DNA of 32,000 nucleotides, taken from contig JACKCC010000021.1 of the NCBI GenBank assembly GCA_020634245.1, positions 46,932-78,931 on the forward strand, read 5' to 3'. The translations under genes were made by a program, and so were the position numbers. Numbering within the stretch: the first letter of the stretch is position 1; the number at the start of each line of letters is the position of its first letter. This DNA comes from Ardenticatenaceae bacterium (GTDB lineage: Bacteria > Chloroflexota > Anaerolineae > Promineifilales > Promineifilaceae). Under the pieces are notes generated by a model. That model worked only from the letters and a program-made list of their open reading frames with translations. It was not told the origin of the DNA and made no database searches. Below are positions 1 through 32,000 of the stretch, in pieces.

Positions 1-1521
1 CTGCTTTTTCAGCAGATACTGCTCGGCAATGGCTGCCTTTTCATCTTCAATATAGCCCAGCATCTGGATCGATTCCATCCGGTCAAACAACGCCGCTGGA
101 ATCGTACTCAACTGATTCGAAGTTGTGATGAAAATCACCTGGCTCAAATCAAACGGTACTTCCAGATAATGGTCGGAGAAACTGTGATTTTGTTCCGGGT
201 CCAGCACTTCCAGCAGCGCTGACGACGGATCGCCGCGCCAATCAGCGCCTACTTTATCGATTTCGTCCAGCACAATCACCGGATTGCGTGTTTTGGCATC
301 CCGCAGCGCCCGGATGATGCGCCCTGGAATCGCGCCGATGTAGGTGCGGCGATGGCCGCGAATTTCGGCCTCGTCGCGCACACCACCCAGGCTGATGCGT
401 ACCATCTCCCGGCCAATGGCCCGCGCCACCGAAGTGGCAATTGAGGTCTTACCGACGCCAGGCGGGCCATTCAGGTTAATGATCGCCCCTTTCATTTTGT
501 TGCCGGCCAGTTTGCGCACCGCCACGTACTCAACGATGCGATCCTTCACATCATCCAGGCCGTAATGGTCTTCGTCCAACACCTCGCGCACATGGACGAC
601 ATCCAAATTGTCCTCGGTCATCTTGTTCCAGGGCAGTTCTACCAGCCATTCCAGGTAGGTGCGAATCACGCTGGCTTCGGCCGACTGTTGGCCCTGGTAT
701 TCAAGCCGTTTCAGTTCACTCAACGCCCGTTCATTGACTTCATCCGGCATTTCCGCCTCTTCAATTTTTTGCCGTAGTTCACTGATGAGATCGTTGCCTT
801 CTTCGCCCAATTCTTTGCGGATGGCCCGCATTTGTTCACGCAGCATGTAATCGCGCTGCGCTTTTTCGGCGCTTTCGCGGGCATCGGTTTGGATTTTTTG
901 CCGGATTTCAGTGATTTTTAGCTCTTGTTTGAGATATTCCAGGACTGTATTGAGCCGGGTAATGCCATTTAACTCGGTTAGCAGGTCCAATTCCAAATCA
1001 AAAGGAACGTTGAGCAGACCGGCGATATAGTCGGATAATTCTCCGGGTGTATTTTTGCTGCGGGTGACGGCCATGACCTGTTGGTTGGTTTCGCCCAGTG
1101 TTTCCGCATACTGCTCCAGATAGGCAATGGCCTGCAAAACCGCTTCCGGATCATCATCGTTGGGGACGCCGGTTAACTCTTCGTAGGTGCCAACCAAATG
1201 TGGTTCTGTCTGCACCAGACTGGTGAAGCGCACCCGGCGGTGTAGTTCAACCAGCATTTGCACGCCTACGTGCGGCGCACGCAGTACATCACGGACAGTA
1301 GCAAAAATGCCAATGGGAACGAGATCGTCTTGATCGGGCAGCTCTTTTTCGGAGTCGTACTGCACCAAAACAAGCAGTTCGCCGCCTTGCTCGACGGCCG
1401 CATGAGCCGCCGCTAACGAACGCCGACGGCCGATGGAGATGGTGGTGGTGATGCCGGGGAAAACCGCGCCGCCTCGTAAGGGGACGGCCGGGATGGGTTT
1501 TAATTCTGTGGCCTCAGTCAT
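1..1521 (-). CDS. lon: ATP-dependent Lon protease, N-terminal 507 codons (C-terminus lies off the left edge)
   Basis: Own translation of the minus strand from ATG at 1521. It starts MTEATELKPIPAVPLRGGAVFPG (LON N-domain) and contains the Walker A motif GPPGVGKTS, then VIVLDEIDK and FITTSN. The frame stays open to position 1. It is missing from the ORF track because it is truncated. Confidence 0.9.
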   Translation of the reverse strand, partial: MTEATELKPIPAVPLRGGAVFPGITTTISIGRRRSLAAAHAAVEQGGELLVLVQYDSEKELPDQDDLVPIGIFATVRDVLRAPHVGVQMLVELHRRVRFTSLVQTEPHLVGTYEELTGVPNDDDPEAVLQAIAYLEQYAETLGETNQQVMAVTRSKNTPGELSDYIAGLLNVPFDLELDLLTELNGITRLNTVLEYLKQELKITEIRQKIQTDARESAEKAQRDYMLREQMRAIRKELGEEGNDLISELRQKIEEAEMPDEVNERALSELKRLEYQGQQSAEASVIRTYLEWLVELPWNKMTEDNLDVVHVREVLDEDHYGLDDVKDRIVEYVAVRKLAGNKMKGAIINLNGPPGVGKTSIATSVARAIGREMVRISLGGVRDEAEIRGHRRTYIGAIPGRIIRALRDAKTRNPVIVLDEIDKVGADWRGDPSSALLEVLDPEQNHSFSDHYLEVPFDLSQVIFITTSNQLSTIPAALFDRMESIQMLGYIEDEKAAIAEQYLLKKQ

Positions 1522-1753
1522 GTAACTTTCCTTCACAGCGCTTCCACTGATTTCTGTATGGTATGGTTTCATACCGTTTTCAGGTTCTGACTCGGTCTGG
1601 GGACCAAGCTTTTCGCTGTTTTCTATCTCAGTATGATTTCTTACCCATTGAGACACAATAGGTCTTTTGTATTTTAGACAGCCACGTTAGTAAGACAATA
1701 GTGCCATGTCAGAACTGTGTTAGAAAGCTAGAGGGTGGATTCTTCTTCTAACT

Positions 1754-2452
1754 CTATCCTCTAGCTCTAGCTAATCTATTCTGCACGGCCGTTCCCGTCA
1801 ACTCCTTCAGCGCATCTCTGGCCACCCACTGGGCCGCTTTGCTTTCCTGCTGTTGAATACGCTCACTGACGGCGATCGCCTGCTGGTTGAGGGTCAGATT
1901 GCGCTTGCCAATCTGCCGCAGCGCCCAGTTAACGCTTTTTTTGACCATATCCCGCGCATCACCCGCTTCCTTCTCGATGAGTGGGAGAAAGGCGGTGAAG
2001 CGTTCATCCGCCGCTTTTTTGTCGCTGACTGCCAGCCGGGCCATGAGAACAAAACCGGCTCGTTTGACGTACTCTTCTGCCCGTTCGCCCCACTCGACCG
2101 CTTTTTGGTAGGCAAATGGCGTTTTCTCGAACAGGTTCATGCAGCATTGGTCGCAGATTTCCCAGTAATCAAATTCGGCCGCCCAGCTTTCCATTTGTGC
2201 TTCGCTGACCAGTTGAGGCACGTCAACCATGCTGGCCAGGATGCGCGTTTCGCGAGTGTTGTTGGCCCACAGTTGTTGCGCCAGCGCATGATTGGCCGCT
2301 TTGTCGTTGCCGCGCACTTTGCGGGCCAGTTGGCGCAGCACCGGAATTTTAATTCCATAGGCATGGTCCGGCGTGATGCCGTATTGCGCCATGCCGGCCA
2401 GTGCATCCGGGTTTCGTTCAGCTTCCAATTGCTGGAGAATTGTTTCATACAT
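1754..2452 (-). CDS. DNA alkylation repair protein (AlkD-like HEAT-repeat family)
   Basis: 232 aa ORF. The pattern YGI..PVLRQLA...LAQQLW....RE.RILA and the overall helical-repeat layout are typical of the DNA_alkylation family, recognised from memory. Confidence 0.65.
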   Translation of the reverse strand: MYETILQQLEAERNPDALAGMAQYGITPDHAYGIKIPVLRQLARKVRGNDKAANHALAQQLWANNTRETRILASMVDVPQLVSEAQMESWAAEFDYWEICDQCCMNLFEKTPFAYQKAVEWGERAEEYVKRAGFVLMARLAVSDKKAADERFTAFLPLIEKEAGDARDMVKKSVNWALRQIGKRNLTLNQQAIAVSERIQQQESKAAQWVARDALKELTGTAVQNRLARARG

Positions 2453-2467
2453 ATGTGGTGCTCTTGC

Positions 2468-2538
2468 GTAATCAAGTCATGAAGTCATATATCATGCGGC
2501 ATTCATCACGCATGACACATGACTTCATGACGGATGAC
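2468..2538. repeat. Intercistronic inverted pentamer array A (GTCAT x3-4, then ATGAC x4, period 7-8 nt)
   Basis: GTAAT 2468, GTCAT 2476 and 2484. CATGCG at 2493 pairs with CGCATG at 2509. ATGAC at 2512, 2519, 2527 and 2534. Positions 2476-2488 are the exact reverse complement of 2519-2531 (13 bp). Confidence 0.7.
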
Positions 2539-2569
2539 AAATTTCATTTTAACGACCGAGTATTACAAG

Positions 2570-3001
2570 TTACATTTCGCCTGAATCCCGAAAGTGGCGC
2601 ATTCGTCCCAGGGCCATGAACATCGCGCCAACGGCCGTTGCAATGGCAATACCAAATTTTGTCGGGTCAACGATCGGTTTGACTTCTACCCCGTTGGGGC
2701 CGATGGAAATGGCTGCTACCGGCCGGGCCAGGGTCGTTCCGCCGCCGCCGCCGCCACCGCCATAGCCGCTGGGCTGGCCGGTTTCTTCATCGCCGGGACC
2801 AAATCCGCCGCCACCGCCATACCCCGTGCCAAAACTGGCTGTCACTTCCGAGGCCGTGATGACCGTGTATTCGCCAATGGTTTGCGGTTTGCTGTAGACA
2901 ACATCAGGTTGAGTCACGTCAAACAATTTGCCCAATAGTTGGTTAGCTTTTTCCTGATTGGGAACAGATTCAATCACCAGTTTGTTCAATTCTTCGCTCA
3001 T
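2570..3001 (-). CDS. GerW/YtfJ-family (sporulation protein YtfJ-like) protein
   Basis: 143 aa with VITASEVTASFGTGYGGGGG, a Gly-rich tract, then ARPVAAISIGPNGVEVKPI, the signature layout of the Spore_YtfJ family. GGAG lies 8 nt upstream of the ATG. Confidence 0.7.
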   Translation of the reverse strand: MSEELNKLVIESVPNQEKANQLLGKLFDVTQPDVVYSKPQTIGEYTVITASEVTASFGTGYGGGGGFGPGDEETGQPSGYGGGGGGGGTTLARPVAAISIGPNGVEVKPIVDPTKFGIAIATAVGAMFMALGRMRHFRDSGEM

Positions 3002-3022
3002 GGTTTACTCCTTCTTGAGTTG

Positions 3023-3067
3023 CAAGGCAGCAAAGTCACTTTGCCGCTTTGTCGCTTTGCGACTTTA
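3023..3067. repeat. Intercistronic inverted pentamer array D (CAAGG/CAAAG, then CTTTG x3 + CTTTA, period 8 nt)
   Basis: CAAGG 3023 and CAAAG 3031. CTTTG at 3039, 3047 and 3055; CTTTA at 3063. GCAAAGT(c)ACTTTGC is centred on 3037-3038, at the stop codon of the 3036..3329 ORF. Confidence 0.55.
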
Positions 3068-3329
3068 TTAACAGGGTAACGGCCGTACCCACCACCGCTG
3101 CTGCCAGTACAATCATCCGTGTCATATCGGGGATGGGGATACGTTGTGAACGGCCGTTCTCCTCCACCAATACCGCCACCGGCCTGTTCCAGACAAAGCC
3201 ACCGGCGACTGCAGAACGGTTGCCCGGCAGCCGAAGCGACAACACCTGCGCCTGCGGCGTTACTGTCCGATCACCCACCGTCACCGATTGACCATCCTTA
3301 ATTTCCCACTGCCAAAATTTTCCACTCAT
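3036..3329 (-). CDS. Small hypothetical protein with C-terminal transmembrane helix
   Basis: ORF of 97-101 aa. I prefer the ATG at 3329 (MSGKFWQW), which sits 11 nt after GGAGG, over the GTG at 3341 that abuts the SD. There is a hydrophobic stretch IVLAAAVVGTAVTLLI. The last ~9 codons are read out of repeat D. No family recognised. Confidence 0.45.
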   Translation of the reverse strand: MSGKFWQWEIKDGQSVTVGDRTVTPQAQVLSLRLPGNRSAVAGGFVWNRPVAVLVEENGRSQRIPIPDMTRMIVLAAAVVGTAVTLLIKSQSDKAAK

Positions 3330-3562
3330 ATTTTGCTGCACCTCCAGTTTTCATAGGGACGCACCCTTGTGGTCGCCCATTTTGTTTAGCCCATTGGGCA
3401 GGCATAAAGCACGGCCCCTACAAAATTACGATATTAATCGCTAAAAGTTGTCAATTTACGCTGCCTGGATCACAATTACATTGTGCCTTTACTTTAGCAT
3501 AATTTGGAGTTAACACGTCAACGATTTATCAACGAAACAGATTTTAGATTTGGGAGAGTTCC

Positions 3563-6034
3563 ATGTCGAAACGCATCTTAATTTTACTGACCACCTTGTT
3601 AACCGCCATCAGCCTGAACGCACAAACCAACCAACAAACCAATCAGTCCACCACCCTCCTCATCACCGAAGTTTTCTATGATGCCCCCGGTGCGGATGAA
3701 GAACGGGAATGGGTGGAAATCGCCAATGTGGGCACGGCCGTACTCTCCCTCAGTGACATCAAAATTGGCGATGAAGAGGTGCCCGGCGGCGAGGAAGGGA
3801 TGAAACGCTTCCCCGAAGGCGCGCAAATCGAACCGGGACAGGTCATCGTTGTGGCTCAGACGGCGGCTGGATTTTTTGAGTTGTACGGCCGTTACCCCGA
3901 CTACGAAATCACCAATACAAGCGCCAACGTGCCCGACATGCGCCGCTTCTCGGCCTGGGCCACCGGCGATTTTGCCCTGGGCAACGACGGCGACGAACTG
4001 CTCCTGGTCAATGGGATGCGCATCATCGACGCCCTGAGCTACGGTGACCGGACGACCATCTTCAATTCGGCCGTGTCCGGCGTGGCCAGCGGGCAAAGCA
4101 TCGAGCGCCAGCCGGCCAACTGCGACAGCGACACCAGCGCCGACTGGCAAACGCAGCCCGTGCCCACACCGGGCCAAATCAGCCTGGACGATGCCTGCGC
4201 CGCTCCCGCCGAACCAGAATGGGAACCCCTGACGCCTATCGGCGAGATTCAGGGCAGCGGCCCAGTTTCCTCTTATGTCAATGAAACCGTCACCTTTCGC
4301 GGCGTGGTCATCGGCCAGTACGAGGACATCAACACCAGCGGCGTCACCTACTACACCCTGTTCGTGCAAGATTTACCGGGCAGCGAAGACGGCGACCCGG
4401 CCACCTCGGATGGCATAGCGGTGTTTTTGGGGCGGAAACGGCCGTCCACCCCCATCGGCAGCCAAATCCGCATCACCGGCACAGTCACCGAATTCTACGA
4501 CTACACCGAAATCGACGACGCCGGGCTGGAGATTATGCTGGAAATGGCCGATGCTCCCCTGCCCGATCCCGTCGCCATCAGCCTGCCACAGGGCCGCGCG
4601 GCCCAATTGGCCTATTACGAACCGCTGGAAAGTATGCGGGTGACACTGGCAAACACGACCAACGTCACCGGGCCGACCTACAGCGGCTGCGGCTTTGCCG
4701 TCGTCGAGGGCAGCAGCGGCCTGACGCGGGTCTACCGCCGCAGTGCCGACGATTTGGCCCCGCCGGTCATCACCGTTTTGCACACCAGCGACGTAAGCTG
4801 CGGCAGCTTTCCCAACGTCAAAGTGGGCGACACAGTGACCGGCATCAGCGGCCCATTGATCTACAACTTTGACGAGTTCAAGATCGTGCAGCAGGTCACG
4901 GAAGATTTGATGGTGACGGCCGTTCCCCAACCGCCCTTCCCCGCACCGCCCACGCCAGCCGCCCACCAGTTCAGCATCGCCACCTTCAACGTCGAAAACC
5001 ATTTCGACAGCATCGACGATACCGGCAGTGTTGACGAACCCAAGCCCAGCCCTGAAGAAATCGCCGTCAAGCAGGCCAAACTGGTGGCTGCCATCAGCCA
5101 GACGCTGGGCTGCCCGACGTTGCTGGCCATCCAGGAGGTGGAAACGGCCGTTTTGCTGGAAGGTCTGGCTGAGGCTGCTGCTCCTGCCTGCGGATTTACC
5201 TACCAGGTCAGCCATCAGGAGAGCGCCGACGTGCGCGGTATTGACGTGGCCTTGTTGAGTGATCCGGGGCGGGTGGGGGTAACGGCCGTTTCCCTCCAGC
5301 AAGCCTGTACCCTCATGAACACCGGCATCAGCGACCCCGCCATCACCTGCCCCGCCGGACAGCAGCCGCTCTTTTCCCGCCCGCCGCTCCAGGTCAGCCT
5401 GGCCATCGACGGTCAGCCCTATACCATCCTGGTCAACCACTTCAAATCCAAACGCGGTGGCGAAGCGGAAACAGAATTGCGCCGCGTAGCCCAAGCCCAG
5501 CACATCGCCGATCTTGTGACCGATTTGCACGATGACAATTCCACCGCCCGTGTCATCGTCCTGGGCGATTTCAACGATTTTGAGCAGTCGCCGCCGCTGA
5601 ATTTGATGGAAGCCAACGGCCTGACCAACGTGCTGCGGCAAATCCCGGATGAGGCCCGCTACAGCTTTAATTTTGGCGGCGTGTCGCAGTTGATTGATGG
5701 CTTGTTGGTGACGGAAAATCTGGTGGAGACGGTAACGGCCGTGACCATCCAGCATACCAACGCCGATTTCCCCGACAGCCTGGGGCAGGATACCAGTCTG
5801 GCCAACCTGGCCTACAAAACAACCGACCACGATCTGCCGCTGGTAGTTTTCGATTTGTACCCGGAACTGGAACAGCCTACGCCAACGCCGGACACGGCCG
5901 TTTCCCCCACCGCCACACCCGTCAATGACAATCAGGGAGTTGACGAAAGCACATTCAGTTGGTGGGGCTGGCTGGTAGGTGGTTTATTGGTGATGGGAAC
6001 GGCTGTTATCGCCTTTTTCTTCCGTCGTAAATAA
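3563..6034 (+). CDS. Secreted ExeM/NucH-type extracellular nuclease: signal peptide, lamin-tail domain, EEP nuclease domain, C-terminal TM anchor
   Basis: N-terminal signal MSKRILILLTTLLTAISLNA. LTD-like LLITEVFYDAPGADEEREWVEIAN...GDELLLV. EEP motifs FSIATFNVENHFD, VNHFKSK, GDFND and TDHDLPLVVF. The C-terminus WWGWLVGGLLVMGTAVIAFFFRRK is a TM helix plus basic tail. Confidence 0.75.
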   Translation: MSKRILILLTTLLTAISLNAQTNQQTNQSTTLLITEVFYDAPGADEEREWVEIANVGTAVLSLSDIKIGDEEVPGGEEGMKRFPEGAQIEPGQVIVVAQTAAGFFELYGRYPDYEITNTSANVPDMRRFSAWATGDFALGNDGDELLLVNGMRIIDALSYGDRTTIFNSAVSGVASGQSIERQPANCDSDTSADWQTQPVPTPGQISLDDACAAPAEPEWEPLTPIGEIQGSGPVSSYVNETVTFRGVVIGQYEDINTSGVTYYTLFVQDLPGSEDGDPATSDGIAVFLGRKRPSTPIGSQIRITGTVTEFYDYTEIDDAGLEIMLEMADAPLPDPVAISLPQGRAAQLAYYEPLESMRVTLANTTNVTGPTYSGCGFAVVEGSSGLTRVYRRSADDLAPPVITVLHTSDVSCGSFPNVKVGDTVTGISGPLIYNFDEFKIVQQVTEDLMVTAVPQPPFPAPPTPAAHQFSIATFNVENHFDSIDDTGSVDEPKPSPEEIAVKQAKLVAAISQTLGCPTLLAIQEVETAVLLEGLAEAAAPACGFTYQVSHQESADVRGIDVALLSDPGRVGVTAVSLQQACTLMNTGISDPAITCPAGQQPLFSRPPLQVSLAIDGQPYTILVNHFKSKRGGEAETELRRVAQAQHIADLVTDLHDDNSTARVIVLGDFNDFEQSPPLNLMEANGLTNVLRQIPDEARYSFNFGGVSQLIDGLLVTENLVETVTAVTIQHTNADFPDSLGQDTSLANLAYKTTDHDLPLVVFDLYPELEQPTPTPDTAVSPTATPVNDNQGVDESTFSWWGWLVGGLLVMGTAVIAFFFRRK

Positions 6035-6084
6035 GGGGAAAACGCAGTATATGTTTGCGGTTAACTATCATTAGGAGTAATAGC

Positions 6085-7152
6085 TTGAGGTTCCCCCGCG
6101 CTATTTTGCATCTGGATATGGATGCGTTTTATGTCAACGTTCACCGGCTAGACCACCCGGAAGACAGGGGCATTCCGCTGGCCGTGGGCGGCAAGCCCGA
6201 CCAGCGTGGTGTGGTCGCATCGGCCAGTTATGAGGCACGGCAAAAAGGGGTTAGATCGGCGATGCCTACGGCAACGGCCGTACGCCTTTGCCCCAATCTC
6301 AAACTGGTTCCGGCCAACTGGACTCGCATTCGGGAATGTTCCCGCCAGGTCATGGACATTCTGCGTCCCTACGGCCTGCTGGAACAAATCAGTGTTGATG
6401 AAGCGTACATCGATTTGAGCGGACTGGATGAACCGGAGGTTGTCGCCGCCCAAATTCGCTCCGAAGTGAAAGAGAAGACCGGATTGCCGGCCTCGGTGGG
6501 ATTGGCGACGTCGAAGCTGGTGGCCAAGGTTGCCTCTGATTTTGACAAGCCGGAAGGATTCACGATTGTCCCGCCGGACAGCGAAGCCGATTTTTTAGCC
6601 CCGCTGCCGGTGCGTGTTATTTGGGGCATCGGCCCCAAAACGGCGGAAAAACTGGCCGGGCTGGGCATTGAAACTTGTGGTCAACTGGCTCAGGCGGATT
6701 CCGATCAACTGCGGCGGTTTGGTAAACAGGCGCTGGAATTGCAAGAACGGGCGCGGGGTGTGGACGGCCGTTCCGTCCAACCCGATCATGGCCCACCGAA
6801 GAGTATCAGCCAGGAATGGACGTTTAACAGCGATATTGGGGAAACGGCCGTTTTACGGGACAAACTACGCCAGATGTGCGGCGACGTGGCCCAATCCTTG
6901 CAAAAACGAGGGCTGGTGGCTCACACCGTCACCGTCAAATTCCGTTGGTCAGATTTCACCACGTTCACTCGCCAGCGTTCGGTGGCAGTGGGTATTGATG
7001 ATGAGGCGGATATTTTTCGGCTGGCCGAGGCGATCTGGCGGGAAAATTGGCCGGAGAACCGGCCGATGCGGCTGTTGGGTGTGGGGGTGAGTAAGTTGGA
7101 GGAGGAAGGCGGGAAAGAGGGATACGGCCGTCAACTCACCTTTGATTTTTAA
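6085..7152 (+). CDS. dinB: DNA polymerase IV (Y-family translesion polymerase)
   Basis: ILHLDMDAFYVNV, GVVASASYEARQKGVRSAMP, SVDEAYIDL and the little-finger region. The track start is TTG 6055. I prefer the in-frame TTG at 6085, which lies 7 nt after AGGAG (6073-6077). Confidence 0.85.
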   Translation: MRFPRAILHLDMDAFYVNVHRLDHPEDRGIPLAVGGKPDQRGVVASASYEARQKGVRSAMPTATAVRLCPNLKLVPANWTRIRECSRQVMDILRPYGLLEQISVDEAYIDLSGLDEPEVVAAQIRSEVKEKTGLPASVGLATSKLVAKVASDFDKPEGFTIVPPDSEADFLAPLPVRVIWGIGPKTAEKLAGLGIETCGQLAQADSDQLRRFGKQALELQERARGVDGRSVQPDHGPPKSISQEWTFNSDIGETAVLRDKLRQMCGDVAQSLQKRGLVAHTVTVKFRWSDFTTFTRQRSVAVGIDDEADIFRLAEAIWRENWPENRPMRLLGVGVSKLEEEGGKEGYGRQLTFDF

Positions 7153-8540
7153 TCCGCGCCGGCGATCTGCGCTTCAGTGCGGCTGACAAAGCGGCCCACA
7201 TCTGCGGCAAAACTGAGCACGTTGACCTGCGCCAAAATCAATGCCGCTGCCAGCAGACCCAGTGCCTCCAGGCTGAAAATAACGCCATAAGCCAATGACG
7301 CCGGCAGCGCCAGATTGAGCAGCAGCAAGTCTCGGATAGCCCCGCCCATAAAGACCCCCAATCCTTTGAAAACTGTCACGGCAATTGTCCACAAGCCCAA
7401 GTATAGACCGGCTTCTTTTTCCGATGACATGACGGCCATCAAACTCAGGCCGCCAAAGGTGTAGATACCAAATCCACCGCCAAACAGCAGCAAAGACAGT
7501 TCTAGCAAATGAACCTGGCCAAACAGAGCCGCCGCAGCCAGCAGCGCCATTCCCACAAACATGGTAATGAGGCCGCCGCTGGTGATGCCGCTGTGTGTTT
7601 CCGGCGGTCGTTTGCGCCACAAATAAGCTGCGCCAATCAATGTAATGACTGTTGCGGACTGCCAATAAGCATTAAACCGAGTCGTCTGGCTTACCGGCAA
7701 ATCGAATGTTTCTGCGCCGAATGGCTCTAAAATGGCATCCTGTGCCCAGGCAGCGGCCGTAGCCAGGGAAAGGAAAATGAAGAAGCCGCGTGTTCGCGGG
7801 TCGGCCCAGATTTTCTGAAATGTTTGCCAAAAATGTTTCAGATTGGGGCTGTTTTCTGGCAATGATACGATTTTTTGGGATGCCAGCACCCGTTTTTCTA
7901 CACCGGCAATTGCCAAATACCACAAAATCCCGCCGCCAATCATCGTTGTCATTGCCATCTGCCAGAAGATGCGCTCGTCATATGCTTGCATCCAAAAGCT
8001 GAAGCCAATGCCTACTACAGCAAAGAAGATAATTAACGCCGTTTGTACGATGCTGATAGCAATGCCTTGCTTTTTCCTGGGGGCAGAATCACGTACCAGC
8101 GCCAGGAACGGGCTGCCGGAGATGAGCAACCCCAGACCGTACAACAGAGATGAGGTGGTGGCGTAAGCCCAACCCAGAAAATCGGTTTGTACCAATTCCA
8201 GCCGGCCCAGGCTGAGGCCCAACAAGGGGAGGGAGACGACCATCATGGCCCGGCCCAGCCAGATATAAGGCGTGCGGCGCAGCCCAAACAGTGGTTTGGT
8301 GTCGGACAAGAAGCCGGCCCACAAGCTGACGGGGAAGAGCAGATAGCGCAGGGCGATGAGCAAACTGACCGGTGCGGCAGGAATGCCGAAGTTGGAGATC
8401 ATGATCCGGTTCCAGATGCTGGTAACCAAAATGTCGCCCATTGCCGAGCCGATATGGAAGCTGCTCAACCGCAAGGTGCGGCCTAAACTAAACTGAATGG
8501 ATTTTGCCGTATTTGGTGTCGTCATCGTGCTGATTTTCAC
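7149..8540 (-). CDS. BCD/PucC-family MFS transporter
   Basis: 463 aa, multi-TM. The N-terminal pattern LRLSSFHIGSAMGDILVTSIWNRIMISNFGIPAAPVSLLIALRYLLFP...SD...FGLRRTPYIWLG matches the PucC/LhaA (BCD) family as I remember it. The start (GTG 8540 or ATG 8525) is uncertain because neither has a clear SD. Confidence 0.65.
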   Translation of the reverse strand: MKISTMTTPNTAKSIQFSLGRTLRLSSFHIGSAMGDILVTSIWNRIMISNFGIPAAPVSLLIALRYLLFPVSLWAGFLSDTKPLFGLRRTPYIWLGRAMMVVSLPLLGLSLGRLELVQTDFLGWAYATTSSLLYGLGLLISGSPFLALVRDSAPRKKQGIAISIVQTALIIFFAVVGIGFSFWMQAYDERIFWQMAMTTMIGGGILWYLAIAGVEKRVLASQKIVSLPENSPNLKHFWQTFQKIWADPRTRGFFIFLSLATAAAWAQDAILEPFGAETFDLPVSQTTRFNAYWQSATVITLIGAAYLWRKRPPETHSGITSGGLITMFVGMALLAAAALFGQVHLLELSLLLFGGGFGIYTFGGLSLMAVMSSEKEAGLYLGLWTIAVTVFKGLGVFMGGAIRDLLLLNLALPASLAYGVIFSLEALGLLAAALILAQVNVLSFAADVGRFVSRTEAQIAGAD

Positions 8541-8635
8541 TCATTTGCCGAATGCTATGAATTTTATATCAGATTTAGATAATTTTGGGTAACTTTTATT
8601 ATATTTTTGCTGGATGGCTCAGGAAATTTTCACGA

Positions 8636-9064
8636 TTAGGAATAGTAGGTTTGCAAAATGTACAGAATGGTTTCCCCATAGGCGTTGCTGGCGGTGGCAG
8701 CGTTGAATGAGAGGGTTTCATTTTGATAGCGGATTTGGATGTGGCAACGGCCGTCTACCCACCGCAACTTTAGCTCCTTTTCCCCTTCATCCTTAAGCAG
8801 GTTTTCCAATTCCTGCCGCAGCTGACCTTCGGTAGGCATCCAGACCACTTCCGTCGTCACGATGTAATCCAGCGCCCATTCGGCCGTGCCGTGGAAGGTG
8901 ATGACCGGCCAGCCTTGCAGCAGGTCCAGATGAGCCATCATATCGGTGATGACAAAGATATGATCATCCATACCCCGATCGGGGATGGCAAAAAAGTGAT
9001 GATTGCTGGCCTTCCAGACCAGCCCGGCTTGTTTAAGGGCTTGTGCCAATTCCAGTGAAATCAT
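8636..9064 (-). CDS. Conserved hypothetical protein (142 aa)
   Basis: The track ORF runs to 9178, but the ATG at 9064 forms an ATGA overlap with the stop of the upstream DUF2332 gene (plus-strand tcat at 9061-9064). The product starts MISLELAQALKQAGLVW. No domain recognised with confidence. Confidence 0.55.
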   Translation of the reverse strand: MISLELAQALKQAGLVWKASNHHFFAIPDRGMDDHIFVITDMMAHLDLLQGWPVITFHGTAEWALDYIVTTEVVWMPTEGQLRQELENLLKDEGEKELKLRWVDGRCHIQIRYQNETLSFNAATASNAYGETILYILQTYYS

Positions 9065-10230
9065 GTCGTCTCCTGCCAAAATGCGGCCCAATTGTGCAGC
9101 CCGGACAGCCAGTGAACGGCCGTGCCGTGGGGATGGTTCCAGGCCAGGTGCCAGCGATGATGCCGGCCAGCTTGCCACAAATCGGCCGTCCAGGCTACCC
9201 AGGCGTATTCAGGCGGCTGAGGACCATCCCAGAGCGGTTCCCATTGTATCCATAGGACAGGTCGTTTCTGTGTTGTTGCCCAGTTGGCGATGTGCTGCTG
9301 AAAGGATCGACCTTTATCATCTAAATATACGGTCATGTTTGTATTATAGATGACGACGGGAGAATTAGGGTGAAGGGGCACGGCCGTTGCCAGAAATTCC
9401 GGCAGTTCATTGGGTAGGCGGACCGGATGGAGTTGGACGGGTGGATCGGTTTGATGGAAAGCAGCCAACCCTTCGCGCAGCCGTTCCAGCCGCTGCGGCT
9501 GGTCGGCCCAAATGTAAGCAGCCAGCGTTTGTTCATCTGCCGCAGTTTCCAGCCGGAACGGAGCCAGATCGCAACCGGTGCGGGAGAGGATTTGTGGCTG
9601 GCGGTTGGTTGTTGGCGGCTGGCGGAAGGGGCCTTGCGTTTGCATGGGGAATTGGACGGACTGGCCGCCGCCCACATCAAAAAACTGGTTACCGTTTACC
9701 GCTAACGGGTCACCATAGAAAATGCGGTAATTCCGAGCTTCCGCCACCAGATTCAGTCCGGCACTGGCCCCCAAATCGACTAGATGGACTGCATCCCAAC
9801 TGGTGTAGAGCAGGGGCAGCAGCCAGCAGACGCCGCGTGCTGTTTCGTTGGTCTGGACAGTGGCGGTTTGGACGAAGGGAGCTAACGCATCGCGCCGGGC
9901 GAGGATGGTTTGACGCAGAATGTGAGGCAGTTGGGCGTTGTTGAAATCGCGCTGGCCGCCGACTGAGGGGTAGTATTGGGCTAATTCGGCTGCTTGTGGC
10001 ACTTGATTGAGTACGTCGCGGTGCAGACCGGCCAGTAAAAGCAGAGTGATGTCCAGGGGAGCACGGCCGTTACCCACATCCAACAACCAATCCACCAACG
10101 CATCCTCCCCATCAGCTTCCAACCAATCGGCCACAATGCCAAACAGCCGCGCCGACAGTGGCGAATAACCATCGGCGAATTCCTGCTGTTTGCGAAAACG
10201 GTGGGCTAGTTTTGTGCGGAAATCGTTCAT
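9061..10230 (-). CDS. DUF2332-family protein
   Basis: 389 aa. SPLSARLFGIVADWL, LLLLAGLHRDVL, VQTNETARGVCWLLPLL and LVDLGASAGLNL resemble the DUF2332 family (recollection, not a search). Confidence 0.6.
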   Translation of the reverse strand: MNDFRTKLAHRFRKQQEFADGYSPLSARLFGIVADWLEADGEDALVDWLLDVGNGRAPLDITLLLLAGLHRDVLNQVPQAAELAQYYPSVGGQRDFNNAQLPHILRQTILARRDALAPFVQTATVQTNETARGVCWLLPLLYTSWDAVHLVDLGASAGLNLVAEARNYRIFYGDPLAVNGNQFFDVGGGQSVQFPMQTQGPFRQPPTTNRQPQILSRTGCDLAPFRLETAADEQTLAAYIWADQPQRLERLREGLAAFHQTDPPVQLHPVRLPNELPEFLATAVPLHPNSPVVIYNTNMTVYLDDKGRSFQQHIANWATTQKRPVLWIQWEPLWDGPQPPEYAWVAWTADLWQAGRHHRWHLAWNHPHGTAVHWLSGLHNWAAFWQETT

Positions 10231-10287
10231 GATTGATGATTAATGATTGAAGATTGAGCGGCTCCCAATCATCAATCTTCAATCATT
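10231..10287. repeat. Intercistronic inverted pentamer array B (GATTG x4, then CAATC x3, period 7 nt)
   Basis: GATTG at 10231, 10245 and 10252; GATTA at 10238. CAATC at 10266, 10273 and 10280. Positions 10242-10257 are the exact reverse complement of 10272-10287 (16 bp). The array fills the whole gap between the thiolase stop (10283-10285) and the DUF2332 start (10230). Confidence 0.7.
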
Positions 10288-11434
10288 GACTTTGAGGCTT
10301 TTGCAAAATATGGGTCACAATCGTTGCCCCGCTGCCGCCGATGTTTTGGGTCATGGCCGTGCGTACACCGTCGATTTGGGCTTCGCCGGCCTGACCGCGC
10401 AGTTGCAAGGTGGCTTCGGCCAGTTGATACAATCCTGTTGCGCCCACCGGGTGACCGCGCGCTTTCAGGCCGCCCATGGTGCAGATGGGGATACGGCCGT
10501 TTGGCAAAATATCGCCGTTCTGCGCCAGTCGTACACCCTGGCCCGGCTCGGCAAAACCGCACGCTTCCAGCGAAAGGGCGGCCATCACGCTGAACGCGTC
10601 GTGTAGTTCAAATAGATCGATGTCATCAGGGCCAAGTCCGGCCTGTCCATATGCCTTGTTGGCTGAGATTTCGGCTGCCTTCAACCACAGCGGGTCTTCC
10701 CGGTCGTGGATGGCCAGCGTATCGATAGCTGACGCCGAACCGACGACCCGTACTGCATCCGGCGCTTTCTCCACCGGAACCAGCAGCAGCGCCGCCGCGC
10801 CGTCACCAATGGGAGAAGCATCAAACAGGGTGATGGGGTCGGCCACAATCCGACCGCGAGCGTACGTTTTTTGCGTGATGGGTTCCCGGAACAAAGCGTT
10901 GGGGTTTTTGGCCCCGTTGGCGTGAGCGTTGATGGGGAAGGGGGCGAAATCGTCGTGTTGGTAGCCGTATTCGTGCATGTAGCGGCGCATGATCAGCGCA
11001 TTCAGCCCGACGAAGGAGACGCCATGAACTGCTTCGTAATCGGCATCAGCCGCCGTAGCCAGCGCGGCCGTGATTTCTTTGCCTTGCGGCTCGGTCATTT
11101 TCTCCACGCCAATGACCAGTGCCGCATCCATTTCGCCGCTGGCGACGCCGATGATGCCTTGGCGCATGGCCGACCCGGCCGATCCGCAGGCTGCTTCCAA
11201 TTTAACCGCTTCCACACCCCATTGGCCCAGAAAATCGGCCACCAGTGCGCCCAGATGGCGCTGCTGGTTCATTTCGCCGCTGCTCATATTGCCCACAAAA
11301 ATGCCGTCTACCCGCTGGATGCCGGCATCTTCCATGGCGGCGCGCCCGGCATTAACGGCCAGTTGGCGGATGGGCACATCCCAATGTTCGCGCACCGGCA
11401 TTTGCCCGACGCCTAAAATGGCAACTTGTCGCAT
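10283..11434 (-). CDS. Thiolase-family protein (acetyl-CoA acetyltransferase / SCP-x-like thiolase)
   Basis: 383 aa. MRQVAILGVGQMP, the active-site region KLEAACGSAGSA, the C-terminal GGLKARGHPVGATG and NIGGSG motifs. GGAGG lies 6 nt upstream of the ATG. Confidence 0.8.
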   Translation of the reverse strand: MRQVAILGVGQMPVREHWDVPIRQLAVNAGRAAMEDAGIQRVDGIFVGNMSSGEMNQQRHLGALVADFLGQWGVEAVKLEAACGSAGSAMRQGIIGVASGEMDAALVIGVEKMTEPQGKEITAALATAADADYEAVHGVSFVGLNALIMRRYMHEYGYQHDDFAPFPINAHANGAKNPNALFREPITQKTYARGRIVADPITLFDASPIGDGAAALLLVPVEKAPDAVRVVGSASAIDTLAIHDREDPLWLKAAEISANKAYGQAGLGPDDIDLFELHDAFSVMAALSLEACGFAEPGQGVRLAQNGDILPNGRIPICTMGGLKARGHPVGATGLYQLAEATLQLRGQAGEAQIDGVRTAMTQNIGGSGATIVTHILQKPQSQ

Positions 11435-11444
11435 TCATTACCTC

Positions 11445-11477
11445 CGAAATAAAAAGATGGCATTTGTTTGCCATCTT
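11445..11477 (-). terminator. Rho-independent terminator after the 11552..11956 ORF
   Basis: On the minus strand, AAGATGGCA-aacaaa-TGCCATCTT (9-bp stem, 11454-11477) is followed by TTTATTTC. It lies immediately upstream of the thiolase SD. Confidence 0.55.
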
Positions 11478-11551
11478 CGATTGTATCATTTTGTACTGTC
11501 AGAAACTGTCAAGTGAAGTCAGAACTCTATCAAATACAAATTCTCACATGT

Positions 11552-11956
11552 TTAGTCAGTCCATATGTTAATCCTACAATATGAAGAAATTGATGTCACG
11601 GGTTGAACATTGAATTCCAGGATTCGGATAGAGCAGCCATAATATAACCTTCCATGATGAATAGAATCGTCTACTACGGTTTGCTTTATGAGCGGATCGT
11701 TGACTGATAAACTCCACCCGTTTTCCAGATACCAATTCGTAACAACATCAAATGAATCTTTCGTTTCAAAATCTTGTACAAATTCCAGCTCGATTGATAG
11801 TGGTTCGCGGCGGATATGCGGTGTGGACAACCGAACAAAATTCGAACCAGGATATCTTTGTGGCGACATCTGAGTCGGGAAAACGGTCAGCGTGACACAA
11901 CAAGCTATTGTGATGATTGACGCGAAAAGAATAATGGTAATCCTGTATCGTTTCAC
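11552..11956 (-). CDS. Hypothetical exported/membrane-anchored protein, low-GC ORF
   Basis: 134 aa with a GTG start. The N-terminal hydrophobic segment ITIILFASIITIACCVTL is signal- or lipoprotein-like. The ORF is visibly more AT-rich than its neighbours. No family recognised. Confidence 0.4.
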   Translation of the reverse strand: MKRYRITIILFASIITIACCVTLTVFPTQMSPQRYPGSNFVRLSTPHIRREPLSIELEFVQDFETKDSFDVVTNWYLENGWSLSVNDPLIKQTVVDDSIHHGRLYYGCSIRILEFNVQPVTSISSYCRINIWTD

Positions 11957-11969
11957 GTTTTGACCCCTA

Positions 11970-13127
11970 TTAAGGAATATTTGCTGATGCTGTTTGGGGA
12001 TACGGCCGTTTCCCCAGTACCATAACCAGCCCTACAATCGTCAGCACTATTGTGCCGAAGATGACAAACATCTCGCGCCCACTGACAACGTCCAACAGCA
12101 GCCCGCCGCTAAAACCGCCTACGGCCATGCCCAAACCGCCGACTGTAGCCCCGAACAGCCCCTGCGCCGTCGCATTCAGGCCAGGGGGAGCATTTTGGTC
12201 GGCGTAAGCCACACCAGCCAGCCACATGAGCGGATAGCCCAGCCCATTGAGGAGCTGCACCGGAAAGATCAGCCAGATGGTATTGATGATTGCCAGCAGC
12301 AGCAGACGCACGCCAGAAATGGCAACAGCCAGAGTGACGAGAGTGTAGGGCTGGAATCGTTTGAGGAGATGATGGCTGAAAATGAGGATGGGGATTTCGG
12401 CCAGTGTGCCAGTCATGAGAATCAACCCCATGATAGAGGATTCAGCGCCCAGTTCCTTCACATAGGGCAAAAGATAGTTAGTGGTGGTGGCCACGTTTAA
12501 GCCACCGGCAAAGGCCATCGCTAAAAAGAGAATGAATGGGCGGTTTTGCAGCAGGGTGCGCGCACCCTGCCGGATTGGGGTTGTTTTCTGGGATTGATTG
12601 TATTCCAACTTCTGGCTGACCAGCAAACCCAGAAATAACATCACACTGCCGCCCCAAAAGGCCATCTTCAGTCCGTAGTTTTCGACCAATGATCCGGCCA
12701 AAATTGCCGCCAGCCCAAATCCAAAGGTGCCGCCAACGCGGACACGGCCGTACCTATCCTTCACTTCACCCAGCATAAACATGGTGGCACTGTCGGCCAG
12801 TGAATTAATCGGTGCAAAGAAAAGATTAAAGGTAGCGACCAGGAGTAGAACTGGCAAAAATGATCGTAACAACGGCAGCAAAACCATGCTCAAGCTGCTC
12901 AGCAGCAGAGTCAGGCTCATGATGAAGCGGTGCCGGTTGCTGGTGTCGGCTAATCCGGTCCACAGCGGCGCACTCAACATCGTGATAAGCGGCGCTAATC
13001 CAGTCAACAGGCCAATTTGCGCGCCGGAAAAGCCCAGTTCCCGGTAGTAAAGCACGGTGAACGGGCCTATGAAAGCAACGCAGGCAAAGAAGAAGAAACT
13101 AATGGAAAATGGCCAAATATTTTTCAT
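11970..13127 (-). CDS. MFS transporter
   Basis: About 12 hydrophobic segments. The ATG at 13127 (MKNIWPFSISFFFF) makes an ATGA overlap with the stop of the upstream kinase-like gene (plus-strand tcat at 13124-13127). Confidence 0.75.
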   Translation of the reverse strand: MKNIWPFSISFFFFACVAFIGPFTVLYYRELGFSGAQIGLLTGLAPLITMLSAPLWTGLADTSNRHRFIMSLTLLLSSLSMVLLPLLRSFLPVLLLVATFNLFFAPINSLADSATMFMLGEVKDRYGRVRVGGTFGFGLAAILAGSLVENYGLKMAFWGGSVMLFLGLLVSQKLEYNQSQKTTPIRQGARTLLQNRPFILFLAMAFAGGLNVATTTNYLLPYVKELGAESSIMGLILMTGTLAEIPILIFSHHLLKRFQPYTLVTLAVAISGVRLLLLAIINTIWLIFPVQLLNGLGYPLMWLAGVAYADQNAPPGLNATAQGLFGATVGGLGMAVGGFSGGLLLDVVSGREMFVIFGTIVLTIVGLVMVLGKRPYPQTASANIP

Positions 13128-13720
13128 ACCGCCCCTCTCCATGAGGGCAATCCGGCTGTGGATGAAATCGACTGTTGTGCATAGGCCGCTGCGGCATCAA
13201 GCGTGGGCAGGAATTGGTGAGATGTATCGAAAAAACGTAACCGATGTTGAAGGCATTCTTTTTGCAGGTATTGACTGAAGATAATTTCGCGCTGCACAAC
13301 AGTCAGCAAATCAGAGTCATTGTACTCTTGGGGCCAGTCATTAGGGTGCCCGCTGTGTGTTCGAATTTCTTGCAGTTTTTTGTCGGGAGATATGGTGGGA
13401 TAACCTAGAAAGCAGGCGCGGATTTGTGATGGGGCTGCATCGCGCAGGGCGGCTACATGCTGGGGCAAGATTTCGCCTTCAAAAATATAATTGATCCCAT
13501 CATGAAGCAGACTGGCGCTCATTTCGCGCACCAGCGGCCAAATACGTTCGGCGACTTGTATTCCCCCGGCATCAGGATCGATGGTGAATTCTGGTGCGCC
13601 ACGGGTTAAGCCCATCTTGAGGACATCCAGGCTCAGGAAGGGGAACTGTATTTCAGTTAGCAGCCGCCGGGAAAGAATACTTTTGCCGGTGCGGGCTGCG
13701 CCGCCGATGAAGAGCAGCAT
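13124..13720 (-). CDS. P-loop NTPase / small-molecule kinase-like protein
   Basis: Walker A GGAARTGKS lies 6 residues after Met (MLLFIGGAARTGKS). I prefer the ATG at 13720. The longer track start (13771) begins only ~14 nt after the ilvE terminator T-tract. Confidence 0.5.
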   Translation of the reverse strand: MLLFIGGAARTGKSILSRRLLTEIQFPFLSLDVLKMGLTRGAPEFTIDPDAGGIQVAERIWPLVREMSASLLHDGINYIFEGEILPQHVAALRDAAPSQIRACFLGYPTISPDKKLQEIRTHSGHPNDWPQEYNDSDLLTVVQREIIFSQYLQKECLQHRLRFFDTSHQFLPTLDAAAAYAQQSISSTAGLPSWRGAV

Positions 13721-13784
13721 GAGCTGATGTTTCCTGTGTTTGTGGTGGGGTAACGGCCGTGGCCATCCCAAGCAGCCTACTCAA

Positions 13785-13819
13785 TCAAACAAAAGGGGCG
13801 CGGCGCTGTCGCCGGCCCC
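13785..13819 (-). terminator. Rho-independent terminator downstream of ilvE
   Basis: On the minus strand, GGGGCCGGCG-acag-CGCCGCGCCCC (GC-rich stem with one bulge, 13795-13819) is followed by TTTTGTTTG. Confidence 0.65.
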
Positions 13820-13852
13820 ATCGTGAATGCTAAAAGGTTGGCAAGCTGACAG

Positions 13853-14929
13853 CTACTCCGCTTCAATCATCATTGTCCAACCAAAGCGGTCGGGGATACG
13901 GCCGTATTGAATCCCGGTCAACTCATCAAATAACTGTTTGGCAACCGGGCCGACCTCATAATTATTGATGATGTACTCCTCATCCTTGTAGCCAAACTTG
14001 CCTACCGGGGCAATAACCGCCGCCGTTCCGCAGCCAAAAACCTCTGTAATTCTGCCTGATTGGACATCGGCCAACATCTCGTTGACATCAATTTGTTCCT
14101 CGCTGACCTCATAGCCCAGGTCGCGGCCCAGGGTGAGAACCGAGTCGCGGGTGACGCCAGGCAGGATACTGCCGGTTAATTGCGGCGTGACGATGTGCTT
14201 GCCCTCGTAAACAAAGGCGATGTTCATGGCGCCTACTTCTTCAATGTAACGGCCCTCAATGGCATCCAGCCACAGTACTTGTGAATACCCTTTGGTTTTG
14301 GCATCTTCGCCAACAAAGAGGCTGGCGGCATAGTTGCCGCCGGTTTTGGCGCTGCCCACGCCGCCGCGCACCGCCCGCCGGTACTGGTCGGAGATGTAGA
14401 CGGGTACGGGATTGAATCCTTCCTTGAAGTAGGAACCCACCGGGCCGATAATGACGTAGTGTAAATATTCGGTGCTGGCGTGAACGCCCAACGCAGCTTC
14501 AGTGGCGATCATCGTGGGGCGGATGTAGAGGGCGGCTCCGGGAACGCGGGGAACCCATTTGCTTTCCAATTCTACCAGCTTGGCGATGGCGGCTAGATGT
14601 TCTTCCTCATCGACGGGGGCCATGGCCATACGCCGGGCGGAGTTGTTGAACCGTTTCATGTTTTCCCAGGGACGGAACAGGTTGATGTTGCCGTCGGGGC
14701 GGCGGTAGGCTTTGAGTCCTTCGAAGATTTCCTGGGCGTAGTGGAATACGGCCGTTGCCGGATCCAACGTAAATGGCGCATAAGGTCCAATTTGGGCATC
14801 ATGCCAGCCGACACCGGCCGTATATTTTTGGCTGAACATGCGGTTGGCAAATTTATTGCCAAAGCCAAAATCATGTTCCGGTACCGGTTTCAGTTTGGTT
14901 TCGTCCAGAGGTAGAATTTGTATGTCCAC
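13853..14929 (-). CDS. ilvE: Branched-chain amino acid aminotransferase (long, class IV type)
   Basis: FHYAQEIFEGLKAYRRPDG.INLFRP..N..R, LYIRP, GGVGSAKTGGNYA and GTAAVI. The track start is TTG 14983 with no SD. GTG 14929 is preceded by AAGGAG (14935-14940) and aligns with the N-terminus of Bacillus-type IlvE as I remember it. Confidence 0.85.
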   Translation of the reverse strand: MDIQILPLDETKLKPVPEHDFGFGNKFANRMFSQKYTAGVGWHDAQIGPYAPFTLDPATAVFHYAQEIFEGLKAYRRPDGNINLFRPWENMKRFNNSARRMAMAPVDEEEHLAAIAKLVELESKWVPRVPGAALYIRPTMIATEAALGVHASTEYLHYVIIGPVGSYFKEGFNPVPVYISDQYRRAVRGGVGSAKTGGNYAASLFVGEDAKTKGYSQVLWLDAIEGRYIEEVGAMNIAFVYEGKHIVTPQLTGSILPGVTRDSVLTLGRDLGYEVSEEQIDVNEMLADVQSGRITEVFGCGTAAVIAPVGKFGYKDEEYIINNYEVGPVAKQLFDELTGIQYGRIPDRFGWTMMIEAE

Positions 14930-15036
14930 GATTTCTCCTTTTGAGCCATAGAGCGTTGCAAAGGACAGGATATTATCTGTCAAACCCTATGGGGTGTATT
15001 GGGATTCAGTTTGTTAATGACTTGTTGCCGCACCAC

Positions 15037-15106
15037 TGTCATTTCGACGAACAAGGCGAAGAGAAATCTGTCGCAGAAAAGTTTTCTCCCTTCGGTCGAA
15101 ATGACA
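15037..15106. repeat. Imperfect 70-nt palindromic hairpin element (TGTCATTTCGAC ... GTCGAAATGACA)
   Basis: The 12-bp perfect termini 15037-15048 and 15095-15106 are reverse complements. The inner arms GAAGAGAAA and TTTCTCCCTTC pair with a bulge. It lies in the mgsA-ilvE intergenic region. Track ORFs 14941..15129 and 14980..15210 are just translations of it. Confidence 0.5.
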
Positions 15107-15251
15107 AAGGGGGCTGTGATTTTGGGTAGTTTACCACCTTTGCTGTTGGGCGGAAAAAGGTTTGCTGTGATGTAAACAATAGAACCAACATTTCCCCAGA
15201 AACAGTTCATCAGGTCAGAAATTCATCTGGAAGTTTCCGGGGAAATTCCGT

Positions 15252-15722
15252 TTACTGGCCGTAAACTTTGCTCAATCGCTGGCGATATTCTTCGTAATCG
15301 GTGAGGCGGCGTTCGTATTCGGCATTCATCAGCGGCGATGAAATGATGAAATCGGCCGAAGCCCGGTTAGAGGCGATGGGAATGTTCCACAGTACGGCCA
15401 TGCGCAGCAGTGCTTTTACGTCGGGGTCGTGCGGCTGAGCTTCCAGCGGATCCCAGAAAAAAATCAGGAAATCAATCTCGTTTTCGGCGATTTTAGCGCC
15501 TACTTGCTGGTCGCCGCCCAGAGGACCGCTTTGCAGTTTGGTGATTTCTAACCCTAGTTGTCTTTCCAGCAGCCAGCCGGTGGTGCCGGTGGCGTAGAGC
15601 TTGTGCCGGCTTAATGTTTCTTGGTTAAAGGCGGCCCATTCCAATAAATCATCCTTTTTATGGTCGTGGGCGACCAGGGCGATTTTTTTGGTGGATTGCA
15701 TGATGACGTTTTTTTGCGGCAT
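15252..15722 (-). CDS. mgsA: Methylglyoxal synthase
   Basis: [58 protein letters not shown] and WNIP.ASN are near-diagnostic MgsA motifs. Confidence 0.9.
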
Positions 15723-15724
15723 GT

Positions 15725-18625
15725 TTAGTCCTCGCGAAAAGTGTTTGTTTTGTCAACGGCCGTTTTGGTGAGGGGCCAAAACAGGCGAAAAGTGCTGCCC
15801 GCTTCCAGTTTGCTTTCAACCTCAATTGTGCCTTTATGTAAATCCAGGATTTCTTTGACGATGGTCAGGCCTAATCCGGTGCCGGGAATGTTTAATTGGG
15901 CGATGTTGTGACCGCGATAAAAGCGTTCAAAAATATGGGGTATTTCGTCGGCGGGAATCCCAATGCCGGTGTCTTTGATTTCCAGGCAGGCGCGGGTGGC
16001 GCTGGCCAGGTAGGTGCGGACGGTTATGGAGCCTTCCAGAGTGAAATCCAGGGCGTTGGTGAGGACGTTGTTGATGGCTTGCAGGAGTTGGTTGCGTTCG
16101 GCGCGGATGGGCGGCAAGTCTGGTTCAGGATGAAAAACGAGGTTGAGATCGGCGGCTTTGGCGCGTTCCTGGTTCATGGCAATGACGATGGCGATGGTGT
16201 CATTGAGGTCAACGGCCGTAAACTGCAAAGACTCTTCGTACAAATTCAGCCGGGAAACGTTGAGGATGTCCTCCGTTAGCCGTACCAACTGGTCGGTTTT
16301 TTGGCGCAAAACGTCCATGTATTTGGCTTTGTTCTCTGCTTTGCCGCGATCCAGTAAATCCATGTACAGGTTCAAGGTGGCTACGGGTGTACGCAGTTCA
16401 TGCGAAATGTCGGAGATGAATTTGGTTTTGAGTTTGTCCAGGTCTTGCAGGCGGGCGTTGGCTTCGGCCAGTTCACGGGTGCGCTGTGTAACCCGTTCTT
16501 CCAGGGTGTCGGTGATGCTGGCGCGTTTGAGGGCATTGGCGGCGATGTCGGCAACGGCCGTTAACAGGCGTACATCGGCTTCGGTAAACAGCCGTCTTTT
16601 GTGCGAACCGATGTGCAGCACACCGATCAAGTCATCCGGCGTTTGCAGCGGCAAAAAGATCGAACTGACGGTTCCCACAAAACTTTCCTCTTCGCCGGGA
16701 GCCATCGATAAAAGCGGGTCGTTAGCCACGTCAGGCGAAAGATAAACCTCGCGGGTAGCCAGAACACGCCCCACAATGCCGTCCCCCGGTGGCTGGCGCA
16801 GCCCTAATTTGTAAAAGCCGGGCGGTTCTGAATACCGGGAAATCAGTTCATCTGTTTCCGGTTCAACCAGGAATAGAACGCCGAAGGTGGCATCAATGGC
16901 GGCCACTGTTTTTTCCATTAAAATGGCCATCATATCAGGTACGGTGCGGGCGGTACGCAAAGAAGTAGAGATTCCGGCCAGTGTTTCCAGCTCAAAAGCG
17001 TGCTGGCGAGTCTCTTCGTAAAGGCGGGCGTTTTCAATGGCAACGGCTGCCTGGGCGGCAAAGGCGCTGGCCAACCGGACGTGTTCCTGGTTATAAAAGC
17101 CGATTTCTCTTTTGTCCAGGGCCAGCATACCGATGATCTGTTGGCCGAAAATGAGGGGAACGCCCAGCCAGGAATGAATGGGTGTTTCGCTAAACGGCGG
17201 CTCTCGGAAACGGCCGTATAAACTTGGCGCATCAGCCAAAATAACCGGTGACCAGGTTTCAATCACTTGCCGGTTAGGGTTGTTGGTCGAGGTCAGGTCA
17301 AACTTTGCTCCCAAGAGCTTGTTCAAGTCGGCAAAACCGTAGCCGCCAATGATTTCAAGAAATGAGCCATTTTTTAACTGCTGGACAGAAGCACTATCAT
17401 ACGGAACTACTTTTTGTAGCTCTTCCAAAATGCTGTCCAGTACGTCTTGTAAAATCAAACTGCTGCTTAATGCCTGGGTAGCCGCTTGTAAGCGTTCGGC
17501 ACGGTCACGCGCCGCCTGTTCTTCCTGAAACAAATAAGCTGTTTGTATAGCCAGGGCACATTGCTGGGCAAAATCTTGCAGTATTTTTAGGTCGTCTGAG
17601 GTGAATGTGCGGATATTTCCGGCGGTTTCCTGGCAGCTTATGACTCCCATCACCTTGTTGGTCAGGGTGATGGGAACCTGGATGACGCTGCCCAGTACGT
17701 TGAAGGAGATACTTTGGGAACGGCCGGGGTATTTATCGTAGTCGGGGACAATCATGGGCTGACCGGTAGCTAAGACGCGCCCGGCCATTCCCTCGCCTAC
17801 CCGAAGCTGTGATCCCACCAGCGGTTCGCCTGGCCCGTGTACGGCCGTCAACGTCAGTGTTAGTTCATCATCATTAACCAGATAAATACTGCCGCCGGGA
17901 ACGCCCAGTAGATTTGCTGCCCGCCTTGCAATAGCTTGCAGCAGCTCGTGTAGATCGCGATGGGAGAGAATATCCAACGAGATTTCTTTTAACGCAGTAA
18001 GCTGATCCGCCCGTTGATTTGACGTATTGAGTAAACCGGTCAATTCTGTCTGCCGTTTCAATTCTAACTGGTGGCGATAGTGGGCGGCCAGAATATTGGC
18101 CGTGCTGGCTGCTAATATCAGGTTAAAAGGGCCAATCAGGATGTCGTAAAGGGGAACGGCCGGGTTGTAGAGTGGCATGGTAAGCATGGCCAGGAGGGAT
18201 ACGGCCGTAAACACAATCGCATATTTTGGCGAAAGAAACAGGCTGCTCAACAGGATAAGCAGAATCAAATAATAAAGCGAAATCAGGTTGTTTGGCGGCT
18301 TACCAATGTAAGCAGCGACCAAAACAGTCGACAGGCCAATAACAGTGGTCAGAATGATTGAAGCCTGGTAGCTTAAAAATCGGCCAAATAAATAGGTGAT
18401 GCCCAAAAAGATAAAACTGGCCAGAGCGGTCAATAAAAAAGGAATCTGGGAAGGAATATTTTCCGGGTGAAGCAAAAAGGGAATAAAAATGCCTAAAGTG
18501 GCAATGGGCATGACCGACAACAGCAGGACAAGAAACAGACGAACCTGGAGACGTTCATTATCGCCTTGAATGTCCATACGTGGCTCCGTAAGACTTTTCC
18601 ACACACTGAGCAGCTTGTCTTTCAT
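15725..18625 (-). CDS. Membrane sensor histidine kinase with multiple GAF domains
   Basis: 966 aa. There are about 6-7 N-terminal TM helices and three GAF-like repeats (for example GGSIYLV...GEGMAGRV and GDGIVGRV). H-box SHELRTPV. HATPase motifs NALDFT, DTGIGI and [12 protein letters not shown]. The stop is 2 nt before the mgsA start. Confidence 0.85.
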
Positions 18626-18805
18626 AATAAAGCAGGACCTGTTGTCCTGACTGGAAATTGAACGGCCGTTTGACCCTTTTTTGAGAAATAATCACACATT
18701 CACACAATCATAATACCCGACTTGGGTTGAAAAAAGAAGATAAAACCGGGATTCACTCGTGTGACTTTTGTTCCATCTTTAATGACCATGTTATGATCAG
18801 GGTGC

Positions 18806-19579
18806 ATGTACCCGATTTTAGCCCGTTATGGTCCTTTTTTCTTGTACAGTTTTACTGTTGTATTAAGTATAGGCATTGCTGCTGCATTAGGGTTGGCTGC
18901 TTATCGTGCCCGCCGTTTGAAGGTGGATGCTGCCTGGCTGGATACGTTTTTGGCCGGATTGGCGGCGGCTTTGATCAGCGGCCGTGTGGGGTTTGTCTGG
19001 CTGGAATGGACATATTTTCAGGTACGGCCGTATCAAATATTACAAATCTGGCGTGGCGGGCTGACCTATCATGGGGCGTTGGTCGGTGGCTTGCTGGGGA
19101 TGTGGGTCTGGTGTGCATGGCGTAAACGCCCATTTTTGTGGGACGCTGATTTACTGGCTCCTTCACTGGTTTTACTAAATGCTTTTGGTTGGTTGGCCTG
19201 CTGGTTGGATGGTTGTGGTTACGGCCGTATCGCCCCCGTCGGCAGTATTCTGGCGGCCAATCTCCCCGACAACCTGGGCATTTATGATTGGCGCTACCAG
19301 ACGCAGCTGCTGGGTGTCGGCTTGAGTCTGCTGACTTTTATCCTCATCCTTGTCAGAGCACGCCGTGGCCAGACTTTTACTATTGCGCTGTTGGCCGTCA
19401 GTGTAGGGCGGATTGGTGTTGATTGGCTGCGGGGGAATACGGCCGTTCTCATTCATACCATCCGATTAGACCTGCTCCTGGACACAGCATTAGCGATCCT
19501 TTCCTTGATTCTGTTACAATATTCTCAAATGCAACGAACAAAATCGTCAATCGTCAAACATCAATCGAAAATCAAATGA
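18806..19579 (+). CDS. lgt: Prolipoprotein diacylglyceryl transferase
   Basis: 257 aa polytopic membrane protein. YGPFFLYSFTVVLSIG, GRVGFV, IWRGGLTYHGALVGG and CGYG resemble Lgt. Confidence 0.7.
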   Translation: MYPILARYGPFFLYSFTVVLSIGIAAALGLAAYRARRLKVDAAWLDTFLAGLAAALISGRVGFVWLEWTYFQVRPYQILQIWRGGLTYHGALVGGLLGMWVWCAWRKRPFLWDADLLAPSLVLLNAFGWLACWLDGCGYGRIAPVGSILAANLPDNLGIYDWRYQTQLLGVGLSLLTFILILVRARRGQTFTIALLAVSVGRIGVDWLRGNTAVLIHTIRLDLLLDTALAILSLILLQYSQMQRTKSSIVKHQSKIK

Positions 19580-20424
19580 AATTAAAAGTTGGACTCGCCC
19601 AAATTACCCCCAAACTTGGTGATGTTGCCGCCAATCTAGCCCTGCACCTCAAAACCATCGAAGAAGCGGCCGAAGCCGGTGTAGAACTGCTCATTTTCCC
19701 TGAGTTATCGCTCACCGGTTACCGGCTGCGCGATCTGGCCTTCAGCGTTGCCTTGCAGCCTACCTACAAAGACCCTGTTTTTGCCCAACTGCTCGACGCC
19801 AGCCGCGACATGGACATCGTCGTAGGCTTTGTCGAAGCCGATCAGCGGCAAAAATTCTTTATCGCCAATGCTTATCTTTCGCGGGGTCAGATCGTCCATC
19901 GTCACCGCAAAGTGTACCTGCCCACCTACGGCATGTTCGACGAAGGTCGCTATTTCGCCTGGGGCGACGCCATCCGGGCTTTTGACACCCGTTTTGGCCG
20001 GGTGGGCATGCTCATTTGTGAGGATTTCTGGCACATCAGCCCGCCCTACGTCCTCTGGCTGGATGGAGCCGATATTTTGATTCTAACTTCGGCATCGCCA
20101 GGACACGGACTGGCCACCGAGCAAAAAATTGGCAGCGCCCAATGGGTTGAGCACATTAATCAGGCTTATGCCAGCACCTTTACCAATTTCGTCATTCACA
20201 CCAACCGCACCGGTTTTGAAGATGGGGTCAGTTTTTGGGGCGGCTCGACCGTTTTCGATCCGTCAGGCCGGTTGGTGGCGCAGGCTCCTTATTATGAACC
20301 GGCGCTGGTTACGGCCAAACTGGATTTGAACCAACTACGCCGCACCCGCACCCGGCTGCCTTTGCTGCGTGATGAACGGGTGGGGTTGACGATGCGCGAG
20401 TTGAAACGAATATTGGAAGATTAG
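19576..20424 (+). CDS. Carbon-nitrogen hydrolase (nitrilase superfamily) protein, soluble
   Basis: The ATG at 19576 overlaps the lgt stop as ATGA (19576-19579). Glu-Lys-Cys triad contexts are FPELSLTGY, HRKVYLP and MLICEDFW. It resembles the stand-alone glutaminase-type domain of NAD synthetase. The 51-codon N-terminal extension in the ORF track overlaps lgt and is rejected. Confidence 0.75.
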   Translation: MKLKVGLAQITPKLGDVAANLALHLKTIEEAAEAGVELLIFPELSLTGYRLRDLAFSVALQPTYKDPVFAQLLDASRDMDIVVGFVEADQRQKFFIANAYLSRGQIVHRHRKVYLPTYGMFDEGRYFAWGDAIRAFDTRFGRVGMLICEDFWHISPPYVLWLDGADILILTSASPGHGLATEQKIGSAQWVEHINQAYASTFTNFVIHTNRTGFEDGVSFWGGSTVFDPSGRLVAQAPYYEPALVTAKLDLNQLRRTRTRLPLLRDERVGLTMRELKRILED

Positions 20425-20487
20425 TCAAGTAGTCGTTAGTCTTGTAGTCGAATACTCAGACTACCCGACTACAAGACTACCCGACTG
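20422..20487. repeat. Intercistronic inverted pentamer array C (TAGTC x4, then GACTA x3 + GACTG, period 7-8 nt)
   Basis: TAGTC at 20422 (contains the TAG stop of the hydrolase), 20430, 20437 and 20445. GACTA at 20459, 20467 and 20475; GACTG at 20483. Positions 20437-20450 are the exact reverse complement of 20466-20479 (14 bp). GACTACCCGACT is directly repeated at 20459 and 20475. Confidence 0.7.
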
Positions 20488-20498
20488 GAGCAATGTAG

Positions 20499-21434
20499 AT
20501 GATTGACGATTTTGAACGACTGGACGATGAACCGGAAGGCCATAAATCGGGTTTTGTGACGGTGGTGGGCCGGCCCAATGTGGGCAAAAGTACGCTGATT
20601 AATGTTGTTTTGGGCCAGAAGATTGCCATTGTGACGCCGCGCCCGCAAACGACTCGTGTCCGCCAACTGGGTATTTTGACAGAAGAGAATTATCAAATGG
20701 TGTTTGTGGATACGCCGGGGATTATGCAGCCGCGGCACAAGTTGGATGAGTTTATGGTGGAAACGGCCGTAACCGCCCTAAACGATGCCGATGTGGTCTT
20801 GTGGCTGGTGGACGGCAGCGAAATGCCCGGCCCTGGCGATCAGTCCATCGCCGCCCTGTTTGCCGAACTGGACGAAAATGTGCAAGTTGTGCTGGGTATC
20901 AACAAGGGTGACATGCTGTCGGTTGAGCAGGTTTTGCCCCATACCGAAGCGTATCGTGCCCTGGTCCCCGACGCTAATTGGATTTTGTTTTCGGCGCTGC
21001 GGGGTAACGGCCGTGACGAACTGCTGCAAATGCTGGTCAATGCCCTGCCCGAAGGCCCGCGCTACTTCCCGGCCGATCAGGTCACCGATTTGTACTTGCG
21101 TGACATCGTTGCCGAACTCATCCGCGAGCAGATTATGCTGCAAATGCGCGATGAAGTGCCCTACGGCGTCGCCGTCCAAACCGAGCAGTACAAAGAGCGC
21201 GAGAACGGCGTTACTTACATTGGAGCTAATATTTTTGTGGAGCGTGACAGCCATAAGCGGATTCTGATTGGGGCAAAAGGGGCCCAGCTGCGGCAAATTG
21301 GCGCTGCCGCCCGCCACGAAATCGAAGCATTTCTTGAAGGGAAAGTGTTCCTGGATTTGTGGGTGAAAGTGGAACCCAAATGGCGGCGCAATGAACGCGT
21401 CCTCAAACGGTTTGGCTACAGCAGCGCAGAATAG
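20499..21434 (+). CDS. era: GTPase Era
   Basis: GFVTVVGRPNVGKSTLIN, TTR, DTPGI and NKGD, plus a C-terminal KH domain (VERDSHKRILIGAKGAQLRQIG). GGAG lies 8 nt upstream. Confidence 0.92.
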   Translation: MIDDFERLDDEPEGHKSGFVTVVGRPNVGKSTLINVVLGQKIAIVTPRPQTTRVRQLGILTEENYQMVFVDTPGIMQPRHKLDEFMVETAVTALNDADVVLWLVDGSEMPGPGDQSIAALFAELDENVQVVLGINKGDMLSVEQVLPHTEAYRALVPDANWILFSALRGNGRDELLQMLVNALPEGPRYFPADQVTDLYLRDIVAELIREQIMLQMRDEVPYGVAVQTEQYKERENGVTYIGANIFVERDSHKRILIGAKGAQLRQIGAAARHEIEAFLEGKVFLDLWVKVEPKWRRNERVLKRFGYSSAE

Positions 21435-21545
21435 TTACCGGAGGCCGTCGCGTCTAATCAATGTGCAACGGCACGGCAAATTTGAACGTATTGGGTGCAA
21501 AAATCAGAAGCGTATCGTATTAGGTGTACTGGCAGGAGGTTTTAC

Positions 21546-22568
21546 ATGTCAGCCAAGCAAACCGAAGAATTGGTAAATCGACGCAAGTTTTTGAAAGCCG
21601 CCGCGGTTACGGCCGTTGCCGCTACTGCTACCGGCGCTGGCGCATCCCTGCTTAATTCACAAAAATCAGCGCAGTTACCCGGCCAATCACTAACTGCGAC
21701 CATCCAGAAAAATGGCTCAAACGAGGAGTTAATTACCCAACTGACTGCGCTCCAGGCTGAAAACGCCCGCTTGCAAGCCGATCTGGAACTGGCCAATTAC
21801 CGCCTGAGTGCTCAGGAAACGGCCGTCACCGAAACCGACACGGCTGCGCAAACCATGTCCATAGAACTGGAGGCAGCCAATCAGCAAATTGGCATTCTGG
21901 CTGGACTGGTTGCCCTGTACGAACAACTCGATGATGCCGACGTAATGTCCTTGTTCGAAGAAGGTCTGACGGCTGTCTCTACCGCTATCACCGATGCTGT
22001 GGATGAACTGCCCAGCCTATCCGAAGGAATAGCGCTGGGCCGCCAGATTCTAACTGAGTTGGATGACCAGATTCCATTATTGGCGAACGGCCGTTCCTGG
22101 CTCGAAACCCAAACCGACAAAATGTACCGCTACTATACGGCCGTCGAAGTTTTGTTGGAAACAGCCGTTGAACAGGTTGGCCCATTCCTGCAAATGTTCA
22201 ATGAATGGGTTCAAAAAATCCTCAAATGGCTGCCGTTCAATTTGGGCGAGCGTACCAGCACCATCATGGACGCCCTGACCACGCTGCTGCTAGAAACACC
22301 AACTACCCTTACCGGTCTTTACACCAACGTCACCGAACCACTGGCCGCCTGGGTGGGCGGGCCAGACACCGAAGTGCCATTGCGCCAGAAACTCATCCAA
22401 CCTATGCGGGAACAGATGCTGTCCCAGGCCGACACAGTCGTTGCTAAAACGGTCCAGGTCAAGGTGGTTTATGAAGAAAATATGGTGCGGCAGGTGGAAA
22501 CGGCCGTGATCGCCCGCCGACAAATCCAAAATCTCATCCAATCCTACCGGCAGCAACACCAAATCTAG
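21546..22568 (+). CDS. Hypothetical Tat-signal protein with coiled-coil segment
   Basis: The ATG at 21546 lies 7 nt after AGGAGG (21533-21538). The N-terminus NRRKFLKAAAVTAVAATATGAGA is a twin-arginine signal. LQAENARLQADLELANYRL is coiled-coil-like. No family recognised. Confidence 0.55.
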   Translation: MSAKQTEELVNRRKFLKAAAVTAVAATATGAGASLLNSQKSAQLPGQSLTATIQKNGSNEELITQLTALQAENARLQADLELANYRLSAQETAVTETDTAAQTMSIELEAANQQIGILAGLVALYEQLDDADVMSLFEEGLTAVSTAITDAVDELPSLSEGIALGRQILTELDDQIPLLANGRSWLETQTDKMYRYYTAVEVLLETAVEQVGPFLQMFNEWVQKILKWLPFNLGERTSTIMDALTTLLLETPTTLTGLYTNVTEPLAAWVGGPDTEVPLRQKLIQPMREQMLSQADTVVAKTVQVKVVYEENMVRQVETAVIARRQIQNLIQSYRQQHQI

Positions 22569-22597
22569 AGTAATTTACCTAATTCAAACAAAAAAAG

Positions 22598-22625
22598 TTG
22601 ACGCGTTACAGACAAATGTTATACT
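22598..22625 (+). promoter_or_regulatory. Sigma-70-type promoter for the tRNA-tuf cluster
   Basis: TTGACG (22598-22603), a 16-nt spacer, TGt extended -10, then TATACT (22620-22625). It is preceded by the A-rich tract caaacaaaaaaag and lies about 70 nt upstream of the first tRNA. Confidence 0.5.
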
Positions 22626-22696
22626 TGTCCTTCGGAGTGCTCTACAATGAGCCAGCAATGTGGCGTCTTAACAAAAGTTGAATAGAGACAACACTT

Positions 22697-22769
22697 GCCG
22701 ACGTAGCTCAATTGGCAGAGCAATGCTCTTGTAAAGCATAGGTTATGGGTTCAAGTCCCATCGTCGGCT
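22697..22769 (+). tRNA. tRNA-Thr (anticodon UGU)
   Basis: Hand-folded cloverleaf. Acceptor GCCGACG/CGTCGGC, D stem GCTC/GAGC, anticodon stem ATGCT/AGCAT with loop CTTGTAA, T arm ATGGG-TTCAAGT-CCCAT. 73 nt, no encoded CCA. Confidence 0.9.
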
Positions 22770-22824
22770 CAGGCGAATTCGCCAAATCACACAAAGCACG
22801 GTAACATTTATACATCTTAATTCT

Positions 22825-22908
22825 GGGTCAGTGTCCCGAGTGGCAAAGGGGGCGGACTGTAAATCCGCTGCGCGACGCGCTTCGTAGGTTCGAGTCCTAC
22901 CTGGCCCA
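22825..22908 (+). tRNA. tRNA-Tyr (anticodon GUA), long variable arm
   Basis: Acceptor GGGTCAG/CTGGCCC, anticodon stem GCGGA/TCCGC with loop CTGTAAA, variable arm GCGCG-a-CGCGC, T arm GTAGG-TTCGAGT-CCTAC. 84 nt. Confidence 0.9.
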
Positions 22909-22954
22909 TTTTTTAGGTTTACATCAAACAAATATCCATTGTTTGGATTGAGAT

Positions 22955-23027
22955 GCCCACGTAGCTCAGCCGGCAGAGCACATTCTTGGTAAGAATGAGG
23001 TCATGGGTTCAAGTCCCATCGTGGGCT
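22955..23027 (+). tRNA. tRNA-Thr (anticodon GGU)
   Basis: Acceptor GCCCACG/CGTGGGC, anticodon stem CATTC/GAATG with loop TTGGTAA, T arm ATGGG-TTCAAGT-CCCAT. 73 nt. Confidence 0.9.
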
Positions 23028-23190
23028 TTTTGCCCCGTTTACCCTTATGATTTGCGTAGTGGGTGACGGGGTTTGTTATGATACAGGTTGATAGTTTTAT
23101 TTGTATCAAAATGGGCGGGTATTATCACAAATAATTTCCTCAGGCCTACGAATTTGATACATCCATAACATTGATTGAGGGTTTAGAAAA

Positions 23191-24393
<1,203 letters not shown>

Positions 24394-24412
24394 AAAACAA
24401 TATTTGATTAAA

Positions 24413-24449
24413 AACCTGCTGCAGATTGGCTAAAAATCTGCAGCAGGTT
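24413..24449 (+). terminator. Perfect 15-bp hairpin between tuf and rpmG (partial terminator or processing/stability element)
   Basis: AACCTGCTGCAGATT-ggctaaa-AATCTGCAGCAGGTT. The downstream tract is only GTT, so it is not a classical strong terminator. Confidence 0.4.
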
Positions 24450-24465
24450 GTTAAGGTGTTATATA

Positions 24466-24630
24466 ATGGCAAAGAAAGCAGTTCGTAATCACATTACCTT
24501 GGCTTGCACGGAGTGTAAGGAGCGTAATTATGTTACGGAAAAAAACCGGCGTAATGATACGGCTCGATTGGAATTAAATAAGTATTGCCCACGGTGCCGG
24601 CAGCACAGACTGCATCGAGAGACGCGATAG
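24466..24630 (+). CDS. rpmG: 50S ribosomal protein L33
   Basis: 54 aa [30 protein letters not shown]...[13 protein letters not shown] with a CxxC...CxxC zinc ribbon. AAGGTG lies 7 nt upstream of the ATG at 24466. The track start TTG 24448 lies inside the hairpin. Confidence 0.9.
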
Positions 24631-24640
24631 TTCGTGGTTT

Positions 24641-24713
24641 AGGGGGTTAGCTCAATTGGCAGAGCGACGGTCTCCAAAACCGTAGGCTGCGGGTTCGATT
24701 CCTGCACCCCCTG
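24641..24713 (+). tRNA. tRNA-Trp (anticodon CCA)
   Basis: Acceptor AGGGGGT/ACCCCCT, anticodon stem ACGGT/ACCGT with loop CTCCAAA, T arm GCGGG-TTCGATT-CCTGC. 73 nt. Confidence 0.9.
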
Positions 24714-24720
24714 TCAGTGT

Positions 24721-24748
24721 CTTCGGGAGGCGTAACAGCCTCCCGAAG
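24721..24748 (+). other. Perfect 11-bp hairpin directly after tRNA-Trp
   Basis: CTTCGGGAGGC-gtaaca-GCCTCCCGAAG, followed by cgtgTTTATAAT. TATAAT at 24755-24760 lies 17 nt after the loop hexamer GTAACA, so a secE-nusG promoter may overlap it. Confidence 0.4.
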
Positions 24749-24775
24749 CGTGTTTATAATCATTTGCTCCATCGT

Positions 24776-25063
24776 ATGTTACGGTGGGAGGAAAGTGCAA
24801 AAGTGACAGAATCTGGTAAGAGAACAGGCTCGGTGAAGAAAGCATCACCGGAAAAGAAACAGGTAAAGCAGCAGAATCCCATTTCTAAGTATTTTCGGGA
24901 AACACGTGGGGAGTTGCGTAAGGTGACCTGGCCATCACGGGAGGAATCCTGGCGACTGACTTATATTGTATTAGGTGTTACCCTGGCAATGTCTGCTTTT
25001 TTGTGGTTGTTTGACACACTGTTTTCAAATTCGATTCAGTTCTTGTTGGAACAGCTAATTTGA
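24776..25063 (+). CDS. secE: Preprotein translocase subunit SecE
   Basis: The conserved SecE core FFRETRGELRKVTWPSREE is followed by a single TM helix (LTYIVLGVTLAMSAFLWLF), in the canonical position before nusG. The start is ambiguous: TTG 24764, ATG 24776, or GTG 24803 lying 11 nt after GGGAGG. Confidence 0.75.
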   Translation: MLRWEESAKVTESGKRTGSVKKASPEKKQVKQQNPISKYFRETRGELRKVTWPSREESWRLTYIVLGVTLAMSAFLWLFDTLFSNSIQFLLEQLI

Positions 25064-25126
25064 TTTGAGATCATAGGATGGCTGGGAAACGGCCGTGTTC
25101 AAAACGGAACGTAAGCGAGAATTGAC

Positions 25127-25780
25127 ATGGATAATGAAATGGAAGAAATGGACCTGATGCATTTGGATGATAATGATCCATTTGCAGAAAAAGAAAAACC
25201 CCAAAAAGAAGCGTCATCAGCCCCGAAAGAGAAAAAAGACGTCTCTATTCCTGATGACGGCCGTGCTTGGTACGTGGTTCATTGTTATTCCGGTTACGAA
25301 AATAAAGTCCGTCACAGTATCGAGCAGCGCATTGAAACAATGGGCATGCAAGATAAAATCTTTGATGTTGTCGTTCCCACCGAAGAAGAAATTGAGATCA
25401 AAGATGGCAAACGTCGAACAGTTGAACGGCGCGTGTTTCCAGGTTACATCTTGGTGCAGCTGGTATTGAGTGAAGATTCCTGGTACGTCGTCCGGAACAC
25501 ACCGGGTGTTACCGGGTTCGTGGGTATGGGCAATGAACCTACACCTCTTCGTGCTGATGAAGTTGCCAAAATAATGAACCGTATGGAAGCGGAAGCGCCT
25601 AAAGTCAAATTTGACTTTCAGCTTGGCGAGAAAGTACGTATTGGTACTGGCCCATTCGCTGATTTTATTGGTACTGTTTCCGAAATCGATGCTGAAAAAG
25701 CGAAAGTTCGTGTCATGGTTTCCTTCTTTGGACGCGAAACCCCTGTTGAATTAGATTTCTTGCACGTCGAAAAAGTGTAA
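25127..25780 (+). CDS. nusG: Transcription termination/antitermination factor NusG (with ~47-aa acidic/Lys-rich N-terminal extension)
   Basis: WYVVHCYSGYENKV, FPGYILVQ, VRNTPGVTGFVG and the KOW region GEKVRIGTGPFADFIGTV. Confidence 0.92.
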   Translation: MDNEMEEMDLMHLDDNDPFAEKEKPQKEASSAPKEKKDVSIPDDGRAWYVVHCYSGYENKVRHSIEQRIETMGMQDKIFDVVVPTEEEIEIKDGKRRTVERRVFPGYILVQLVLSEDSWYVVRNTPGVTGFVGMGNEPTPLRADEVAKIMNRMEAEAPKVKFDFQLGEKVRIGTGPFADFIGTVSEIDAEKAKVRVMVSFFGRETPVELDFLHVEKV

Positions 25781-25899
25781 TCATCAAGGTAGAAAGAGGA
25801 AAGGAGAAGAAAATTTCATCCTGATCCTACTTCTTTGTGTCTTTAAACTTTGATTAGGAGGAGCCTGTAACCCAGGCGTTTGGACTCCAGGAGAGAATA

Positions 25900-26325
25900 A
25901 TGGCGAAAAAAGTAAAAGCAGTAGTAAAAATTCAAATTCAAGGCGGAAAGGCTAATCCGGCTCCCCCGGTTGGTACCGCCCTTGGTCCTCATGGTATTAA
26001 CTTGATGCAATTTTGCAAAGAGTACAATGCTAAAACATCCAGCCAGGTCGGACAGGTTGTTCCAGTAGAAGTAACCGTTTTCCAGGATGGTAGTTTTTCA
26101 TTCATCTTGAAAACCCCTCCGGCAGCAGATTTATTGAAAAAAGCGGCCAATATCAAAACCGGTTCTTCTGAATCAAATCGAGTCAAGGTCGGCAGCGTTA
26201 CTCAGGCACAGCTTAGAGAAATTGCCGAAATCAAAATGAAAGATTTGAATGCGGTAGATGTTGATGGGGCGATGAAAATTATTGCCGGTACGGCCCGTAG
26301 TATGGGGTTAACCATTTCCGATTAA
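25900..26325 (+). CDS. rplK: 50S ribosomal protein L11
   Basis: 141 aa. [43 protein letters not shown] is diagnostic. Confidence 0.95.
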
Positions 26326-26387
26326 GAAACATTCAATAGAGTGGGAGGATGTTAGAAATACATCCGTTTGCACCACGAGGAGAAAAC

Positions 26388-27089
26388 ATGCCTAAAAGAG
26401 GACGTAAATATCAAGAAGCTGCGGCTAAAGTTAACCGCGATAAATTATATACACGTGCTGAAGCTGTAAAACTGGTCAAAGAGACAGTTTATACGAAGTT
26501 TGACCCTACCGTTGAAGTACACTTTCGTTTAGGTGTTGATCCGCGCCATGCCGATCAACAGGTGCGCGATGTGGTAAATTTACCACATGGACTGGGTAAA
26601 ACAGTGCGTGTTTTGGTTTTTGCTGAAGGTGAAGATGCTACGTTGGCTCAAGATGCAGGTGCTGACATTATTGCTGATGATGAAGTGATTAAGCAGATTC
26701 AGGCAGGCTGGACAGAATTTGATGTGGCCATTGCCGTTCCTTCTATGATGGGTAAAGTTGGTCGTTTGGGCCGTGTTCTGGGTCCGCGTGGTTTGATGCC
26801 CAACCCTCGCGCCGGCACGGTTGCCCCCGGAAGTGATTTGCCTCGATTAATTGAGGAAGCAAAAGCGGGTCGTGTTGAGTTCCGTGTGGACAAGACTTCG
26901 AACGTTCACGCGCCGATTGGCAAGGCCAGCTTTTCTGAGCAACAACTGCTGGATAATCTACAAACGGTGATTGAAGCCATTAAACGTGCCCGTCCGGCAT
27001 CTGCTAAAGGTACGTATGTACGCCGTGTTGTTTTAGCTAATACGATGGGGCCTGGGATTCGCCTTGACCCAACAGAGGCAATATCGTAA
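26388..27089 (+). CDS. rplA: 50S ribosomal protein L1
   Basis: The ATG at 26388 (MPKRGRKYQEA) lies 5 nt after GAGGAG. FDPTVEVHFRLGVDPRHADQQVRD, GKVGRLGRVLGPRGLMPNP and FRVDK. The track start 26349 adds 13 unsupported codons. Confidence 0.95.
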   Translation: MPKRGRKYQEAAAKVNRDKLYTRAEAVKLVKETVYTKFDPTVEVHFRLGVDPRHADQQVRDVVNLPHGLGKTVRVLVFAEGEDATLAQDAGADIIADDEVIKQIQAGWTEFDVAIAVPSMMGKVGRLGRVLGPRGLMPNPRAGTVAPGSDLPRLIEEAKAGRVEFRVDKTSNVHAPIGKASFSEQQLLDNLQTVIEAIKRARPASAKGTYVRRVVLANTMGPGIRLDPTEAIS

Positions 27090-27404
27090 ACTATTGTGTC
27101 TGTGTGGATTAATAATCCCAAAAATTTTTAACAACAAAACAATAAAATTCTCTACTTAAGACCGTTGGTGTTGGTCGGGAAAAGATTCCAGATCAACTTA
27201 AATATTGCCAGCCGAGGTGGGGGTTCACTGTAAATTAATTGTTTCTAAATGGGCATTTTTTAATGATGTTCCTGCTTTAGAAATTATGAATCCTCATGCT
27301 GGTTGGTATGAGGATTTTTTATTTTGAAGCAACCATCAGCTCTCATCATGTTAATGATGGAGCATGATTTTGATAAATTATCACTGTTAAGGAGGTGATA
27401 CGCT
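27090..27404 (+). promoter_or_regulatory. Long structured rplJ-rplL leader (candidate L10/L12-responsive attenuator region)
   Basis: 315-nt untranslated gap in the position where L10-leader autoregulatory RNAs occur in many bacteria. It contains an intrinsic terminator (27289-27326), a second hairpin CTC-t-CATCAT/ATGATG-GAG (~27341-27366) and the perfect palindrome TGATAAATTATCA (27371-27383) next to the SD. Confidence 0.5.
27289..27326 (+). terminator. Intrinsic terminator/attenuator hairpin inside the rplJ leader
   Basis: AATCCTCAT-gctggttggt-ATGAGGATT followed by TTTTTATTTT. Confidence 0.65.
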
Positions 27405-27941
27405 TTGGCTATTTCTAAGGCACGTAAAGATGAATTGGTCGCTCAATATGGTGAACTTATCGGGCAAAGTAAGGCAATTTTTATGGCCGATTACACCGGA
27501 ATGAGTGTGAAGAGCATGGAAGCTTTGCGTCATAAGGTCCGCGAGGCAGATGGTGCTTTTCATGTTACCAAAAAGACGCTGTTGAAATACGCTCTGGAAC
27601 AAGCGGACAGGCCGGTACCAGAGGAGTTGATGGATGGTCAGCTTGCGGCCGGTTTTGCTATGGACCAGGTACCGACTTTGGCAAAGGCATTGGTTGATTT
27701 CGCAAAAAGCGAAGAAAAACTAACGCTTAGGGGCGGTATTTATGGTAATAATGTCCTTTCATATGATCAGGTGAAGGCACTGGCTGAACTGCCGTCGTTG
27801 CCGGAACTGCGTTCACAGCTTCTTGGTTTGATAAATACCCCGGCTCAGAATATTGTTTCTGTTGTGGCGGGTGGTATTCGTCAGGTTATTAATGTAATTG
27901 ATGCATACGCTAAAAGTGAAGAGTCTGCGGAAGCGGCATAA
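27405..27941 (+). CDS. rplJ: 50S ribosomal protein L10
   Basis: 178 aa. The TTG start lies 5 nt after AAGGAGGTGAT. KDELVAQY...FMADYTGMSVKSMEALR is the L10 family pattern. Confidence 0.93.
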   Translation: MAISKARKDELVAQYGELIGQSKAIFMADYTGMSVKSMEALRHKVREADGAFHVTKKTLLKYALEQADRPVPEELMDGQLAAGFAMDQVPTLAKALVDFAKSEEKLTLRGGIYGNNVLSYDQVKALAELPSLPELRSQLLGLINTPAQNIVSVVAGGIRQVINVIDAYAKSEESAEAA

Positions 27942-28037
27942 GCGGCGTAGGCGTTGGTAAACAGATTGATTCAGTTGGGGATTTTCTCTAACAATAGAAA
28001 AGATTAGGAAATAATATAATCTTGGAGGATTATTAAG

Positions 28038-28421
28038 ATGGCCGATTTAGAAAAATTAGTGGAAGAACTGAGCAGCTTGAATTTGATGGAAGCTGCTGAA
28101 TTGACAAAAATGCTGGAAGAGAAGTGGGGTGTTAGCGCTGCTGCTCCGATGGCTATGGGTATGATGCCGATGGGCGGTATGCCTGGCGCGGCTGTAGAAG
28201 AAGTGGAAGAGCAGACTGAGTTTGACGTGGTCTTGAAGGATATTGGTCCGAAGAAGATTAACGTTATTAAGGAAGTTCGTGCTTTGACTGGTCTGGGTCT
28301 GAAGGAAGCGAAGGAAGTTGTGGATGGCTTGGGTACAGTGATGGAAGCAGTTGGCAAGGAAGCTGCCCAAGAAGCGAAAGCCAAGCTGGAAGAAGCCGGC
28401 GCTGTTGTCGAAGTCAAATAA
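28038..28421 (+). CDS. rplL: 50S ribosomal protein L7/L12
   Basis: 127 aa. An Ala/Met-rich hinge, [24 protein letters not shown] and a C-terminal [10 protein letters not shown]. Confidence 0.95.
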
Positions 28422-28461
28422 CGATTTTCTTAATCGTTTGCAGTATGGTTGCTGTGAAAAG

Positions 28462-28497
28462 GGCTGGTTCCAAAGGGAACTGGCCTTTTTTGCTTTT
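28462..28497 (+). terminator. Rho-independent terminator after rplL
   Basis: GGCTGGTTCC-aaag-GGAACTGGCC (10-bp stem with two G-U pairs) followed by TTTTTTGCTTTT. Confidence 0.7.
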
Positions 28498-28529
28498 ACG
28501 GCTTTTTTTTATTGAAGGTAGGGTTTGTT

Positions 28530-29201
28530 ATGGTTGAATTGGTTTTGGCTTCTCAGTCGCCAAGGCGGCGTGAGTTGATTACGCTGTTAGGTTATCCTGT
28601 TCGGGCGGTGAGTGCTGATGTGGATGAAAGTTTGGTAGATGAGCCTGATCCGGCGGTTAATGTGGTGGGCACGGCGCGGTTGAAAGCTGTAAAAATCGCC
28701 AAACAGTGGCAGCGTTTGAATGTTGATGGTGGTGTGGTTGTTGTGGCGGCGGATACGACAGTGGCGTTGGGGGATGAGATGCTGGGCAAGCCGATCGATG
28801 CAGCAGATGCCCGGCGCATGTTACGATCTCTGAGGGGGCGCCCGCATAAAGTGCATACGGGGGTGGTTTTGATGGCGCTGGATTCGGGCCGTGAGGTGAG
28901 TGGTGTGAACACGGCCGTTGTCACCATGCGTGATTATTCTGATGCTGAAATTGAAGCCTATGTTGCTTCGGGGAACCCGATGGATAAAGCGGGCGCTTAT
29001 GCGATTCAACATCCCACATTTCGGCCGGTGGCCCGTTTGGATGGCTGTTTTACCGGGGTGATGGGCCTATCGGTGTGTCATTTGTTGCAGTTGTTTGCGC
29101 AGTTGGGTTTGGCGATGCAGGCGGATTTAACGGCCGTTGCCGCTGCCCACCAACATTTCTCTTGTCAATTGCTAGATGAAATAATCGGTCGTTCCCGTTA
29201 A
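28530..29201 (+). CDS. maf: Maf-family nucleoside triphosphate pyrophosphatase
   Basis: LVLASQSPRRRELI, AADTTVALGDEMLGKP, RGRPHKVHTGV and DKAGAYAIQ. I prefer the ATG at 28530 over the track TTG at 28512. Confidence 0.85.
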   Translation: MVELVLASQSPRRRELITLLGYPVRAVSADVDESLVDEPDPAVNVVGTARLKAVKIAKQWQRLNVDGGVVVVAADTTVALGDEMLGKPIDAADARRMLRSLRGRPHKVHTGVVLMALDSGREVSGVNTAVVTMRDYSDAEIEAYVASGNPMDKAGAYAIQHPTFRPVARLDGCFTGVMGLSVCHLLQLFAQLGLAMQADLTAVAAAHQHFSCQLLDEIIGRSR

Positions 29202-29390
29202 TATCAATTTTTCATCTCGTGCTTTGGTTAAAACCGTGTTAAAATGATTAACATAATGGCGAGTTCGTAGGTAAACCACAAAAAGATATTTGATCTGTCT
29301 TTGCGGTTTACTCAAGGAAAACGGGAGGGGCATTGTTTCTTTTATTAAAGAGCTTTTCCGTTTTACCTGATGCCTGTGTAAAGAAAAGGG

Positions 29391-30125
29391 ATGGTGATGA
29401 ACGAAAAACTTCAACAAGCAATTTTAGCAGCACGTAATGGACAAGAAACAGAAGCCCAAATGTTATTGACCCAAGTTCTCAAAGAAAACCCCGATGAAAC
29501 CCAGGCCTGGTTTTTACTTAGCACATTAGTCGATTCTGAATCGAAAAAAGCGGCTTATTTAGGCAAAGTGTTGACACTTGAACCTGAGCATCAAATGGCT
29601 CAAAAGATGCTGGCTCGTTTGCAAAGAAGGGAAACAGTTGAAACCGAAGTTGAAGTCGAGGAAATGATTTCTGATGCTGCTGTCGAAGAAGATGAAGCCC
29701 CGGCAGCGCCGGTAGTAGTTTCTCAGGACACATCTGATTTTTTGGCGCAGCAAAAAGGCGATACGCTGCCAGCCTGGTTGGTTGAAGAGGAGGGTTTGGA
29801 GGTAACTGAAGAAACGGCCGTGCCTGAGGTGACCGCAGAACAAGAAACTGCAACTGACTCTGACATGGTGATTCCTGATTGGCTGCAAGATGAAGTGCCT
29901 GAATCCTGGTCAAAAGAAGCGCCAGCCGAGGAAACAGAACTGGTCATTGACGATTTGCCCGTTGCAAAAACCAAGATTGCTCCACCATCTAAATCTAAAT
30001 CGGTTGCCGGTAAAGGTAAGCAAAAACAAAGATCATTTCTGACCGGAATTTTGTACGCGTTGATAGTTGTTGCCGTTTTTGTCGTTATCGCCATGATTTA
30101 TTTGGCATGGAATACTTTTTTCTAA
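29391..30125 (+). CDS. Hypothetical protein: N-terminal TPR-like helix pair, acidic low-complexity linker, C-terminal TM anchor
   Basis: The TPR-like segment is GQETEAQMLLTQVLKENPDETQAWFLLSTLV...AAYLGKVLTLEPEH. The linker is E/V/T-rich. The C-terminal segment is ILYALIVVAVFVVIAMIYLAW. Confidence 0.5.
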   Translation: MVMNEKLQQAILAARNGQETEAQMLLTQVLKENPDETQAWFLLSTLVDSESKKAAYLGKVLTLEPEHQMAQKMLARLQRRETVETEVEVEEMISDAAVEEDEAPAAPVVVSQDTSDFLAQQKGDTLPAWLVEEEGLEVTEETAVPEVTAEQETATDSDMVIPDWLQDEVPESWSKEAPAEETELVIDDLPVAKTKIAPPSKSKSVAGKGKQKQRSFLTGILYALIVVAVFVVIAMIYLAWNTFF

Positions 30126-30216
30126 ACTTTTCCGGTTGTCCTGCCAAGGTTGATCGGTACTAATTGGTAGTTGTACATGTCTTGCTCTAACGTCTGTTTG
30201 TGTATATAGTCTGCCT

Positions 30217-31140
30217 ATGGAAACCCACGAGCTTATCGAAGCTTCGCTACAAACTGATCAAGGCCGTATCCGTGACCATAATGAAGATTTTGTGACTTTT
30301 TGGGAGCCACATGATAAAGCTTCAGAAGCACAAAACGGGTGGCTTTATATTGTTGCTGATGGCGTGGGTGGGGCTGATGCTGGTGAAGTTGCCAGTCAGT
30401 ATGCTAGCGAGCGTGTGATTGAGCATTATCTCAATGATAATTTAGACCTGGGTTATGGTGAGCGTTTGTGGCGAGCGATGCAAGCTGCCAATACGGATTT
30501 ACGCCAGATGGTGGCAGAACGCGGCGATGACAGCCGGATGGCAACGACGATGGTTGCTCTTATTTTCCAGGGTTTGCAGGTTTTCATTGGTAATGTTGGA
30601 GATAGTCGGGGGTATCATTGGCGTAACGGCCGTATCCGGCAAATCACCAAAGACCAAAGCTTGGTTGCCAAATTGGTTGAAGAAGGTGCCATCACGGAAG
30701 AAGAAGCCTTCAACCATCCCCGCAAAAATGTCATTCTGTACAGCCTGGGCTCCGAAAAAGAACCTAAAATCGATATTTTTGAAGAAACAGCCGAACCAGG
30801 TGACATCTTCCTGCTGTGTTCCGACGGCTTGACCCGTCATGTACATGACGAAGAAATCCAGGAAGTATTGACCCATCAAGAACCACTTCGCGCCAGCCGC
30901 ATTCTCATCGATCTGGCTAACGAACGCGGCGGTGAAGATAACATTAGCGTAGCAGTTTTACGTTACGATCATCAGGCATCTGTTAAACTACCCCCGTCAC
31001 TGGTTGCTTTTTCTGAAAACGAAATTTTAACTGGAACATCCAAAAAAACGGCCCGGCGCCGGATGCTGTTTTACACGATCCTTCTTTCACTCGTGCAGAC
31101 AATCCTCATCATCCTAATTTGGGCACTACTTCAGGCCTGA
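30217..31140 (+). CDS. PP2C-family Ser/Thr protein phosphatase with C-terminal TM anchor
   Basis: TDQGRIRDHNEDF, YIVADGVGGADAGEVAS, GDSRGY, LCSDGL and GGEDNISVAVL. The C-terminal hydrophobic segment is MLFYTILLSLVQTILIILIWALL. Confidence 0.88.
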   Translation: METHELIEASLQTDQGRIRDHNEDFVTFWEPHDKASEAQNGWLYIVADGVGGADAGEVASQYASERVIEHYLNDNLDLGYGERLWRAMQAANTDLRQMVAERGDDSRMATTMVALIFQGLQVFIGNVGDSRGYHWRNGRIRQITKDQSLVAKLVEEGAITEEEAFNHPRKNVILYSLGSEKEPKIDIFEETAEPGDIFLLCSDGLTRHVHDEEIQEVLTHQEPLRASRILIDLANERGGEDNISVAVLRYDHQASVKLPPSLVAFSENEILTGTSKKTARRRMLFYTILLSLVQTILIILIWALLQA

Positions 31141-31168
31141 TGGGGTTCCGGTACATTACGGAGGCAAC

Positions 31169-32000
31169 ATGAATAGCAAATTACGAATCACCCCCCTGGG
31201 TGGCTTGGGCGAGATCGGCAAAAACATGACCGTCTTTGAATACGAAGACGAAATTATCATCGTTGATGCCGGGGTGATGTTCCCTGAAAATGACATGTTG
31301 GGGATCGATCTAATCATTCCCGATTACAATTATTTGATGGACAAAACCGATAAGGTAAAAGCCATCTTGATCACTCATGGTCATGAGGACCACATTGGGG
31401 CTTTGCCTCATTTGATGCGCCACATTGAAGCGCCCATTTATGCCACCCCTCTTACAGCCGGTTTGATTGATGTAAAAATGCGCCAGGCCAAACTGGCCAA
31501 TGATGTCGAGTTAATCATTTTTGAGGCCGACGATGTACTGCAAATCGGTCAATTCCAGGTGGAACCGTTCCATGTGGCCCACAGTATTCCCGATTGCGTA
31601 GGTTTTGGCATCACGACTCCGGTTGGACTGGTGGTGCATACCGGTGATTACAAATTTGATCACACGCCGACCGATAATTGGCCGCCTGATTTTGCCAAGC
31701 TGGCTGAATTTTCAGAGCGTGGTGTGCTGTGTTTGCTGGCCGACAGTACCAACGCCGACCGGCCTGGTTGGACGCCATCGGAAAAAGTGGTGGAAGAGGC
31801 GTTTGACAAGCTGTTTCGCGAGGCAAAGGGGCGGATCATTGTGGCTACGTTTGCCTCATTGATTTCGCGGATTCAACAGGTGGCGGATATGGCGCAGCGG
31901 TACGGCCGTAAACTGGCCATCACCGGTCGCTCTATGCGTGACAACACCAAAATCGCCCGCAAACTGGGCTATCTGGACGTCCCCGACGACCTGCTGATCG
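31169..32000 (+). CDS. rnj: Ribonuclease J, N-terminal 277 codons (continues off the right edge)
   Basis: Own translation from ATG 31169, which lies 5 nt after GGAGG. LRITPLGGLGEIGKNMTVFEY, the metallo-beta-lactamase motif ITHGHEDHIGALP, HSIPD and VHTGDYKFDHTP. It is not in the ORF track because it is truncated. Confidence 0.9.
   Translation, partial: MNSKLRITPLGGLGEIGKNMTVFEYEDEIIIVDAGVMFPENDMLGIDLIIPDYNYLMDKTDKVKAILITHGHEDHIGALPHLMRHIEAPIYATPLTAGLIDVKMRQAKLANDVELIIFEADDVLQIGQFQVEPFHVAHSIPDCVGFGITTPVGLVVHTGDYKFDHTPTDNWPPDFAKLAEFSERGVLCLLADSTNADRPGWTPSEKVVEEAFDKLFREAKGRIIVATFASLISRIQQVADMAQRYGRKLAITGRSMRDNTKIARKLGYLDVPDDLLI

Follow-up and report, generated by a model that had tools for sequence, protein, structure and literature searches.

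A highly iterated octameric palindrome in Promineifilaceae-type Chloroflexota and their phages

The octamer in the window

The DNA analysed here, a window of 32,000 nt with a G+C content of 52.0%, comes from a Promineifilaceae-type member of the Chloroflexota and carries, among others, genes for an AlkD-like protein, an ExeM/NucH-family nuclease, DinB (Pol IV), a thiolase, an MFS transporter, a histidine kinase and a PP2C phosphatase, as well as ilvE, lgt, nusG and maf. Dispersed through it are 50 exact copies of the 8-bp palindrome ACGGCCGT, a CGGCCG core with an outer A and T, each at the coordinate reported in the earlier note. The spacing of about 480 bp given there for 1.8-22.5 kb is close to the measured mean of 493 bp between 1785 and 22500. 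The sites are as follows, with phase, encoded peptide (TAV, Thr-Ala-Val) and, for some, the share of species with the octamer at that alignment column.

1785..1792, AlkD-like gene (-), phase 0, Thr-Ala-Val
2631..2638, ORF 2570-3001 (-), phase 0, TAV
3079..3086, ORF 3036-3341 (-), phase 0, TAV; full 16-nt form GGTAACGGCCGTACCC
3150..3157, ORF 3036-3341 (-), phase 1, Asn-Gly-Arg
3734..3741, ExeM/NucH-family nuclease gene (+), phase 0, TAV
3885..3892, nuclease gene, phase 1, Tyr-Gly-Arg
4438..4445, nuclease gene, phase 2, Arg-Pro
4916..4923, nuclease gene, phase 0, TAV
5144..5151, nuclease gene, phase 0, TAV
5282..5289, nuclease gene, phase 0, TAV; full 16-nt form GGTAACGGCCGTTTCC
5735..5742, nuclease gene, phase 0, TAV
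5894..5901, nuclease gene, phase 0, TAV
6274..6281, DinB gene (+), phase 0, TAV
6764..6771, DinB gene, phase 1, Asp-Gly-Arg
6844..6851, DinB gene, phase 0, TAV
7124..7131, DinB gene, phase 1, Tyr-Gly-Arg
8747..8754, ORF 8636-9178 (-), phase 1, Asp-Gly-Arg
9116..9123, DUF2332 gene (-), phase 0, TAV; phase 1 in an overlapping ORF
9380..9387, DUF2332 gene, phase 0, TAV
10063..10070, DUF2332 gene, phase 1, Asn-Gly-Arg
10493..10500, thiolase gene (-), phase 1, Asn-Gly-Arg; 24/26 species
12002..12009, MFS transporter gene (-), phase 2, Arg-Pro; full 16-nt form GGATACGGCCGTTTCC
12744..12751, MFS transporter gene, phase 1, Tyr-Gly-Arg
13753..13760, ORF 13124-13771 (-), phase 2, Arg-Pro
13898..13905, ilvE (-), phase 1, Tyr-Gly-Arg; 35/37 HIP-rich species keeping this peptide (YGR)
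14748..14755, ilvE (-), phase 0, TAV; 42/43 HIP-rich species
15756..15763, histidine kinase gene (-), phase 0, TAV
16212..16219, histidine kinase gene, phase 0, TAV
16554..16561, histidine kinase gene, phase 0, TAV
17210..17217, histidine kinase gene, phase 1, Tyr-Gly-Arg
17841..17848, histidine kinase gene, phase 0, TAV
18201..18208, histidine kinase gene, phase 0, TAV
18662..18669, intergenic, histidine kinase / lgt
19024..19031, lgt (+), phase 2, Arg-Pro
19221..19228, lgt, phase 1, Tyr-Gly-Arg
19439..19446, lgt, phase 0, TAV; within the overlap with a CN-hydrolase ORF
20763..20770, ORF 20499-21434 (+), phase 0, TAV; 17/19 species; full 16-nt form GGAAACGGCCGTAACC
21007..21014, ORF 20499-21434, phase 1, Asn-Gly-Arg; 19/19 species
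21609..21616, TAT-signal ORF 21495-22568 (+), phase 0, TAV; full 16-nt form GGTTACGGCCGTTGCC
21819..21826, ORF 21495-22568, phase 0, TAV
22087..22094, ORF 21495-22568, phase 1, Asn-Gly-Arg
22137..22144, ORF 21495-22568, phase 0, TAV
22500..22507, ORF 21495-22568, phase 0, TAV
25089..25096, intergenic, secE-nusG
25257..25264, nusG (+), phase 1, Asp-Gly-Arg
28911..28918, maf (+), phase 0, TAV
29130..29137, maf, phase 0, TAV
29814..29821, TPR ORF 29391-30125 (+), phase 0, TAV
30626..30633, PP2C phosphatase gene (+), phase 1, Asn-Gly-Arg
31902..31909, no ORF assigned, near the window edge
1394..1491, lon gene fragment, one-off copies changed at position 8 only: ACGGCCGC (1394), ACGGCCGA (1426), ACGGCCGG (1484)
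4067..4074, one-off copy TCGGCCGT
7753, 8880, 9182, 11064, 14814, 17720, 18156 and 18978, starts of the other one-offs changed at an outer base only
22508..28910 (+), site-poor stretch, 2 sites in 6.4 kb

Among the 8-mers of the window, ACGGCCGT ranks first by count, followed by words that overlap it, AACGGCCG (28) and CGGCCGTT (23). In 100 dinucleotide-preserving shuffles the octamer occurs on average 0.45 times (sd 0.66, maximum 2). The excess also outlasts correction for codon and peptide usage, because 300 synonymous-codon shuffles of the window's ORFs, with all protein sequences and the window's own codon usage held constant, yield 4.96 +/- 2.0 copies (maximum 12) against 46 observed. A repeat search of the window, furthermore, found no longer family containing the copies, but only families of 18-37 nt with 62-89% identity that are seeded by the octamer itself. 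The excess is thus neither a codon-usage artefact nor a longer mobile repeat, the two explanations that the earlier note had set against its own reading.

Relatives, phage DNA and protein sequence

The element is present across a large group of Promineifilaceae-type Chloroflexota and their phages. Specifically, 43 related loci (718 kb) hold 1,261 sites, one per 569 bp; ACGGCCGT is again the top 8-mer, with pooled observed/expected ratios of 86, 96, 51 and 26 at Markov orders 0 to 3. Its copies are single and dispersed, about one per 500-570 bp, in genes and spacers alike (1.83 per kb in genes vs 1.24 per kb intergenic). Similar densities are found in 35 unrelated metagenome loci (one per 483 bp) and in phage contigs that encode terminase, portal, tail and endolysin proteins (one per 559 bp), where Thr-Ala-Val is enriched 6.4-fold and 224 of its 246 occurrences are occupied by the octamer. 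The element therefore acts on any resident DNA. A role as restriction target is argued against, because phages enrich the site rather than avoid it.

The octamer overrides the choice of codons and, beyond that, the sequence of proteins. It fills 571 of 593 Thr-Ala-Val contexts (96%, vs 14.6% predicted from codon usage), 406 of 444 [NDHY]-Gly-Arg contexts (91%) and 167 of 212 Arg-Pro contexts (79%); in lineages without the element, 0 of 25 contexts are occupied. Thr-Ala-Val itself is enriched 6.6-fold, against 1.08 for the reverse peptide Val-Ala-Thr and 0.68 for Thr-Ala-Val in HIP-poor relatives, and Asn-Gly-Arg 5.5-fold. Sites stand at constant codon positions across about 40 species, although other synonymous sites there vary freely. 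In ilvE, the octamer is found in 42/43 species (TAV) and 35/43 species (YGR), and non-HIP relatives spell the conserved Tyr-Gly-Arg with varied other codons. Conservation is accompanied by turnover: of 74 motif positions across 12 ortholog sets, 32 recur in 60% or more of the species and 36 in less than 20%.

Sister lineages keep the CGGCCG core with changed outer bases, have lost the element or have replaced it by TGCCGGCA. Depending on the lineage, the outer bases are A..T, C..G, G..C, T..A or none. Ranked by observed/expected, CGGCCG comes first or second among palindromic hexamers in most other loci of the family (2.3-9.9 where values are given); locus L026 lacks it. Locus L072 holds 41 copies of TGCCGGCA, the same density as that of ACGGCCGT elsewhere, with its contexts likewise near-saturated (4/4, 13/15 and 21/28) and GGCC purged (observed/expected 0.04).

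Recognition unit and likeness to HIP1

Counts of sub-words and one-off variants suggest that the palindrome is recognized as a whole. Words without the complete CGGCCG core show no enrichment (GGCCGT, 0.106 vs 0.097; GCCGT, 0.42 vs 0.48; ACGGC, 0.257 vs 0.251), in contrast to ACGGCCG (0.40 vs 0.146). One-off variants are enriched at the outer bases only (observed/expected 2.4-4.5) and all inner ones are depleted (0.24-0.91), transitions the least, the same pattern that Elhai described for HIP1 (PMC4390886). Outer-base variants do occur in the window, as the earlier note had it, but they number 12 (seven at position 1, five at position 8) instead of about 15; copies with a single inner base changed number 13. 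A weak palindromic extension, GGnA-ACGGCCGT-TnCC, surrounds the site.

The site-poor stretch contains genes for tRNA-Thr/Tyr/Thr, tuf, tRNA-Trp, secE, nusG, rplK, rplA, rplJ and rplL, which are highly conserved and highly expressed. This low count resembles the anti-correlation of HIP1 with expression (PMC5861425).

ACGGCCGT is very probably a genuine HIP-class, DNA-level element that is genome- and clade-wide. The earlier proposal of a HIP1-like element with a different, CGGCCG-containing core agrees with every HIP hallmark that could be tested: extreme over-representation, single dispersed copies in genes, concentration of one-offs at the outer bases, palindromic extension, interspecies positional conservation, alternate palindromes in sister lineages and scarcity in highly expressed genes. 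HIP1 is cyanobacterial and the present element belongs to another phylum, with another sequence but the same class; as such, it appears to be an independent second instance of the HIP1 phenomenon, which is itself unexplained. Searches of the accessible literature found no description of it, in line with the earlier note, and the papers found to mention iterated palindromes concern cyanobacteria or use the term in an unrelated sense.

Candidate drivers

The CGGCCG core corresponds to the classical type II sites of EagI (CGGCCG) and NotI (GCGGCCGC). A tentative model, somewhat short of an even chance, is that of a molecular drive exerted by a system that modifies and repairs DNA specifically at CGGCCG. 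The double-stranded palindrome would probably be the recognition site of a resident pair of sequence-specific DNA enzymes, an orphan methyltransferase of the EagI/NotI specificity family and a partner, active in repair or recombination, that recognizes the site once modified. A mismatch or heteroduplex inside or beside the site would be resolved toward the strand with the full site, making mutation toward ACGGCCGT directional, a ratchet such as Elhai proposed for HIP1. Sites would then spread until almost every codon context able to hold the octamer is filled, drag amino-acid sequence along where proteins tolerate change, stay at the same positions over very long times and also be written into phage DNA replicating in these cells. 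A lineage whose enzyme changed specificity would, in turn, have its outer bases, or the motif as a whole, rewritten. Modified sites may additionally serve the cell in strand discrimination during mismatch repair, in recombination or as a self mark (cf. recent HIP1 transformation data).

Some of the data sit uneasily with this model. T-containing one-off variants show no specific depletion, contrary to the prediction of classical very-short-patch repair, and Elhai's G-meC rule for HIP1 does not fit the A-C outer step of ACGGCCGT. The window, the related host loci (about 1.2 Mb) and the HIP-dense metagenome loci (0.19 Mb) yielded no gene for a methyltransferase, Vsr or a MutH-like protein, an absence that means little at about 20 kb per genome; the methyltransferases seen are phage-borne only (L190, L163 and L186). 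[quoted passage not shown] Xu et al. read the positional conservation of HIP1 in this way (PMC5861425). Selection for density could be reflected in two observations: lineages that differ in motif have the same density of sites, and the sites are spaced a little more evenly than at random (CV 0.89, with fewer long gaps). Positional conservation alone is compatible with selection and replenishment alike and cannot separate them.

A further observation concerns the flanks of ACGGCCGT sites. They are polar over 20-30 nt, G-rich on the 5' side and C-rich on the 3' side of each strand. No such skew was found around the HIP1 copies of one Nostoc plasmid (182 sites), and a simple ratchet does not predict it.

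The octamer in the window and across its relatives

The 8-bp palindrome ACGGCCGT, in which an outer A..T encloses a CGGCCG core, is the commonest 8-mer of the window, and the next-ranked words are its own overlaps. An earlier note had read 50 exact copies from these 32 kb, and both the count and every coordinate it listed are correct. In 100 dinucleotide-preserving shuffles 0.45 +/- 0.66 copies are expected, with a maximum of 2, which gives an observed/expected ratio of 111 at 52.0% G+C and a density of 1,563 per Mb. The same note had put the outer-base one-offs too high, at about 15; in 12 copies the first or the last base alone is off, and a further 13 are off at one inner base. The gene content is that of an ordinary chromosome.

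Features of the window
1-1520, minus strand: Lon protease fragment (N-terminal and AAA+ part), cut by the window edge
2476-2531: 23-nt inverted repeat (91% complementary, spacer of 10 nt) in the gap that separates the AlkD-like gene from ORF 2570-3001
3563-7152: ExeM/NucH-family extracellular nuclease gene directly 5' of dinB, with the AlkD-like DNA glycosylase gene nearby
19423-19579: overlap of about 150 nt, as called, between the lgt ORF and the next ORF, which has a CN-hydrolase domain
20755-21319: three tandem units at 267-nt spacing (89-aa repeats) in ORF 20499-21434
Further genes: transporters, thiolase, ilvE, histidine kinase, the tRNA-tuf-secE-nusG-rplKAJL cluster, maf and a PP2C phosphatase

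Open reading frames contain 47 of the 50 sites, two of which are counted twice in overlapping ORFs. The tRNA-tuf-secE-nusG-rplKAJL stretch, a single region, has 2 sites in 6.4 kb, compared with about 2 per kb elsewhere.

Reading phases of the octamer in the window
Phase 0: Thr-Ala-Val (ACG GCC GTn), 28 assignments
Phase 1: [Asn/Asp/His/Tyr]-Gly-Arg (nAC GGC CGT), 17 assignments
Phase 2: Arg-Pro, 4 assignments

In the species-level genome collection, relatives of the window's IlvE all come from Chloroflexota, apart from two gammaproteobacterial matches that are weak (38% identity). The chloroflexote ones carry the labels Promineifilaceae, Ardenticatenaceae, Ca. Leptofilum or Anaerolineae, and the best match reaches 93% identity; NCBI places the Promineifilaceae in Ardenticatenia/Promineifilales. 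Three proteins of the window, looked up by exact sequence, have no record. Together with the window, 42 related loci form a set rich in this highly iterated palindrome (HIP), carrying ACGGCCGT at 11-24 per 10 kb across G+C contents of 43-59%; in all 43 it ranks first among 8-mers, or second behind its own overlap AACGGCCG. Pooled, they contain 1,261 sites in 717,961 nt, that is one per 569 bp or 1,756 per Mb, with observed/expected ratios of 86, 96, 51 and 26 for Markov orders 0-3; at higher orders the ratio approaches 1, only because the motif dominates its own sub-word counts. Around 90% of the pooled sites lie inside ORFs, at a density of 1.83 per kb in genes vs 1.24 per kb in intergenic DNA. 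Their spacing is somewhat more even than random, with a coefficient of variation of 0.89 and 54 gaps over 1.5 kb where 89 are expected (in loci of at most 32 kb).

Since all 43 pooled loci represent the ilvE neighbourhood, metagenomes were scanned separately with a 16-nt extended form of the site. Of 120 loci retrieved, 35 are dense, with 390 sites in 188 kb (one per 483 bp), and the others hold little besides the seeded copy. Only one dense locus resembles the ilvE-region loci or the window, and weakly so (68% over 530 nt). We conclude that these organisms carry the octamer throughout their genomes. The densest sizeable locus, L217 (Ga0116151_10001610, 12.5 kb), holds 47 copies of ACGGCCGT. 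Its G+C content, 65%, is much higher than in any of the named relatives, and the element may thus extend beyond the sampled clade.

The earlier note had proposed a correction for codon and peptide usage as a test of the excess, which survives it: when synonymous codons are shuffled with the proteins and the codon usage of the window kept, 4.96 +/- 2.0 copies arise, compared with 46 observed. The proteins themselves are distorted. Specifically, Thr-Ala-Val occurs 593 times in the HIP-rich set vs 89.5 expected, a 6.6-fold excess, compared with 1.08 for the reverse tripeptide Val-Ala-Thr in the same set and 0.68 for Thr-Ala-Val in HIP-poor relatives. The octamer encodes 571 of these 593 tripeptides (96%), where codon usage predicts 14.6%. 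Asn-Gly-Arg, Asp-Gly-Arg and Tyr-Gly-Arg are enriched 3-5.5-fold and about 90-95% octamer-encoded. Across the three phases, 96%, 91% and 79% of the peptide contexts able to encode the octamer are filled in the HIP-rich set, compared with 0 of 25 in relatives without the element. The force thus acts on DNA, the protein follows, and under its strength between 80 and 100% of permissive contexts have become fixed. This near-total occupancy and six-fold tripeptide distortion reveal a DNA-level process that overrides both codon choice and protein sequence, and to our knowledge the case ranks among the strongest of its kind.

The same columns of orthologous proteins carry the octamer across the family. 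It occupies the Thr-Ala-Val column of ilvE in 42 of 43 HIP-rich species and the Tyr-Gly-Arg column in 35 of the 37 that keep the peptide (35/43 overall), a thiolase column in 24 of 26 species, and two columns of ORF 20499-21434 in 17/19 and 19/19. The ilvE Tyr-Gly-Arg is conserved family-wide, and element-free species write it variously, for example as TAT GGT CGG, TAC GGC CGC or TAT GGG CGT; only in the presence of the element, therefore, are its synonymous codons fixed. Among 74 motif positions in 12 ortholog sets, 32 are common to at least 60% of species and 36 to fewer than 20%, and deep retention thus stands beside lineage-specific gain or loss.

Recognition unit, flanks and motif states

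Variants one base away from the octamer behave differently at its edges and in its interior. Outer one-offs are enriched, with observed/expected ratios of 2.4-4.5 (GCGGCCGT 2.4-fold, TCGGCCGT 4.5-fold), the exception being CCGGCCGT, which has C at position 1 and is depleted (0.51). Inner one-offs are all depleted (0.24-0.91), transition variants least so (0.81, 0.64 and 0.91), and the one-off variants display no clear very-short-patch signature of the Dcm/Vsr type, that is, no specific depletion of a T variant. According to Elhai, the cyanobacterial palindrome HIP1 has the same outer-base pattern (PMC4390886). At conserved sites, 15 of 27 single-base losses fall on outer positions; inner losses lean to C2-to-T (7/12), in numbers that are small and phylogenetically non-independent.

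In contexts whose peptide does not allow the full site, shorter words that lack the intact core show no preference (GGCCGT 0.106 vs 0.097, GCCGT 0.42 vs 0.48, ACGGC 0.257 vs 0.251), whereas ACGGCCG is preferred (0.40 vs 0.146). What is recognised is therefore the complete palindrome on both strands, CGGCCG core included, and single-strand, Chi-like recognition of a half-site is ruled out.

Beyond the octamer, two layers of flanking signal appear. The proximal one is an extension, GGnA-ACGGCCGT-TnCC, with symmetrised frequencies of 0.50 for G at -4, 0.44 for G at -3 and 0.51 for A at -1. The distal one is a polar skew in which the 5' flank of either strand is G-rich and C-poor, so that the flanks are mirror-symmetric. 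At 3-9 nt from the site the GC skew lies between +0.25 and +0.46; it then falls to about +0.2 (10-18 nt) and about +0.1 (19-30 nt), has mostly disappeared by 30-60 nt and stays near +0.03 farther out. All three phases show it at their synonymous third positions, intergenic sites show it too, and it recurs in the unrelated metagenome loci when the seeded sites are left out. The TGCCGGCA, CCGGCCGG and GCGGCCGC sites of sister lineages lack the distal skew, and no skew beyond -1 to -4 surrounds 182 HIP1 sites on plasmid alpha of Nostoc PCC 7120; as such, it does not look like a general HIP property. It may reflect a large asymmetric footprint on each half-site, or the mutational trace of short-patch synthesis starting from the site.

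The flanks do not form a structure or a repeat. A hairpin or cruciform is ruled out, as the arms are no more complementary than composition predicts and do not covary; folding energies are -11.19 kcal/mol for native, -11.00 for chimeric and -11.88 for random flanks. The other test named in the earlier note, that the copies might be parts of a longer mobile repeat, also came out in favour of independent sites: the repeat search found only families of 18-37 nt with 62-89% identity, seeded by the octamer, and the flanks are common in composition, not in sequence. REP/BIME and MITE elements are abundant short palindromes too, but they are longer, intergenic, hairpin-forming and mobile as units, and this class is excluded by the roughly 90% of sites in ORFs, the lack of arm covariation and of extra folding energy, and the unconserved flanks.

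We therefore give almost no credence to the reading in which codon, dipeptide or amino-acid usage produces the excess as a side effect, or the copies are pieces of a REP- or MITE-like mobile repeat. Within genes, a few peptide contexts do hold 94% of window sites and 90% of pooled sites, and GCC and GGC codons are common. The codon artefact is nonetheless refuted by the synonymous shuffle, by the octamer's share of Thr-Ala-Val and by the codon variation in element-free relatives; the peptide is enriched only in HIP-rich lineages, and intergenic sites are enriched too. Neither flanks alike in composition only nor an ordinary hairpin stability fits the repeat.

Most sister lineages keep the core and vary what surrounds it. 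In most other family loci CGGCCG is the first or second palindromic hexamer by observed/expected ratio (2.3-9.9), compared with about 0.85, by our estimate from base composition, in the two gammaproteobacterial control loci. The outer bases, in contrast, differ from lineage to lineage.

Motif states in family loci other than the HIP-rich set
C..G (CCGGCCGG): L050, L067, L028, L045
G..C, the NotI site GCGGCCGC: L061, L063, L008, where it is the top palindromic octamer
T..A (TCGGCCGA): L066, L060
No outer-base preference, bare CGGCCG: L042
No element: L026

The hexamer-only version in L042 (JBFMFT010000069.1) amounts to 82 copies of CGGCCG in 12 kb, an observed/expected ratio of about 10. A more drastic change is found in L072 (OZ244996.1, Promineifilaceae), whose 21 kb contain five copies of GGCC (observed/expected 0.04) and, in place of ACGGCCGT, 41 copies of TGCCGGCA at equal density, with permissive contexts again near-saturated (4/4, 13/15 and 21/28). 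The scarcity of GGCC suggests a GGCC-cutting restriction system in this lineage. The specificity of the element, in short, changes between lineages.

Comparison with known iterated sequences

The earlier note had likened the octamer to HIP1, with a different core, and the likeness holds for density, dispersal, one-off variants, extension, conservation and turnover. HIP1 (GCGATCGC) and the octamer are both G+C-rich palindromes of eight bases with a 6-bp core and outer bases, and both occur as single dispersed copies, mostly in genes, with outer one-offs, a palindromic extension and positional conservation. HIP1 reaches 500-2500 per Mb and 15-300-fold over-representation (PMC4390886, PMC5861425), compared with about 1,560-1,760 per Mb and 26-96-fold (Markov) here. 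HIP1 is scarce in highly expressed genes (PMC5861425); for the octamer, a single region, the tuf-rpl stretch, may point the same way. A periodic distribution over 10-90 kb is also reported for HIP1, whereas the octamer's spacing was measured at short range.

The differences are equally clear. HIP1 belongs to Cyanobacteriota and is built on GATC/CGATCG, whereas the octamer belongs to Chloroflexota (Ardenticatenia/Promineifilales in the NCBI taxonomy) and is built on CGGCCG; it contains no GATC, and Dam-type methylation therefore cannot be involved. The octamer has polar, G/C-skewed flanks of 20-30 nt that the Nostoc plasmid sites lack. For HIP1, reports of near-saturated codon contexts or of full-density carriage by phages, both seen here, were not found. 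HIP1 has cognate methyltransferases, DmtA and DmtC, whereas no counterpart was identified in about 1.4 Mb of host-type loci. HIP1 proper is ruled out, as GCGATCGC occurs once in the window and the organism is a chloroflexote. The alternate cyanobacterial HIPs TCGATCGA, GGGATCCC, CAGGCCTG, GGCGCC, rCCGGy and GCsGC replace one another by lineage at similar density (PMC4390886, PMC5861425). They often change outer bases only, comparable to the A..T, C..G, G..C and T..A forms here and to TGCCGGCA in L072. The variants described here lie within one Chloroflexota family and none is identical to a cyanobacterial sequence; CAGGCCTG, of Synechococcus PCC 6312, shares the GGCC centre.

Other iterated or modified sites are more distant. 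The uptake sequences DUS (Neisseria) and USS (Pasteurellaceae) occur about once per kb, mostly in genes, distort peptides, are rarer in conserved genes and spread by molecular drive. They are, however, asymmetric 9-12-mers, and the octamer is excluded from their class as a perfect palindrome whose half-sites alone are unenriched. A Chi-type hotspot is ruled out in that the palindrome has no orientation and its flanks are mirror-symmetric. GATC with Dam/MutH and CCWGG with Dcm/Vsr are palindromic methylation sites read by restriction-fold nicking enzymes, and Vsr repair biases sequence toward its site; their enrichment, in contrast, is modest, not 50-100-fold, and codon contexts are not saturated. 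EagI (CGGCCG) and NotI (GCGGCCGC) share the core of the element, NotI being an 8-bp recognition built on it, but restriction sites are avoided in genomes and phages whereas the octamer is massively enriched in both. We know of no enzyme with ACGGCCGT specificity.

That the octamer is undescribed, as the earlier note had surmised, agrees with the searchable full text, in which few subscription journals are covered. In this literature, CGGCCG together with Chloroflexota or with methylation motifs led to no description of the element, and iterated palindromes were found for cyanobacteria only or under a term used for unrelated things. A wastewater paper on sul4 (PMC12772301) gives methylation motifs, none of them for the octamer's Chloroflexota family. 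The element behaves as a HIP, but both its phylum and its core are new. None of the HIP1 reports found describes polar flanks, carriage by phages or a near-saturation of codon contexts.

Carriage by phages and the process behind the site

Scanning viral contigs for the 16-nt form yielded 120 loci, of which 41 have at least 8 octamers per 10 kb. The dense contigs are real phages. Sites lie within the large-terminase genes of the IMG/VR phage contigs L144 and L180, the portal gene of L180, the endolysin gene of L141 and the minor-tail gene of L189, and in L075 within small-terminase, DnaC-like and replication-initiator genes. In these five contigs octamer density is host-like or higher, up to 30 per 10 kb. 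Across 32 dense viral loci there is one site per 559 bp, and Thr-Ala-Val is enriched 6.4-fold, 224 of 246 being octamer-encoded. The proximal GG..A extension is present at viral sites and the distal skew is weaker. Phages thus enrich the site instead of avoiding it, which argues against a restriction target as well as against a purely host-architectural role.

A DNA-level force works on the whole palindrome, in host and phage DNA alike, and we infer that its most economical agent is a resident sequence-specific enzyme system. Enzymes were sought with motif regular expressions, with blastp using an E. coli Vsr sequence, and with phmmer using five methyltransferase queries and the same Vsr. No methyltransferase, Vsr or MutH was found in the host-type loci (about 1.4 Mb read, about 20 kb per genome). 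Over host, metagenome and viral loci together (about 2.9 Mb), the only methyltransferases in any HIP-dense DNA are phage-borne.

Methyltransferase positions on HIP-dense phage or mobile contigs
L190, 7119-7952
L190, 9850-10545
L163, 1586-2482
L186, 1252-2517

These contigs encode N6/N4-type methyltransferases, and L190 also a C5-cytosine methyltransferase adjoining RecT and a D5-N primase; comparison of the C5 enzyme with PDB structures gave no clue to its specificity.

The account towards which we lean, plausible and a little short of probable, is a ratchet of modification and repair or recombination. An orphan methyltransferase of the EagI/NotI specificity family would modify the site, a coupled repair or recombination activity would favour the strand that bears it, and the marked sites might then be put to secondary use by the cell. 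Elhai proposed such a ratchet for HIP1, modelled on the analogy of Dam/MutH and Dcm/Vsr (PMC4390886). With some 10,000 sites per genome and a collective function, selection on each site should be too weak for an occupancy above 90%, which follows naturally from conversion bias. Against this ratchet stand the lack of a clear very-short-patch signature among one-off variants, the failure to find the enzymes in about 20 kb per genome, and the flank skew, for which it does not account. Furthermore, the equal density across motif states and the slightly regular spacing leave room for selection on density.

Selection is central to two other readings. In the first, which is a serious contender although an unlikely one, the octamer is a signal selected for DNA uptake, self-recognition or Chi-like recombination or nuclease protection, which accumulates through biased uptake or recombination and is mimicked by phages as a mark of the host. 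Methylated HIP1 promotes recombination and makes Synechococcus PCC 7002 easier to transform, at best by over 100-fold; it has been likened to Chi (bioRxiv 10.1101/2024.09.10.611283). A preprint from 2026 puts HIP1 forward as an uptake sequence of the whole phylum. The host-like density of ACGGCCGT in structural genes of phages fits a benefit to any DNA in the cell, and the G-rich 5' flanks are reminiscent of G-rich Chi motifs. Uptake sequences likewise distort the proteome and are scarce in conserved genes, as Findlay and Redfield reportedly described in 2009. Known uptake sequences and Chi, however, are asymmetric and read on one strand, whereas here the full palindrome is needed, which cannot supply the orientation bias that Chi uses; moreover, we know of no uptake sequence with a comparable saturation of permissive codon contexts. 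In the second reading, which we consider improbable, the octamer is the binding site of a chromosome-organising protein (in the nucleoid, SMC loading or segregation) kept by purifying selection on each site, a role of the kind that Xu, Lawrence and Durand proposed for HIP1 (PMC5861425). Sites at identical positions across about 40 species, amid varying neighbouring synonymous positions, would fit this, as would the even spacing, a polar flank that could be the footprint of a large protein, and the rebuilding of another palindrome at equal density in the GGCC-losing lineage. A host nucleoid function, on the other hand, offers no obvious benefit to phages, which carry the site at full density in packaging and tail genes; an architectural function needs no 80-100% occupancy, and L026 and some other relatives live without such an element.

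A complete restriction-modification system cutting CGGCCG or ACGGCCGT, with the octamer as a side effect of protected-site selection or post-segregational pressure, is very improbable. The core is a classical type II target of the EagI/NotI family, and in L072 the loss of the element coincides with a GGCC purge typical of restriction avoidance. Restriction targets are nevertheless normally avoided in hosts and above all in phages, which are enriched here, and work in PCC 7002 showed that HIP1 does not belong to a restriction system (bioRxiv 10.1101/2024.09.10.611283). A bolder version of the enzymatic ratchet, speculative and rather unlikely, would see in the octamer and its polar 20-30-nt flanks the footprint of an undescribed genome-maintenance machine for site-directed nicking and conversion, not simply a methyltransferase. 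Such a machine would write its own palindrome into host and phage DNA until permissive positions are full, leave the skew through short-patch resynthesis, and have its specificity module swapped between lineages (A..T, C..G, G..C, T..A, TGCCGGCA). If true, HIPs would form a general class of DNA marks that propagate themselves and arose by convergence, and would not be a cyanobacterial oddity.

Cyanobacterial HIP1 has lacked an explanation for some thirty years; with an independent HIP in Chloroflexota, the phenomenon proves convergent and general. The family offers a natural experiment, as its roughly 70 sequenced species display no fewer than six motif states (four variants of the outer bases, loss of the element, and TGCCGGCA with the GGCC purge). 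The machinery could be identified by matching the occurrence of methyltransferase, nuclease and repair genes to these states, and for the many genomes sequenced by Nanopore the data themselves report methylation. Promineifilaceae are abundant filamentous bacteria of wastewater treatment, and octamer density provides a simple marker for binning their contigs and possibly for linking phages to these hosts. The octamer must also be allowed for in analyses of codon usage, selection and horizontal transfer in these genomes.

Several smaller features of the window were observed in passing. The Lon fragment has no exact site and has three one-offs at position 8 within 100 nt (1394, 1426 and 1484). 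The inverted repeat at 2476-2531 may be a terminator or an operator. The ExeM/NucH-family nuclease gene has 8 sites, the most of any window gene; from its neighbourhood with dinB and the AlkD-like gene no functional link to the octamer is drawn. The repeat-bearing protein of ORF 20499-21434 had no family match. At the overlap with lgt, the true start of the CN-hydrolase-domain gene probably lies downstream of the called one.

Follow-up and report, generated by a model that had tools for sequence, protein, structure and literature searches.

ACGGCCGT, a Probable Highly Iterated Palindrome of a Promineifilaceae-like Chloroflexota Clade and of Viral Contigs

In the window, the whole 32-kb stretch of Ardenticatenaceae DNA that was analysed, the octamer ACGGCCGT is present in 50 copies; dinucleotide shuffles average 0.45 and never exceed 2. 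We think it probable that this word is the highly iterated palindrome (HIP) characterising a Promineifilaceae-like Chloroflexota clade and viral contigs, an analogue of HIP1 that a symmetric protein would read on double-stranded DNA and that would be centred on CGGCCG methylation.

Abundance and Position of the Copies

At about one copy per 640 bases, ACGGCCGT is the top-ranking 8-mer of the window, where its one-mismatch variants occur 0-4 times each. Against an unmasked third-order Markov model the excess is still 25-fold, and in 96 kb of pooled lineage sequence it is 63-fold. In the pooled sequence, one-mismatch variants are over-represented at positions 1 and 8 only, and inner variants are not enriched. 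The interval 3079-22507 contains 41 copies; the tally of 50 is that of the whole window. The copies are evenly spaced in the window (CV 0.74, p = 0.03), a regularity not reproduced in relatives.

Mapping onto genes reproduced the frame tally of the sequence-only reading. Twenty-eight copies are read ACG-GCC-GTn (TAV), including, as that reading had said, six in the nuclease gene 3563-6034; sixteen are read nAC-GGC-CGT (xGR; 6 N, 7 Y, 3 D and 0 H), four CGG-CCG (Arg-Pro, RP), and two, at 18662 and 25089, are intergenic. The coding status of copy 8747 depends on the unverified ORF 8636-9178(-) being a real gene, and the 3.8 kb of intergenic DNA holds 2-3 copies, with no enrichment there. The copies are as follows, with coordinates, reading, and the gene with its strand.

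1785-1792, TAV, DNA-alkylation-repair gene 1754-2452(-)
2631-2638, TAV, hypothetical ORF 2570-3001(-)
3079-3086, TAV, hypothetical ORF 3036-3341(-)
3150-3157, NGR, hypothetical ORF 3036-3341(-)
3734-3741, TAV, nuclease gene 3563-6034(+) (LTD and endo/exonuclease/phosphatase domains)
3885-3892, YGR, nuclease gene
4438-4445, Arg-Pro (K-RP-S), nuclease gene
4916-4923, TAV, nuclease gene
5144-5151, TAV, nuclease gene
5282-5289, TAV, nuclease gene; extended palindrome GGGGGTA-core-TTCCC from 5275
5735-5742, TAV, nuclease gene
5894-5901, TAV, nuclease gene
6274-6281, TAV, dinB 6055-7152(+); common to L001; other relatives QAV, SAL or APC
6764-6771, DGR, dinB; common to L001 and L002; more distant relatives DDR or DVR
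6844-6851, TAV, dinB; common to L001; other relatives AAV, PQI or PEE
7124-7131, YGR, dinB C-terminus; adjoins an indel relative to orthologs
8747-8754, DGR only if ORF 8636-9178(-) is a gene, else intergenic upstream of pucC
9116-9123, TAV, DUF2332 gene 9061-10230(-)
9380-9387, TAV, DUF2332 gene
10063-10070, NGR, DUF2332 gene
10493-10500, NGR, thiolase gene 10283-11434(-)
12002-12009, Arg-Pro, MFS transporter gene 11970-13142(-); best 20-bp palindrome, GGGGATACGGCCGTTTCCCC, at 11996-12015
12744-12751, YGR, MFS transporter gene
13753-13760, Arg-Pro, hypothetical ORF 13124-13771(-)
13898-13905, YGR, class IV aminotransferase gene 13853-14983(-); HIP in 3/3 aligned orthologs (L083, L090, L091)
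14748-14755, TAV, class IV aminotransferase gene; HIP in 3/3 aligned orthologs
15756-15763, TAV, GAF histidine kinase gene 15725-18625(-)
16212-16219, TAV, GAF histidine kinase gene
16554-16561, TAV, GAF histidine kinase gene
17210-17217, YGR, GAF histidine kinase gene
17841-17848, TAV, GAF histidine kinase gene
18201-18208, TAV, GAF histidine kinase gene
18662-18669, intergenic, between the histidine kinase gene and lgt
19024-19031, Arg-Pro, lgt 18806-19579(+); common to L083, L090 and L091; GCGGCCGG in L084 and L086
19221-19228, YGR, lgt; orthologs YGR by other codons, YGK or YGQ
19439-19446, TAV, lgt; also within a 5' extension of the CN-hydrolase ORF
20763-20770, TAV, era 20499-21434(+); HIP in 7/14 aligned sequences including the window
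21007-21014, NGR, era; HIP in 13/15 aligned sequences including the window, missing only in L092 and L093
21609-21616, TAV, hypothetical gene 21495-22568(+)
21819-21826, TAV, same hypothetical gene; window-specific; orthologs QNN, QAN or TAV by other codons
22087-22094, NGR, same hypothetical gene
22137-22144, TAV, same hypothetical gene
22500-22507, TAV, same hypothetical gene; HIP in 9/11 aligned sequences including the window
25089-25096, intergenic, between secE and nusG
25257-25264, DGR, nusG 25127-25780(+); common to L091
28911-28918, TAV, maf 28512-29201(+); common to L091
29130-29137, TAV, maf; common to L091
29814-29821, TAV, TPR protein gene 29391-30125(+)
30626-30633, NGR, PP2C phosphatase gene 30217-31140(+)
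31902-31909, YGR, RNase J-like gene, 31169 to the window end (+)

Flanks of the Octamer

The bases beside the motif are A/T-rich, as had been noted from the sequence: among the 50 copies, A/T occupies -1 in 40 and +1 in 36. Further out, G is found at -4 in 41 copies and at -3 in 32, and C at +3 in 26 and at +4 in 32. The supported consensus is GGnW-ACGGCCGT-WnCC. The longer palindromic halo that had been proposed is real to this extent; the full 20-mer GGGGAW...WTCCCC is not supported, there being little information past +/-4. One of the extended palindromes offered as an example, placed at 5276, is present but starts at 5275.

For the 28 TAV copies, flank positions -4, -1, +1, and +4 are codon third positions, and the preferred bases there are G in 22/28 (background 0.28, p = 3.5e-8), C in 23/28 (background 0.31, p = 3e-8), A in 16/28 (p = 8e-6), and T in 15/28 (p = 0.004). 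Since the halo is seen at synonymous positions, the recognised unit must be longer than 8 bp, as had been suggested. The same halo surrounds 138 sites of relatives. The left and right arms vary independently (z = 0.6-1.1); each has its own preference for W at +/-1 and, at +/-3 and +/-4, for GG on the left and CC on the right.

Lineage Distribution and the CGGCCG Core

The word occurs at 1.5-3 copies per kb in L001, L081-083, L085, L088-091, L094, and L118, and 24 IMG/VR loci have it at 1-4 copies per kb; one of these, L236, carries genes for a capsid protein and a terminase. Judged from these loci, ACGGCCGT marks a clade of Promineifilaceae-like Chloroflexota together with viral contigs. Some relatives are poor in the octamer: in L092, six of seven CGGCCG sites are GCGGCCGC, and L084 and L086 carry CGGCCG at 4.5-5 per kb without flank preference. 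At HIP columns these three often keep the CGGCCG core with the outer bases changed. Core and flanks are separable on this comparison, sub-lineages retaining CGGCCG and altering what surrounds it. Among 69 related loci of more than 10 kb, 17 have almost no CGGCCG (0-1 vs 3-20 expected), which looks as though CGGCCG-specific restriction were widespread in the phylum.

Reading of the Word and Its Link to Methylation

We propose that a two-fold symmetric protein would read ACGGCCGT on double-stranded DNA, with the CGGCCG core as the essential contact. This core would most likely be the site of a resident cytosine methyltransferase, a partner reading the flanks, and the palindrome is probably centred on that methylation site. 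Copies would be fixed and retained through selection for that function, through methylation-linked biased repair, or both. The methylation link rests on analogy, because the one methyltransferase on a CGGCCG-rich contig, a phage m5C enzyme (L209, 1253-2596), has no close homologs, and its nearest relatives (<=52% identity) lie on contigs without CGGCCG excess. No methyltransferase or restriction gene is found in the window or in ~65 kb of the cellular relatives' loci, and no methyltransferase could be tied to ACGGCCGT. In Halobacteria, Dcm-type methylases with predicted CGGCCG specificity have been reported (PMC6471742).

It is unlikely that the word is a neutral epiphenomenon without cellular function, in which a CGGCCG methyltransferase and methylation-linked biased mismatch or short-patch repair would ratchet near-cognates into the palindrome and correct its decay. 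Elhai's model for exceptional HIPs operates in this way (PMC4390886). Intermediates are indeed scarce in the lineage, one and two mismatches accounting for 19 and 17 of 153 non-shared states; the lack of enrichment of inner variants would be expected if near-cognates convert fast; and the word is also carried by viral contigs, one of them with capsid and terminase genes. Such a ratchet, however, accounts for one methylated position and its neighbour and not for the preference at +/-3 and +/-4, and the A/T flank of ACGGCCGT does not agree with Elhai's G-m5C mismatch-repair rule, which the L092 variant GCGGCCGC would fit. The loci searched yielded no gene for such repair or methylation. Where repair is known to drive an excess, as for CCWGG in E. 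coli, it amounts to about 2-fold, against 25- to 100-fold here.

A self-recognition or DNA-uptake signal seems quite unlikely. The word would then mark lineage DNA to be preferentially taken up, recombined, or spared by a defence system, and would accumulate by molecular drive, like the Neisseria DUS and Haemophilus USS. It resembles those sequences in its density of about 1.5 per kb, its core with a weaker halo, its frame bias, its scarcity in conserved proteins, and the flank variants of individual lineages. Known uptake sequences, however, lack palindromic symmetry and are under-represented in phage and foreign DNA, whereas the viral contigs have this word at or above host density; nor are intergenic copies enriched. 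A role in uptake would agree with the recent proposal that HIP1 is a methylation-dependent enhancer of transformation (bioRxiv 10.1101/2024.09.10.611283; 10.64898/2026.06.24.733823).

Origin in Place and Retention

In ortholog alignments, copies replace existing sequence by point substitution, with no change in length. The alignments show that copies arise in place through ordinary substitutions, preferentially at pre-existing xAV, TAx, xGR, and YGx. A templated origin, which the sequence-only reading had raised, finds no support in these substitutions, in the flanks, or in the independence of the arms. Very improbable, too, is a miniature mobile element or copy-paste of a ~20-bp palindromic unit. 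A few copies do have long palindromic flanks, as at 11996-12015, but 47-48 of the 50 sit in frame inside genes, existing codons are replaced and only copy 7124 adjoins an indel, pairwise flank identity (best pair 15/20) and the number of similar pairs are no higher than in column-shuffled controls, and the full 16-mer is observed 5 times vs 6.4 expected from independent arms.

Once formed, copies are kept far better than adjacent sequence: 65% are common within the lineage, whereas control 8-mers matched for codon phase reach 8-9%. Conservation alone fits both selection and biased repair and cannot separate them.

Imprint on Proteins

The enrichment of ACGGCCGT belongs to the DNA itself and does not follow from peptide or codon usage. 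That TAV/xGR peptide usage and codon preference produced it has a negligible chance: TAV and xGR are chemically unremarkable and Ala and Gly are preferentially encoded by GCC and GGC, yet synonymous-codon shuffles within genes, the null proposed beforehand (n = 1000, proteins unchanged), refute this reading with 6.1 ± 2.3 copies (maximum 15) against 48 genic copies observed, and the word turns up in three frames, in genes of either strand and in intergenic DNA, with its halo at wobble positions and TAV 7-fold over-represented in this lineage only. Shuffling codon order leaves 0.85 copies.

The proteins are visibly altered by the word. TAV is the commonest tripeptide of the window proteins (31 vs 4.3 expected), 28 of the 31 being encoded by ACGGCCGTn, and ACGGCCGT encodes all N/Y/D-GR tripeptides; observed/expected TAV is 7.7-8.7 in this lineage vs 0.74-0.84 in other Chloroflexota loci. 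The shuffles, the frame skew, and the distribution among genes bear out the earlier view that selection or mutation bias acts on the DNA and is filtered by protein tolerance. This tolerance fixes the site and frame where a copy can persist, in the order TAV > xGR > RP, and because it limits persistence, lon, pucC, tuf, and the genes for ribosomal proteins contain no copies. Poorly conserved genes carry 3-6.5 copies per kb; within the window, density and protein conservation correlate weakly (rho = -0.42, p = 0.08). The TAV:xGR:RP skew recurs in cellular relatives (66:39:12) and is flatter in viral ORFs (99:83:36), where HGR is present as well.

Comparison with Cyanobacterial HIP1

The literature searched contained no report of ACGGCCGT as an iterated palindrome. 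The cyanobacterial HIP1, GCGATCGC, occurs at 0.2-2.7 copies per kb with 16- to 317-fold enrichment, in all three frames; it is conserved, has fewer copies in highly expressed genes, shows palindromic extensions, and its variants have a common methyltransferase core (PMC5861425, PMC4390886). ACGGCCGT is like it in density, enrichment, frames, conservation, extensions, and core variants. By this analogy, ACGGCCGT would be its functional analogue in the Chloroflexota clade and is likely the non-cyanobacterial counterpart of the long-unexplained HIP1 repeat.

Abundance of the palindrome in the window

The octameric palindrome ACGGCCGT, whose core is CGGCCG, is present in 50 copies per 32 kb of the window, that is, 1.56 per kb. 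Dinucleotide-preserving shuffles (n = 100) produced a mean of 0.45 copies and a maximum of 2, an observed/expected ratio of about 110. The ratio is 25 under an unmasked third-order Markov model, and 63 under a masked second-order model with 96 kb of sequence pooled from the lineage. The palindrome is the top-ranked 8-mer of the window; the runners-up overlap it without exception, and no 8-mer unrelated to it exceeds 11 copies. Its one-mismatch variants, 24 in number, are found 0 to 4 times each. Xu et al. 2018 place the threshold for a highly iterated palindrome (HIP) at 0.2 or more copies per kb with 16-fold or greater enrichment, and ACGGCCGT lies above both values.

The third-order Markov test applied to other candidate palindromes leaves ACGGCCGT enriched 18- to 26-fold. 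Two words, CGCCGGCG and CGCGCGCG, were considered as further HIPs in related loci and rejected, their observed/expected ratios under this test being about 1.1–1.2 in most sets tested. Counts of CGCGCGCG/GCGCGCGC reach 41 per 21 kb, and those of CGCCGGCG 10–14 per 21 kb (L007, L012, L064, L109; Phototrophicaceae loci). This excess is compositional and is largely explained by the third-order model. Copies of ACGGCCGT appeared evenly spaced in 1785-22507 (CV 0.74, p = 0.03), an evenness that did not replicate in the related loci L001, L083, L090 and L091. Periodicity of a HIP is a matter of 10–90 kb, while the window spans 32 kb and the relatives' loci at most 21 kb.

Gene map, reading frames and protein tolerance

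The gene map was drawn from ORFs and from Pfam, tRNA and Rfam results.

Gene order and features of the window (start-end)
First part: lon, alkD-like, nuclease (LTD and EEP domains), dinB, pucC-like, DUF2332, thiolase, MFS transporter
Second part: class IV aminotransferase, MGS, GAF histidine kinase, lgt, CN-hydrolase, era, hypothetical gene
Third part: tRNA-Thr/Tyr/Thr, tuf, rpmG, tRNA-Trp, secE, nusG, rplKAJL, maf, TPR, PP2C, RNase J
7149-8540: PucC-family gene (bacteriochlorophyll-associated MFS)
8541-9060: spacer between DUF2332 and pucC, 520 bp, with the copy at 8747
8636-9178, minus strand: unverified ORF in this spacer
22697-28421: tRNA-to-rplL cluster, about 6 kb: tRNA-Thr, tRNA-Tyr, tRNA-Thr, tuf, rpmG, tRNA-Trp, secE, nusG, rplK, rplA, L10 leader, rplJ, rplL
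27137-27329: L10 leader (RF00557)

The DUF2332-pucC spacer measures only 65 bp in L002, one of two aligned relatives. The lineage is not known to be phototrophic; its pucC gene is free of the palindrome in the window and in both aligned relatives, L001 and L002. The conserved tRNA-to-rplL cluster, with only 2 copies, is ordered like the E. coli tufB region, and rpoB is not the next gene after it.

The sequence-only reading had assigned 28 copies to the frame ACG-GCC-GTn (Thr-Ala-Val, TAV), 16 to nAC-GGC-CGT (xGR; 6 N, 7 Y, 3 D), 4 to CGG-CCG (Arg-Pro, RP) and 2 to intergenic DNA. We recovered exactly these numbers for the whole window; the interval with which they had been given, 3079-22507, holds 41 copies, and an extended example that had been placed at 5276 starts at 5275. 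Whether the copy at 8747 counts as coding depends on the unverified ORF being a real gene. ACGGCCGT is carried in all three frames, by genes of either strand and also outside genes; the distribution is skewed, and the 2–3 intergenic copies are no enrichment.

That the word is a by-product of coding is refuted, and the outcome that would have overturned the earlier reading, a codon shuffle reproducing the count, did not occur: against 48 copies in the genes, 1000 permutations of synonymous codons within each gene, with the proteins fixed, yielded 6.1 ± 2.3 and never more than 15, and permutation of codon order yielded 0.85. The proteins themselves carry the imprint of ACGGCCGT. The commonest tripeptide of the window is TAV, observed 31 times where 4.3 are expected; ACGGCCGTn is the coding sequence in 28 of these 31 cases, and all N/Y/D-GR tripeptides are encoded through the palindrome. 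The observed/expected ratio of TAV is 8.7 in ORFs of the lineage's other loci and 0.74–0.84 in ORFs of other Chloroflexota and unrelated loci (about 785,000 residues). The palindrome has therefore altered the proteome, with TAV 7- to 9-fold over-represented.

In the window, no copy is found in lon, pucC, tuf or the ribosomal-protein genes, and densities of up to 3–6.5 per kb are reached in the nuclease gene, dinB, lgt and hypothetical genes. Copy density correlates with ortholog identity at rho = −0.42 (p = 0.08, n = 18). The TAV:xGR:RP ratio, based on ORFs, is 66:39:12 in cellular relatives and a flatter 99:83:36 in viral ORFs (p = 0.04 against cellular), where HGR is also present. The absence of copies from lon, pucC, tuf and the ribosomal genes, taken with the flatter viral frames, indicates that the skew reflects tolerance and is not intrinsic to the word. 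Both observations fit the earlier suggestion that protein tolerance acts as a filter.

The flanking halo

The bases that flank the 50 copies of the window are not random. Upstream, G is found at −4 in 41, G at −3 in 32 and W (A or T) at −1 in 40; downstream, W is found at +1 in 36, C at +3 in 26 and C at +4 in 32. With both sides folded, p is 1e-9 to 1e-25 at positions +1, +3 and +4. The claim of a longer non-random unit is thus borne out for GGnW-ACGGCCGT-WnCC; beyond ±4 the signal is weak, and the alternative offered with that claim, a templated origin of copies, found no support.

In the 28 TAV copies, the third base of a codon falls at −4, −1, +1 and +4. There, the preferred bases are G in 22 of 28 (background 0.28), A in 16 (0.19), T in 15 (0.28) and C in 23 (0.31). 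Since the upstream side is G-rich and the downstream side C-rich on either coding strand, the halo is a palindromic extension at the level of DNA. It was replicated at 138 sites in relatives, with small differences between lineages, and the extension GGnW...WnCC preserves the palindrome in the window and in relatives, as flank extensions of a HIP do.

The two arms are independent: there are 2.56 complementary pairs per site against 2.50 expected overall (z = 0.6), with z = 1.1 when the window is taken by itself. There are 5 full 16-mers where 6.4 are expected, and pairwise flank identity between copies equals that of column-shuffled controls. It follows that the halo is a half-site preference, as expected of a reader with two-fold symmetry. 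A hairpin or cruciform was rejected since arm complementarity equals the shuffled expectation, and a trace of a copy-pasted longer unit was rejected on flank similarity and on the 16-mer count. Frame skew and halo are both as expected of a HIP.

Distribution in relatives and origin of copies

The nearest genome match is a Candidatus Promineifilaceae MAG (L001), with a PucC 89% identical and 24 copies of ACGGCCGT in 16 kb. Exact look-ups of two proteins encoded in the window gave no recorded match. Ten metagenome loci whose Era proteins are 65–90% identical (L081-083, L085, L088-091, L094, L118) carry 1.5–3 copies per kb. The palindrome is thus a property of the whole lineage, at 1.5–3 per kb in 11 cellular loci of relatives, and Chloroflexota further away have no copies or next to none.

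Codon alignments were made for 10 copy-bearing genes having orthologs. In these, copies sit on existing codons with the length unchanged, and distinct site columns divide by frame as 27:14:2. Some copies are clade-wide, such as the NGR copy of era, which 13 of the 15 sequences in the alignment carry; others are specific to sub-lineages. The orthologs also give the alternative states at these columns, a comparison that the earlier reading had asked for: VAV, EAV, AAV, QAV, DAV, TAL and TAA stand in for TAV, and NGR by other codons, YGQ, YGK, SGR and EGR stand in for xGR. In variable regions, unrelated peptides replace the copy columns.

Copies are held in common within the lineage in 65% of cases, against 8–9% for in-phase control 8-mers (61–80% nucleotide identity; the pairs are phylogenetically non-independent). 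For copies found in one sequence of a pair, the other sequence resembles ordinary diverged DNA, with a mean of 3.7 mismatches and few states with 1–2 mismatches. The templated origin that had been put forward is not supported, as the orthologs show substitution in place; a mobile or templated unit is contradicted. REP and MITE elements are likewise repeated palindromes dispersed over a genome. Those are 20–150 bp long, intergenic, inserted and hairpin-forming, whereas the ACGGCCGT unit measures 8 bp, or up to 16, is part of the reading frame of genes, arises by in-place substitution, and has arms without covariation or excess complementarity.

The CGGCCG core and its flank variants

The core is CGGCCG, the restriction site of EagI/Eco52I. 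It occurs 73 times in the window, where restriction-site avoidance would require depletion. Of the 69 related Chloroflexota loci that exceed 10 kb, 17 have it 0–1 times against an expectation of 3–20 (Poisson p down to 3e-9), among them L006, L007, L008, L014, L023, L026, L031, L034, L036 and L064. This depletion looks like restriction avoidance of the very hexamer that forms the HIP core.

Other relatives keep the core and vary the flanks. L092 (4.7 kb; Era 62% identical) has 7 CGGCCG sites, 6 of which belong to GCGGCCGC, the NotI site; GCGGCCGC is thereby in 15- to 40-fold excess. In L084 and L086, CGGCCG reaches 4.5–5 per kb and its flanks show no preference. Aligned to ACGGCCGT copies of the main lineage, these relatives often retain CGGCCG and differ at position 1 or 8. 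In 96 kb of pooled sequence, enrichment of one-mismatch variants (2-fold) is limited to positions 1 and 8, inner positions being at or below expectation. In the same pool, the deamination products ATGGCCGT/ACGGCCAT have an observed/expected ratio of 1.6 and ACGGTCGT/ACGACCGT are at 0 against 2.0 expected, all small counts. A constant core that matches a restriction-modification site, with variable flanks and purging in sister lineages, mirrors Elhai's description of HIP1 and CGATCG (PMC4390886). Dcm-type methylases of predicted CGGCCG specificity have been described in Halobacteria (PMC6471742).

Viral contigs and the search for a methyltransferase

A scan of IMG/VR for two ACGGCCGT copies 40–70 bp apart returned at least 120 loci, and at least 24 loci longer than 2 kb carry the palindrome at 1–4 per kb. 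Word-rich viral contigs in this range include L236 (1-14989), L140, L180, L123, L134, L197 and L177. L236 has 31 copies in 15 kb, some within capsid and terminase genes, and is a real phage region. A 59-kb viral contig, represented by L243, L209 and L195, has 139 CGGCCG in 21 kb (L243, 1-21341), where a first-order model predicts 9.4.

Features of the viral contigs (start-end)
L236, 3066-4841: GpA terminase
L236, 10392-12917: HK97-type capsid
L209, 1253-2596: m5C DNA methyltransferase of the 59-kb contig, adjoining repressor-like genes

The core of a HIP is typically the target of a resident, often orphan, DNA methyltransferase. A methyltransferase motif scan found none in the window or in any cellular locus of the HIP lineage, and one, the m5C type of L209, among 24 HIP-rich viral loci. 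It has no close homolog: on viral contigs, identity goes up to 46% along the whole protein and up to 56% within the best aligned segment, and full-length homologs in a set of 5.8 billion proteins reach 52%. Its closest viral homologs and two other relatives lie on contigs with normal or depleted CGGCCG, which gives no ground for assigning it a specificity.

A proposed mechanism and its rivals

We propose that a symmetric protein centred on CGGCCG would read ACGGCCGT on duplex DNA. CGGCCG is probably the site of methylation, and a partner protein may read the flanks. New copies arise where near-cognate sequence undergoes point mutation, they become fixed and are kept with a bias that selection or repair would cause, and protein tolerance sets the frame pattern. 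These steps are shown by the alignments and counts above; that methylation is involved, and what lies behind the bias, we infer.

The most credible rival is a repair ratchet without function. In E. coli, CCWGG, the Dcm site, is over-represented through biased repair of T:G mismatches by Vsr (very-short-patch repair), an excess of about 2-fold that is limited to the methylation site. A methyltransferase target is there enriched by biased repair, which might be a source of new ACGGCCGT copies. The enrichment here is 25- to 100-fold, however, with constraint reaching ±4, and the depletion of deamination products that such repair predicts is not clearly seen.

Second in credibility is a signal for uptake or self-marking. 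The uptake sequences (DUS/USS) of Neisseria and Pasteurellaceae are abundant short words at about 1 per kb, with a core and weaker flanks, mostly genic and frame-biased, sparse in conserved proteins and with flank variants specific to lineages; ACGGCCGT shares all of these traits. Uptake sequences are asymmetric and depleted in phage and foreign DNA, whereas ACGGCCGT is perfectly palindromic and stands at 1–4 per kb on viral contigs, terminase and capsid genes included.

Comparison with HIP1 of cyanobacteria

The closest known system is HIP1 of cyanobacteria, GCGATCGC, with its variants GGGATCCC, TCGATCGA and CAGGCCTG (PMC5861425, PMC4390886). In both, an octameric palindrome is the single most abundant 8-mer, occurs in all three frames and between genes, has palindromic flank extensions, is scarcer in highly expressed or conserved genes, and is conserved in orthologs well above control motifs. 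Density (1.6 per kb here, 0.2–2.7 for HIP1) and enrichment (25- to 110-fold here, 16- to 317-fold for HIP1) are also alike (PMC5861425, PMC4390886). Sub-lineage variants share a 6-bp core that matches a Type II restriction-modification site, and deviations cluster at positions 1 and 8.

There are also differences. The core is CGGCCG and not CGATCG, with no internal GATC; the lineage is Chloroflexota, Promineifilaceae-like, and not cyanobacterial; the A/T flanks are at odds with the G-m5C model put forward for HIP1; there is no general enrichment of one-mismatch variants; and the word is abundant on viral contigs, one of which encodes a capsid protein and a terminase. Strictly, HIP1 means GCGATCGC in a cyanobacterial genome, while the word here is ACGGCCGT and the closest relative is a Candidatus Promineifilaceae MAG. 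From the shared features, we file ACGGCCGT as a HIP in the broad sense and not as HIP1.

In the literature searched, HIPs are confined to cyanobacteria, none being tied to Chloroflexota, Anaerolineae, Ardenticatenia or Promineifilum, and the palindrome ACGGCCGT is not reported; the best 20 of 291 raw-string matches are unrelated, mostly on antibodies, vaccines and eukaryotic biology. We see an even chance that a family of Chloroflexota and phage-like contigs has an independent, non-cyanobacterial HIP system, with 1.5–4 copies per kb, a constant core, variable flanks (A...T, G...C or none) and purging in sisters. New here would be a second, phylogenetically independent HIP system with flank variants and phage carriage. 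If this is true, HIPs are a convergent, general outcome of the interplay of methylation, restriction and repair or self-marking, and the variation across sub-lineages and phages is a natural experiment for finding the reader protein: gene presence and absence across word-rich, flank-variant and CGGCCG-lacking lineages could indicate the reader or the methyltransferase. The palindrome is also a sharp compositional marker for binning contigs of this lineage and connecting its phages with it in wastewater and sediment metagenomes.

For about 30 years, the role of HIP1 and the manner of its accumulation have awaited an explanation, and the examples known are all from cyanobacteria. A system in another phylum would give comparative leverage through its different core, CGGCCG, its sub-lineages that vary in the flanks, and its sharing with viral contigs, at least one of which is a real phage region. 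Explanations of HIP1 that are tied to GATC and Dam, or to Elhai's G-m5C rule, become testable in this lineage, where they are expected to fail.
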